DNA of 64,000 nucleotides from Octopus bimaculoides (Eukaryota), in NCBI RefSeq assembly GCF_001194135.2, contig NC_069005.1, positions 21,362,398-21,426,397 of the forward strand. Direction: 5' to 3'. Below, piece by piece: positions 1-64,000 of this stretch. Every line of letters begins with the position of its first letter. Within the stretch, counting starts at the first letter, position 1. The position numbers and the translations under genes are program-made. Below the pieces are notes generated by a model, which worked only from the letters and a program-made list of their open reading frames with translations, was not told the DNA's origin and made no database searches.

Positions 1-386
1 CTCTGTAATTGCATCTTACCAGTGCATCTCATTAGCTCTTATAGCAGCAGTTTATGACTGTCATGACAGTTATCAGAAACAGCACTCAGGCCAGTGAGGG
101 AATTTGTATGCAGTTCATCAACCTGCTAGAAATAGCAGCCAATTGTTTCTCAAATCACATTGTGGATAATGTTGTTCTAGAGGTCTCTTAAAAGACAGAA
201 TGGTTACAGTTGGAATGTCTTCTGGTTATAGATTTGCTTGATTGGAGTTAATATGAGGCTATACTACAACTACTTGATTTAATAGGCAAGTAACCATGAT
301 AACTATATTGATCTTAGAGGGCTTACAGACTCCATGGATATAACTTCTCCTTTCAGATCAAACCACACACCAACTAGTAAGATATA

Positions 387-820
387 TGAGGGGATGCTGA
401 AAAGGTCCTGATTTTGGGTAAAAGAAAATACAGGAGGATCAGTTAATTATGATTTTATTGAACATATTCCCCTCTCAGATTCACACCCTTAGTGCAGCGG
501 TCCTTCAGTTTTTCTAAGCCCTGTAAAAGTACTCAGAAGGTTGGGCCTCTAACCAGGCCTTTTGTGATACCCTTAAAGCCAAGAACTTTTCAACACCCTC
601 GTATGTGTGTGTATGTGTACACGAGGGTGTGCTGAAAAGTTCCTGGCTTTGGGTAAAAGAAAATACAGAAGGATCAGTTAATTATGATTCTATTTAACAT
701 ATTCTTCTCTGAGATTCCCTCCAGTTTTCTCTAAGCTCTGTAAAAGAACTTGGAAGGTTGGGCCTCCAACCAGGCCTTTTGTGATACCCTAAAAGCCAGG
801 AACTTCTCAGCACCAGCTCA
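387..820. mobile_element. Two tandem copies of a mariner-type MITE (387-601 and 622-820)
   Basis: TIRs of the cgagggtgtgctgaaaagttcctggcttt / aaagccaggaacttttcagcaccctcg type, TA or CA flanks, and a near-identical internal sequence in both copies. Confidence 0.75.
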
Positions 821-1707
821 TATTTCTAAAAAAAAAGGAAAGGAAAACGAAATGCAGTGAAGGCCTACTCTTATGATACAAGACATAAGAATGTTCTTCA
901 GTCTGCTTTCTAGCTTCTAGCTTGATTCAAATGCCACATGAAATATTTGTTTATCAGCCACATCCATTCTCTAACCTTCAAATAAATTACACTAATCACT
1001 GATACAAACCAGTTCATTTATAATTTCACGTTTCTTCATAGCACTTATTTATTCTTTCAGTCTGACAAGTTCTTTTATAAATAATATAGAGTTTTTCAGC
1101 TTATGCCAGCATGAAATATGAATATAAAATATTAAAAAAAAAATTGTTTAACTAAACCTGTATTTAATTGAAAAACCTTTCATTTTTATTAGATATCAAG
1201 ATATCGATTTCTTATGAAGTCATAAGACTTCAGCTTTGTAAGGAAAAGGAAATGAAATTATGTGATTTTCACATCTTCCAAGAACATTAACAGATAATAA
1301 TATGAAGGGAAATGGCTACAACTCTTACACTAACTCTGTGTATATTGAATTTAGAAGAACGAAATGAATAGAGAATCTGTATGAAGACCATATACAAGCA
1401 ATATTTATTTATTCATTTTTTTGCAAACACATTAGGAAGAATTTATGATTCCTCTTATAAGCGTACGTGTTTTTCTCCAGCCAGTTAAAATTATTACTTT
1501 TCATGAGATCTTAAATTAAACTAGACTAACAATGCTTCAGCATCTTGTTTAAAATAAGATGTTAGATATGAAAAAAATAAACACCCAAAACACAGAGAGT
1601 GAGATTTAATGGCTTAGTATAAAGAGGAAAGGCCACACAGATGACCCTTTCTAGGGTCTTTCCAATTACCAGACCAGAGAGAGAGAGAATTAATCTTAAC
1701 CTCTTAA

Positions 1708-1901
1708 CCCATTGTGCTTATTTATTCACGTTGTTTTGAATTTATCCTGCTTTATATTGTAGCTTTGAGATTTCATTGATGAGATTGTTTATGTTTAAAA
1801 TGACATTTTAGGGTAAGTATGAGAGGCAACATCTGGCCAGCTTGAACATAAAGCAAGAAAAATATTTGGGCTGGATATAGCTGGTTTAAATGCTTAAAGG
1901 A
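1708..1901 (+). mobile_element. piggyBac-type MITE family 1, internally deleted copy
   Basis: Right end aatgcttaaagga followed by TTAA. The body matches the copies at 24403, 44369 and 51480. Confidence 0.6.
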
Positions 1902-2480
1902 TTAATGTTTGCAATTAAGTGGACTTTGCTAAAAGCCCCTAAGGACCAGGTGGTAGTGTTAAACCATTGTTGTTTTGTTATGTCTGTGGCCCTTGGACGG
2001 CCTAGGACTACAGTAGAAGACACTTGCTGTAGGTACCACACACTAGGACTGAACCTGAAACCATGGAGTTGGGAAGCAAGCTGTTTAACCATGCCGTCAC
2101 ACTTGCACCTACATTGTTTACTGCTATAGAAAAGATTCAGCTGTAAAACTGTTTGTTCCAACAATCTTTATAATTTATTTTCCATATATTCTTTACATGC
2201 TAGAAGAGAAAAATATATAAGGATATTTATATTCTTGAAAGACAATCAATAGCAGATAATTGCTTATTTTCCTACTGATAATGTGTGCACAAATTACATG
2301 ATTTTATATAAAATAGGTATATTGGAAAATGTTTTTTTCAAATATGAGCTGACTGAAAGAAAAAAAAAAAATAATGAACATGAAACATAATATAGGTGTG
2401 TAGCTTGTGCACACCAGAACTGATCTAGGAACATAAAGCCGAGTGTATATTTGTATGTTTCCTTAACCCTTCAGCATTTG

Positions 2481-2619
2481 CAGGTATGGCTGTGTGGTAA
2501 GAAGCTAGCTTCTCAATCACATGGTTCTGGGTTCCCACCTTGGGCAAATGTCTTCTGCTATAACCTCAGGCTGACCAAAGCCTTGTGAGTAGATTTGGTT
2601 GATGGAAACTGAAAGCCCG

Positions 2620-2707
<88 letters not shown>

Positions 2708-2925
2708 GTGTGTTTCTTTGTGTCTGTATTTGTCCCCCATCACCGCTTGACAACTGGTGCTGGTGTGTTTATGTCCCTGTAACTTAGTGGTTCGGCAAAG
2801 AGACTGATAGAATAAGTACTAGGCTTCAGAAAATAAGTCCTGGGGTCGATTTGTTTAACTAAAAACCATTCAAAGTGGTGCTCCAGCATGGTCACAGTCA
2901 AATAACTGAAACAAATAAAAGAATA
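2481..2925 (+). mobile_element. tRNA-derived SINE family A with internal (TG)n(TA)n microsatellite
   Basis: Head ggctgtgtggtaagaagctagcttc, body ccttgggcaaatgtcttc...gccttgtgagtagatttgg, tail gactgaaacaa(g)taaaaga, as in more than 15 other copies in the window. Confidence 0.85.
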
Positions 2926-3096
2926 TCTGGCTACAATATTTTAGCTATTTTATATTCAAGATCTGAAGTCTCACACTGCCCCTACAGTGTCATTCTAAAA
3001 GTAAATAAATTTATCTCATCATTGAAATCTTGAAGTTATGTATTGATGTATGATTAATTTCAAAATAATGAATAAATAAGCATTACATTTGACAGA

Positions 3097-3441
3097 GTAA
3101 AAGGGTAAAGGGTAAAGCCCCCCTTTGGTCATGAACGACCATAGGATTGCACTTAGAAAGTTACATTCCAAGGCACAAATCCAGCAAGGTTGTTTTATGG
3201 AAGACCAGCAGTCGCCCATGCATACCAGCCTCCCCTCTCCACACCACCTATGTTATCCAAGGCAAAGGCCGATACAGCTTGGGACCAGAGACTTCGCAAC
3301 TCATTTCTACAGATGAGTGAACTGGAGCAACGTGAAATAATGCGTCTTGCTCAAGAACAAACACACAACTCAGTCCAGGAATCAAACTCACTACCTCATG
3401 ATTGTGAATCTGATGCTCTAACCACTGAACCATGCACCTTC
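3097..3441 (-). mobile_element. tRNA-derived SINE (family F) with (TTTACC)-type tail
   Basis: Minus-strand head ggtgcatggttcagtggttagagca...gagtttgattcc (A and B boxes), tail ctttaccctttacccttttac, 12-bp TSD acatttgacaga at 3085-3096 and 3442-3453. Confidence 0.8.
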
Positions 3442-4589
3442 ACATTTGACAGATTATCCGAATGCTAAAGGGTTAAAAGGAAGTTTTAGGGTTTTATTGT
3501 GAAGGAGCTACAAAAAGGAGGATGAAATTTTTCATTTCATCAAAAATTGGTTGCAGCCAATACCAAATATATTGGTGGTATGAGTATGCAGAGCATCAGG
3601 GAGCAGGAGTACTATGATAATACAGTTGAGGAAAATGCATTTGTATACTTTGTTACAATAATGAGAATGAATTTGCACATTTTGTTGATCTGTGCAGATT
3701 ATGTAAACTATTCGACTTTTGATACCAATGTAGTATTATTTGTATGTAGTATTAGTATGTTTATTACTTCAAGAAGAAATCAAATTCTGTAACACAGAGA
3801 CAAAGAGTCGAGGATGGTCTGAAGCCCAGCTGCAAAAATTACTGACTTTGTGCCAAAATTTGAAGCCTGTATTAATAGTTATTTCGAACACAAGTAGAAA
3901 ACTTGGAGTTTATGGGGAAGGAGTTAGTTGATTAAAGCATCTCCAATTCTTGATTTGTAATTCATTTTATTGACCTGGAAGAATGAAAGACAAAACTTAC
4001 CTTGACATAATTTGAAATCAGTAAAGAGCCAGAACAAATACCACAAGGCATTTTTCTCAATGTTCCAACAATTCTGCCAATCTACTACCCTTTTGTTAAT
4101 ACTGATAATGGTTGCAAATTTTGGCATAAGGCCAGCAATTTCAGGGCAGAGCGTAAAGTCAATTACATCAACCCCAATGCTCAACTGGTACTTATTTTAT
4201 TGACCCCAAAAGGATGAAAGGCAAAGTTGACCTCAGCTGAATTTGAACTCAGTACATAAAGATGGGCGAAATGCCGCTAAGCATTTTGCCTGGCAACCTA
4301 ATGATTCAGTTAGCTCACCACCTGAGTTAATATCAATAGCAACAAGAGTTCTTTGTCCAAGTTTTGCTGCATTTTCATATTTCATTTGATGTTAGGGACA
4401 CTATCCATTATTAATTGCTGAACTGTTTCAAATTCACAAATTTTTCTTATTCTTTTGTGGTTATTGCTTTTGGTTGTTAATTTTCATCAATCTTTNNNNN
4501 NNNNNNNNNNNNNNNNNNNNNNNNNNNNNNNNNNNNNNNNNNNNNNNNNNNNNNNNNNNNNNNNNNNNNNNNNNNNNNNNNNNNNNNNN

Positions 4590-4968
4590 CATTTGACTGT
4601 GGCCATGCTGGAGCACCGCCTTTAGTCGAGAACATTGACCCCAGGACTTATTCTTTGTGAGCCTAGTACTTATTCTATCGGTCTCTTTTTGCTGAACCGC
4701 TAAGTTACGGGGACGTAAATACACCAGCATCGGTTGTCAAGCGATGGTGGGGGGACAAACACAGACACACAAACACACACATACATATATATATATATAC
4801 ATATATACGACGGGCTTCTTTCAGTTTCCGTCTACCAAATCCACTCACAAGGCTTTAGTCGGCCCGAGGCTATAGTAGAAGACACTTGCCCAAGGTGCCA
4901 CGCAGTGGGACTGAACCCGGAACCATGTGGTTGGTAAACAAGCTACTTACCACACAGCCACTCCTGTG
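4590..4968 (-). mobile_element. SINE family A (3' end runs into an N gap)
   Basis: Reverse complement of the family A consensus. Confidence 0.85.
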
Positions 4969-5724
4969 CTTTATTTTTTTTTTCTTTATAATTATCTATT
5001 TTCTTATGGTTGTTCATGTTTTTGCTTCATTTATTTCCAAACCTTGCCCAGTTTTTGCTTTGCTGTCTTCACATAAATGTCTTTTTATAATTTCCACAGT
5101 TAACACTTTCTGTTCTTAACTCCAGAACTTTTACGTCTTCATCATTTTAACTGTCTCTTTTCTATGCTTGCATGGTTTACATGAAAATACATTTGAGCAG
5201 AGCTTTTTTTTATGACTAGATGCCCTTCTTGATGCCAACTATCACCTGTTTCCAAATGAGATAATAATCCCACCTCCTGTCTGTTGAACAATGAACAACC
5301 CAGACATGGTTAAGTGGAGAACTGAAAATGACACTTTGAATGAAGCTTCTGTTTTTACTACTACTGTGCAACATGTCAAGACATGTCAAAAAGGCCCAGA
5401 CATGCTTTTGCAGTGGACAGCAAGAAGACGCCATCTGTTTAAACAATGGGGCTTTTGTTTACACTCAACAAACACGTGAAGACAAGGGGGAAATCAAATA
5501 TATCAAAGAAGTATTATTGTGTTGTGGAAAACTGATACTAACCAAATGAGTGGATATTGAAAAAGTATCTAGCATATTAGAATGATGTAACAGACAATAG
5601 ACAATAAGAGTTTTTTGTTTTAGGTTTTAATACTTAACCATATTGACAGACAAAATTGTGTAAAATGCAAGGTTTAGACAGATAGATAAAAAGCAAAAAT
5701 TTACTTATAATTAACTGATATGTA

Positions 5725-6254
5725 CCATAAATCCTCGAGTATAGTCTGCCCTTGAGTATAATACGCAGGGGGAATTTTAGGGGGCTGTACCTCTGAAAGA
5801 CCTAAACCTTGTGTATAATACGCACCTCTTCTCTAACTTGAGTCAAGGAGGTTGATATAACTTCCTTGGTTTGTAAACATATATACTTTATATATACATA
5901 TATAATTGGTTTGTAAACATATATACTATATATATACATATATACTTTATTATTATTGTATTATCCTTTATTATTATTGTATATATAACAATGCAAACGT
6001 ATAGCTTTTTTGTGCACTTTGCAGAAAATAAAGAAATAGCAATAATAACATCAGTGGAAAATAAATATAGCTTAAGGTATTTTCGTGCCCAACATCACAA
6101 AATGCGTCTGAATAAACATTACCGGACTGCAAATAGAGACTTGGACATTGCTTTGAAAATATTTGTCATTTTTAACCTCGTATATAGTACGCACTAGGGA
6201 TTTTGACCTTTAAATTTCGTGAAAAAAATGTGGATTATACTCGAGGATTTACGG
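5725..6254. mobile_element. Tc1/mariner (pogo/Tc2-like) MITE
   Basis: TIR ccataaatcctcgagtata / tatactcgaggatttacgg, with TA on the left and TG on the right. Confidence 0.75.
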
Positions 6255-6256
6255 TG

Positions 6257-6298
<42 letters not shown>

Positions 6299-6879
6299 AA
6301 CTGAGACTGGTTTGTTCTTATATCCAAAGGTGTTAATGAAGCTAGCTAGCATCACTTTGGATATAATGACAAACCAGTAACCTTCTAATTGAGTCCAGAC
6401 ACATTGGGGTCCTGGTCACTGTTACACTAACTTTCCACCCCAAACAGTACATCACACTGTACCAAAGATAAATTGGTGACTTCTTTGTGCTAATCCATTC
6501 TTGGGAAGAGATGCCAAAAACTATGAATCCTTTAACAACATCCACTATAGTATGAAATCTTATCAACTACCAGGCAATTGGTGGTTCCTTACACTTGTTT
6601 CATTTTAGTGTATCCTTTGCTTCAGGACAGGCTACAATTCAGTTCTTCAAGGAACTGATATATGTTTCTCCATACAGATTCTTGTATCCATAAACTTTAA
6701 CCATTTACCATTTAAACTAGCCATATCTAACCCAAATATTCTACCTGTTTTATGTTCAAACTGGCCAGATGTGGCCTCTTACACCAACTCTACAATACCA
6801 TTGTAAAAATTAACAGTTAACCTCATAAAAATCTCAAAGCTACAAACAAGGTAATGCATGATTAATTCAAAACAATGTG

Positions 6880-7248
6880 AGGAGTGGCTGTGTGGTAACT
6901 AGCTTGCTTACCAACCACATGGTTCTGGGTTCAGTCCCACTGTGTGACACCTTGGGCAAGTGTCTATTACTATAGCCTCGGGCCGACCAAGACGGAAACT
7001 GAAAGAAGCCTGTCGTATATATGTATATGTATGTATATATATGTCTGTGTTTGTCCCCCCCCCCCCAACATCGCTTGACAACCGATGCTGGTGTGTTTGT
7101 GTCCCCGTAACTTAGTGGTTCAGAAAAAAAGAGACCAATAGAGTAAGTAACTAGGCTTACAAAGAATAAGTCCCAGGGTTGATTTCCTCAACTAAAGGCG
7201 GTTCTCCAGCATGGCCGCAGTCAAATGACTGAAACAAGTAAAAGAGTA
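6880..7248 (+). mobile_element. SINE family A
   Basis: ggagtggctgtgtggtaactagcttgcttaccaacc...gactgaaacaagtaaaagagta. Confidence 0.85.
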
Positions 7249-9384
7249 TTACTTTTGACAGAATAATGTGAATGCTAAAGGATTAAATACTAAGGATAGA
7301 TAAATATACAGATTAACTTGGGGAAAGTGCTGTCTGTTAGAGGCTATGGTCAATGCTATGTGGAAGGCAGACAAACACAAAGACATTACAGGACATCTAC
7401 ATTCAATGCCAAATGAAACAACAGGGTCGATGACAATGACAGCAAGTGTCATAAATCAACAGACTCCGAGGTCAACCAGGCAAATAGTAACAAAGACAGT
7501 GACAGGACCAGCAAGGAGAACAGCAGTTGAAAAGAGTGAGAAAAACAAAACATGACCTCCCTCAGTGATAGTGAAGTTTGTTTAACAATTGTCAGTTCCC
7601 CTTACTATTGTGTTTTGTCTTTTCAAGAATGGAAAGTTGTTCTCTCAAAGATGTGGTTCTCATATCAATATTTTTCAACAGTACTCTGGTAATATTTTAA
7701 AAAAGATTTTTGAATGCTGCATAGAAAAAATGTTCCACTTCTCAACCAAGCTGAGAAGAAGTCATCTTTCTGATCTGTTAACAAAAGGTGTTGCAGTTTC
7801 AACCATAGATCTGCCCATTGTAGAAGTTGTCATTTTTCATCTTCATCTTTCTTCAAGCTTCATTCAAATGCATTTGGATCGTGGGATAAGATTTCTTTTA
7901 ATGTAATGCCACTTTCTTTGTCCTATGAATGAGAGAAATCTGCTATTTTATGCTTCAAGGAATTGCATTGAAGCTAAATATATAAGCAGTTGAGCTGTTT
8001 TGAATTTCTGGTAGCTTGTATATGATATTCAGTAATCATTTACTCTCTCTCTCTCTCACTCACTCACTCACTCTCTTTCTCTCTCTTTCTGCTATTAATA
8101 TATATTCAAAATATATGGCTCTATCTTGTAAATTGCATAGAATCTTTTATAAATAAAATCTATTGCACACAGAAAAAAAAAAAACCTAGCAAATCTTCAA
8201 AATCAGACTGAAAATACATGTAAAAACGAATAGAGTGCTTTTGTATGAAATCTAACACGATTTCGGTCTTATTATATGAATGGTATTTTCACTTAGATTT
8301 TTAAAAGTGGTTGGAAATAGTAAAAGAATTAAATAAAGTCAGTACTGTATATTTTCATTATTGTTATGTGTATTGTTGCAGTGGATTATGATGTTATTTA
8401 CCATTATTATACTGGCATTATTGTTAAATTTGTTATGGAAAAGTCAAGATAAATTTTCATGAAAAAAGACAAAAGCAGTTATGTGTGTTAGAGAGAGAGA
8501 GAGAGAGAAAGAAAGAGAGAGTGTGTTTGTAACTATATAAATGAAAGTATACATGTTTGAAAATAAATTGCATATAAACATACAGAATCATTGTTTCAAA
8601 AAATCATCATTTAAGAAGATATGAATACATAGAAATTCAAATAGGATATTTGGTTGAATAACCATTATTTGATATGATTTTGTTGTAAATGATATTTTAC
8701 AATACATGCACATGTTTGCATGCATGCACACAAACACACACACGCACACAAACTAACTTAGATATGTTCTTGTGAGTTCCTAGTATATGTATGTGTGTGT
8801 AAGTGTACACACACATGCATTATAAATTTGAATGGATGCATTCAGAAACTAAAGAAAAGAAAAAAAAAAGGATTGGTGAATAGAAAAAGAGAAGAGGATG
8901 TGTTCCAGAAAACTGAATGGAGTGAGATATGGTGAGATAAGGGGGAGAGAGAGAGGGAGAAAGAGTGAGTATCCTATTTGTGAATGAGTTAAGATGAAAT
9001 TGTGTATTATCTTGTTATTGATGTTGAAGCCATCATATATTTTCCTTTCTGGCTATAAGTTTGTGCCAGTTGCTGTCAAGGCATCAGGTGTTCTAGGACT
9101 ACCCTGTACTACCAATCTCCTTTGCAAAATAGGGATAACAGTGGCCTGTGGAAGAAATGAGCCCCGCGAGGTGGAGTGGCTGTTGTAGCGAGTGTCCTTT
9201 ACCATTCTCTGTGGCAACACCATTGCAGTCATTGCTGCAGGGCACAGCTGGGCACCCCACTTGTTCTGGGACGTGTAGCCCACAGCCCCTTCCCCCTCCA
9301 TTTCCCACTGCTTTATCTTTTGTTTTACCTTTTCCTTTCTTATCTCTTGTCTTTCCTGTTTCTTTGTATCCTATGATAGTTGAA

Positions 9385-9600
9385 GGCTGGCAGAAATGTT
9401 AGCATGCTGGACGAAATGCTTAGCAGTATTTTATCTGTTACTACATTCTGAGTTCAAATTTCGCCATGGTCGACTTTGCCTTTCATCCTTTTGGGGCTGA
9501 TAAATTAATTACCAGTTGCGTACTGGAGTCGATCTAATTGACTGCCCCCCCCCACTCCCCCAAAATTTCAGGCCTTGTGCATAGAGTAGAAAAGATTCTA
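9385..9600 (+). mobile_element. SINE family B (Meta-domain-like core)
   Basis: gctggcagaaatgttagca...gagttcaaat (B box)...ggtcgactttgcctttcatccttttggggctgataaattaattaccag. The core resembles the MetaSINE domain as recalled. Confidence 0.75.
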
Positions 9601-9854
9601 TGGTGGTTGACTCTTCAGATTGAAAACTATGTTACTAACTGGGAAGAATAATGCACAGGTTAATAATGTTGAAGATGATTCTGTCTCAGTAATTTTGTGC
9701 ATAGAAAGGTGATGGGGTTGTGCAATGATGCATTAATCAGGAGTTTACATTAGGTTTTGCGGTTGTTATAATTTTGCTCCATTTCGAAATTCTTGAATTT
9801 TATATAGTGTTGAAAATGTTGGTGAACTCAATAACACTGTTTGACACAATTTTT

Positions 9855-10290
9855 GTCCTTGGGTTACCAACTGTTATTTCCTATTTGCTTACCTCTAGAA
9901 AGCATGAAAAATGACTAATATTTTCTTAAAACTTTGCTTTTACATTTATTCAAACCCCAAAGAATCCCTCTCAACACTATTCCTGCTAGCGATCACAGGT
10001 TCACATATTGTCAACCACTACTCCTGCTCATGATCAGAAATGCACATATCGTCAGCCACTAACAAACATGTTCAAGTGGTTAAGGTCAAGCAGAATATTT
10101 GCTATAACAATATTTCTAATCTAGCAACTCAGTACTAAATCTGTCTGAAATCTAATAGAAAATAGGTCAGTTTCAAAACACTTACGTCCGGGACAGAAAA
10201 GCAAAGCTTGAAGAGAATAATAGTAATTTTCTTTGATTTCTAGATAGAAGCAAATAGGAAATAATACTTACTGACCAAAGACAAAAAAGG
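9855..10290 (-). mobile_element. MITE-like element with subterminal inverted repeats (family M)
   Basis: gttatttcctatttgctt / aagcaaataggaaataa inverted pair. A second copy in the opposite orientation lies at 18390-18815. Confidence 0.6.
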
Positions 10291-11473
10291 AAATAAGAAT
10301 TTTGTTACACAGTGTAATTCATTCAGAGTATAGGTATTCTAGATAAATATTTGTGATTTCGTCAGGCAATGCTGCTAATGAATGTTTGGGTTTTCCTGTT
10401 GGTTTTTCTGGACAGTTCAAGGTGGAAGCTGCATATGTTACATATTTTTATGCTTTGATCTGTATGGATTTGGGTGATCATGTTTTAAAAAATGCTTGAT
10501 AAGAAACATTACTCAGGTATGTTGCTTGAATTTGTTACTATGACATGACATGATGCGTAGTGTGATCATTGATATGTTGTAAATGCTTGTAATTATTTTT
10601 CTTTAGTGTTTCATGAGTTGTTTTCTTCATATTTGATACTATTGCCTATTATCTAACAAAAAAAAAAACAAACAAAAAACAAACCATAAAAAGTGAGGTT
10701 GATAGCCTTATGGATTTAGGTAGAGTTTTTTAGGAATTCCAGTCATGCCTTGCTTGTCTGGCTGATGACTTTTTTGATCTCTTTTCAATCATCATCATCA
10801 TCTAGTGCCTATTTTCCATGCTGGCATTGGTTAGAAGGTTTGATTGGAACTGGTAAACCAGAGCTGCACCAGGTTCCAGTTGGCTGTTTTAGCTCGGTTT
10901 CTACAGCTGGATGCCCTACCTAATGCCAGCCACTTCACGGAGTATACCAAGTGCCTTTTACATGTCATTGTTGCCACAAAGTCAATCTCATCAAGTGCCA
11001 ACCAGTCACTATGAGGTTGGTTGGAAGCAAAGTAGAATGTTCTGAAATTCCTGGACTGAAAGCTATATGAACTACAAGGAGGTATACTAGTATACTGCTA
11101 CCTCCTTGTAGACGTATGGATAATAACCATGTGGTGTTCATGGTTTTCATGCACTTAGTATAATTTTATAAAACCCCTATACAAACACTCCTGTCTGTAT
11201 ACCCTTGTATGAACCTCTTTTTTCATCCTATCCAACTATGTATATACCCCAGATGTACTTGTGTTGGCATCATTTTCATGGAATGCTGGATTATGACTGT
11301 ACTAGGAATAAGATGTGTGATAATGGATTACATGAAGCACCCCCTGGCCTCAACACCATCTGATCAATTATGCACAACACATGAAGTGATAATCTGGTTT
11401 ACCTGTAATAATGCACCATTCAGTGAATGCACAGTGCATCCCCTATGACTGCTGACCAATTAAGCCTATTAAC

Positions 11474-12103
11474 ACTTTTGATACCAACCCACCTGAAACT
11501 ACCTCCGGCTCTGTAGTACAAATGTCTTGTTTTCAAAAGTTCTGAATTAAAATCTCCTACCAAACCTTAATCACAACTTATGTTCCTAACACTAGCTTAA
11601 TGATGACAAAGTTATTTTACTAAATTCTTTATTATATTTAACCCTTTCATTACCAACCTGGCTGAAATCGCCTCTGACTCTGTAGTACAAATGACTTGTT
11701 TTCAAAAGTTCTGAATTAAAATCTTCCACCAGACCTTAGTCACAATTTATGTTCCTAACACTAGCTTAATGATAANNNNNNNNNNGAATTAAAATCTCCT
11801 ACCAAACCTTAATCACAACTTATGTTCCTAACACTAGCTTAATGATGACAAAGTTATTTTACTAAATTCTTTATTATATTTAACCCTTTCATTACCAACC
11901 TGGCTGAAATCGCCTCTGACTCTGTAGTACAAATGACTTGTTTTCAAAAGTTCTGAATTAAAATCTTCCACCAGACCTTAGTCACAATTTATGTTCCTAA
12001 CACTAGCTTAATGATAACAAAGTTATTTTACTAAATTCTTTGTTATATTTAAAATTAATTAAACGAAACACAGCATCTCAACAGAAATATGGTAACAAAA
12101 GGG
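11474..12103 (+). mobile_element. piggyBac-type MITE family 2: truncated copy followed by a complete copy (11884-12103); partly an assembly duplication
   Basis: TTAA|ccctttcattacc ... ggtaacaaaaggg|TTAA. 11544-11775 is repeated exactly at 11786-12017 across a 10-N gap. Confidence 0.75.
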
Positions 12104-12613
12104 TTAAGTTACAGGTTTGAATGAACCTACATAACTTACTTGGATAGTCTACCTTTTCTTCTTTTTTGTGAATATACCTATGAACTTATAGCTATGTAAC
12201 AGTGGGTATGCATTTTCAGGGTGGTGGAGTAGTGTAACTTAAGAAACTTTTCTTGCTGTATGTTACAATATTGCAGAGATCCTTGAACATATATATATGT
12301 ACCAATATGTGTACCTGGATGCTTCAGTGACTGTATATGTGTATGTCTGTGTGTGGATACTTAGGTCTGGCATAGTGCGCATGGGTATTTTATATGGGAT
12401 GTAAATGTTCATGAATGATAGGGTGAGGAGTGGGCAATACACCATATGCCACTTACCACATACTATGGAAATTCCTGTGAACACACAATTTGCTTGTTTG
12501 CCAGAGAGCAGAATGTTTGATGTTGAAACCATAAACTTGTCAATGAACTGACCATTTGCTTCCTTTGCCTTTGATTTGTAATGGGTTGCACATACTATAG
12601 CTGTTATTCTTGA

Positions 12614-12659
<46 letters not shown>

Positions 12660-12661
<2 letters not shown>

Positions 12662-12885
12662 GTAAGGTGGTGAGCTGACAGAATCATCAGCACACTGGAT
12701 GAAATGCTTGTCAGTATTTCGTCTGCCACTATATTCTGAGTTCAAATTCTGCTGCGGTTGACTTTGCCTTTTATCTGTTCGGGGGTCGATTAATTAAGTA
12801 CCAGTTGCACACTGGGGTCGATCTAATCGACTGGCACCCTCCCCCAAAATTTCAGGCTTTGTGCCTATAGTAGAAAGGATTATTA
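12660..12885 (+). mobile_element. SINE family B between (ATT)n runs
   Basis: aaggtggtgagctgacagaatc...gactttgccttttatctgttcgggggtcgat. (ATT)n at about 12617-12660. Confidence 0.75.
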
Positions 12886-13289
12886 TTATTAGAAAATTAC
12901 TATTTTTAAATCTCACAACGAGAGATATTCAGCAACAGTACTTTGGAGTAAAGATTTTTTTTGCCAACATAACATGGCAGTCCTGATTTAGGATGAATGT
13001 TGCTGTAATTTAGCCCCAGGAGACATCGTCTCCAGCTGGCAATACGACATGATCTGTGTCCTTATATTTTCAAACAAGGGAATCTAACACCCCCACCCAG
13101 CTCAAAACAATATCTATGTATTGCGATTTCTGATATTTTTAAAAAAAGTAATTTTCTAATTTATAAATCAGTGACTAGTTGTCACTTTGAAAACTATATA
13201 TTTCAAACGGGAATTCTTCTGTGCTGATGAAGGGAAATAACCCAGAAATCACGATGACAATCTAGGGACATTCCATGACTACCAATGAG

Positions 13290-13497
13290 ATTGATCAGGT
13301 ACCGGACAAGGATTCTGGATTATTTTCTCAATGTTTTTAATTTTTGAGAGTTATCGGGTTCATTTTTAATATTCTCATTTGTGAGAGCAGTCGAGTTTAT
13401 TTCAGATATTCTCATTTTAAAAATCATTTCCGGCTAATCGTTGAGAGAACGTTGGCGTTGCCTTGGCAGAGGTTTGCGCTCTCTGAGTGCTCTTGTT
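13290..13497 (+). mobile_element. Helentron/HINE-like 3' end
   Basis: Subterminal repeat ccttggcagagg (13461-13472), then short hairpin gcgctc-tct-gagtgc (13476-13490), then tcttgtt. This layout is typical of HINE ends. No matching 5' end was found. Confidence 0.5.
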
Positions 13498-15669
13498 ATT
13501 ATTATTCATTATTATTATTATTGTCATTGTTACTGTGGCCGGTATTGTTGTTGTTGATGTTGTCCCCATCATTGAGTCCACATGATTCTGGTTATCAATT
13601 TTCTTTCATTCTCGATTGTGCATATATAGGAATAGTTTTGATTGTGTAGCTGTATCTGCACATATGGGTGTGAATGAGTGTGGCCTGAACCTTTCTACTG
13701 TTTACTATGTCCTGTTGCTCTGTATTCCACCACTCTACTGATGTTGTTGATAACTATACTATACTTTATTTTTCTTGCTAAGCACTGACGAAGTGTTTGA
13801 TAAGATTATGTAATTTTCAACCAGTAGTTATGTAATCCTAACAGTTGATTTATTGAAACACGTGTATGTTTTGCAAAGCAAAAAATATCATATATGTTTT
13901 CTGTATTTTATTAATACTATTACATGGCTTGTATTCTGCACATGAGCATATCCCGTGATACCCTTTGTCTGATTACACTGGATATAGGAGTGGGGTGGGG
14001 AACATACTACAAAGCCTGAACTTTTTATTACATTACATTTTATATTTTGTGTGTGTGCACGCATGCCTTCACGTCTGTGTGTATGTGTGTATATGCATAT
14101 ATAAAATCTTTCATAAGTTAAACCATTACAGAATATAAAGAGTTCCTTGTTAGAGGTATATATTGATTGAGTTCTTGAGCAATAACATTTATTCTATATG
14201 TGATGTTAGTTAATCAATAAATACATTTCCCTCTCTTTTTTTTTTTTCCTGATATGTCTAAGTGGAAACTACTTATATTTTATCATTTGTTTACATCTCT
14301 CTGAAACATATTCCAGTTGTGAATATCTACTTATTGATTTGTTTGTGTATGGAACCTAATTAGATTACTTTGTATTTTCAACTTTTTTTTTTTGGTGAAA
14401 TTTAATTAAGAAATTTGTACTTTCCATCAAAATGAAAAGCATTTACAATATTATTAACCTTTTCCAAATCATAACTTTTTCAAATTGATTTCATTAGTTT
14501 TCCTTCCTATTTATTAGGTAAAAGAAACAAAATACATCAAAGTAAAGGTATTTAATAGTATTTATTTATCATAGTTCTGATATTTAAAAAAAAAAAAAAA
14601 GAAGGCAAGTTAAAATGTCATGTTCAGTAAGATACATATCTTAATAAAAGCTTTGTGAATTTTTGTTGATTAAAATTTATATAATATTGCGAATCTGTTT
14701 TGATTTTTTAAATTTATTTAATAGCTATTCAGGCAACTTGAAAAGCTAACCATATGTAATTTTTTATGAATATCTGACAACAATTTTCACGTGGTTTCCG
14801 GATTGTACATTCAAATAAGTCCTATTTCTTTTAAGAAGTTAATCTGAGGAGGCATATCAGTAAGCATAGCTTTATCAGGCTATTCCCAATAATAGAGGTT
14901 ATGATTAATTAGGTTAGCTTAAATGTAGTTATCAATGGTTTTAACTAAATGGACTCTTACAGATTCTGTGGTTGAAGATGTAGAAGAATGCAATATATAT
15001 ATAAAAAAAAATAGATTCCAATTTTTAAAGTTTCTGCTCTTTATTTTCACAAGACGGCAGTGATTTTGTTCCTTTCTTTCAATTTATTACTTTAATATTA
15101 TATTTTGCACTTAATGACTTTTTATAATCATGGTATTAATGCAGTAAGTAGATCATCGTTATCAGCAGCAAGAGCATTTATCATCTTGATGTTTGTTTTT
15201 CTGTACCAACTTTACAGATGTGAATTATAACATACTTTGAGCTATAATAATCTTTGGTTTTTCATGATTTCCACTTATCAAGTCTTTCTTGGTTCATTTC
15301 CACCACACTTCCCACAGATACACTTCACATCCAACTCCTGGGACTTTTTTGCTCAATATATTTCATCCATTCATATCACTTGTGACCATCTCATCTGCAC
15401 ACACAATCCAATGACTTTTATAATTATCCACTTGCTTAGTTCAATTGTGCTTGGTCTTTTCCTATCAGTTAGCCAATACTAGTTTTCTCTGATCCTACTG
15501 TTTACTTTTTTTCTATAAGTCCATGTTGTACGTGGATGCTGAAGATGTGACAACTGAACGTTTTACTCAATCTTAGGAACAAGCTGACTTAAGTTAGGAA
15601 ATTTATATACTGTGGAAGGAAGTGATACAGAAGTAAATGAAAACCAGAAGTACAAGACCGCAGTGAATA

Positions 15670-16116
15670 CAGGTCATCGTTGACGTACAACCTATCCGAC
15701 TTCTGACCAATCGACTTTACAATGATTGGCACGCCAACTCCCGGCAGCAATAATAAATAGTCCAGTTGAAACCTAATCGGTTTAATTTCTTAGAAATTAA
15801 CCCATCTACGGATGATGTCAGCTAACAAATGCTTCCCTTAGGAATGGTTATTGATCGCCACTGTGGTTATCCCAAGTGTTGGATCAATATCCTGTCGCAG
15901 AGACATCAAGGCACTGCTTGAGACTCCAAAACTTTTGTCTAACACCAGTATAATAGTATAATACAGAATGCTGTGTGTGACTTTTACTTGAGAATGTATC
16001 TTAAAAATGTAAAAATATAAAACAAAGCTATGTAGACCTACAGGCCGACTTACGACCAAATTGACTTACGACCAGTCAGTCGGAACCAATTGTGGTCGTA
16101 AGTCGACGACGACCTG
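15670..16116. mobile_element. Tigger/pogo-like MITE
   Basis: TA|caggtcatcgttgacgtacaacc ... ggtcgtaagtcgacgacgacctg|TA, with internal ttacgacca subterminal repeats. Confidence 0.85.
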
Positions 16117-17554
16117 TAATGGGTTAGGAACATCATTACAACAGTTCATACACACATATCCATTTAGCTAAACTTAACTTATTTCTAGTTGCTAATTTCA
16201 GTGCTTTCTTGCCTTTCTGGAAAAAATTGTCATTACGCTAATGACTTTTCCTCTCATTACTAATTTACTTTCACATGGCTAAAAATTCTGTTTGGCTCAC
16301 TGCAACAAGTATGTTAACTTATACCTTACTATATATTCTTCATGCAGAAGTTGCCTGTGAGAAATTCTTTAATGTCATTATATAATAAAAGTTTGTCAAA
16401 ATAATTTTTGGCTACTATAAAATACTTCCACAAGGTAGAATTCTCTGGAAACAGTTATCCTGTATGTAAGCACTATGAACTTTCTCTCTTTCCTCTCTAT
16501 TGCTAAACTGCCAAAACTCTCTGAAGAAAAGAAGAAAGAAAAAAAACCCCACACATTCCATGAATTTTCTTCAGGCTAATTATTTCTATCTTTAATAAAA
16601 TGTCTCACTTCATAAAATGTTTCATTAATAAATCACAGGTTATATTATGCTGACAAGTCCAACTAAAAACTGAAATAGTGCTATACATGATAATCATGAA
16701 CTAGAAATTCACAAATAAATAAATAAATAAATACATAAATTTGTGAATTCTATGAATGTTTTACTTTATATTTCCTTACTTTCAAATACAAATTTCTAAT
16801 CCTAATAATTATGTAGAAATGATTACCTTGGAATAACTGTGTCCACTAGGGAAAAGACATGTAATGTTTAAGATAATTATCATAATGAAATTTATTTAAC
16901 TTAAAATGAAAAATATACGAGATATATATATTATATATAACTCTTTCTGTTGTTTTACAGCCATTTCTGCATATTTGCAAGCATGAAATGGTGTATTTGA
17001 TGATGCAGTTAGTTTTACTGCTTTGTATCCTGTTTGGTCAACGCCATCATCCTCATCATCTAACATTCAATTTCATTGCTGGCATGGGTTGGACATCTTG
17101 ACAGGAACTAGCAAGGCCAGGGGCTGCACCAGATTCCACAGTCTGTTTTGGTTTTTATGGCTGAATGCCTTTCCTAATACCAACCACACCACAGGGTGTA
17201 CTGGGTGCTTTTTACGTGGTAACAGCACCCACACCAATGCTTTTTACATGGTACCCTGATTTTAGGAACTCAGTTCTGTTGTGGTGCGGCAGGTCTTCTT
17301 GAGTATAGCAATGTACCACATATTTCAGTCTTCTGTCATCTCCTTCATAAGGCTCAGTGTTTTGAGGAAAATTGCAGTTATATACTTTGCTGAGGACTTC
17401 ATTGCAGCAACATTCTAAGAATTGAAGCTCTGACCATGTAGACCAACACTTTAACTTCACTATCATGTTTTCCTAATATTTATGTATTCTATCACTGTTT
17501 TATAACATTCACTTTTCCTTGTTTACATGAGTGAAACTCTGTTTGTTGAGGTAG

Positions 17555-17944
17555 AATTTCTTATTTCTTTATTGCCCACAAGGGGCTAAACATAGAGGGG
17601 ACAAACAAGGACAGACAAAGGGATTAAATCGATTACATCGATCCCAGTACGTAACTGGTACTTAATTNNNNNNNNNNAACAAGGACAGACAAAGGGATTA
17701 AATCGATTACATCGATCCCAGTACGTAACTGGTACTTAATTTATCGACCCTGAAAGGATGAAAGGCAAAATCGACCTCAGCGGAATTTGAACGCAGAATG
17801 TATATATATATACCGCCTGACTGGCCTTTGTAGGGTTTTCGAGCGAGATCGTTGCCAGTGCCCCTGGACTGGCTCTTGTGCGGGTGGCACATAAAAGACA
17901 CCATTTCGAGCGTGGCCGTTTTCGTGCGGGTGTAGCCAAGACAA

Positions 17945-17975
<31 letters not shown>

Positions 17976-18125
17976 TACATATTTATACACGATTGGCTTC
18001 TTTCAGTTTCTCTACCAAATCCACTCAGAAAACTTTCGTCAGTCTGAGGTTATAGTAGAAGACTCTTATCCAAAATGCCATGCAGTTGGAATTTGAACTT
18101 CTTAACTGCACAGCTATGGCTGTGT
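17555..18125. mobile_element. Composite SINE pile: family B (-), (TA)n, internal piece of family D, family A (-)
   Basis: Each block matches full copies elsewhere in the window. 17604-17667 is duplicated at 17678-17741 across a 10-N gap. Confidence 0.7.
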
Positions 18126-18389
18126 CCTTGCATTGCCTGCATCTATATATATACACAAAACATAAGTCATCATAAATACATATATAGGTGCATGGTTTCA
18201 TATTTGCAGACATATACATTACTTTGTTTATCTTAAAGTATAAATAAATTTGTTTTAATGATTATTTGTTAAAAACAAATATTGCTATTTTGAAAATAGG
18301 AAAATAATAATTGGATGACCTATATAGACTTGTTTTATATTACATGCGTTACACTGTGAAACAAAATTTTTATTTATTTATTCTTGTGT

Positions 18390-18815
18390 TTGGTCAGTAA
18401 GTGTTATTTCCTATTTGCTTCTATCTAGAAATCAAAGGAAATGACTACTATTCCCTTCAAACTTTGCTTTTCTGTCCTGGACATCAATGTTTTGAAACTG
18501 ATCTATTTTCCATTAGATTTCAAACAGATTTAGTACTGAGTTGCTAAATTAGAAATATTATTATAGCAAATATTCTGCTCAATAATATAGATTTGCTTGA
18601 CCGTAACCACTTGAGTATGTTTGTTAGTGGTTGACGATATGCACATCGCTGATCATGAGCAGTAGTAGTGGGGGAGCATCATAGCCATGTGTTGAGGAGG
18701 ATTCTTTGGGGTTTGGATAAATGTTAGAAAAGCAATATTTGAAGGAAATATGAGCCATTTTTATACTTCCTAGAGGTAAGCAAATAGGAAATAACAGTTG
18801 CAACCCAAGGACAAA
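18390..18815 (+). mobile_element. MITE-like family M, second copy
   Basis: ggtcagtaagtgttatttcctatttgctt ... aagcaaataggaaataacagttgcaaccc. Confidence 0.6.
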
Positions 18816-19176
18816 AGTTGTGCTACACAGTACTTTATGAATTAAATCTGCAGTGAAGGAGGCTTAGGAAGGCCTTCTGCTAGGTAAAAAGAAAGCAAAA
18901 ATGAGGGTAACTGAAAGCTGCTGGCTTTTGAGATGAAGAGTATGACTACTGCTACAATTTTACTCACAGCACTAGTGGTTGAAGCTCTGAGGATAGCCAA
19001 AGTGGACAGAGATCAATGAAATCACTTCATTCTTAGAACCATTAGCACCAAGCACTGATGGGGTATGGAGTCAAGAGGCCAAGAGTCTCCTTCAGCACTG
19101 AGTTGATCAAACAGCAGTTCCACCCCATTCACCAACTTGCAGGAGAGGAGAGCAAAATATTAATAATAATAATAAT

Positions 19177-19601
19177 AGAATGGACAACAGAGCAGAAAGT
19201 GATAAGTGCAGAATCTGTGGACAAAACAGTGAAACCGTATGGCATATTACCAGCCATTGTATGCCACTAGCCCAGAAGGAATATAAGAGACGCCATGACA
19301 ATATAGCCAGGCTTGTCCATTGGACACTTTGCAACAAGTATGGACTTGACAGAGTAAAACATTGGTACGACTACAAACCTGAAGGCATCGTCGAAAATAG
19401 AAATGCGAAGATCCTATGCGATTTTATGATTCAGTGCTGGATCATAGATATAGCATGCCCAGCTGACAACAAGGTATGCAATAAGGAAGAAAGAAAAGTC
19501 GAGAGATATGACAGGTTAGCTTGGGAAGTTAAGCAGTTGTGGTCAGTGAAAAAAAGTAGCAGTAGTACCAATAATTGTCGGAGCCCTGAGAACAGTGAGC
19601 A
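19177..19601 (+). mobile_element. 5'-truncated R4/Dong-clade non-LTR retrotransposon (CCHC knuckle plus restriction-like endonuclease), runs into an N gap
   Basis: CRICGQNSETVWHITSHC (CCHC), RRHDNIARLVHW, WYDYKPEGIVEN, IIDIACP and KVERY are hallmark R4-clade C-terminal motifs. It begins directly after (TAA)5, the known Dong target. Confidence 0.88.
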
Positions 19602-20232
19602 NNNNNNNNNNNNNNNNNNNNNNNNNNNNNNNNNNNNNNNNNNNNNNNNNNNNNNNNNNNNNNNNNNNNNNNNNNNNNNNNNNNNNNNNNNNNNNNNNNN
19701 NNNNNNNNNNNNNNNNNNNNNNNNNNNNNNNNNNNNNNNNNNNNNNNNNNNNNNNNNNNNNNNNNNNNNNNNNNNNNNNNNNNNNNNNNNNNNNNNNNNN
19801 NNNNNNNNNNNNNNNNNNNNNNNNNNNNNNNNNNNNNNNNNNNNNNNNNNNNNNNNNNNNNNNNNNNNNNNNNNNNNNNNNNNNNNNNNNNNNNNNNNNN
19901 NNNNNNNNNNNNNNNNNNNNNNNNNNNNNNNNNNNNNNNNNNNNNNNNNNNNNNNNNNNNNNNNNNNNNNNNNNNNNNNNNNNNNNNNNNCTTCCTCCTC
20001 CCCCTCCACCTCCCCCCTGCTTTACCTGCTTCACCTTTTCCTTCCCTCCTCCTTATAGTTGTCATTATTTTTATTAAGGCTTCCTGTTGGCAGACCAAAT
20101 GCTTTGGGTCATCAGATGAAATGCCTAGCAACATTTCTTCTGGCTAATTATGTTCTGAGTTCAAGTTTCACCCTCTCAGGGTGCATAAAATAAATTGCTG
20201 TCTTTGTGCTAAAATTAGAAAGAATTATTATT

Positions 20233-20264
<32 letters not shown>

Positions 20265-21319
20265 GGCTCTGAGCAGGGGCAAAATCATTAGTGCATCAGA
20301 CAGGATGCTTAGCACCATTTCCTCAGATTCTTTCATTCTGAGTTCAAATTCTGTCACGGTCAACTTTGCCTTTCATCCATTCAGGGTCAATAAAATGAGT
20401 ACCAGTTAAACACTGGGGCGTTCATGTAATCAACTAACCCCATCCCCCCTTAAAACTGCTGTCCTTGTGCTAAAAATTTGATACTAGTATTTTTTTATTG
20501 TTATTGTTATTACTATTATCATTATAGTCATTATTGTTGATGTGGTGGTGGTAGTGGTGGTGGTTATTATATATGTATAGAGTTCTGAACTTAACTCAGT
20601 TTTCAGTCAATGTGCTCCATCTTTTATGAGTTGAACATATTTGTTTGCTTTGTTCTCATTGAAGAATGTCATTTAAAAGTAGGTTGGTTAGCTATATTTA
20701 AGTAGTTGCTATGCTTTCCATAAAAAAAATTAAAAAAAGGGAATGTTTGTAGACTATTACTTTCAGACTAAGGGATTATTGTTACTAGTTTTGTTTTTAA
20801 TTTTTGCTTTTAAAGATTAGTTTATATGTAGTTAGCTGTTGTTTTCTTTATCTCATTTTTATTTTTCTGCTGTCTCTGTGTTTCTGAGTCTGATGTTTTT
20901 TATTCTCTCTGTCCCAACACACACAAACACATGCACGCACACACACATACACACACACCTTGTATATATATTTCAATACACAAAGTTCATGAATAGTTAA
21001 GCTATCTGTCACTAATTTCTTTCCTAAAAGACCAACTACATATAAATAGACGTATGCAAGACAGGATTGGAGTATAGATATAAACTATTTAATTTCAGAA
21101 GCCATAAGATTAGCAATAAATATAAGAATGTTTATCAATTGCAAGTTGGTATCAAATGCTTCACAAACTGAAAGGAACTTTTGTTTCCAATGAAAATGAA
21201 AGTTATAGTGATTACTCGTGGTTATAAACCATCTCCATTGTTGTCGTTATTATCTTAATCAACATCAAAGTTGTTGATATTGTTGTTGTTATCTTTTGAT
21301 GTAACATACCATTCTCTTT

Positions 21320-21848
21320 TACTCTTTTACTTGTTTCAGTCATTTGACTGTGGCCATGCTGGAGCACCGCCTTTTAGTCGAGCTAATCGACCTCGGGACT
21401 TATTCTTTGGAAGCCTAGTACTTATTCTATCGGTCTCTTTTGCCAAACCATTAAGTTACGGGGACGTAAACACACCAGCATCGGTTGTCAAGCGATGTTG
21501 GGGGGACAAACACAGACATACAAACATATACACACGCATACATATATATATATATATANNNNNNNNNNNNNNNNNNNNNNNNNNNNNNNNNNNNNNNNNN
21601 NNNNNNNNNNNNNNNNNNNNNNNNNNNNNNNNNNNNNNNNNNNNNNNNNNNNNNNNNNNNNNNNNNNNNNNNNNNNNNNNNNNNNNNNNNNNNNNNNNNN
21701 NNNNNNNNNNNNNNNNNNNNNNNNNNNNNNNNNNNNNNNNNNNNNNNNNNNNNNNNNNNNNNNNNNNNNNNNNNNNNNNNNNNNNNNNNNNNNNNNNNNN
21801 NNNNNNCATGTGGTTGGTAAGCAAGCTACTTACCACACAGCCACTCCT
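21320..21848 (-). mobile_element. SINE family A with internal gap
   Basis: Reverse complement of the family A consensus on both sides of the N run. Confidence 0.8.
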
Positions 21849-22468
21849 ACACACATTGCTGCTTTTATTTTCCCATGATGCAATAGTTTAGCTAGAAATG
21901 CACACTAATCTCTTTAGCTTGTCCTGATTTTTGATAATTTTCTTCAATTAAAACATGGTTTTGTTTTTGGAATCTGGAATATGTCATCTTGTTAAAAGAA
22001 TAACACCCAGCTAATATAAATAAATATATAAACAAACAAGTAAATATATAAGACAAAGATACTTACTGTACATTTCATTTTATCTGTATTTACTGAGTGA
22101 AAATATTCCAGCTAAACCACTTGTGTTTCAATATGATTTGCTATTTCTTTTTGCCTTTTTAAAAAAATTTTTTTTTTTTTTGGTGACAATTAATCTGTCA
22201 CTCAGTTTAACTTAGTGCTTTTAGCAGAGCCTACACTTCTGCAAGTATTCAAACCAAGTTTCAGGTCTTAGGATAATTTCCTCCCTTCCTTCCACCCAAC
22301 TGTTTTTAGTGACCCTGAAAAATGTCATAGACACCATCCTTTTCCCCTCTGACTAAGCCATAACAAAAACACACACATACACACACATTCCATGAATTTT
22401 TTCCAGATTGTCATGCTGATAATTTCGCTATTTCTGAAAAGAATGAAATAGTGCTATACATGACTATT

Positions 22469-22710
22469 ATGTTCTTTATTGCCCACAAGGGGCTAAACAT
22501 AGAGGGGACAAACAAGGACAGACGAACGGATTAAGTCGATTACATCGACCCCAGTGCGTAACTGGTACTTAATTTATCGACCCCGAAAGGATGAAAGACA
22601 AAGTCGACCTCGGCGGAATTTGAACTCAGAACGTAACAGCAGACGAAATACCGCTAAGCATTTCGCCCGGCATGCTAACGATTCTGCCAGCTCGCCGCCT
22701 TTAATATGAC
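22469..22710 (-). mobile_element. Young SINE family B with 12-bp TSD
   Basis: tacatgactatt at 22457-22468 and 22711-22722. CpG-rich and little diverged. Confidence 0.85.
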
Positions 22711-24067
22711 TACATGACTATTGCCAACTTGAAATTCATAATAAGTAAAGAAAAATGAAAAAAAGTATATGAATTCTATGCATCTTTTCAATTTATCCAG
22801 CCATTCACTTTCTCTGCCCACTATTCCTGGTGGTGTCATGGAGACAGAATTCTCAGGCACCTCTTCCATACGGTCCTATCAGAAGCAATCATCATTACAC
22901 TTTCCAGTTGCATTCCTAAGTGTGACCAACTGAATTTTAAATTCAAATTTCTAATGCTTCCAAATATTATGAAGAAAGGATTATTTCCCTTGTACTTGCT
23001 GCTACCACTAGGGGAACCACATGTATTTGCAAAAATGTATTTCAAAACTTTAATCGTTCAGTCACTGTCTCCATTGCTATCACCATCTCATATTCTCTCT
23101 TTGTTTGGTAGTTTGTGTTGCTTTTTTTTTCTCATTGTCCATTACTTCATTCTAAATCTAGCATTAGGTCTTTTATCTCATAACACTGTCCATGCCTTTC
23201 TCATAAAGGGGGGAATGTAATTTTATGAGACATGGCAAATCTAGAAGTGTAGCTTCTTGGAAATAAAGCTGATATTTCATTAGTATACAGATAACTTTCA
23301 AATGTAGGAAAACAAGTATTTTTAGACTACTGGTGCAATAAATACAGTTAGATAACTCTCTGGATACTAATTCTTGAATATTTCCATCAGAATCAAGAAA
23401 GATTGCTTCTGAAGCAATACCAATAGTTGTAGTAGTAATGGTAGTGATTGCGATATGTTCACTTTAATGATATTTAATCTAATCTAAAAACAAAAAATAA
23501 ACAATCCTATCGCTCAAGCCTGTATTGCATTTACTGATTGGATTCATCAGCTAGTGTTGTTTATTCTGTCATTTGGTATTTTGCATTATTTCCACTGTTT
23601 TCTCTCTGTCTGTTATGGAAATCTATTGGAAAGGTTCCTTTTACATTGTTGTCATCATCTTCAACATTTATTTTGAAATGTAATAATGGTTTCAAATTTT
23701 GCTACAATGGCAGCAATTTCAGGGGGAGGGGATGAGTTGATTACATCGACTCCAGTGTTCAACTGGTGCTTATTTTATTGACCCTGAAAAGATTAAAGGC
23801 AAAGTCGACCTTGGCAGAATTTGAACTCTGAACGTAGCAATAGGTGAAATACTACTAAGCATTTCATCCAGCATGCTAACGATTCTGCCAGCTCACTGCC
23901 TTTTTTTTTTTATTTTAAATGTAATAATAGAAACCCATGCCAGCAATAGTTGATCAAAGGCATTCTTCCCATGACCATCCCATCTTTTATTAAAACTATA
24001 TCTAAAACTGTTATCCAATGTATCCTACATTTTTAAACATAATAGGAGGTGATTTAACCCTTTAGCA

Positions 24068-24399
24068 GTGAAGGCGCACGGCTTAGTGGTTAGGGCATTC
24101 AACTCACAATCATAAAGTCGTGAGTTCGATTCCTGGTGATGCATTGTCTCCTTGAGCAAGACACTTTATTTCACGTTGCTCCAGTCCACTCAGCTGGCAA
24201 AAATGAGCAGTACATGTATTTCAAAGGGCCGGCCTTGTCACGCTATGTGTCACACTGAGTCTCTCTGAGAACTACGTTAGGGGTACACATGTCTGTGGAT
24301 TGCTCAGTCACTTTCATGTTAATTTCATGAGCAGGCTGTTCCGTTGATCGTATCAGCTGGGACCCTCGCCGTCGTAACCGACGGAGTGCTCCTTCCTTC
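24068..24399 (+). mobile_element. tRNA-derived SINE family C' with 13-bp TSD
   Basis: Head ggcgcacggcttagtggttagggca...gagttcgattcc, 3' end accctcgccgtcgtaaccgacggagtgc, TSD taaccctttagca at 24055-24067 and 24400-24412. Confidence 0.85.
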
Positions 24400-24402
24400 T
24401 AA

Positions 24403-24622
24403 CCCTTTAGCATTCAGATTACTCTGTCAAATGTAATGCTTATTTATTCACATTGTTTTCAGTTAATCAAGTATTATCTTGTAGCTTTAAGATTTTGATG
24501 ATGTGATTGTTTATTTTTAAAATGATTTTGTAAGGCAGGTATGAGAGGCTGAATGTAGCTAGTTTGAACATAAAACTGGTAGAATATTTAGGCTGGATAT
24601 GGATAGTTTAAATGCTAAAGGA
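24403..24622 (+). mobile_element. piggyBac-type MITE family 1
   Basis: ccctttagcatt ... aatgctaaagga|TTAA. The original left TTAA lies just before the SINE insertion, at 24054-24057. Confidence 0.8.
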
Positions 24623-25119
24623 TTAAGGGAGATTTAGTTGTTGTTAGGGCCTGTGAAGACCATGTATACAACCTCTTTCACCTAACCAAATCAAACTGAT
24701 GGAAATTCATCTTTTCAGTTCTTTCAGTTCTAGTATTTAATGAAAAATCACCTTTTTCTAAATGACTTTTTCACCTTCACTTCTTTTATGACATTAGCAT
24801 AAAATTAGGAAAATCTCTACCTATTTGTTGAGATTTTTAATAAATGTCATTATCGTTATAATTTTGTTGACCATTTTTCCATGCTTGCATGGACCAGATG
24901 AAATTTATTGAGGTAGATTTTCTACAATTGGATGCCCTTCCCAGTGCCAACTATGGTAGAAGTATAATCAATTTATTGCACATAATTTTTTTTCAAATGA
25001 TTGTCAGCTTTATATACCTTTACAAAATTATTTTTCGATTCTTTCATTACTTGTTAATATTTCTGTTTTAATTTACCTTTAATGCATCTGTTTTATATTT
25101 TCTTTTAAATCATTGACAG

Positions 25120-27079
25120 AAATATTCATCAGAGAAAATAATGGATATTTGTGTGAAAAACGTATTTTCAGTCAAAACTAGAGACTACGAAAAATGTTTC
25201 GAATTGCAACCTTCACTGAATTTTGACCAGAATTTTCCACTGTTAGACATGCCAGATGAATTACTTAACAATGAGAATAAAAACTCGTTAGATGCTTTTG
25301 AAAACCCTGCTGTTGAGTATTCAGGAAATAATTCTCATATTCCATCCAAGAGATCATGTTCCTCCAAAGAATTTGATCTCAGTTTCCAAAGATCTTTTGT
25401 GTCTGCTCGTCAGTTAAGCCAGTCAGTCAATGATTCCGTGAAATCTGAAGTTGTACAGAGAGAAAATATAAGTGGGGAAGATTTTGTTGTTCCAACTTGT
25501 AACCTAAATGAAAATCTGTATGGAGATCTAGATGGTGAGTCATTGAAAGATAATGACAGGTCCAGCAACCAGTCTTCAGTTGAGGCTGGAAATCTTTCTG
25601 AGAGTAATTACAAGTCTGTTGAAAATATTGAAAGTAATAAAAAACACCAAATAAAATCAGAAAAGATAAAACCAATGTTTGGTAATCAAACAAAAAAGAT
25701 TCTTAAGCTCAAAGATAATAATAAATCATCCAAAAATAGTGGCAATATTGAAGAAATAAATGGTAAACAAGTAGCAAAAACCAATACTGCAAGTCCGCTT
25801 AGTAATAAATCTTCTCTAAAAGAGAACTCTGGAGACAATCAGGATAAACTTCACTGCAAAGCTAAAAGCCATGTTATTCATAAAACAAGCTCTCTGCAGA
25901 TGCCAAGCAAGAATAAAAACCAAAATCCTTCTAAGAAAAGCAAATCTTCTAAATCTAAACAAGAAAACAATGGATCTTGTAAGAATGTTTGTGAAGTTCC
26001 AAATTTTGAACAGTCTAATAATAATAATAGTAATAATTTTGCATCTGGCAATTTGAAAGAAAATGAAGAAAGTGAAAATGACAGTGTTTCTAATAAGGTA
26101 AAAGAAAAAAATTCTAAAAAAGTTCCACCTCTTAAAATCTCTGCTATAAATTCTGAGATTCATGGAAATTTTCCAAAATTTAAATCTGATTTAACAGAGA
26201 AATATGTGAAAGAAAATAAGAAACAAAAAAGAATGAAGTCTAAGAATACATCTTCAAACAGTTCTAATGATACACCAGCTTCTTCTGATGTTAGAAAAAC
26301 CTTTTCGATGGTTGTCAGTGAGCAAATTGCTGAGTCTAATAGTAATATGATTACAGAAAGGGAGACAGTTATTAAAAAGCTTGAAAATTATAAGATTCCA
26401 TTGAAGTCTAAAACAGCTGACAAGAAAAAAACTGAGAGAAAGGATGAAAAAGAGAATAATGGAAATATATCTAATGAGAAAGGTCCGGCTATTGTGTCAC
26501 CTACATTTGCTGACATGAATAGTATGAATAAGCCAAGCAAAGATGACTCTGTTGACACAGATGATGAAGATAGCATTTCAGATCTTTTCCAGAAAGAAAA
26601 TATTTATGAAACTTTGGAAAATATTAACAACTCAAAACAGAATGAACAGATATCGATTGCAAGAAAGATTGGTCTTCCTACAAGTGATTCTGAAAACAGT
26701 GTTGCTATTGAAAAACCAGTCAAAAGTAAACCTAAACTGAAATCTAAATCTGACAAACACGATAAAAATAAATCAAAGTCAATAAAGCACAAGGAAAAAG
26801 ATTCAGCATCTAATAAAACACTTCATCTTAAACAGAGTACTCATCAGTCTCCAGACTCATCAGCTAAAAAGATATCATCAAAAAAAATTAAACATTCATC
26901 TAAGGCAACTGAAGGCATTTCTTGCAAAAAGTCCAAAGCTCCTGATATATTTGATAAAAAGCAGGTTAAAGACAGCACTTTGGCTGTTTCTAAAAAGAAA
27001 AGAACACATATTGACAAAAACACTGAAAACATCAAGCTCAAAAAAGCAGATTTTAAAACAAAGTCTTTTAAGAAAAATA
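25120..27079 (+). CDS. Giant low-complexity coding exon (about 653 codons, K/S/N/E-rich, predicted disordered), putative N-terminal part of the ZCWPW-type gene
   Basis: Stop-free frame of about 2 kb in AT-rich DNA. Acceptor tttatattttcttttaaatcattgacag ends at 25119 and the frame reads KYSSEKIMDICVK, with ATG at 25141. Donor AATA|gtaagt at 27080 is phase 1, matching the downstream exons. The ORF-track tail SKYIYIYTHYSF is intronic read-through. Linkage to the PWWP exons is inferred from strand and phase. Confidence 0.85.
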
Positions 27080-27280
27080 GTAAGTATATATATATATATA
27101 CACATTATTCATTTACCTATCTTCAAGCAGTTGAATGCTAAGTAAACTCTTCATGTCTTTTATGCAAAAATTTCCAATCCTCAGTCAACTATCAGCTTTC
27201 TCTAAAATGTTTTGTAGTGACACTGTGTAACAAAATTAAAAAATTTTTTTTTGTTTTGGTCAGTGTTATTTCCTACTTGC

Positions 27281-27664
27281 TTGTTGTTGGCACTCCATCG
27301 CTTACGACGTCGAGGGTTCCAGTTGTTCCGATCAACGGAACAGCCTGCTCGTGAAATTAACGTGCAAGTGGCTGAGCACTCCACAGACACCTGTACCCTT
27401 AATGTAGTTCTTGGGGATATTCAGCTTGAGACAGTGTGACAAGGCTGACCCTTTGAATTACAGGCACAACAGAAACAGAAAGTAAGAGTGAGAGAAAGTT
27501 GTGGTGAAAGAGTACAGCAGGGTTCGCTACCATCACCTGCCGGAGCCTCGTGGAGCTTTAGGTGTTTTCGCTCAATAAACACTCTCAACGCCCGGTCTGG
27601 GAATCGAAACGCGATTCTATGACCGCGAGTCCGCTGCCCTAACCATTGGGCCATTGCGCCTCCA
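27281..27664 (-). mobile_element. Full-length tRNA-derived SINE family C
   Basis: Minus head ggaggcgcaatggcccaatggttagggcagcggactcgcgg...gtttcgattccc (A and B boxes) and a (CAA)n tail. Inserted into the left end of a family M MITE. Confidence 0.88.
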
Positions 27665-28155
27665 CCTATCTAACTGTAGCAGAAGCACAACCAACAGCAG
27701 AACATATGAGAATGAGTAACACCATCAACCATGATCCTGTAGCGATGAAATCAATTGTGTCCCTTTTTATTTTAATTGCAACACATAGAAAAAAATGGAT
27801 GAGTCCACATAAAACTTATATATGTCATGTGACTGGTGGTTTTTAATTATTTAAACAAACATACAACATTTATTATATATTCATTAGGAGTTCAATACAC
27901 GGTACATTCTTTCAGGGTTGATAAAATAAGTACCAGTCAAGCACTGAGGTCAATGTAATTGACTTACTCCCTCTCCTGAAGTTGCTAGTCTTGTGCCAAA
28001 ATTTGAAATTAGTAATTAAATGAAGATTTCCAGTATTAATATTAAGCCATAAATTTATTTTGTTGGATTACAAATGACTCAATCTAGTTCACTCCATATT
28101 TTGTACTTGGTACATAGCTTATTGACTCTCATAGGATGAAAGACAAACTTAATCC

Positions 28156-28555
28156 CAGGAATGGCTGTGTGGTAAGTAGCTTGCTTACCAACCACATGGT
28201 TCCGGATTCCGTGTTCAGTCCCACTGCGTGGCATCTTGGGCAAGTGTCTTCTACTATAGTCTCGGGCCGACCAAAGCCTTGTGAGTGGATTTGGTAGACG
28301 TAAACTGAAAGAAGCCCGTCGTATATATGTATATATATATGTGTGTGTTTGTGTGTCTGTGTTTGTCCCCCTAGCATTGCGTGACAACAAATGCTGGTGT
28401 GTTTATGTCCCTGTAACTTAGCGGTTCGGCAAAAGAGACCGATAGAATAAGTACCAGGCTTACAAAGAATAAGTCCTGGGGTCGATTTGCTCGACTAAAG
28501 GCGGTGCTCCAGCATGGCCGCAGTCAAATGACTGAAACAAGTAAAAGAGAGAGAG
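28156..28555 (+). mobile_element. SINE family A (young)
   Basis: Near-consensus copy. Confidence 0.88.
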
Positions 28556-29004
28556 ATCTAGAACTCATATTGGAAGAACATGAAGTACTCGGAGGCATTA
28601 GATCCTCTTGCAACTACGAAAATAACAAGCAAAAAGAACCCAAAAGTGGTTATTTTCTTGATGCTATTATGTTTGTAAATAGAATTAAAATATGCAAGAT
28701 CATATGTCATGTATAACAAAAGGAATCTTCTTTTAACAAGTGTTTGGTTGATAACAAGAACCATTGTCTTATAATTGTATGTTGCTCCAACTAGATGCTA
28801 AAGTTCAAATTAATGAAAGTCATTTCAGCTCAGGAAAATACTTGCATGTTGAAAATGGATATGAAGCAAATGTATGAAACAAAAAATTGACTTAAAACAA
28901 TTAAGAAAAGAAATTTGATTGACGTCTTTCTTAGTAACACAACATTGTATAATGAATTAATTAATCAATTGTTTTTCCAATTTATATATATTTTTTTTTA
29001 TCAG

Positions 29005-29019
29005 ATGGTTTTGCTGCAG
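29005..29019 (+). CDS. 15-nt microexon (N-G-F-A-A), phase 1-1
   Basis: ttttttttta-tcag|ATGGTTTTGCTGCAG|gtaatt. Long T tract, canonical AG and GT, and it keeps frame between 27079 and 34298. Confidence 0.6.
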
Positions 29020-29756
29020 GTAATTTTAATTTAGTATTTCAAAAAATATTATTTGAATTTATGTCTGTACTGGTATTGTATTAAAAATTAAGTGCTATTG
29101 TTATTGATCTGTAGATTCCAATAGCAGCATTTGACTTGTACATTAACTATTATGTATAAATAAAGAATGTGGTTTGATGTGGTTTTGAAATAGGAAATAC
29201 ATGGTGTAGCCATGTACTTACTAATATAGGTTTGAATTTATTGTTTGAACTGCTTTTAGAATCTATGAGAACTGGTGTATAGGGTTTCATACTTGAATAA
29301 ATTTAATTTTTAGAATGTTTAACTTTCTAAAAGTATTCTACTTCCCTTGAAGAGATTGGTAGATTAATCAAAAATAGAACAATTTAAGTAAGAAGTACAC
29401 TTCCTTCTTGTTGATTCTGACATCTATATATGGAAATATTGATTTACTTCAATAAAATGCTATATGCTGATGATATAAAAGATCTGTGCAATTTTTGAAG
29501 AAAGAGCTTATCTTAATAAAACGAAGAAAGGAAAGAAAGATGCAAATTTTGCCTATTTGAAAAGGCAAATGAATCAAAACATTTTGTCTAAATTTATCTT
29601 ATGTGAAAGTTCAGAATATGTTATATTGAACCACAAACTTCTATCACTCACGAACAAAGATGCTGATATTGTATTCAGTTGGACAGTGTATAACTTTATT
29701 ATTTAGCGTCATTGATCATTATTTAATGTCATTGGTGGTAATATTGACTGCATTAA

Positions 29757-29927
29757 CCCTTTCAATACCAACCCAGCTGAAACTAGCTCTGTAGTAAAAA
29801 TGTTTTGTTTTCATAAGTTTTGAATTAAAATGTTCAAACCTTAGTCACAATAAGTTATTTTACTAAATTCTTTGTTATAATTGAAAGAAACAAAGAGCAT
29901 CTCAAAATAAATACGGTAACGAAAGGG
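29757..29927 (+). mobile_element. piggyBac-type MITE family 2
   Basis: TTAA|ccctttcaatacc ... ggtaacgaaaggg|TTAA. Confidence 0.82.
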
Positions 29928-30269
29928 TTAAATATTGCAATTATTTTTATGTCTAAAATTCATTGTAGCTACAAGAATTTTCAAGAGTTGTTAACATTTC
30001 ATTAGCACTGAAATTATTCAATTTGTCTAAGCAAAATTAAATAAAACAGCAAACTGCATCAGTGTTAAATATTGATCTATGTGGATACATGTTTATTATT
30101 AATGATATTATATTCAAGGCAGTGAGCTGGCAGAACTGTTAGCACACCAGGCAAAATGCTTAGCTGCATTCTTCATGTTCTGAGTTCAAATTCTGCTCAG
30201 GCTGACTTTGCCTTTCATCCTTTTGGGGGTCAATAAAATAAGTACCAGTCAAACTGGTACTTACTTTAT

Positions 30270-30603
30270 TATATATATGGTGGTTGTCTACTCCTTAAAC
30301 AGAGTTTGACCACCTCCTGCACCTACACCTTACCCCTTTCATGGCGTCTGATGTGGCTTTTTAAACCAGACAGTGTTTTGAAAAAACACCCACACAGATT
30401 GCACCTCTGATTTGCACTACCAATACCTGCAAGTAAGTTCTGCTCATTGTGGATCCTAACATGTCTTTTAAGACCCCCATTGGATTTGCAAACCCTCTGG
30501 CACACACCACATTCAAACGTGTGCACAGACATATAATCAGAATAGCTGGATGAGGTTTGTTTTCCATGGGTTCGCAGGTGAGATTTGAGGCCAGCCAAGG
30601 ACA

Positions 30604-30606
<3 letters not shown>
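30270..30606 (-). mobile_element. 3' end of an RTE-like LINE encoding C2H2 zinc fingers, with 3' UTR stem-loop and (TA)n tail
   Basis: LAGLKSHLRTH, CGVCQRVCKSNGGLKRHVRIH and CNLCGCFFKTLSGLKSHIRRH (both C-x2-C-x12-H-x3-H), stop at 30323-30325, then a ggtggt...accacc stem and atatatat. Confidence 0.75.
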
Positions 30607-30668
<62 letters not shown>

Positions 30669-30671
30669 ATT

Positions 30672-31130
30672 TAGATGTCGCTGGCACCAAACATGTGACC
30701 CCAAGCCACATATGCTTTTGCTGCCCTTTGAATTTGCAGCTGTATTTCTTATTTCTTTATTGTCCACAAGGGGCTAAACATAGAGGGGACAAACAAGGAC
30801 AGACTAAGGGATTAAGTTGATTAGATCGACTCCAGTGCGTAACTAGTACTTAATTTATCAACCCAGAAAGGATGAAAGGCAAAGTGGACCTCGGCGGAAT
30901 CTGAACTCGGAACATAATGGCAGACTAAATACCGCTAGGCATTTCGCCCAGCGTGCTAACATTTCTGCCAGCTCGCCACCTTTAAGCCTATTTCTGCAGC
31001 TGTATTTCCGTATCAAGATTTCTATCATTTTGAACAGAGGCCCTGTTTAAAGGTGCAATGATGAATTCCAGCATTGCAAATGCAGGCAAAACACTTGCTG
31101 GCCACAGTTTCATAGTCTCTGTTGCAGCTG
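30672..31130 (-). mobile_element. RTE reverse-transcriptase remnant (domain 7/thumb), interrupted by a family B SINE
   Basis: Removing the SINE gives SVQNDRNLDTEIQLQIQRAAKAY, then after a frameshift LGSHVWCQRHL. This matches the RTE pattern DxxLDxEIxxRIxKAxxAFGxLxxxVW. Confidence 0.65.
30749..30994 (-). mobile_element. SINE family B with 14-bp TSD
   Basis: tgcagctgtatttc at 30735-30748 and 30995-31008. Confidence 0.88.
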
Positions 31131-31149
31131 TTCATGTCACATCTTACAG

Positions 31150-31397
31150 CCTTTACAGTTTATGCCAGAAGGTTTGCAAATCCAACAGAGGCCTCAAAAG
31201 ACATTTTAAGATCCACAAAGAGCAGAATTTATCTACAGCTCTTGGTGGTCCAAATCGAAGGTTCGACCTATGTGGGTGTCTTTTCAGAGCATTGTCTGGT
31301 CTAAAAAGCCACACCAGATGCCATGATGGTGCTAAGGTGTAGCTACAGGAGGTGGTCAAATTCTGCATAAGTAGTAGACAACCACCATATATATATA
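31150..31397 (+). mobile_element. Second, decayed RTE-like 3' end with C2H2 fingers
   Basis: LCQKVCKSNRGLKRHFKIH and FDLCGCLFRALSGLKSHTRCH, the same KV-stop, the same stem (31351-31386) and TA tail as the copy at 30270. The first Cys of both fingers is lost. Confidence 0.75.
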
Positions 31398-32796
31398 GTA
31401 TAGTCTTCTACCTAGTTGGCTCCTATCAAACCATCCAACCCATGCCTGCATGAAAAGTGGCCATTAAATGATGATGATGATACACACACATACACATACA
31501 TATTTACACCATAATCATTCAATATATGTTTTAGGGTATCTTTCATTGGCTAGGTGTTGGAAAATAATGAGCATGATTATTCATTTAATGGATTAAAATT
31601 ACAAATATTTCTTCTTTGAGGGGTAATTTTGGAGGAGCCAGAAGCTTTAATTCCACTGTTGTAGAAAGTAAAAGCTATTTCCCAAAACAGATCATGGGTC
31701 ATGCCTATGAGATCAAAACAATCTTATATCAGGAAATAGATGTTTTCTACTGTCTAAATATATTCGTTTCTTTGTGACAACTTTGCATGTAAAAAGATCC
31801 TAGATACTTAATAAGTTCATTCATCTAGCATGATTTCTGTAGATCATGAGAAATAAACCACCAGTTTTCTCTTGGCATGTACTTGCATATTTAAACATAT
31901 CAGAAAAAGTGTGTAAACAAGCCTTTTTTTTATATAGATAATAAAGTACACAAACACACACACACACACACACACACACGTTTAACAACTCAAAATTATT
32001 ATGAATGAGCTAGATAAACAAGAATGAAAAATCTTTTCCTTTTTCTCTATGTAAGATTATATCTTTATATAACAATTACATGGGTGGTTCAGGTATGATA
32101 ATCAGATTAAAACATTACTCCACCTCCATTTTAGGCTGTAAACAAAACCATAACTGGTATTATTATTACTGACAACCACTGAGAAGAGGCTTTTTTAAAG
32201 TTTCTTTTTTACTTGTTTCAGTCATTGGACTGCAGCCAAGCTGGGGCACTGCCTTGAAGTGTTTAGTTAAACAGATTGACCCCAGTGCTTATTTTTTTAA
32301 GCCTGATACTTATTCTATCAATCTCTTTTAATGAACTGCTAAGTTGTAGAGATGTAAATAAACCAACACTGGTTGTCAAGTGGTGGTGAGAGGGAAACAC
32401 ACAAAGAGATACACACATGGATATACTATACAAACACACATGTGCATGCACATACACACACATATGCATATATATATATATGTGACAGGCTTCTTTCAGT
32501 TTCTGTCTACCAAATCTACTCACAAAGCTTTGGTCAGCCCAGGGTCATAGTAGAAGACACTTGACCATGGTACCGTTCATTAGGACTGAACACAGAACCA
32601 TGTGGTTGGGAAGCAAGCTTCTTACTTCACAGCCATTCCTTTCAATGCTTTTTCTTAATTTTCTGATTAAGTTATATACATTTCCTGAAAAACTGTAAAA
32701 TTTTATGCTGTTTACATGATAGAAATTTTGACTGAAATACACAAATAAATAGAAATGTTATTAGAAATTAAGAGCTTTTAGAAAAGTTATTATCAA

Positions 32797-32827
<31 letters not shown>

Positions 32828-33244
32828 CCTTAGGTTAAATACCACATCAACATTTTCCTTCAAATATAGAATGGCTAGATTATAGAAAATTTAAAATGAA
32901 TAAAATTATCTGATAGAACAAAATAAACTATAAATATTTTATGATTGCTTTGGGAATAAAGTTCCTGATCCTGAAATTTCTTGGAAATTGATTTTTCTTT
33001 GTATGTGTGGGCTTTCATAATTTCATTCAAAAGGTTTACTCTCTACACTATAAAACCATCAAGCTGTAGATCAGCCTATAGTGAAATCTGCTTTTCACAA
33101 TCAACTCTGTTTATCTTTTAACTGACATGCTCTACTGCCAGTCATGTCAGGATTAGTTTACTGTCTTTTCCAAGATACTGCACACTGCCACTACAAGTGA
33201 GAGAGGAACTTGTTACTGGTTGTTTATCATTTCATTTCATTTAA

Positions 33245-33462
33245 CCTCTTGCAGATGGGAAGCGGTACTAACTGCATTGAAATACTATGTGTGTGAGCAG
33301 TGCAATGTCTTGCTCTGTACAGCACTGTTTTCAGATATACCACACTGAAAACACTATGTAAATACACTCTAAAATTTCTTGTATGAAAAATTATGTAGTT
33401 ACTGAACAGCCTAATACCAGTACACAGCACAGACTGTCAGTACTAAATCCGTCTGCAAGGGG
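33245..33462 (+). mobile_element. 218-bp piggyBac deletion derivative retaining the cysteine-rich domain
   Basis: TTAA|cctcttgcagatgg ... ccgtctgcaagggg|TTAA (12/14 TIR match). The inside reads CEQCNVLLC, then after a frameshift HCFQIYHTENTM-stop. Confidence 0.82.
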
Positions 33463-33648
33463 TTAATGCCTGTTTATCCATGCTTGTTTGGCTAAGACTA
33501 GAGGTAACTGAGACAAGATTTTTACAGTGAGATACTGCTGCCAACCCTTACCAGTTTTTCAAGTAAAAGGTTTTTTTGTTTTTATCTTGAGAAATTTGGA
33601 AGTGCAGAGACAAAGGTACAAACAAGCATGTATACACACACACGCGTG

Positions 33649-33679
<31 letters not shown>

Positions 33680-34297
33680 TGACTTTCTTCCCATTTCTGT
33701 CTAACAAATTAATTCACTGTGTTTTGATTGGTTTGGGACTGTAGTAGAAGACACTTGTCCAAGGTGGGACTGAACCTGAAACCATGTGGCTGGGCAGCAG
33801 ACCTCCTAACCACCACAGCCATGCCTACATCTTGCATATGCAATTAAGAGTCTTACATTGATCTGTCTGTCGTGTTCTTGAGATTATCTTTCCTAATTTC
33901 ACAAATATATGCTCTTCTTGTTATCAGCCATTATACAGCATCAACTGAATGAGTTTTTATCTTGCCACCCACACTAGAGAGGCTGTCTAACACGAGCGAA
34001 GAGCCTCTTTGACACTATCAATTTTTATTCGGATTTATTTCTCATCTGGGTTAGTTGCCTTCACTGCAGCTTGCAGATTCCATGTCTCCTTTGTGCAGGA
34101 TGAAAGTCAAAGGAGAGGAAAGAGGTGAAGAGAGATGGAAGTTAGACAGAAAAGAAAATCTAGTTTAAATAAATGAATAAATAATTATTCTCTTAACCTT
34201 GTGTCTTTGTGAAGCCATCTTTGAATATGTGTGATACTGTCATGTATATATAATATTCGTTTCCTTTAAATATATTGAAAGTGTGCTTCTCCTTTAG

Positions 34298-34369
34298 GAT
34301 CCATTCCTCATAAATCTAAAGTACCTTGCAAGAAAAAGTGCATGCAGGCAAGAAGTATATATGAATCTG
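34298..34369 (+). CDS. 72-nt exon GSIPHKSKVPCKKKCMQARSIYES, phase 1-1
   Basis: gtgtgcttctcctttag|GATCC...GAATCTG|gtaatt. Open in the phase demanded by the upstream exons. Confidence 0.7.
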
Positions 34370-34433
34370 GTAATTGTTGATTTATATATTTTATATATTA
34401 ATTCCTTTGGTTTGCATCTCTCTCTCTCTCTCT

Positions 34434-35131
34434 NNNNNNNNNNNNNNNNNNNNNNNNNNNNNNNNNNNNNNNNNNNNNNNNNNNNNNNNNNNNNNNNNNN
34501 NNNNNNNNNNNNNNNNNNNNNNNNNNNNNNNNNNNNNNNNNNNNNNNNNNNNNNNNNNNNNNNNNNNNNNNNNNNNNNNNNNNNNNNNNNNNNNNNNNNN
34601 NNNNNNNNNNNNNNNNNNNNNNNNNNNNNNNNNNNNNNNNNNNNNNNNNNNNNNNNNNNNNNNNNNNNNNNNNNNNNNNNNNNNNNNNNNNNNNNNNNNN
34701 NNNNNNNNNNNNNNNNNNNNNNNNNNNNNNNNNNNNNNNNNNNNNNNNNNNNNNNNNNNNNNNNNNNNNNNNNNNNNNNNNNNNNNNNNNNNNNNNNNNN
34801 NNNNNNNNNNNNNNNNNNNNNNNNNNNNNNNNNNNNNNNNNNNNNNNNNNNNNNNNNNNNNNNNNNNNNNNNNNNNNNNNNNNNNNNNNNNNNNNNNNNN
34901 NNNNNNNNNNNNNNNNNNNNNNNNNNNNNNNNNNNNNNNNNNNNNNNNNNNNNNNNNNNNNNNNNNNNNNNNNNNNNNNNNNNNNNNNNNNNNNNNNNNN
35001 NNNNNNNNNNNNNNNNNNNNNNNNNNNNNNNNNNNNNNNNNNNNNNNNNNNNNNNNNNNNNNNNNNNNNNNNNNNNNNNNNNNNNNNNNNNNNNNNNNNN
35101 NNNNNNNNNNNNNNNNNNNNNNNNNNNNNNN
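34434..35131. other. Assembly gap (698 N), the probable location of the CW-core exon
   Basis: It is the only N run between the exon at 34298-34369 and the exon at 44987. Other gaps: 4496-4589, 11776-11785, 17668-17677, 19602-19990, 21559-21806, 53164-53247, 56143-56351, 58033-58203, 61881-62608. Confidence 0.6.
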
Positions 35132-35212
35132 CGGTTACATTCTTTGACAACTATTGCAAGAAGTCAAAGCAAGGAGACAGTAACTTACTTTTATATCCTT
35201 GCATTGGATATA

Positions 35213-35339
35213 CAGGGTGTCCACAAGGTCTGGGTACATGGAGTAAATAAAATCATAACATAAACAATTAAATATAAGAAATAATAATTTCTTAAAGTAT
35301 GTGTTAATCCACATGTACTCAGACTTTGTGGACACACTG
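35213..35339. mobile_element. 127-bp Tc1/mariner MITE
   Basis: TA|cagggtgtccacaaggtctgggtacatg ... catgtactcagactttgtggacacactg|TA. Confidence 0.82.
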
Positions 35340-36402
35340 TATAACAAAGCAGTGGGGGGGGGAGAAAGTATATATATGATGCACTACTATTACTATTACA
35401 CGAGACTCAACACTATATGAAAGGCTCACAGTGAACTGCTTACCAACTTGAACTGCTAATTGCTCACAGTTCTTTAATTTATAACAATGAGTCAGTCCAC
35501 CTTTAGTCACTTGGTGGGTGGTCGGAATCCTTACACAAATACATACATATAGGCACAGATGTGGCTGTGTGGTAAGGAGCTTACTTCCCAACCACTTGGT
35601 TCTGTGTTCAGTCTCACTGTGTGGTACTTTGGACAAGTGTCTTCTATCATAGCCTTGGGCCAACCAAAACCTTGTGAGTGGATTTGGTAGACAAAAACTG
35701 AAAGAAGCCCACTATGTGTGTGTATTAGTGTCTAGGTTTGTCCTCTCACCACCACTTGACAACCAGTGTTGGTGTGTTATGTCCTGTAACTTAACATTTT
35801 GGCATAAGTGATTGATAGAATAAGTACTAATCTTAAAAAATAAGTCCTGGGGTTGATTTGTTCAATTAAAAACCCTTAAAGGTGGTGCCCCCAGCATGCG
35901 CGCAGTCAAATTACTGAAACAAGTAAAAGATATATATATATACAATGGACTTCCTTTAGTTTCCATTTACCGAATTCACTCACAAGGCTTTGGTTGGCCT
36001 GAGGCTATAGTCAAAGTCACTTGCTCAAAGTACCACACAGTGGGACTGAACCTGGAACCATGTGGTATGGAAGTAAACTGCTTTCCACACAACCATACCT
36101 AGGCCTCCTCTATTTATTTTTCATATAAATAACCCTACAGCAAAAACCTGTCCTTGTTGCTTTATCATACTTTAATCTCTCATCATCTGGCAAAAAAGCC
36201 ATCTTCCTCAATACTATCCACCACCTCAGTTGAGGGGGTCTTGTCTTGCAAATTACCTGATGACCTCACTGGTGGCAGTGCCACCTAAAATTGCACCCAA
36301 TACATTCTGTAAAGTAGTTGGCATTAGGATGAGCATCAAGCCATAGAAGCCATGCCAAACCAGACATAAGAGCTTGTCCCAGTTATCAGGCCTTTACTTC
36401 TT

Positions 36403-36634
36403 ATTTCTTTACTGCCCACAAGGGGCTATACACAGAAGGGACAAACAAGGACAAACAAACAGATTAAGTCGATTATATCGACCCCAGTGCGTAACTGGTA
36501 CTTATTTAATCGACCCCAAAAGGATGAAAGGCGAAGTCGACCTTGGCGTAATTTGAACTCAGAACATAACGGCAGACGAAATACCGCTAAGCATTTCGCC
36601 CGGCGTGCTAACGTTTCTGCCAGCTCACCGCCGT
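36403..36634 (-). mobile_element. SINE family B inserted in an older family D element
   Basis: 17-bp direct repeat tcaggcctttacttctt at 36386-36402 and 36635-36651. Confidence 0.85.
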
Positions 36635-37293
36635 TCAGGCCTTTACTTCTTGTCAAACCATTCAACCCATACCCTAATGGAAGATGGACTTTAAATGGTA
36701 GTAGTGATGATGATATAAGCATATAATTGTATATTAGAAAAGCATCTAAATATTTCTGCTTTGTATTTTTCTCAAAGGTAATTTAGGTGTAGCAAGTGAG
36801 TTTTTCTTTGTTCGTTTATTCAGTTTCTCAAGCCATAGACTTATAAAGTAATAAAATCAAACAAATCTCCATTATATTGTAATTTGTAGACAGAACTAAG
36901 TTTTGTTTCGGTCAAAACATCTGAGAAATATTAACTAATAATTTGTTTAGCTTTGGGAAAGCGGTGAATCCCAGTACATTTGCTCCAACTATTCACATGT
37001 AAATATTTAAATTTCCATAATTCTATATTTTTCATGGTGTTAAAGAAAAAACAAAAAAACGAGCAATAATTTGAAAAAGATACATGAAATATCATCATCA
37101 TCATCATTTAATGTCCGCCTTCCATGCTAGCATGGGTTGGACGATTTGACTGTGGATTGGCGAAGCTGATGGCTACACCAGACTAAAAAAAAAAAACTAT
37201 ATTTTTCATCCTGCTATATCAAAAGATATAGCAGGATGAAAAATATTGAACTTTGTAAGATCAAATGATCTTAACAATTTCTGCTTTGAGAAC

Positions 37294-37395
37294 CAGGTCA
37301 TCAGCATACAAAAGGGACAGGTCATCAGCATACAAAAGGGACAGGTCATCAGCATACAAAAGGGACAGGTCATCAGCATACAAAAGGGACAGGTC
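37294..37395 (-). repeat. Perfect 24-bp minisatellite (4.25 copies) inside an RTE RT fragment
   Basis: Unit caggtcatcagcatacaaaaggga x4 plus caggtc. The minus strand reads (SLLYADDL)x4-VLKAE. Confidence 0.9.
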
Positions 37396-37949
37396 GGCAT
37401 CTGTTCTTGAACTGATTTGTGACTGACTTTGGAACAAAAATGAAAATGAAGCTGAGAAAAGAACCTCCTTAGTTGTCATTCAAGTGAATGCACCCTGTTA
37501 ATTTCCACTCTACTTTTAGCATCCTCCTTGTGGTCTGCTCGTGTTTTCTATTGATTATTAGAATACAATGTTGGTACTGTTAAACTGTTAAACACTTTTG
37601 CCAATGAAACCACCTCTTCATGGTTGCTTGACCTGTCAAAAATAACAACCAAATCTTAGGGAAGCCACTTTTAATCATAAAGTCATGAACACATTGTAAA
37701 AGGTAGTCTTAGATGATAAGATGAGCTGTTTATGGTTAGAGCACTCTTGATCACAGTTAATTTGATACTAACCAACATGAGCCAACTTGAACTAGAAATA
37801 GCAGCTAAATACTCTTCAAATCCTCTTGTACTTCTGTATTAAGAGCAGAAAGGACACATTAGATAATATCTTTTCTTTTTTTTAAATGAAAGTTACTAGT
37901 TCAGCATGCAGCAAAATACACTACATCATGAACATATTCTCTCAATCTA

Positions 37950-38150
37950 TCCCCTTCTCATTTCCTAGCATTGAGTTCTACCCATGATTGACATTGAGAC
38001 CAGTCTAGGATCTATTCTCTCCATCTTCCATGGAAATGTCATAGATTTCTCTTTCCAGGTATCATCCTCTCCAGACAGATCTTGGAAACAGCACATGCTG
38101 AATGCTTGATGTCGCCAAACAGTTTCGAAGAAGTTGCTTTTAACTTTACT
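37950..38150 (-). mobile_element. Decayed RTE LINE C-terminal fragment
   Basis: Minus frame FGDIKHSACAVSKICLERMIPGKRNL*HFHGRWRE*ILDWS resembles the RTE motif FGHxxRxxxxxxKxxLEGxxxGKRxRGRxxxRWxDxI. Confidence 0.55.
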
Positions 38151-38892
38151 AAAAATTGGTGGTGTGACAGCTAGAAGGAGAAATGACTGCACTGGCACTG
38201 AGCAGATACTCATTTTTAGATGGAGCAATGTGAAATGAAACCTTGTTCAAGGAAACAATGCACTATCCAGTCCAGGAACTGAACCCATGACCTTGTGACT
38301 GCGAGCCTCCACACCCTAATCACTAAACCTTTGTACAAATATTGAAATAGCTAGAAACATTCAGTCTCTCACCTATGCTCTATGTGGAAAACATCTAAAC
38401 ACTCTTGCTTTCATTGTATCTACAAATGTATGTTTTTGTATATTTAACATTTTGACCCTGTCAATTTAGTCTTAGATACCCTTAAAAAAACAGTGATGGC
38501 TGTTACAGATGTAATGCCTCTGAACATAGGGGCAGTCTGGGGCTTAACAACAACAACTTCTTTCATTTTGCATGTTAATTCACTTGATTCTAACATTTCT
38601 ATTAAATTCTTTTCCCTTATACTTTCTACATTGATGCTACTTTTCTTGCTGCAAGTCAGCTGAAAAGAATATAAAGGCATTAATGTTAGTTAAGTTTCTT
38701 CTTGTTAACAGTCAAAGAAGTGTTCCTGTCTTTTCTGTATCTATCACTCCAAGACATATGCCCAGCTCTGTTAATGCTGTTGGTGGTAATTCTATATATA
38801 TATTTTTTTCTAATTTGCACATTTTATTCTGACTGAGGCATTACAAACTGGAGACCTTAGTTTAGCAAATACCGTGTTGTAGTAGTCTAGAT

Positions 38893-39165
38893 CAGGGGTT
38901 TTCAAACTGTGGTCCACGGACCACAGGGGGTCCGTGGACAGCAAATACTTTTTATGGGCAATTTGATTTTATATGTTTTTTAATCGAAATCTTTTAATTG
39001 ACAATAAACCTATTTGTTAAATACTGTTAAATAAATAAATGCAAAGATATATGTTATTTTAAGCAAATATTTATGTATAAATTTCATAAGTGTTTATAAG
39101 GGGGTCCCTAAGGTAAAGCCTGAAATATAAAGGGGTCTGCAAGTCAAAAAGTTTGAAAACCCCTG
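38893..39165. mobile_element. hAT (Charlie-like) MITE
   Basis: TIR caggggttttcaaact / agtttgaaaacccctg and a perfect 8-bp TSD gtctagat (38885-38892, 39166-39173) matching the NTCTAGAN preference. Confidence 0.92.
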
Positions 39166-40416
39166 GTCTAGATGTACTTATCCTGGCTTCATCACTAAAC
39201 AATTCATTTTTAAAAACTAAGAAAACAGGAAAGTGTTAAGATGCTTTCCACATAGAGCATAGAAGAGAGATTAGATATTTCTAGAAGTTGTGTGGCTTAG
39301 TGTTTAGAGTGTTAGGTTCACAATCACATGGTTATGGGTTTGATTTCTGGACTGAGCAGTGTATTATTTTCTTGAGTAAAGTTTCATTTCATATTACAAA
39401 ACGTGGCCTCTTAACACCAACACAGCTCCAACAACTAAGTCAGTAGTTGGGAAACTGCAGGACCAGCCCAGAAAGCCAACTTTCCCAGAGAGGAAGAAGT
39501 AATCATACATGGCTGGATATCTTCTGTAATGTAATTCTTCGTCACCTGGGCTCACACTGACTGTAGTTCTTCATCACCTGACTTCACACCGACAGTAGTA
39601 CTTTGTCACCCAGCTTCACACCTGGTCAACTGACCACCATGCATTCACTCACCAGTTCATGTAGTCCATCTCAGTAAAAGCATGCCAAAAACATGCAGCA
39701 GGCTTTAAATCAAACACTTGATCAATGAACATTATTTCTAATTAGAATTAATCATGGATCCATTATTCATTTTCTCTTGTGGAACTAGAGAAAAGTATTC
39801 CAAGTAGTATCGTTTTAAATTGATACTACTAATTGTGAAGTTGCATGGTTCAGTGGTTAAAGCATTGGGCTCACAATCATATGGTAGTGAGTCTGATTCC
39901 CAGACTGGGCTGTGTGTTGTGTTCTTAAGCAAGACACTTATGCCTTTCTACAGATATATTTGTATGAACTGCATGAGGATTTAAGAGTTTTGGCCTTAAT
40001 TCAGATCACACAACATTTGTGTGATTTATGGTATTTATTTTGATTTCAGAATTTTTACATAATGTCAACTAGTCAGCTGTGAATTCTCAAGTGAAAATAA
40101 GAAATATTTCCTGATAAGTTTCACTGTGTGTTTTTGCCTAGAGTCATAACATACAATATATGGTAGAGTTTAAACTCATGACTTTTGTTAAAAGTTCTTC
40201 ACCTTAACCGCTCAGACTATTTTCTTCCTGGCAAACAAAGAACAAAAGTTATTTTTATATAAGACATTTGAAATGGAGAAATTTAGTACACATTCAATTA
40301 AATTCTCAATCTTTAATGTTGATTTGACATTTCTAATAGCCATAAAATTTTTCTCTAAGTTCTAGAGGATATAGAAAAGTAGTAAAGTGTCTTTGAAAAA
40401 AATAATTGTTAGTATA

Positions 40417-40797
40417 AGCACAGGAGTGGCTGTGTGGTAAGTAGCTTGCTTACCAACCACATGGTTCCGGGTTCAGTCCCACTGCGTGGCACCTTGGGCA
40501 AGTGTCTTCTACTATAGCTTCGGGCCGACCAAAGCCTTGTGAGTGGATTTGGTGGACAGAAACTGAAAGAAGCCCGTCATATATATGTATGTTTGTGTGT
40601 CTGTGTTTGTCACCCCCACCATCGCTTGACAACCAATGGTGGTGTGTTTACGTCCCTGTAACTTAGCAGTTCGGCAAAAAGAGACCGATAGAATAAGTAT
40701 TAGGCTTCCAAAGAATAAGTCCTGGGTTCGATTTGCTCGACTAAAAGGCGGTGCTCCAGCATGGCCGCAGTCAAATGACTGAAACAAGTAAAAGAGT
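40417..40797 (+). mobile_element. SINE family A
   Basis: Near-consensus copy. Confidence 0.88.
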
Positions 40798-41425
40798 AAA
40801 AAAAAAAAAAGAGTATTATGATAACATAACACAAGAAATCTTATATCAGTAACACACACTCATGTGTTTAATACTATGAATATACTTAGTATAATGAATG
40901 TATTTTCAGCTAAATTCACAGTTATAATGTATGTTTGAGTCGAGTCCTGTATAATATTTTATCTCAGATTATAACTACATTGCCACATATGCAAAGTGCC
41001 CCATTTTCTGAGAGTAGTTAGGATATTTAAAGTAACACCTATTTCCGAAAGACATTTTTATCGAGCACTTGATGATGTAGTTATTCATGCGGTTGAGTGA
41101 AGTAGCTTAATCTTTCATGTTTCTTCCACAAACTCCTTTGCTTACTTTAAAATGAGAATCCCATTTTTAAACTTTACATCATAACAACATACTTACCAGA
41201 CTTACTACAAAGATATGATGGCTTTGGCGAGAATGACAACTGAACAATTCTTTGATTGGCTATTTCTGTGCCATTAGTAACATTAGTCTATTTTTGCTGA
41301 TGTGTTCAAGGTTACTCATTAATAACAATGCTTACAACTAATAATGTGTTGCATATGTGGACTTTTGTGTCTGCAATCATTTTATTTCACTTATAACAGC
41401 AAAAGCAACACATTTTTATTGTATA

Positions 41426-41833
41426 ACTCTTTTACTCTTTCACTTGTTTCAGTCATTTGACTGTGGCCATGCTGGAGCACCGCCTTTAGTCGAACTAATC
41501 AACCCCAGGACTTATTCTTTGTAAGCTTAGTACTTATTCTATCGGTCTTTTTTGCCGAACTGCTAAGTTACAGGGACGTAAACACACCAGCATCGGTTGT
41601 CAAGTGATGTTGGAGGGACAAATACAGACACACAAACATACACACACACACATATATATATACATATATACAACGGGCTTCTTTCAGTTTCTGTCTACCA
41701 AATCCACTCACAAGGCTTTGGTCGGCCTGAGACTATAGTAGAAGACACTTGCCCAAGATGCCACACAGTGGGATTGAACCCAGAACCATGTGGTTGGTAA
41801 GCAAGTTACTTACCACACAGCCACTCCTGCGCC
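41426..41833 (-). mobile_element. SINE family A
   Basis: Near-consensus copy on the minus strand. An older + copy follows at about 41878-42210. Confidence 0.88.
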
Positions 41834-42243
41834 TATATGTACGCATATAATGAATTTTTTGTGGAAAAGTAGTAGAGAGGCATGGCTATGTGGTACAAAG
41901 TTTTCCACGCGGCTCTGGCACTTTAGTGAGTGTCTTCTATTATAGCCTCAGGCCAACCAAAGCCTTGTGAATGGATTTGGTAGATGGAAACTGAAAGAAG
42001 CCTATGCAATTGTGTTTGTTCCCCAACACTGCCTGACAACTGGTGTTGGTTTCTTTGTGCCCCTATGACTTAGTGGTTCAGCAAAAGAGACCAATAGAAT
42101 AAGTACTTGGCTTAAAGTACTGAGGTTTATTTGTTCGACTAAAAATCCTTCAAGGGTGGTGCCCCAGTATGGACACAATCCAATGAATGAAACAAGCAAA
42201 AGATAAAAGATTTAATAATGTATTTTAGTCACAAATGGTGTTA

Positions 42244-42621
42244 CCATATTTGATGGCATAAAAGATGCATGGGCATATTAGATGCACCCCAATTTCTGCA
42301 GCACATATTCAGGAAAAAAAATGGTTTTGGCATATTAAAGCAATGTAGCATTACTTTACAAAACATTACAAAAATACTATATCTTTAGCAGAAGACATTA
42401 TAAAAAATGTAAGTTAGCAGTACAGCTGAACATAAAACAAAAAGTCAAGCGAAGTAGAAAAATCTGTCTTGTTTAATATTGGCCTATAATAGTGAGTGAC
42501 AGGGACGAAATTAGCTTGGGGCGGGGGAAAACCCAGCTTTGCATATGGGATCTGGGGTGATTTTTTGAGACTTTTTTTTGGTTTTGGAAAAAGCGTGCAT
42601 CTTGTATGCCACCCAACATGG
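42244..42621. mobile_element. Tc1/mariner (Tc2/pogo-like) MITE
   Basis: TA|ccatatttgatggcataaaagatgca ... tgcatcttgtatgccacccaacatgg|TA. Confidence 0.75.
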
Positions 42622-43401
42622 TATATGTTTTTAAGAGACTACATTTATATGTGTCTCTGTGAACATGACAACTGTGTCTTTTAAGAAGTGAGTTTTCTCA
42701 CCAGTAAGAGTCTGCATCTTTGTGTAGTAGAGTATCTGCATGAAATATTTAGTAGAGAATTTGAACTCAGTACTACAAGCATATGAAACACTTGTCAATA
42801 ATATAGTAAGGTGATGAGCTTCCAGAATCGTTAGCACGCCAGGAAAACTGTTGAGCAGCATTTTATCTGTCCTTACCTTCTGAGTTCAAATTCCACTGTG
42901 GTTGCAATGTAATTAACTTATCCCCTCCCCAGAATTGCTGGCCTTGTGCCAAAATTTGAAATTAATAATATAGTGCTCTTACTACTCACTGTTATGGACT
43001 GGGCCTATTCACAATGTCCTTTTTATATCTTTATTGATTGGGTCATTTGATAGTTAAGTGTCCTAGAAACGGGCACTTGGCTACACTTGTGATAATCTAT
43101 CACTGTACTGACTCAGTCATTTGTAGCTGTCTGCATAATAAAGCTTCAAATAGATTTTATCTGTTTGAAGTATTGACACATCGGACTATGTCATATATTA
43201 CATGGTAGAGAGAGGAAAGTGGTGCGTGGATAAGATACTACTTCATGTCTACTGCAGTCACATCACACAGTAGGTCACCGAAAATTATGTGTCTGTTTTA
43301 CCTAAATATGGAAAATGAGTACCTGCAATAGACCAAAGATAGCTTTTGCATCTATATATAGGTAACACTAGTCAATATAAATTCCATTAATAGAAAGATA
43401 T

Positions 43402-43807
43402 AGACGTAGGCATGGGTGTGTGGTAAGAAGTTTGCTTTCGAACCACATGATCCCAAGTTCAGTCTCATTGTGTGGCACTTTGGGCAAGTGTCTTCTACCA
43501 TATCCTCAGGCCAACCAAAGCCTTATGAGTATATTTGGTAGACAAAAACTGAAAGAAGCCCATCATATATATATATATATATATACGTCTGTGTCTGTGT
43601 TTGTCTCCCCGCCACCACTTCACAACTGGTGTTGGTGTGTTTTCACATCCCTGTAACTTAGCAGTTCAGCAAAAGAGATCAATAGAATAAGTACCAGGCT
43701 TTAAAGAATAAGTCCTGGGGTAGATGTATTCAACTAAAGATTCTTCAAGGTGGTGCCCCAGCTTGGCCACTGTTTAAAGACTGAAACAAGTAAAAGATTA
43801 AAAGATA
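43402..43807 (+). mobile_element. SINE family A (older)
   Basis: Full head-to-tail match with more substitutions. Confidence 0.82.
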
Positions 43808-43903
43808 TTAAAACAAGAGTTTTGTTAGGGAACATTTTCAAAGATTTTTATCACGCAAGTCAATAAATATTACATTCATAAAAAGTTAGTAAAACAATAA
43901 TTA

Positions 43904-44289
43904 TACTCTTTACTCTCTTTTACTTGTTTCAGTCATTTGACTGTGGCCATGCTGGAGCACCGCCTTTAGTCGAGCAAATCGACTCCAGGACTAATTCTTT
44001 GGAAGCCTAGTATTTATTCTATCGGTCTCTTTTTGCCGAAACACTAAGTTACGGGGACGTAAACACACCAGCATTGGTTGTCAAGCGATGGTGGGGGGAA
44101 AAACACAGACACACATATACATATATACGACGGGCTTCTTTCAGTTTCCGTCTACCAAATCCACTCACAAGGCTTTGGTCGGACCGAGGCTATAGTAGAA
44201 GACACTTGCCCAAGGTGCCACGCAGTGGGACTGAACCCGGAACCATGTGGTTGGTAAGCAAGCTACTTACCACACAGCCACTCCTGCGC
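43904..44289 (-). mobile_element. SINE family A (young)
   Basis: Near-consensus copy on the minus strand. Confidence 0.88.
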
Positions 44290-44368
44290 TTGAACATCGA
44301 AACTCTAATAAGCAATTATTACATAATGAGGAAAAACAATGCTACTTCATTGGCTAGTATTATTTTAA

Positions 44369-44589
44369 CCCTTTAACATTCAGATTGTTCTGTCAAATGT
44401 AATGTTTATTCATTCACATTGTTTTGAATTAAGCATGAATTATCTTGTAACTTCACGGTTTCAATGATGTGACTGTTTATTTTTACAATGACATAGTAGG
44501 GTGTGTACGAGAGGCCAGATCTAGCTGGTTTCACCATAAAACAGATAGAATATTTTAGCCTGATATGGCTGGTTTAAATGCTAAAAGGT
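44369..44589 (+). mobile_element. piggyBac-type MITE family 1
   Basis: TTAA|ccctttaacatt ... aatgctaaaaggt|TTAA. Confidence 0.8.
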
Positions 44590-44986
44590 TTAACATTTTG
44601 GCAAGTTTGGGAGGCAACTTGAGATATGTTTTGATCTTATTAGACCTCCTCAGTCAAGCAAAGACTTTACTGTATTTGCAGGTGGCATCTCTGAGTAATT
44701 TCTTTAGTCAGTGATTTATTTCTTTAAATATGCTATTTTTTTCTGTACTTACTCATGTTCAGTTTGCACATCTTCATAATTATCTAATCACTACTTCAGC
44801 AAGTGTAATGAAATCCTATTTGCAGATGAGTTCTAATAAGGTAGAAACATGTCCAAAATTATCTCCTATACCTCAAAAAAATTAATATAAAATAGTTTTT
44901 GTCACAGAGCTGTTATTGTCTTTTCCTCACCACAGAGTAATTTTCATCTATGTTTTTTTTTTAATTATTCCTTTTTCTTACCCCAG

Positions 44987-45101
44987 ATACTACTCAAAAT
45001 GACTGTTCCATACCAGAGATAGACTATTGTGATGAAGAATTTATTTTTACCCGTTACACAGAAGGTTCACTTGTGTGGGCAAGAGTGGAAGGTTATCCTT
45101 G
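44987..45101 (+). CDS. ZCWPW1: ZCWPW-type exon: C-terminal end of CW zinc finger and first strands of PWWP (DTTQNDCSIPEIDYCDEEFIFTRYTEGSLVWARVEGYPW)
   Basis: Acceptor ttattcctttttcttaccccag and donor TG|gtaagt, phase 1-2. NDCSIPE is the last-Cys motif of CW fingers (NxCxxPE) and GSLVWARVEGYPW is a canonical PWWP start. CW immediately followed by PWWP defines the ZCWPW family. ZCWPW1 versus a ZCWPW1/2 co-ortholog is not resolved. Confidence 0.85.
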
Positions 45102-47146
45102 GTAAGTATTGCTACTAAGATTATCATATCTCGGCAACTGAAATATAGCACAACACTGAAAATTTGTAGTAACCTGCTAAAAATAACATCATTTTTACTT
45201 TTGGAACATAGTTTATAATTAGATAGATGCATACATACATACATACATAGACAAACAGACAGACTGGTTTATTGCTTACAATTGGCATAATATTTACGAA
45301 AAATATAAAGGTTGTTTAGTATGTCAATTAGATCATCATCGTCATCATCATCGTTTAACATCTGTTTTCCATGCTGGCATGGGTTAGATGGTTTGACTGG
45401 AGCTGGTAAGGCCAGGGGCTGGACCAAGCTCCATTGTCTGTTCTGGCATGGCTTCTATGGCTGGATGCCTTTCCTAATGCCAACCACTCCATAGAGCAGA
45501 ATTTGAACTCAGAACGTAACGGCAGACGAAATACCGCTAAGCATTTCGCCCAGCGTGCTAACGTTTCTGCCAGCTCGCCACCTTATGGAAGATCAATAAT
45601 AAATAACCGATGCATCATGTGGCTTATTAGTTAGAGTATTCAGCTCATGATCATAAGATTATGAGTTCAGTACCTAGCGATGCATTGTGTCCTTGAGCAA
45701 TACACTTTATTTCACATTGCTCCAGTCCACTTCGCTGGCAAAAATTCTGTATCACGCTGAATCCCCATGAGAACTACGTTAAGGGTACTTGTGTCTGTGG
45801 AGTGCCACTCACTTGTTAATTTCATGAGCAGGCTGTTCTGTTGAGTGGATCATCTGGAACTCTTGTCTTTGTAGTCGATGGAGAACTAGATAAAATATGT
45901 ATGGCTAAGGATCTTGCTTCTCAACCAAATGGTGTTCCATTCAGTCCCACCATATGGTACTTTGGACAAGTATCTTATGCTCTAACAATTCTGAAATGAA
46001 CATTTTATGTGACTGTGTATATAAGTTGATATCTGAACCTATTGAAAATTTTACGGAAACAACAAGAAATTATCTTGTTAAAACATCGGACATAAAAATC
46101 TAAACACTTGGCTGTGTGGTTAAGAAGCTCGTTTGACAACCAGATGGTTTTGGGTTCAGTCCCACTGTACAGCACCTGGTGCAAGTGTCTTCTACTGTAA
46201 CCGCGAACCAGACAATACTTTGTGAGTGAATTTTGTAGACAGAAACTCTATGGAAGCCCATCATGTGTATATGTGTGTGTGTGTGTGTGTCCACCACTGC
46301 TTGACAGCCAGTGTTAACTTGTTTACATCCTAAGTTTAGTAGTTTTGAAAACGAGATCAATACCAGACTTTAAAAAATAAATACTGAAGTCAATTTGTTT
46401 GACTAAATCCTTGAAGGTGGTGTCCCTGCATAGCTGCTGTTCAATGAGTGAAAAAGTAAAAGATGGGGAAAAAAAAAAACAGAACACAGTCAAGCATTAA
46501 ACTAGCTTGCAAGGTAATGCATTGTATATGCTAGTGACTCATGCTCTCTACTTGAACTTATCCAAGTGAAATCTTATCAGTGTGGTCATGAATCACAATG
46601 CATTATACAGAAATGGACTAAACATAATAAACAATTTTACTGAATGTCTCTCAATGAGAAGACATTTTCTATTTTTTCCATGATTGATAGTAAAGAAAAT
46701 AAGTGCTGTACTTTCCTACATGATGTTAAAACTCAAATCTGTAAATGGTTTTAGTGATAAATGTGAACATTGTCGTTATCTTATCCAGCGAGCATAATGC
46801 AAAAAATAAACAAATAAATAAATAAAATACAAAAATTTTTTAAAAACCAGTCGTTCATAAGCCATACTATATAGATGTGAGAAGTGTTTGTTCCATATAT
46901 GCAATGCAGAATTGGTTTTAGCTAGATCATTTATAATGCACAAAGTTACTTTCATGGTTTTATAATTTTTTATGAGTTGGCAAATAATTAAACAACAAAT
47001 CCCTCTTTTAAAATGGTGATTCCTATTGTGCACAGGCATGGCTGTGTGATTAAGAAGTTTGTTTTGGGGTCTGATTCCACCTTACAGCACCTTGAGCAAG
47101 ATGTCTTGTACCCTATCATAGGTAGAGACCTGTTGTATGTGTGTAC

Positions 47147-47200
<54 letters not shown>

Positions 47201-47202
<2 letters not shown>

Positions 47203-47690
47203 TCATCATCATCATCATCGTTTAACGTCCGCTTTCCATGCTAGCATGGGTTGGACGATTTGACTGAGGACTGGTGAAACCGGATGGCAACACCAGGCTC
47301 CAATGTGATTTGGCAGAGTTTCTACAGCTGGATGCCCTTCCTAACGCCAACCACTCAGAGAGTGTAGTGGGTGCTTTTACGTGTCACCCGCACGAAGGCC
47401 AGTCAGGCAGTACTGGCAACGGCCACGCTCAAAATGGTGTCATCATCATCATCATTTAATGTCCATTTTCCATGCTGGTATCGGTTGGACAGTTTGACAG
47501 GGGTTGGCTAGGCAGAAGACTGCACCAAGCTTCGCTGTCTGTTTTGGCAAGGTTTTTATGGCTAGCTGCCCTTCCTAATACCAACCACCTTACAGATTGA
47601 ATTGAGTGCCTTTTATGTGGCACCAGCTCCAGCGAGGCCTGTTTTGGCATAGTTTTTACAGCAACAGAAACAGGTGTGTTGCTGTAGAGG
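47201..47690 (-). mobile_element. Two tandem family D elements with (GAT)n tails (RTE-type tail; Ceph-SINE-like)
   Basis: catcatcatcgtttaacgtccgctttccatgctagcatggg...ggatgcccttcctaacgccaacc occurs twice. The first copy ends at about 47442, directly at the (CAT)n tail of the second. Confidence 0.75.
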
Positions 47691-50061
47691 AGATACATGG
47701 TTGCCCAATCAGAGGGTGAGAGCAAGAGAAAGAGAGTGAATGATCGAGAATGAGAAAACGAGTGGAAGAGAATGAGAGGGTGAGAGTGCAAGTGAGAGCT
47801 GGAGAGAGATGGTGGTGAAGTGTCGGGACATACCCTCAAAGTATGGGGGATCAGAATACAAGTGGGATGGTAGAGTATTGCCAAGGGTACATGAGTAGGG
47901 AGTAGGGACTTCTCATGAATATAAAAAGGGGGGGGGTGAATGCAGTGACTGGTGAGACATGGGTATATGGAGGAGATGGGGGACAACAGGATTGGGGAGT
48001 GAGAGATAAGCATAGTGCATTGGCCAGTCCGTTGGTTACACGTGGTTGGGAAGCAAGCTTCTTACCACAGCCACTCCTGCGCCTGGTAAACACGCAATTA
48101 ATAAACAGACAAATGAACAAACCAAGGCCTAATGTAATGCAGCCAAAGCATAGTGGTACACACTTGGTTTTGTTTTGTCAACTGACAAACTACTTAATGC
48201 ACTAAAAATATATTGTGTTTATTTAAGAGTTATTAAAAGATTTGAATAATATTTTTTCTGAATAACATACACACACTTACACACACACATACTCACACAG
48301 GCATGCATACATCTTTTTACTTGTTTGAGTCACTAAACTGCAGCCATGCTGGGGCATCCCCTTGAAGAATATTTAGTTGAGTGAATCAGCCCCAGTACTT
48401 TTCTTTTTAAGCCTGGCACTTATTCTTAGAGTTCTTTGCTGAACCACTAAACACAGGAACACCGGTTGTCAAGTAGATACAGAGAGAGAGACACACACAC
48501 ACACACTAACATTTACATAGGCATGCATACATCTTTTTATTTGTTTCAGTCACTAGATTATTATAGCCATGCTGGGGCACCACCTTGAAGAATTTTTTGA
48601 GTAAATCGACCCCCCACCCCACCAGTACCTTTTTTTTTCTTTTAAGCCTGGTATTTATTCTATCGAACTCTTTGCTGAACCACTCAGTTTTGGGGACATA
48701 AACACACCAACACCCGTTGTCAAGCAGTGGTGGGGGCACAAACACAGGCACAAAGACACACGCACGTGTGTTTGTGTGTTTGACCCTCTGGTCAATAACT
48801 GATGAGGATTTGGTGACCTTGTGTGTCTGTTTCCTATTGGAGCAAATTAGGCTTACAGCTGTTTCCGAGAAGCAAGCCTTTTAATTGCACATCAACACAC
48901 ACACACATGACAGGCTACCAAATCCACCTACAAGGCTTTGGTTGGCCTGCCACTTTAATAGAAGACACTTGCCTAATATATTTAGAAGTAGTTATTTATA
49001 AAAAAATTAGGGAGTTGCAGTTTGCTTGCAGCATTGCAGAATATAGAACTAGCCTTCTATCACAACAAGGGTTCCAATTGATCCGATCAATGGAACAGCT
49101 GGCTCGTGAAATTAATGTGCAAGTGGCTGAGCACTCCACTGACACGTGTACCTTTAATGTAGTTTGAAAGGATATTTAGCAGAACACAGAATGTGACAAG
49201 GCTGGCCCTTTGAATTACAGGTACAACTCATTTTTACCAGCTGAGTAGACTGGAGCAACGTGAAATAACGTGTCTTGCTCCAAGACACAATGCACCACCA
49301 GGAATCGAACCAGCAACCTTATGATTGTCAGCCAAATACCCTAACCAACAAGTCACATGCCATACAGAATATAAAATAAAACCCAAATGCAGTGATGTAG
49401 AAAGCCATGACAATGCAATTAATTGCAGATTAAATATTCACCCCAGACACATGTTAGGCATTCATAATCTTGAATTATTAGATATCTCTGTCTGTTTGGC
49501 AGAATTTTAGTTCGCTGGCTGACTGCTAATTCCCATTAGTGATCTTACTCTGTGTTTGGTATCCTTTGTTTATATCTTTTCTGTATTAAGTTTGGTGTGT
49601 TCCTAAGTATTTTTGCTATTGCTTATATTTTACCCATTACTAAGGTGGGTGAGCTTGCAGAATCATTAATATGCTGGACAAAATGCTTCACAGTAATTTG
49701 TCCATTCTGAGTTCAAATTCCACCGAGGTCGACTTTGCCTTTCATCCTTTTGAGGTCGATAAAATAAGTACTAGTCATGTACTGGGGTTGATGTAATTGA
49801 CTTGCTCCCTCCCTGACATTTCAGGCCTTGTGCCTTTTGTAGAAAGGAGTATTTTACTTGTTCCTTATTTCTGAATATGACTACTACTGAATGTTGGTAA
49901 GTTTCTAGCAAATGGAACATGCAATATAAGTTTGAGTTACCAATTGTGCCATTCTGTTTCAGTTGTTCCTTATGTTTGCAATAAATTAAAGGGGAATGAT
50001 GAACTGCCATTGCCGTTGACATACTACATAATATAAATAATAATGATAAGAAGAAGAAGAT

Positions 50062-50605
50062 GAATGCAGTACCAGACAGTGGCTCTCATGGCTTCTAATC
50101 TTAACTGTTTTGTCTTGGTGTAAAAGATGGGCTACAGCAAATATTCTGTTCGGTACCACAGATTTGCTTGCCAATTGTTTGACCTTAACCAGTTGAACAT
50201 GTCCCTTAGTGGATGATATGTGTGTCTCTGATCACAAGTAGGAGAAGTAGGTGGGGGCATCATAGCCATGTGTTGAGAGGGATTCTTTTGGGTCTGTATG
50301 ATTCACTTCTGGAAACACGGGTGTTTCATTTATCATCCTTAAATAAATCTTATTCAGGGCTCTTTGAGCAGGATGGGCTAGTCAACCCGAAGAAAATTCT
50401 AACTGGACCCCCACCTGCAAGATCATGCTCTGTTTATCTTGATATGAGATAACCATGTCGCCACATATGGTTGTGATGCATGTGCCTGGTGTACCCTTAT
50501 CAGACGGGTAGTCATGACGGGTATATTGGGCTTTGTATATTTGTACCCTGTATCACTTTGATGGTATGCATTGCTTTCTCACTCAATAATAATAATAATA
50601 ATAAT
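50062..50605 (+). mobile_element. Unclassified element ending in (AAT)n that shares an internal segment with MITE family M
   Basis: Follows a short AAT/AAG run and ends ctcactc(aat)n. 50137-50295 aligns by eye to 18567-18720. Confidence 0.45.
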
Positions 50606-51479
50606 CATTGTCATCTGCTGCCACCATTGTCTGTAGTTTAATATCTGCTTTTGCATGGATCAGACAGCTTACTGAGGCAAATTTTCTATGGCTTGATGCC
50701 CGTTTTGTTGTCAACCTTCACCTGTTGATGCCCTTGTTGTCAACCTTCACCTGTTTCTAAATTAGATAATATTCCCCCCTGGCCAGATATGTTTTTGCAG
50801 AAGAGTGGAAATGAATGATGCTGCTTGTATAACAGTGACACTCATTTACGGCTACCATGCAATTTCAAGACAAGAAAATACAAACATACACACATTCACA
50901 TACACATACATATGCAATGGGCTTCTTTTAATTACTGTCTACCAAACACACTCACAAGGCTTTGGTTGTCCCAGGGCTATATTAGAAGACACTTGCCCAG
51001 GGTGCCATGCTGTGGGACTGAACCCAAAACCATGTTGTCAGGAAACAGTTCTTGACTACACAGCCCGTAACCTACAAAGTCTTATGTGATACTTTACTTT
51101 TTTTTTCTTTTGTATCTGCCAAATGCTTAGCAACTAATGATAGTGTAAAATGTTTCCGAATTAAGCAAACATTTATATCAATGCACTTGAAAATGGATTT
51201 GTTAAAGAAATACAGATAACAGCAGTATTTTGTGAAATGCACATGAAATAAACACTGGTGATGTTTAACCCCATTCAGAAACTGTAGGAGCTTCTCAGAG
51301 ATATTGCAAAATTTTCTGAATCCATTACAATGTTTGGAAACCCTTCTGTATGATCAGCCAGTATTTCAGAGTTACAGATATTTTGCCCCTTAGGCAAAAA
51401 GCAAGCATGGAATAATCCTAGAGATAATAAGAAGACCTTGAATCATGGCATAACATTACTTTAACTGGGTATATTTTAA

Positions 51480-51671
51480 CCCTTTAGCATTCAAATTACT
51501 TTGTTTTCAAGTAATCCATTCATTGTCTTATAGCTTTGAGATTTTGATTATGTGATGTTTTATTTTCAGCATGACATTGTAGGGTAAGTGTGAGAGGCTG
51601 GATTTGGTTGAATTCAATATAAAACCAGTAGAATATTTGGGTTGGCTATGGCCAGTTTAAAAACTAAAGGA
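51480..51671 (+). mobile_element. piggyBac-type MITE family 1
   Basis: TTAA|ccctttagcatt ... aaactaaagga|TTAA. Confidence 0.78.
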
Positions 51672-54600
51672 TTAAGGAAAAATGGAAATGTGGTTGCTGA
51701 GATGAATTTTATGGATGGGTTCACATAATTTATTGGCATGGGAAGATAATCCAAAGCTAGTCCAACAGTCTTGCATTGGTAGTTATATTTGTGGCAGAAT
51801 GATGCTGCAAGAAACAGATATAGTATTCATTAGTATAAAAGTATTTAAGAACAGGTTTGGATAATCCCATATATTTTCTCTGTTAACAGTCTGTTCATAT
51901 TTGGTGTTGCACTCACAACGCACACACGTGCTTCAAGTAGAACAGATATTCCAGTTTAATTGCTTTAGTTCTCTTCATTTAAATTTAGATCAGCTGCAGT
52001 AAGAGTTTGATACAAAATAGAATTTGATTTTGATTTTTTTTTTCCCCCATTTCATATATTGACTCAGCTTGGCTGTGAGGTGAAGAAGTTTGCTTTGCAA
52101 CCATATGATTTTGTGTTCAGTCCCACAGTGCGACACCTTGGGCAAGTGTTTTCTACTGTTGTACACCAGGCCAACCAATGCTTTATGAGTGAATTTAGTA
52201 GACAGAAACTTTGTGGAAGCCTGCCGTGTGTGTATGAATGTGTTTGTGTGTGTGTGTGTGTGTAAGGCTGTATGAATGGCTGTGTTTGTCCCTCCTCTGC
52301 CAATTGACAACCAATGTTGATTTGTTTACATTTCTATAACATTGCAGTGTGGCAAAAGCAACTTATAGTCTAAGTTCCAGGCTTAAAAAAAGGAAGTATT
52401 GGGGTCAGTTCGTTTGAAGTGGTGCCCCAGCATAGTCACAGTTCAATGACTGAAACAAGCAGATATCTACACTCAGTATAATTTTTCTTGTGTAATTCTA
52501 TATTATCACAATTCCTGCTTTATGTCAGTGTCTTGTCTTTCTATTATCATTCTGTTATTATCATACTGTAATAATTTCTTCATATATTTCATATGAAACA
52601 TTAGAAGATGTAAGAACTGGATATTTCAATATTTGCAGAATATCGAGTAGTCTTAGAACCAGAAAAAAGAATATTTGTAAAAATTTATGTTCACAATTTT
52701 TTGTGTGTTTGTTTGTTTTCGGTTACATTGTTATCTTCCCAACCACTTTGTGATTTCAGAATAATATAGCTGTGAACTAAAGGAGAAATCTTTACGAGTA
52801 ATTGTATTCGTTGTTTTGTATGGTTTACAACAAATGTTGGTCATGTATGTGTGTGTGGGGGGGGGGGCACTGGTTTTATTACTGTTATTTCCAGCTAGTG
52901 TTTGTTGCACTCTTAACTCTTCCATAAGTTGATTTCCTAGTTTTTTTTTTTTTTAGTCTTTGTTGGTTGGACCGGTGGACCAATGGAGAAATTTGATTCA
53001 TCACCATTAATATTGATTGAGAGTTGATGAGTTGGAAATCTAAAATCAATAAATAGACTCAGAGGCAGAATGCATTTACAAATTTTTAACCGTATGCATA
53101 CAAAGAAAAAAACAAAAATTCAATCTCAGTGCATCTTGTATAATTTTATTTTGTTTTATATATNNNNNNNNNNNNNNNNNNNNNNNNNNNNNNNNNNNNN
53201 NNNNNNNNNNNNNNNNNNNNNNNNNNNNNNNNNNNNNNNNNNNNNNNTATATTGTGTCACAGTCTAGGAATAATAGCAGTTGTTGGTTACAGGTATCCAA
53301 CAGGCTAGTCTCTGGTGCATTGCATTTTTATCAACAAGAATGACAAGCAAGTTTGTGTAACTGAGCGAAGAAGAAACAATTTGTTATGTTTATTTATTTA
53401 TTTTCATCTTCACAATGACTTTCATATCCTTTATTGATCTGCATCTGGAAGACAAGGGACATCTTTTATTGATATGGGTCAATAAGACCTGGGACGAAGT
53501 TTTGAAAGCTGATCTGAAAATGCTGACCCCTTACAAAGGAGATGACAGAGGACCAAGCTATGTGGTGCATTGTTAAACTTGAAAAGACCTGCCCACCACA
53601 ACAGAATTGGGATCCTAAAACCAAGGTTCCACTTAAAAAGCACTTGTGATGGTGCCGTATAAAAAGGTCCCAGTACACTCCTAATGAAGCAGTTGGCATT
53701 AAGAAGGGCATCTAGCCATAGAAACCAAGCCAATACAGATTACGGTACCTGGTGCAGCTCCTGGCCTTACCAGTTTCTGCCAAGCCGCCCAACCCATGCC
53801 AGCATGGAAAACAGACATTAAACGATGATGATGATGACGATCTGATGTGTGTGTGTGTGTAATGGGCTCTCCCATTAATTTTGACATATTCTGACCTAAC
53901 GGCACTTTTTCTTCTTTTGTTTTAGTTCTGATCTCCATGTTTCTTATAAGACTTTAATCTAGCCAACAATTTAGAAAGGTCCTTAAATTGTACTAAAGAA
54001 AGGATTGTTATACAAAGCATCTGGCATGCTAGTTCAAGACTTTGTCTTTACTCTCAGTTCTTTAAGATGATCCAGACTGCTCAGTATAATGAGCTTCTGT
54101 GCAGTTTCCACTTACTAAATTCCACATACAATTTATTGATCATCCTGGGCCTATGGCAGTAGAAGACACCTTCTGAACCCAGAAACTTTGCAGATGCAAT
54201 ACAAACTTCCTTAACTACACAGCCATTCTTGTTCCCATGTGTAATTAGATTTTTGCCTTCTGCCATGCTTTTTTCTGATTCTCAGACTTTTTGCCTTTAC
54301 TTCAAGTCACTTATAGTCACAATCTTTTGTTATTCTCATAATTTTCCCTTGCTTGAAACCATCCTGTCCCTCATCACATTCTATCTCCATTTACACATTT
54401 TTCTTTAATGAAACATTTCTCATAACTCTACCAGTTGGGGGTCTTTTGTATTTTGTACATATTAAATATATATTGGTGAGAATGTAGATATGAATATTTG
54501 TGTGTGTTCATACAATATATTTATAAAATACGATGCAAGGACATTTTGCTTCTTTTTTTTTTTTTTTTTTTTTTTTTTTTCTTTTGTTAATGCTAATATT

Positions 54601-55809
54601 TCTGAAAAGCCTTCAACTCTAATTGGCCTTGATTTCAACATACACTTTTTTGTTATTGTTTCAATGTATGCTTTCATTTTCACATTGATTGTACATTCTT
54701 TGTTCCTGTTATCCAATTTCTGACTCAATTTTAAATCGACTTCATGTTGATTGGGTTTTTGTCTTGGTTTTTTTTTTCATACCATTTTTTTTTCTTTTTT
54801 TTACCCTAATAACCAGAAGTTGCTTGCTGTAGTTATTTAGCCACCTAACTCTCAATGGTTATTTATATTCATGTGCGTGTGTGTGTGAATTGAACTAGAT
54901 TGTTTTTCCTTTAACTTTGCGTGTCACATTGGTTCCAATAATCCTCTGTCAGAATGTGATTTCATATGAGATCATCCACCAAGCCTACGAATTCATTTTC
55001 AATATATGTAACATTGTTTGTAATTTCTATAAGCCTTCCTATCATCTTTCACTGGCCCAAGTTTCATTACCATTCACATCAAATACAATCTGGATATTTT
55101 ATATGCAAAGAAAATCCCTTTAATCTCTGCACGTGTAAAAAAAATTGTCTGGACTTTTTTTTCCTTTTCTTTCAACTAGGAATGATTCCAATCATTGTGC
55201 TTTAATTAGTCTTTCCTGTTTCATGCATTGACGATCCTGGATAATGCAATAAAATAAATAAATAAATGAATAGAATCTGTTTTTGTTTTTTTTTCTTAAT
55301 TTTTAATTTTTTATTTTACAACTTTCAGAGTCTCATCAGATGAAGACATAATTTATGGATAATAGTTACATTTGCTCACACATGTTACACTTGTATTTTT
55401 AATTTTCTCTCAGCATATTAGCAATGTGATTGTTGCCTTTGAGTTCATATTGATTTCTTTAGATCAATATTGATTCGTTCTGACTAGGCACAAAGCCAAT
55501 TTTTTACAAAAAGAAGAACAGAGTCAATTAGATTGTCTTCAGTATATTTCTGGTACTTAGTTTGTTGACCTCACAGAAACAAAAGATTTCTAGAAATCAA
55601 TTTTGTTTATAATACTAGTGTGTGTGTGTGTGAATTTATTTTTTGATATCTGTCGGAACCTGTATATCTCTAATTCCCTTGTTCTCCCCACTCACTCTGT
55701 ATCTGACTGTTGATCTACCTATGTCCATCTGAGACTCCATCCGGTTATGTAAGCTTTATAATACTTGTCACAACACACCTACAGATGAGTAATAATGGTG
55801 TTGGCAATG

Positions 55810-56408
55810 CTTGCCACCACCACTGTTATCATCAGCGCTACCACCACCACCACCACCATCAACGTTGTCATCGTCATCATCATCATCACTATCGTCATCA
55901 CTACCACCACCATCATTGTCATCATCATCATTACTATCCTCATCATTACCACCACCATCATCATCATCACTACCACCACCATCATTGTCATCATCATCAT
56001 CATCATCATCATTACTATCCTCATCATCACCACCACCATCATCATTGTCATCATCATCATTACTATCCTCATCATTACCACCACCATCATCATCATCACT
56101 ACCACCACCATCATTGTCATCATCATCATTACTATCCTCATCNNNNNNNNNNNNNNNNNNNNNNNNNNNNNNNNNNNNNNNNNNNNNNNNNNNNNNNNNN
56201 NNNNNNNNNNNNNNNNNNNNNNNNNNNNNNNNNNNNNNNNNNNNNNNNNNNNNNNNNNNNNNNNNNNNNNNNNNNNNNNNNNNNNNNNNNNNNNNNNNNN
56301 NNNNNNNNNNNNNNNNNNNNNNNNNNNNNNNNNNNNNNNNNNNNNNNNNNNTCATCACCACCACCACCATCATCATCGCTATTGTCATCACCATCACAAC
56401 CACCGCTG

Positions 56409-56444
<36 letters not shown>

Positions 56445-56510
56445 CTATCCTCATCATCACCACCACCACCATCATCATCGCTATTGTCATCACCATCACA
56501 ACCACCGCTG

Positions 56511-56553
<43 letters not shown>
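55810..56553. repeat. Compound CAT/CAC trinucleotide satellite with higher-order repeat units (contains an N gap)
   Basis: Recurrent blocks of about 69 bp (caccatcattgtcatcatcatcattactatcctcatcattaccaccacc...) left of the gap and a longer repeated block (catcgctattgtcatcaccatcacaaccaccgctgtc...) twice to the right. Confidence 0.9.
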
Positions 56554-56555
<2 letters not shown>

Positions 56556-57687
56556 CAATAATGGCCTCTTTGTGTTTAATTTCACCATATTCCACTACAT
56601 CCTTATCCTTTCAAAATCAATATCAAAGAAACAAATTTTTTTTTTTTTTCTTCCTTCTTGGAATAGATAGTACTCCAAAATACAACCTCAGCTTCAAATA
56701 ACTCATCCACTATTAATCATAAATCACCTAAATTTCTGTTATTGTTGCTATTGTTGCTGCTGTTGTGTTTTTATTTTTATGTATTTATGTATTTTATTTG
56801 CTGCTGGTTTTTGTATCTGATTTTCATCTCATTTCTTTTTTTCCTCCTCTCAGAAATGGAGTAATTGGATGGTTCTGCTAATGTTCATATTTGCATATGT
56901 CTTTATTCATGTGTTTTTTTTTTGTTTTTTTTCTTTTTTGTCTAAGGCACAAGACTGATTTTTGTAATGGGAAAGAACAAAATAATGTTGTCGATACTTA
57001 TTCTATAAACTATGGCAGAACATGAATTTAGAACTGAGTGGAATGAAATATAAAATATTTTAATTTCCTTTTTATTTTATTTTTTTCTTCTTCTGGTTTA
57101 TAAAGTCAATCAGGAGAATTGAAGATAATGATACGACTTTCGTAGGGTCTCTTAGGTTGGTAAGATTTGTGTGTATGTTATTCAATTATAAATGTTTTCT
57201 GGTGAATGTCTACAAGAAAAGTGTAGGTAGATAAAGAATTCAAGAAGGATTGTGTGAACTAGCATCTAGTGTAGGATCTGAGAGGTGAGTCACAGTGGGG
57301 GGTATGAGAGGGAGGGAGACAGGTGCGCCTGGCGGAACTGACTGACGGAATATGCAGAATGCAGACATTTCAGAAGAGAAGAAACTATTGAGTAGTAGTA
57401 GTGGTAGTGGTAGTAGTAGTAGAGGGGAAAGAAAAGAAGTAGCATTTTTGTAAGCCAATGGGGCAAAGCATATTAATGAATGAATCTTTGCCAATCAGCT
57501 ACTTGGTTTTCTTTTTCTTTTAGGTATGTTCGAGTATTTTTGCGTGCATAGCATTGCACTGCCCCAGATCTTGAGTCGAGGCATCAACCATGTTAATCTC
57601 ACCAGCCTGGGATGGCCTCCTAAGGCTTTGAGTACGGTCCTCCTCCTCCTCCTCCAATGCCTAAGTTATTGTAAAAAGAACAGATAT

Positions 57688-58032
57688 AGGCGCAGGAGTG
57701 ACTGTGTGGTAAGTAGCTTGCTTACCAACCACATAGTTCTGGGTTCAGTCCCACTGTGTGGCACCTTGGGCAAGTGTCTTCTACTATAGCCTCGGGCCAA
57801 CCAAAGCCTTGTGAGTGGATTTGGTAGACGGAAACTGAAAGAAGCCCGTCGTATATATGTATGTATGTGTGTGTGTGTCTGTGTTTGTCTCCCTAGCATT
57901 GCTTGACAACCAATGCTGGTGTGTTTATGTCCTTGTCAATTAGCGGTTCGGCAAAAGAGACCGATAGAATAAGTACTAGGCTTACAAAGAATAAGTCCCA
58001 GGGTCGATTTGCTTGACTAAAGGTGGTGCTCC
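57688..58032 (+). mobile_element. SINE family A running into an N gap
   Basis: ggcgcaggagtgactgtgtggtaagtagcttgcttacc... Confidence 0.88.
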
Positions 58033-58206
58033 NNNNNNNNNNNNNNNNNNNNNNNNNNNNNNNNNNNNNNNNNNNNNNNNNNNNNNNNNNNNNNNNNNNN
58101 NNNNNNNNNNNNNNNNNNNNNNNNNNNNNNNNNNNNNNNNNNNNNNNNNNNNNNNNNNNNNNNNNNNNNNNNNNNNNNNNNNNNNNNNNNNNNNNNNNNN
58201 NNNATA

Positions 58207-58550
58207 TTCATCATCATCATCATCGTTTAATGTCCGCTTTCCATGCTGGCATGGGTTGGACAGTTTGACTGAGGACTGGTGAGCCAGAGGCTGTACCAGG
58301 CTCAATCTGATCTGGCAAAGTTTCTACAGCCGGATGCCCTTCCTCACACCAACCACTCCGAGAGTGTAGTGGGTGCTTTTATGTGCCACCGGCACGAGGG
58401 CCAGTCAGGCAGTTCTCGCAACAACCACGCTCAAAAGGTGATTTTACATGCTACCTGCACAGGAGCCTGTCTGGCAGCACTGGCAACGACCACACTCAAA
58501 TGTTGTTTCTCACGTACCGCTGGCACATGTGCCGGTAAGGCGGTGATCTG
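58207..58550 (-). mobile_element. Family D element
   Basis: (CAT)n tail and the ggatgcccttcc...ccaaccactccgagagtgtagtgggtgc core. Confidence 0.75.
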
Positions 58551-58845
58551 AACACAGTCGGACTGTATCCGAAACCATGTAGTTGAATAGCAAGATTCTT
58601 ACCACACAGCCCTGCTGGAGCCTTTTTTTTTTCTTTGCCCAGTTTGGTAGAAGGAACAATGCCCATGGCTGTTGTGTAGAATGTTAGTGGTACAGCCACA
58701 AACATCCTAAATCATACCCAAAAAATACCATTTCACTGATTGACACTAACTCACACACCAACATGATTTTTTTTTTTTTAATTGGTTTTTATTATTTCAA
58801 ATTAATGAACTTATCAGCTGTTTTTTTTTTCTTTTGAAATTCTAG

Positions 58846-58921
58846 GTGGCCCGCAATGGTTGAAATAGATCCTGATTACACATCATACTTTGAATTTGAA
58901 GAAGAAGATAGTATGTATCCT
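58846..58921 (+). CDS. ZCWPW1: PWWP exon [25 protein letters not shown], phase 2-0
   Basis: Acceptor ttttttttttcttttgaaattctag and donor CCT|gtaagt. Joining TG|G completes GYPWWP across a 13744-nt intron. The 25 codons resemble human ZCWPW1 WPGMIESDPDLGEYFLFTSHLDSLP (recalled from memory; needs an alignment). Confidence 0.87.
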
Positions 58922-61499
58922 GTAAGTACTTCAAAATAAATCCTTAACTGTACATGAAATAGAAATGAGAAATTGTAATATTATTGCCTTTCAAAAAAAG
59001 TGAAGTTTCTAAAGCTGAGTCAAACTGGGTCAAAACTGGATCATAATCTTCATTTGCTGAGAGTTTTTCTCTACTCTGGTGCTGGTCTCTTTGAGAACTG
59101 CATCCTCCAAAGTGATACCAAGCCTCTGGAGAGCTTCCCTAATCATGTCCAGCTATCTTGTGCATTTGGGAATATTACGTTGCTTGGAAGCAGGTGAGGG
59201 TTAGTGACAGGAATGATAACCAGCTGTAGAAAATCTGCCTCAAGAAGCTTCATCTTACTCATGCAAGCATGGAAAAGAGATATTGAAATAATGGTGATAT
59301 TTTCTTTAACAGCTTTATGGAATCTGTTTATTCACCACTGTTCTTCAACCAAGATAGCACTTGTTAGTAAAATCCACCGTGTTCACTGTCTGTTTCACTT
59401 CATGTACTTCATGCCAACCTTTTTATCTTTCTCACTTTATAAACATGTAAATGACAACAACAACAACAACAGCAACATGTCTGTTCTGTGTGTCAGATGT
59501 ATGAAAGAGAGGACAAAGAAGCCTCAAAGCATGTCAGTTGCGTCGGTCATTCATTCAATGTAAAAGCAGTTCTAGTAGTGGTTGTATAGAGTAGTGGGAC
59601 TGGTTTTAAGATACAGGAAACCATGCTCAAACCATGACAATAAAAAAATACAGACCAAGGAGCACATTGAGCAAGTTAACAACTGTCGATATGAGTTTTA
59701 TGCAGCTAACTATTACAAACAAAGAAAATTTTCTCAGCAGGATTGATAAAAAATTATCTGAAAGAAACTTTAGAAAATGTCATTAAAAACATTCAATACC
59801 AAGCCTAACCTATGAGAACAAACTGTTTAAGACCAAATGAATGTCCATTCATAAAGGCTGAATGAAAATGGGGAAAATGCAACACAACAATATTTTTAGA
59901 GTATCTTAACACTTTGAGGGGAAATAAACAAGACAAATGAATTACTTAGCATGTCTTAAGAGAGTATTAAATCTGTAGTTTCTGTTAAGAACACATGGTT
60001 ATTTTTATGCTGTAATATTTATTTGAATGCAACACATACGTTTGGATATTACAAACAAGGCATACAGTATTCAATACATGTAGTATAGTGTATAATACAT
60101 GCATTATATCTTCAACTGGAAGAACATGTTTTGGAATAGAGTAGCCAGAGCAGTGTTTCTCAAGGTGGGATGCATTCCCCTCCAGTGGGGACATGAGTTA
60201 CTTCAGAATGGGACATGGAAAACAAAGGAATAAAACTTACAATAAGGTTTTAATTAAAATATCTTTTGTTATGGCTTCTCAAAAAGTTACCATTGGTTGC
60301 TTTTAGCAATATAGGTGGCTCGTCAGACCTGTTTGCTGGAAGTATAAATACAATCTTGGTCAACAGTGGAAAAAACCTTGAAATGAAATTCCTCTAAGCA
60401 AAAACCCCTTCTGGCTGAGACGGTCAGTTTATGTGTATTTTTCATTCACTAGTCAGAAAACAGGGAAGCGCATATCTCTAACACAAATTTTCTATCATGA
60501 GGGCACTGACTAAACACTTCACTATTTTGAATTTAATCTTGGGCCTCACAGAGGCAGACAAGTGATTGAGAACTTTGACAATATACCATGCTTGAGAAAA
60601 CCTGTCAAGCTATGTGAGATCATAGTCATGGCACATAAAAAGCACCCACTACACTCTTGGAGTGGTTGGCATTAGGAAGGGCATCTAGCTGTAGGAACCA
60701 TGCCAAATCAGATTAGGACCTGGTGCAGCTTCTCAGCTTACCAGTTTTCCGTAAAACTGCCCAACCCATGCTAGCATGGAAAACGGATGTTAAATTATGA
60801 TAATGATGATGACCCTAAAAGGATAAAAGGCAAAATCAAGCTTGACCAAATTTAAACTCAGGACATCAAGACAGACAAAATGCATTTTTCCCAGCATGCT
60901 AATGATTCAGCCAGCTTGCTGCCTTAACGAAGCCAGTAACGATATTATTTCTATATATCGTTGTGATGTAGTGCTATTTCAAGTAACAATTGTTTGACAT
61001 AGTTTCATTTGTTGCATAGGCATATATGAAACCTGTCTTATCTAAAAGTTTGAATGGAGTAACACCAATGCATCATACTTCAGTGTGTATATGTGTGTGG
61101 ATAGCGTGTAGAATAGGGTGTATGCTAGATTGAATGAGACATTTAGTCATAATTAGTCTATTGTCATATTTGTTACAATAAAAGCCAAAGGGTCAAACAC
61201 AATAACATAAGAATTAGTAATTGTGGTGTGAATGAATTTTTGTCTCTTATGTATTTGGTGTTTCATTATGCTTTGTATAACATATTTATCAGGTGTGAAT
61301 TTCTAGTTAGAATGAATCTATACCTGTGTGAGTGTAAGTATGGAGATGCAAACAGGAACAGTAGAACTCATAATATATGAATATATGTATATTTTTATTA
61401 ACTTTAGCAGAAGCAACAGAGTGACTCAAGAGCCAAGAGTTTTGTATGTTGGTATTTATCAAAGTTTGATAAGTGCCACTGCAAGAATCTCTCAGCCCA

Positions 61500-61735
61500 A
61501 GGCGGCAAGCTGTCAGAATCGTTAGCATGCTGGGTGAAATGCTTAGCGGTATTTCGTCTGCTGTTACATTCTGAGTTCAAATTCCGCCAAGGTTGACTTT
61601 GCCTTTCATCCTTTCGGGGTTGATTAAATAAGTACCAGTTACACACTGGGGTCGATGTAATTGACTTAATCCGTTTGTCTGTCCTTGTTTGTCCTCTCTG
61701 TGTGTAGCCCCTTGTGGGCAGTAAAGAAATAAGAA
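61500..61735 (+). mobile_element. SINE family B with direct repeat aagaatctctcagccc
   Basis: Full B consensus. aagaatctctcagccc occurs just before the head and again after the taaagaaataa tail. Confidence 0.85.
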
Positions 61736-62608
61736 TCTCTCAGCCCTTGAATCACTGTGTTTGTCCTCACCCACCACTTGACACTTAGTGTTGGTGTGTT
61801 TATGTCTCTATAACTTAGCAGTTTGGCAAAAGAGACCAATAGAATAAGAACTTGGCTTTAAAAAAAATAGGTCCTGAGGTNNNNNNNNNNNNNNNNNNNN
61901 NNNNNNNNNNNNNNNNNNNNNNNNNNNNNNNNNNNNNNNNNNNNNNNNNNNNNNNNNNNNNNNNNNNNNNNNNNNNNNNNNNNNNNNNNNNNNNNNNNNN
62001 NNNNNNNNNNNNNNNNNNNNNNNNNNNNNNNNNNNNNNNNNNNNNNNNNNNNNNNNNNNNNNNNNNNNNNNNNNNNNNNNNNNNNNNNNNNNNNNNNNNN
62101 NNNNNNNNNNNNNNNNNNNNNNNNNNNNNNNNNNNNNNNNNNNNNNNNNNNNNNNNNNNNNNNNNNNNNNNNNNNNNNNNNNNNNNNNNNNNNNNNNNNN
62201 NNNNNNNNNNNNNNNNNNNNNNNNNNNNNNNNNNNNNNNNNNNNNNNNNNNNNNNNNNNNNNNNNNNNNNNNNNNNNNNNNNNNNNNNNNNNNNNNNNNN
62301 NNNNNNNNNNNNNNNNNNNNNNNNNNNNNNNNNNNNNNNNNNNNNNNNNNNNNNNNNNNNNNNNNNNNNNNNNNNNNNNNNNNNNNNNNNNNNNNNNNNN
62401 NNNNNNNNNNNNNNNNNNNNNNNNNNNNNNNNNNNNNNNNNNNNNNNNNNNNNNNNNNNNNNNNNNNNNNNNNNNNNNNNNNNNNNNNNNNNNNNNNNNN
62501 NNNNNNNNNNNNNNNNNNNNNNNNNNNNNNNNNNNNNNNNNNNNNNNNNNNNNNNNNNNNNNNNNNNNNNNNNNNNNNNNNNNNNNNNNNNNNNNNNNNN
62601 NNNNNNNN

Positions 62609-62850
62609 TGTGCGGGTGGCACATAAAAGACACCATTTCGAGCGTGGCCGTTTTCGTGCGGGTGACACGTAAAAGCACCCACTACACTCTCTGAGTGGTT
62701 GCCATTAGGAAGGGCATCCAGCTGTAGAAACTCTGCCAAATTAGATTGGAGCCTGGTGTTGCCATCCGGTTTCACCAGTCCTCAGTCAAATCGTCCAACC
62801 CATGCTAGCATGGAAAGCAGACGTTAAACGATGATGATGATGATGATGAT
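62609..62850 (+). mobile_element. Family D element, young, with (GAT)n tail
   Basis: gtgcgggtggcacataaaagacacc...aggaagggcatccagctgtagaaactctgcc...gttaaacgatgatgatg. Confidence 0.8.
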
Positions 62851-63767
62851 GTATATATTTGTGTGTGTGTGTGTGTGTTTCTGTGATTGTCCCACTGCCA
62901 TTGCTTGACAACCAATGGTGGTGTGTTTATGTCCCTGTAACTTAGCGGTTCAGCAAAAAGGTCTGATGGAATAAGTACTAGGCTTACAAAGAATAGGTCC
63001 TGGGATCGATTTCTTCGACTAAAACCCTTGAAGGCAGTGCTCCAACATGGCCACAGTCAAATGACTGAAACAAGAAAAAAAATAAAGGAATACACACACA
63101 CACACACGCATACACACGCACATTGTAATGTATGTCTTTAGACCGCATATCTTGTATCAAATTAAAGTCAATATTTTCCTACTTGATAAATATCGGTGTT
63201 GTCTTCATAGAAATACATAGATTTTAAAGAAGAAAGAGTCTGTCGTTTGCAATCTTGTATATATTCCACACTCTGTTTAGACTGTGGCTTTTCTTTTCTT
63301 ATATATTGATTTATGATAATTCAACCTCACAGTTGCTATAATACTTTCATTGTGCTACAAAGATCCACCTTAAGTCACATAAAACATCTTTCATTTGAGT
63401 GCTAAACACGGTGAAAAATAGATCATAATTAATAGGGTGGCATATTATTTCATCAGTATGAATAAGTAATCTTACTAAGTGCAAATTGATTTTTTTTTTC
63501 TTTTTGTTTAAACAACATGTTTTTTTATGGCATGTTATTGCAGAAAAATATTAGTGTTGCTAGCTGAGAAAATTAGAAAATTGAGCAAAATCATTTGAAG
63601 AAAGCATTCTTTATTTGAGGCATGGCTACCTTGAAGTAAAGGTGTTGAAGTATATTTATGTTTGGTATTGCAGTATTATTTCTCAGTTATTTCATTGTTT
63701 CTGTTTACATTGTACAATTATAAGAACTTTTGCTGCTGCAATAGTTAATTACAATTTATGTGTGAGC

Positions 63768-63802
<35 letters not shown>

Positions 63803-64000
63803 TGTATGTATGTATGTATGTACGTACGTATATACATATATATACTGTTGTGTCTGGGGAGAGTCATTTTCTTTTTGTGCCTTATAATTTAACACACTCA
63901 CCAGTAAAATTTCCACTTATTTCTTATTTTTATTTTCCTAAAATTTTCGTTGCGTCTTGCAACCTTTTCAATAGTCTTGACTCTGTCCGTTATTTACACT

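What the first reader, a model, noticed from the sequence alone, without database searches (positions are those of the whole stretch)
25120..58921. ZCWPW1-like dual histone-mark reader hidden in a probable cephalopod genome
Seen: five in-phase exons that splice to ...KSFKKN-NGFAA-GSIPHK...IYES-[gap]-DTTQNDCSIPE...[23 protein letters not shown]...SMYP. The PWWP exons are too short for the ORF track. Established: in mammals ZCWPW1 reads the PRDM9-written H3K4me3 (CW) and H3K36me3 (PWWP) marks at meiotic hotspots, and across vertebrates its presence tracks PRDM9. The Tyr and second Trp of GYPWWP, two of the three aromatic-cage positions, are intact here. Inference: a mollusc may run a PRDM9-like hotspot-reading pathway, or ZCWPW may have an older PRDM9-independent role.
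Basis: partly seen in the sequence, partly recalled or inferred. Interest (0 to 1): 0.72.

Follow-up and report, generated by a model that had tools for sequence, protein, structure and literature searches.

The report
Octopus ZCWPW1-type gene, CW exon unassembled
The window holds the first two thirds of the Octopus bimaculoides gene for a ZCWPW1-type chromatin reader (CW zinc finger plus PWWP domain); the call is correct, but the family is already annotated in other cephalopods and many invertebrates, so the main gain is a repaired gene model.

Summary
Four of its five exons (25120-27079, 34298-34369, 44987-45101, 58846-58921, + strand) have AG/GT borders, stay in frame, and are joined in RNA contigs from three runs and in raw reads. 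The 15-base 'NGFAA' exon (29005-29019) is absent from those contigs, which join 27079 directly to 34298.

The contigs carry exactly 108 bases between 34369 and 44987 that are nowhere in the window. They begin GTWVECTQLNC, the start of a CW zinc finger. In Octopus vulgaris the matching exon lies about 260 bases after exon 3, inside the stretch that corresponds to the gap 34434-35131. The other three gaps are intronic.

The window is Octopus bimaculoides. Its public protein model is truncated at that gap. Orthologues carry Pfam zf-CW and PWWP. In a full-library search the best 150 representatives all span both domains; every vertebrate cluster I named is ZCWPW1, and none of 30 is ZCWPW2.

All three PWWP aromatic-cage residues are present. 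Only one of the four H3K4me3-contact residues of human ZCWPW1 is identical.

PRDM9 presence in octopus, germline expression and histone binding were not tested. This is a new member of a known kind, of low to moderate interest.

The parts
25120..27079 (+). First coding exon (1960 nt). Start codon at 25141 (MDICVKNVF...). It encodes about 650 residues of K/S/N-rich sequence with no Pfam domain.
   Evidence: There is an AG at 25118-25119, an in-frame stop at 25114-25116, and the donor A|GTAAGT at 27079/27080. It is 92% identical to O. vulgaris P0002 residues 1-645. RNA runs hold all of its sampled words. Its last 30 nt are joined to 34298 in three contigs. The 25120 acceptor itself was not checked by RNA; contig lengths imply 200-380 nt of further 5' sequence.
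29005..29019 (+). Candidate 15-nt micro-exon 'NGFAA', not supported as a constitutive exon.
   Evidence: It has AG/GT borders and is in phase, but all three RNA contigs skip it. It is absent from the P0001, P0002, P0003 and Sepia proteins. The sequence and splice sites are kept in O. vulgaris with one substitution, but the surrounding intron is 95-97% identical as well.
34298..34369 (+). Exon 3 (72 nt): (R)SIPHKSKVPCKKKCMQARSIYES, ending in phase 1.
   Evidence: RNA contigs X3, X5 and X18 match 34298-34370 with no mismatch. It aligns to Argonauta P0003 residues 759-786.
34434..35131 (.). Assembly gap that hides the 108-nt CW zinc-finger exon (GTWVECTQLNC..., 36 codons).
   Evidence: The contigs carry exactly 108 nt between 34369 and 44987. 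The first 30 nt read CACCTGGGTGGAATGTACTCAGTTGAATTG and are absent from the window even with 3 mismatches. The O. vulgaris exon at L001 about 28131-28239 lies within the stretch collinear with the gap.
44987..45101 (+). Exon 4 (115 nt): the end of the CW finger (fourth Cys, ...NDCSIPEIDY), the linker, and the first PWWP strand up to GYPW.
   Evidence: Acceptor ccccag|AT and donor TG|GTAAGT. The RNA contigs match 44982-45103 exactly. It is 95% identical to P0002 residues 680-720. Pfam PWWP scores 32 bits on the window-encoded peptide alone.
58846..58921 (+). Exon 5 (76 nt): (W)[25 protein letters not shown]. The PWWP domain continues in exons beyond the window.
   Evidence: The contigs and X36 raw reads match. 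The loose end before it is the end of exon 4. The loose end after it reads ASYHVVFFGK, which is not in the window. In O. vulgaris the next exon is about 15 kb further on, which would be past 64000 here.

Best explanation
Window 25120-58921 (+) is the 5' two thirds of the Octopus bimaculoides orthologue of the animal ZCWPW family. Its closest vertebrate relative is ZCWPW1.

The protein (about 820-990 residues in other octopods) has a long disordered K/S/N-rich N-terminal part encoded by exon 1. Next comes a CW-type zinc finger, whose main exon is lost in the assembly gap 34434-35131 and whose last Cys is in exon 4. About 15 residues later a PWWP beta-barrel follows, encoded by exons 4 and 5 and by at least two exons beyond the window. 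After the PWWP comes a conserved helix.

Inferred mechanism: the two adjacent reader modules bind one H3 tail or nucleosome, with the CW reading methylated H3K4 and the PWWP aromatic cage reading methylated H3K36, as mouse and human ZCWPW1 do. This would tether the protein to chromatin that carries both marks.

What is shown: gene structure, splicing, domain architecture, family assignment and cage residues. What is inferred: histone specificity, and any link to meiosis or PRDM9.
For: - Splicing and the hidden exon.
- Species and truncated public model: P0001 is 99% identical and ends IYESGNC, a read-through into the intron before the gap.
- Domains: zf-CW at 1e-10 and PWWP at 1.3e-14 in P0002, and the same in P0003 and the Sepia-cluster P0124.
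- Family: phmmer over 1.84 billion representatives gave 381 hits at E<=1e-10. The best 150 each match in one stretch over CW plus PWWP, at 35-57% identity beyond the 77% Argonauta orthologue. Clusters are named ZCWPW1 in Sepia pharaonis, Biomphalaria, Patiria, Ciona and arthropods, and in bat, lizard, rattlesnake, sawfish, anchovy and tarpon. None of the 30 clusters looked up is named ZCWPW2.
- CW: it aligns without gaps to human ZCWPW1 CW (2e61, 2.4e-10) and with a gap to ZCWPW2 CW (4o62, 4.2e-08).
- PWWP cage: Y, W and F align with NSD2 Y233, W236 and F266. The F is seen in O. bimaculoides RNA.
- Fold: the AlphaFold2 model has mean pLDDT 82.5, and its barrel superposes on NSD2/NSD3 PWWP1 at 0.9-2.1 A over about 69 columns.
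- Downstream motif: TRLK(L/I)YSFS.RFSG is shared with other ZCWPW1-type proteins.
Against: - The CW finger of O. bimaculoides itself was read for only 11 residues; the rest rests on the exon's length and on the orthologues.
- Of the four residues that bind H3K4me3 in human ZCWPW1 (W256, E301, T302, W303; PMC7314539), octopus keeps W256 and has Ile, Asp and Tyr at the other three. Cuttlefish has no aromatic residue at the W303 position. Trimethyl-K4 reading is therefore not assured.
- No genuine vertebrate ZCWPW2 full-length sequence was available for a proper tree. The neighbour-joining tree has no support values.
- The transcript is held by RNA runs of at least 14 samples in 5 studies. This does not look like a strictly germline gene, although the tissues are coded.
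Confidence: 0.9

Rival explanations
1. It is a pro-orthologue of both vertebrate paralogues (ZCWPW1 and ZCWPW2), or a ZCWPW2 orthologue, rather than a one-to-one ZCWPW1 orthologue.
For: [quoted passage not shown] On that view every invertebrate gene is co-orthologous to both. The oyster gene is called Zcwpw2 in PMC12111275. The neighbour-joining tree nests the vertebrate ZCWPW1 clade among invertebrate sequences without support values.
Against: A 2026 preprint reports both Zcwpw1 and Zcwpw2 in nearly all of 28 cnidarians, which implies an older split. The vertebrate sequences among the 150 best hits that I named are all ZCWPW1. The only hit named ZCWPW2-like (Styela, P0087) scores far lower (3e-10 against 1e-25 to 1e-31) and sits apart in the tree. 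The CW loop length matches ZCWPW1, not ZCWPW2.
Confidence: 0.3
2. The exons are the N-terminal PWWP1 region of an NSD-type H3K36 methyltransferase or of MSH6, not a ZCWPW gene.
For: The best PDB sequence and fold matches of the PWWP part are NSD2 PWWP1 (8e-14; Foldseek 1e-06), NSD3 PWWP1 and MSH6.
Against: The PDB holds only the CW constructs of ZCWPW1 and ZCWPW2, so it cannot show a ZCWPW PWWP. A CW finger lies directly upstream in the same transcript. The orthologous proteins are 816-991 residues long and have no Pfam domain besides zf-CW and PWWP, so no SET or MutS domain. The transcript contigs run only about 580-680 nt beyond exon 4.
Confidence: 0.02
3. It is an HDGF-related protein 2 (the RefSeq name of the O. 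vulgaris orthologue) or an 'autophagy-related protein 11' (the RefSeq name in Biomphalaria).
For: These are the names given by NCBI's pipeline.
Against: HDGF-family PWWP structures match only at E 0.008-0.05, against 1e-13 for NSD2. No CW match in the PDB is to an HDGF-family protein. Other annotations of the same Biomphalaria cluster, and of the Sepia cluster, say ZCWPW1.
Confidence: 0.01
4. The architecture is the same, but the job is somatic or general: a broadly expressed reader of H3K4me/H3K36me chromatin with no dependence on PRDM9.
For: The transcript is held by RNA runs of at least 14 samples from 5 studies. ZCWPW-type genes occur in flatworms (Macrostomum, Spirometra) and many arthropods. 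Prdm7/9 was not found in the two flatworms sampled by Vervoort et al. (PMC4760075). The lid residues of the CW are not conserved in cephalopods.
Against: In mouse the protein is mostly restricted to testis and acts at PRDM9 sites (PMC7237205, PMC7494361, PMC7314539). In oyster, Prdm9 and Zcwpw2 are both high in male gonad (PMC12111275). A PRDM9 orthologue with a male-gonad EST exists in the mollusc Lottia (PMC2779102). The tissue identity of the octopus runs is hidden, so broad expression is not shown.
Confidence: 0.4

Closest known systems
[quoted passage not shown]
   Same: A CW finger directly followed by a PWWP domain. The KWR and PWWP motifs are present. The CW aligns without gaps (2e61). 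Identity is 41-46% over about 125-155 residues to bat, lizard and snake ZCWPW1. The GYPWWPAM and YHV.FFG..VSRAW blocks and the helix motif downstream of the PWWP are shared.
   Different: The N-terminal part is about 650 residues, low in complexity, and has no detectable SCP1-like region. E301, T302 and W303 of the H3K4me3 pocket are Ile, Asp and Tyr. Meiotic role, PRDM9 dependence and testis expression are unknown for octopus.
Vertebrate ZCWPW2
   Same: The same two-domain architecture. Its CW matches at 4e-08.
   Different: The score is lower, and the CW loop needs a gap. No ZCWPW2-named cluster was found among the 30 looked up from the 150 best representatives.
Cephalopod and other mollusc ZCWPW-type proteins already in databases (Sepia pharaonis A0A812D2N4 'Zinc finger CW-type PWWP domain protein 1'; O. 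vulgaris P0002; Argonauta hians P0003; Biomphalaria KAK6965190.1; oyster Zcwpw2)
   Same: Orthologous: 87% (O. vulgaris), 77% (Argonauta) and 57% (Sepia cluster) identity in the relevant regions, with the same exon structure in O. vulgaris.
   Different: The O. bimaculoides public model (A0A0L8G6W1) stops at the gap and has no recorded domain.
NSD2/NSD3 PWWP1 and MSH6 PWWP
   Same: These are the closest solved PWWP folds, with the same three cage residues.
   Different: They belong to enzymes with SET or MutS domains and have no adjacent CW finger. The resemblance is at domain level only.
MORC3/MORC4 CW fingers
   Same: The CW fold is shared, matching at E about 1e-06.
   Different: There is no PWWP domain, they sit in an ATPase context, and the match is weaker than to ZCWPW1 or ZCWPW2.

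Membership tests
ZCWPW family (ZCWPW1 type) | CW-type zinc finger with four Cys and the KWR motif | tested here: met
   Pfam zf-CW scores 1e-10 (P0002), 7.8e-10 (P0003) and 1.8e-11 (P0124). In O. bimaculoides RNA the first 11 residues, GTWVECTQLNC, and the exon length of 108 nt are seen. The fourth Cys (NDCSIPE) is in window exon 4. The KWR triplet itself was not read in O. bimaculoides.
ZCWPW family (ZCWPW1 type) | PWWP domain directly C-terminal to the CW finger, with an exact PWWP motif | tested here: met
   GYPWWP spans the exon 4/5 join, which RNA confirms. Pfam PWWP scores 32 bits on the window peptide and 54.9 bits on P0002. The linker is about 15 residues.
ZCWPW family (ZCWPW1 type) | Nearest vertebrate relatives are ZCWPW1 rather than ZCWPW2, NSD or MSH6 | tested here: met
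   All 150 best representatives span both domains. Six vertebrate clusters are named ZCWPW1; the lamprey and one fish cluster are unnamed; none of the 30 clusters looked up is named ZCWPW2. No supported maximum-likelihood tree with genuine ZCWPW2 was built.
ZCWPW family (ZCWPW1 type) | H3K4me3-contact residues of human ZCWPW1 CW (W256, E301, T302, W303) | tested here: inconclusive
   W256 is kept. E301 is Ile, T302 is Asp and W303 is Tyr in Octopus (the residue list is from PMC7314539). Sepia has Pro at the W303 position. T302 is not conserved even in mouse.
ZCWPW family (ZCWPW1 type) | PWWP aromatic cage (three aromatic residues) | tested here: met
   Y, W and F align with NSD2 Y233, W236 and F266. 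The first two are in the window. The third is in the RNA continuation ASYHVVFFGK.
ZCWPW family (ZCWPW1 type) | Conserved region downstream of the PWWP (reported by Wells et al., PMC7494361) | tested here: met
   The motif TRLK.YSFS.RF is present in Argonauta, in the O. vulgaris locus (L001 90779-90859) and in Sepia, and aligns with the motif in insect, frog and sponge sequences. It lies outside this window.
ZCWPW family (ZCWPW1 type) | At least 90% match to the 31 invariant residues used by Wells et al. to call orthologues | not tested
   The residue list was not retrieved.
PRDM9-ZCWPW1 hotspot system | A PRDM9 with KRAB, SSXRD, an active SET domain and a fast-evolving zinc-finger array in the same genome | not testable with these tools
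No paper in the library combines PRDM9 with a study of octopus or cephalopod genes. PRDM9 is reported in the molluscs Lottia (PMC2779102) and Crassostrea (PMC12111275).
PRDM9-ZCWPW1 hotspot system | Germline (meiotic prophase) expression | not testable with these tools
All that can be said is that at least 14 samples of 5 studies hold the exon.
NSD histone methyltransferases | AWS-SET-postSET catalytic domain and PHD fingers in the same protein | tested here: not met
   Pfam finds only zf-CW and PWWP in the full-length orthologues.

The most novel reading that the evidence does not exclude
Octopods keep a working PRDM9-type writer together with this ZCWPW1-type reader. If so, the positioning or repair of meiotic recombination through dual H3K4me3/H3K36me3 marks would operate in cephalopods, and would therefore date back at least to the bilaterian ancestor.
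Probability: 0.2. Interest if true: 0.6.

Novelty: new member of a known kind. Interest (0 to 1): 0.25.

Why it matters
The practical gain is a corrected gene model. The only O. bimaculoides protein model the searches returned stops at an assembly gap and lacks both reader domains, and RefSeq names for mollusc orthologues ('HDGF-related protein 2', 'autophagy-related protein 11') are misleading.

Biologically it adds a cephalopod data point to an open question: did the PRDM9/ZCWPW partnership, established in vertebrates and recently argued for cnidarians, also exist in protostomes, or does ZCWPW have an older PRDM9-independent role? The gene's presence alone does not decide this.

Tried and rejected
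- Pattern scan of all six frames for CW motifs: no CW finger is in the window's letters. This first suggested there was no CW finger; RNA and the orthologues then overturned that.
The 5' UTR exons and DNA reads across the gap were therefore not examined.
- A word-index search with a 167-residue CW-PWWP query returned only two fragments. A profile query and the full-library search were needed instead.
- PDB sequence and fold searches rank NSD2 PWWP1 first. I rejected this as a family assignment because the PDB holds no ZCWPW PWWP structure.
- Rfam gave no match in the window.
- The supplements of the 2026 preprint are not held.

Full report
**Observation.** With borders placed on canonical AG/GT sites, the five exons concatenate to one open frame of 746 codons. 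The exons are 25120-27079, 29005-29019, 34298-34369, 44987-45101 and 58846-58921. The window is 65% A+T and holds ten runs of N.

**RNA evidence.** Public RNA runs of the same organism hold the exons but not the flanking intron: 0.36 of the words of a 301-nt stretch whose exon is 115 nt. Three assembled transcript contigs (3214, 3054 and 1935 nt, from runs X3, X5 and X18) match exons 3, 4 and 5 without mismatch.
- In X18, window 45101 is contig position 1258 and 58846 is 1259.
- The loose letters before 58846 are the end of exon 4. Raw reads of run X36 also cover exon 5, with the mate bias expected of a + strand RNA.
- The contigs join 27079 directly to 34298, giving KKN-R-SIPHK. The 15-nt 'NGFAA' exon is absent from them, and also from the public octopus, Argonauta and cuttlefish proteins.
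- Its sequence and splice sites persist in O. vulgaris with one substitution, but the surrounding intron is equally conserved. It may be a rare alternative exon or nothing. I could not test this, because read laying was withdrawn.

**The gaps.** Between 34369 and 44987 every contig carries exactly 108 nt (36 codons, phase kept) that are nowhere in the window.
- The first 30 nt translate, with the split codon, to GTWVECTQLNC.
- In the O. vulgaris locus L001, fetched through the orthologous protein, the corresponding exon (GTWVECTQLHCHKWRWLQDVHDPLLIPHNWICDMNP) starts about 260 nt after exon 3.
- Window 34433 aligns to L001 27933 and window 35151 to L001 28500. The unread stretch 34434-35131 therefore corresponds to 566 bp that contain this exon.
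- The gaps at 53164, 56143 and 58033 lie in the exon 4-5 intron and hide no exon of these transcripts.
- After exon 5 the RNA continues ASYHVVFFGK. That exon is not in the window; in O. vulgaris it lies about 15 kb downstream, which here would be beyond 64000.

**Organism and existing annotation.** Exon 1 is 99% identical to UniProt A0A0L8G6W1 of Octopus bimaculoides. That entry is an 'uncharacterized protein' of 673 residues ending IYESGNC, which is a read-through into the intron just before the gap, and it has no recorded domain. The O. vulgaris orthologue (824 residues, RefSeq name 'hepatoma-derived growth factor-related protein 2 isoform X3') and the Argonauta hians orthologue (991 residues) carry Pfam zf-CW (1e-10, 7.8e-10) and PWWP (1.3e-14, 1.1e-14) and nothing else.

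**Family.** In the PDB the PWWP part matches NSD2 PWWP1 best (8e-14), then MSH6. However, the PDB holds only the CW constructs of ZCWPW1 and ZCWPW2, so it cannot discriminate on the PWWP. The CW part matches ZCWPW1 (2.4e-10, no gap) ahead of ZCWPW2 (4.2e-08, gapped) and MORC3/4 (about 1e-06).
- A profile search of the word-indexed library returned named hits that are almost all 'zinc finger CW-type PWWP domain protein 1(-like)': sea urchin, frogs, turtles, a fish, a bryozoan, spiders, butterflies and a sponge. One ZCWPW2-like tunicate sequence scored far lower.
- A full phmmer pass over 1.84 billion representatives gave 1053 hits at E<=0.001 and 381 at E<=1e-10. The best 150 each cover CW and PWWP in a single stretch.
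- Of the 30 clusters whose names I looked up, those carrying a family name say ZCWPW1. They include Sepia pharaonis, Biomphalaria, Patiria, Ciona, beetle, wasp, spider and crab, plus bat, lizard, rattlesnake, sawfish, anchovy and tarpon. None says ZCWPW2.
- A neighbour-joining tree of 160 domain regions groups the octopods with the cuttlefish cluster, among other invertebrate sequences and next to a vertebrate ZCWPW1 clade. It has no support values.
- I therefore file the gene as ZCWPW family, ZCWPW1 type. Whether invertebrate genes are one-to-one ZCWPW1 orthologues or co-orthologues of both paralogues is disputed in the literature. PMC7237205 places the split at the vertebrate ancestor, while the 2026 preprint 10.64898/2026.09.07.749791 finds both paralogues in cnidarians. 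It is not settled here.

**Residues and fold.** Aligned to full-length NSD2, octopus Y, W (GYPWWP) and F (YHVVFFG) correspond to the cage residues Y233, W236 and F266 (roles from 10.1101/2020.11.25.398586). The third is seen in RNA.
- For the CW, the residues that bind H3K4me3 in human ZCWPW1 are W256, E301, T302 and W303 (PMC7314539).
- Octopus keeps the first and has Ile, Asp and Tyr at the others. Cuttlefish has no aromatic residue at the last position.
- An AlphaFold2 model of the O. vulgaris CW-PWWP region (19-row alignment, mean pLDDT 82.5) gives a beta-barrel that superposes on NSD2/NSD3 PWWP1 at 0.9-2.1 A over about 69 columns.

**Mechanism.** What is shown is a spliced, expressed gene for a protein with adjacent CW and PWWP modules and an intact PWWP cage. 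By homology with mouse and human ZCWPW1 (PMC7237205, PMC7494361, PMC7314539), I infer combined reading of methylated H3K4 and H3K36 on one nucleosome. The methylation state preferred by the CW is uncertain, because its lid residues differ.
- A meiotic, PRDM9-linked role is possible but untested.
- PRDM9 orthologues exist in molluscs: Lottia, with a male-gonad EST (PMC2779102), and oyster, where Prdm9 and Zcwpw2 are both high in testis (PMC12111275).
- The Prdm7/9 subfamily is inferred ancestral to bilaterians (PMC4760075).
- I found no paper on PRDM9 in cephalopods and could not search an octopus genome.
- ZCWPW-type genes in flatworms and many arthropods, and detection of the octopus transcript in at least 14 samples of 5 studies, leave room for a PRDM9-independent or broader role.

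**Novelty.** The family, its presence in invertebrates 'from porifera to human' and a cuttlefish entry named ZCWPW1 are already public. What is new is limited: the O. bimaculoides model is truncated by an assembly gap, the reader domains exist in its transcripts, and some RefSeq names for mollusc orthologues mislead. I rate it a new member of a known kind, of low to moderate interest.

Noticed in passing
window 2473-2920, 4590-4985, 6861-7246, 28150-28550, 32201-32660, 35540-35930, 40413-40817, 41426-42214, 43405-44288, 52067-52459: An interspersed repeat of about 400 bp has at least 12 diverged copies (65-89% identity). Two head-to-head inverted pairs lie inside the exon 3-4 intron. RNA word depth over these copies is enormous (up to about 1e5), with thousands of chimeric 'joints', which is typical of a high-copy transcribed element. 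A>G and T>C are the most frequent differences; this could be copy divergence or A-to-I editing of hairpins.
   Followed up: partly
window 19180-19600 (+), next to gap 19602-19990: An ORF (MDNRAESDKCRICGQNSETVWHITSHC...) has a weak match to Pfam zf-RVT (E 0.054). It is probably the tail of a retrotransposon ORF2, cut by an assembly gap.
   Followed up: partly
window 55710-56700, around gap 56143-56351: A triplet-repeat, low-complexity stretch reads as His-, Ser-, Ile/Thr- or Met/Val-rich ORFs in every frame. It probably caused the assembly gap.
   Followed up: no
L001 (O. vulgaris) 90779-90859 versus 104086-104148: There are two alternative 3' ends. RefSeq isoform X3 (P0002) ends ...KVFVICLGCRLLVDISSR, whereas the exon at 90779 encodes the conserved TRLKIYSFSKRFSGSW motif found in Argonauta, Sepia and other ZCWPW1-type proteins. 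Isoform X3 also skips exon 3.
   Followed up: partly
clusters of P0125, P0133, P0203, P0199: Automatic names for ZCWPW-type proteins are inconsistent. Examples are 'putative autophagy-related protein 11' (Biomphalaria), 'HDGF-related protein 2-like' (Patiria), 'DNA mismatch repair protein Msh6-like' (Argiope) and 'nucleolar protein dao-5-like' (Ornithodoros).
   Followed up: no
clusters of P0164 (Macrostomum lignano) and P0214 (Spirometra): CW-PWWP proteins of this family occur in flatworms, a phylum in which Vervoort et al. did not find Prdm7/9 in the two species they sampled (PMC4760075). This could be a natural test of PRDM9 independence.
   Followed up: no
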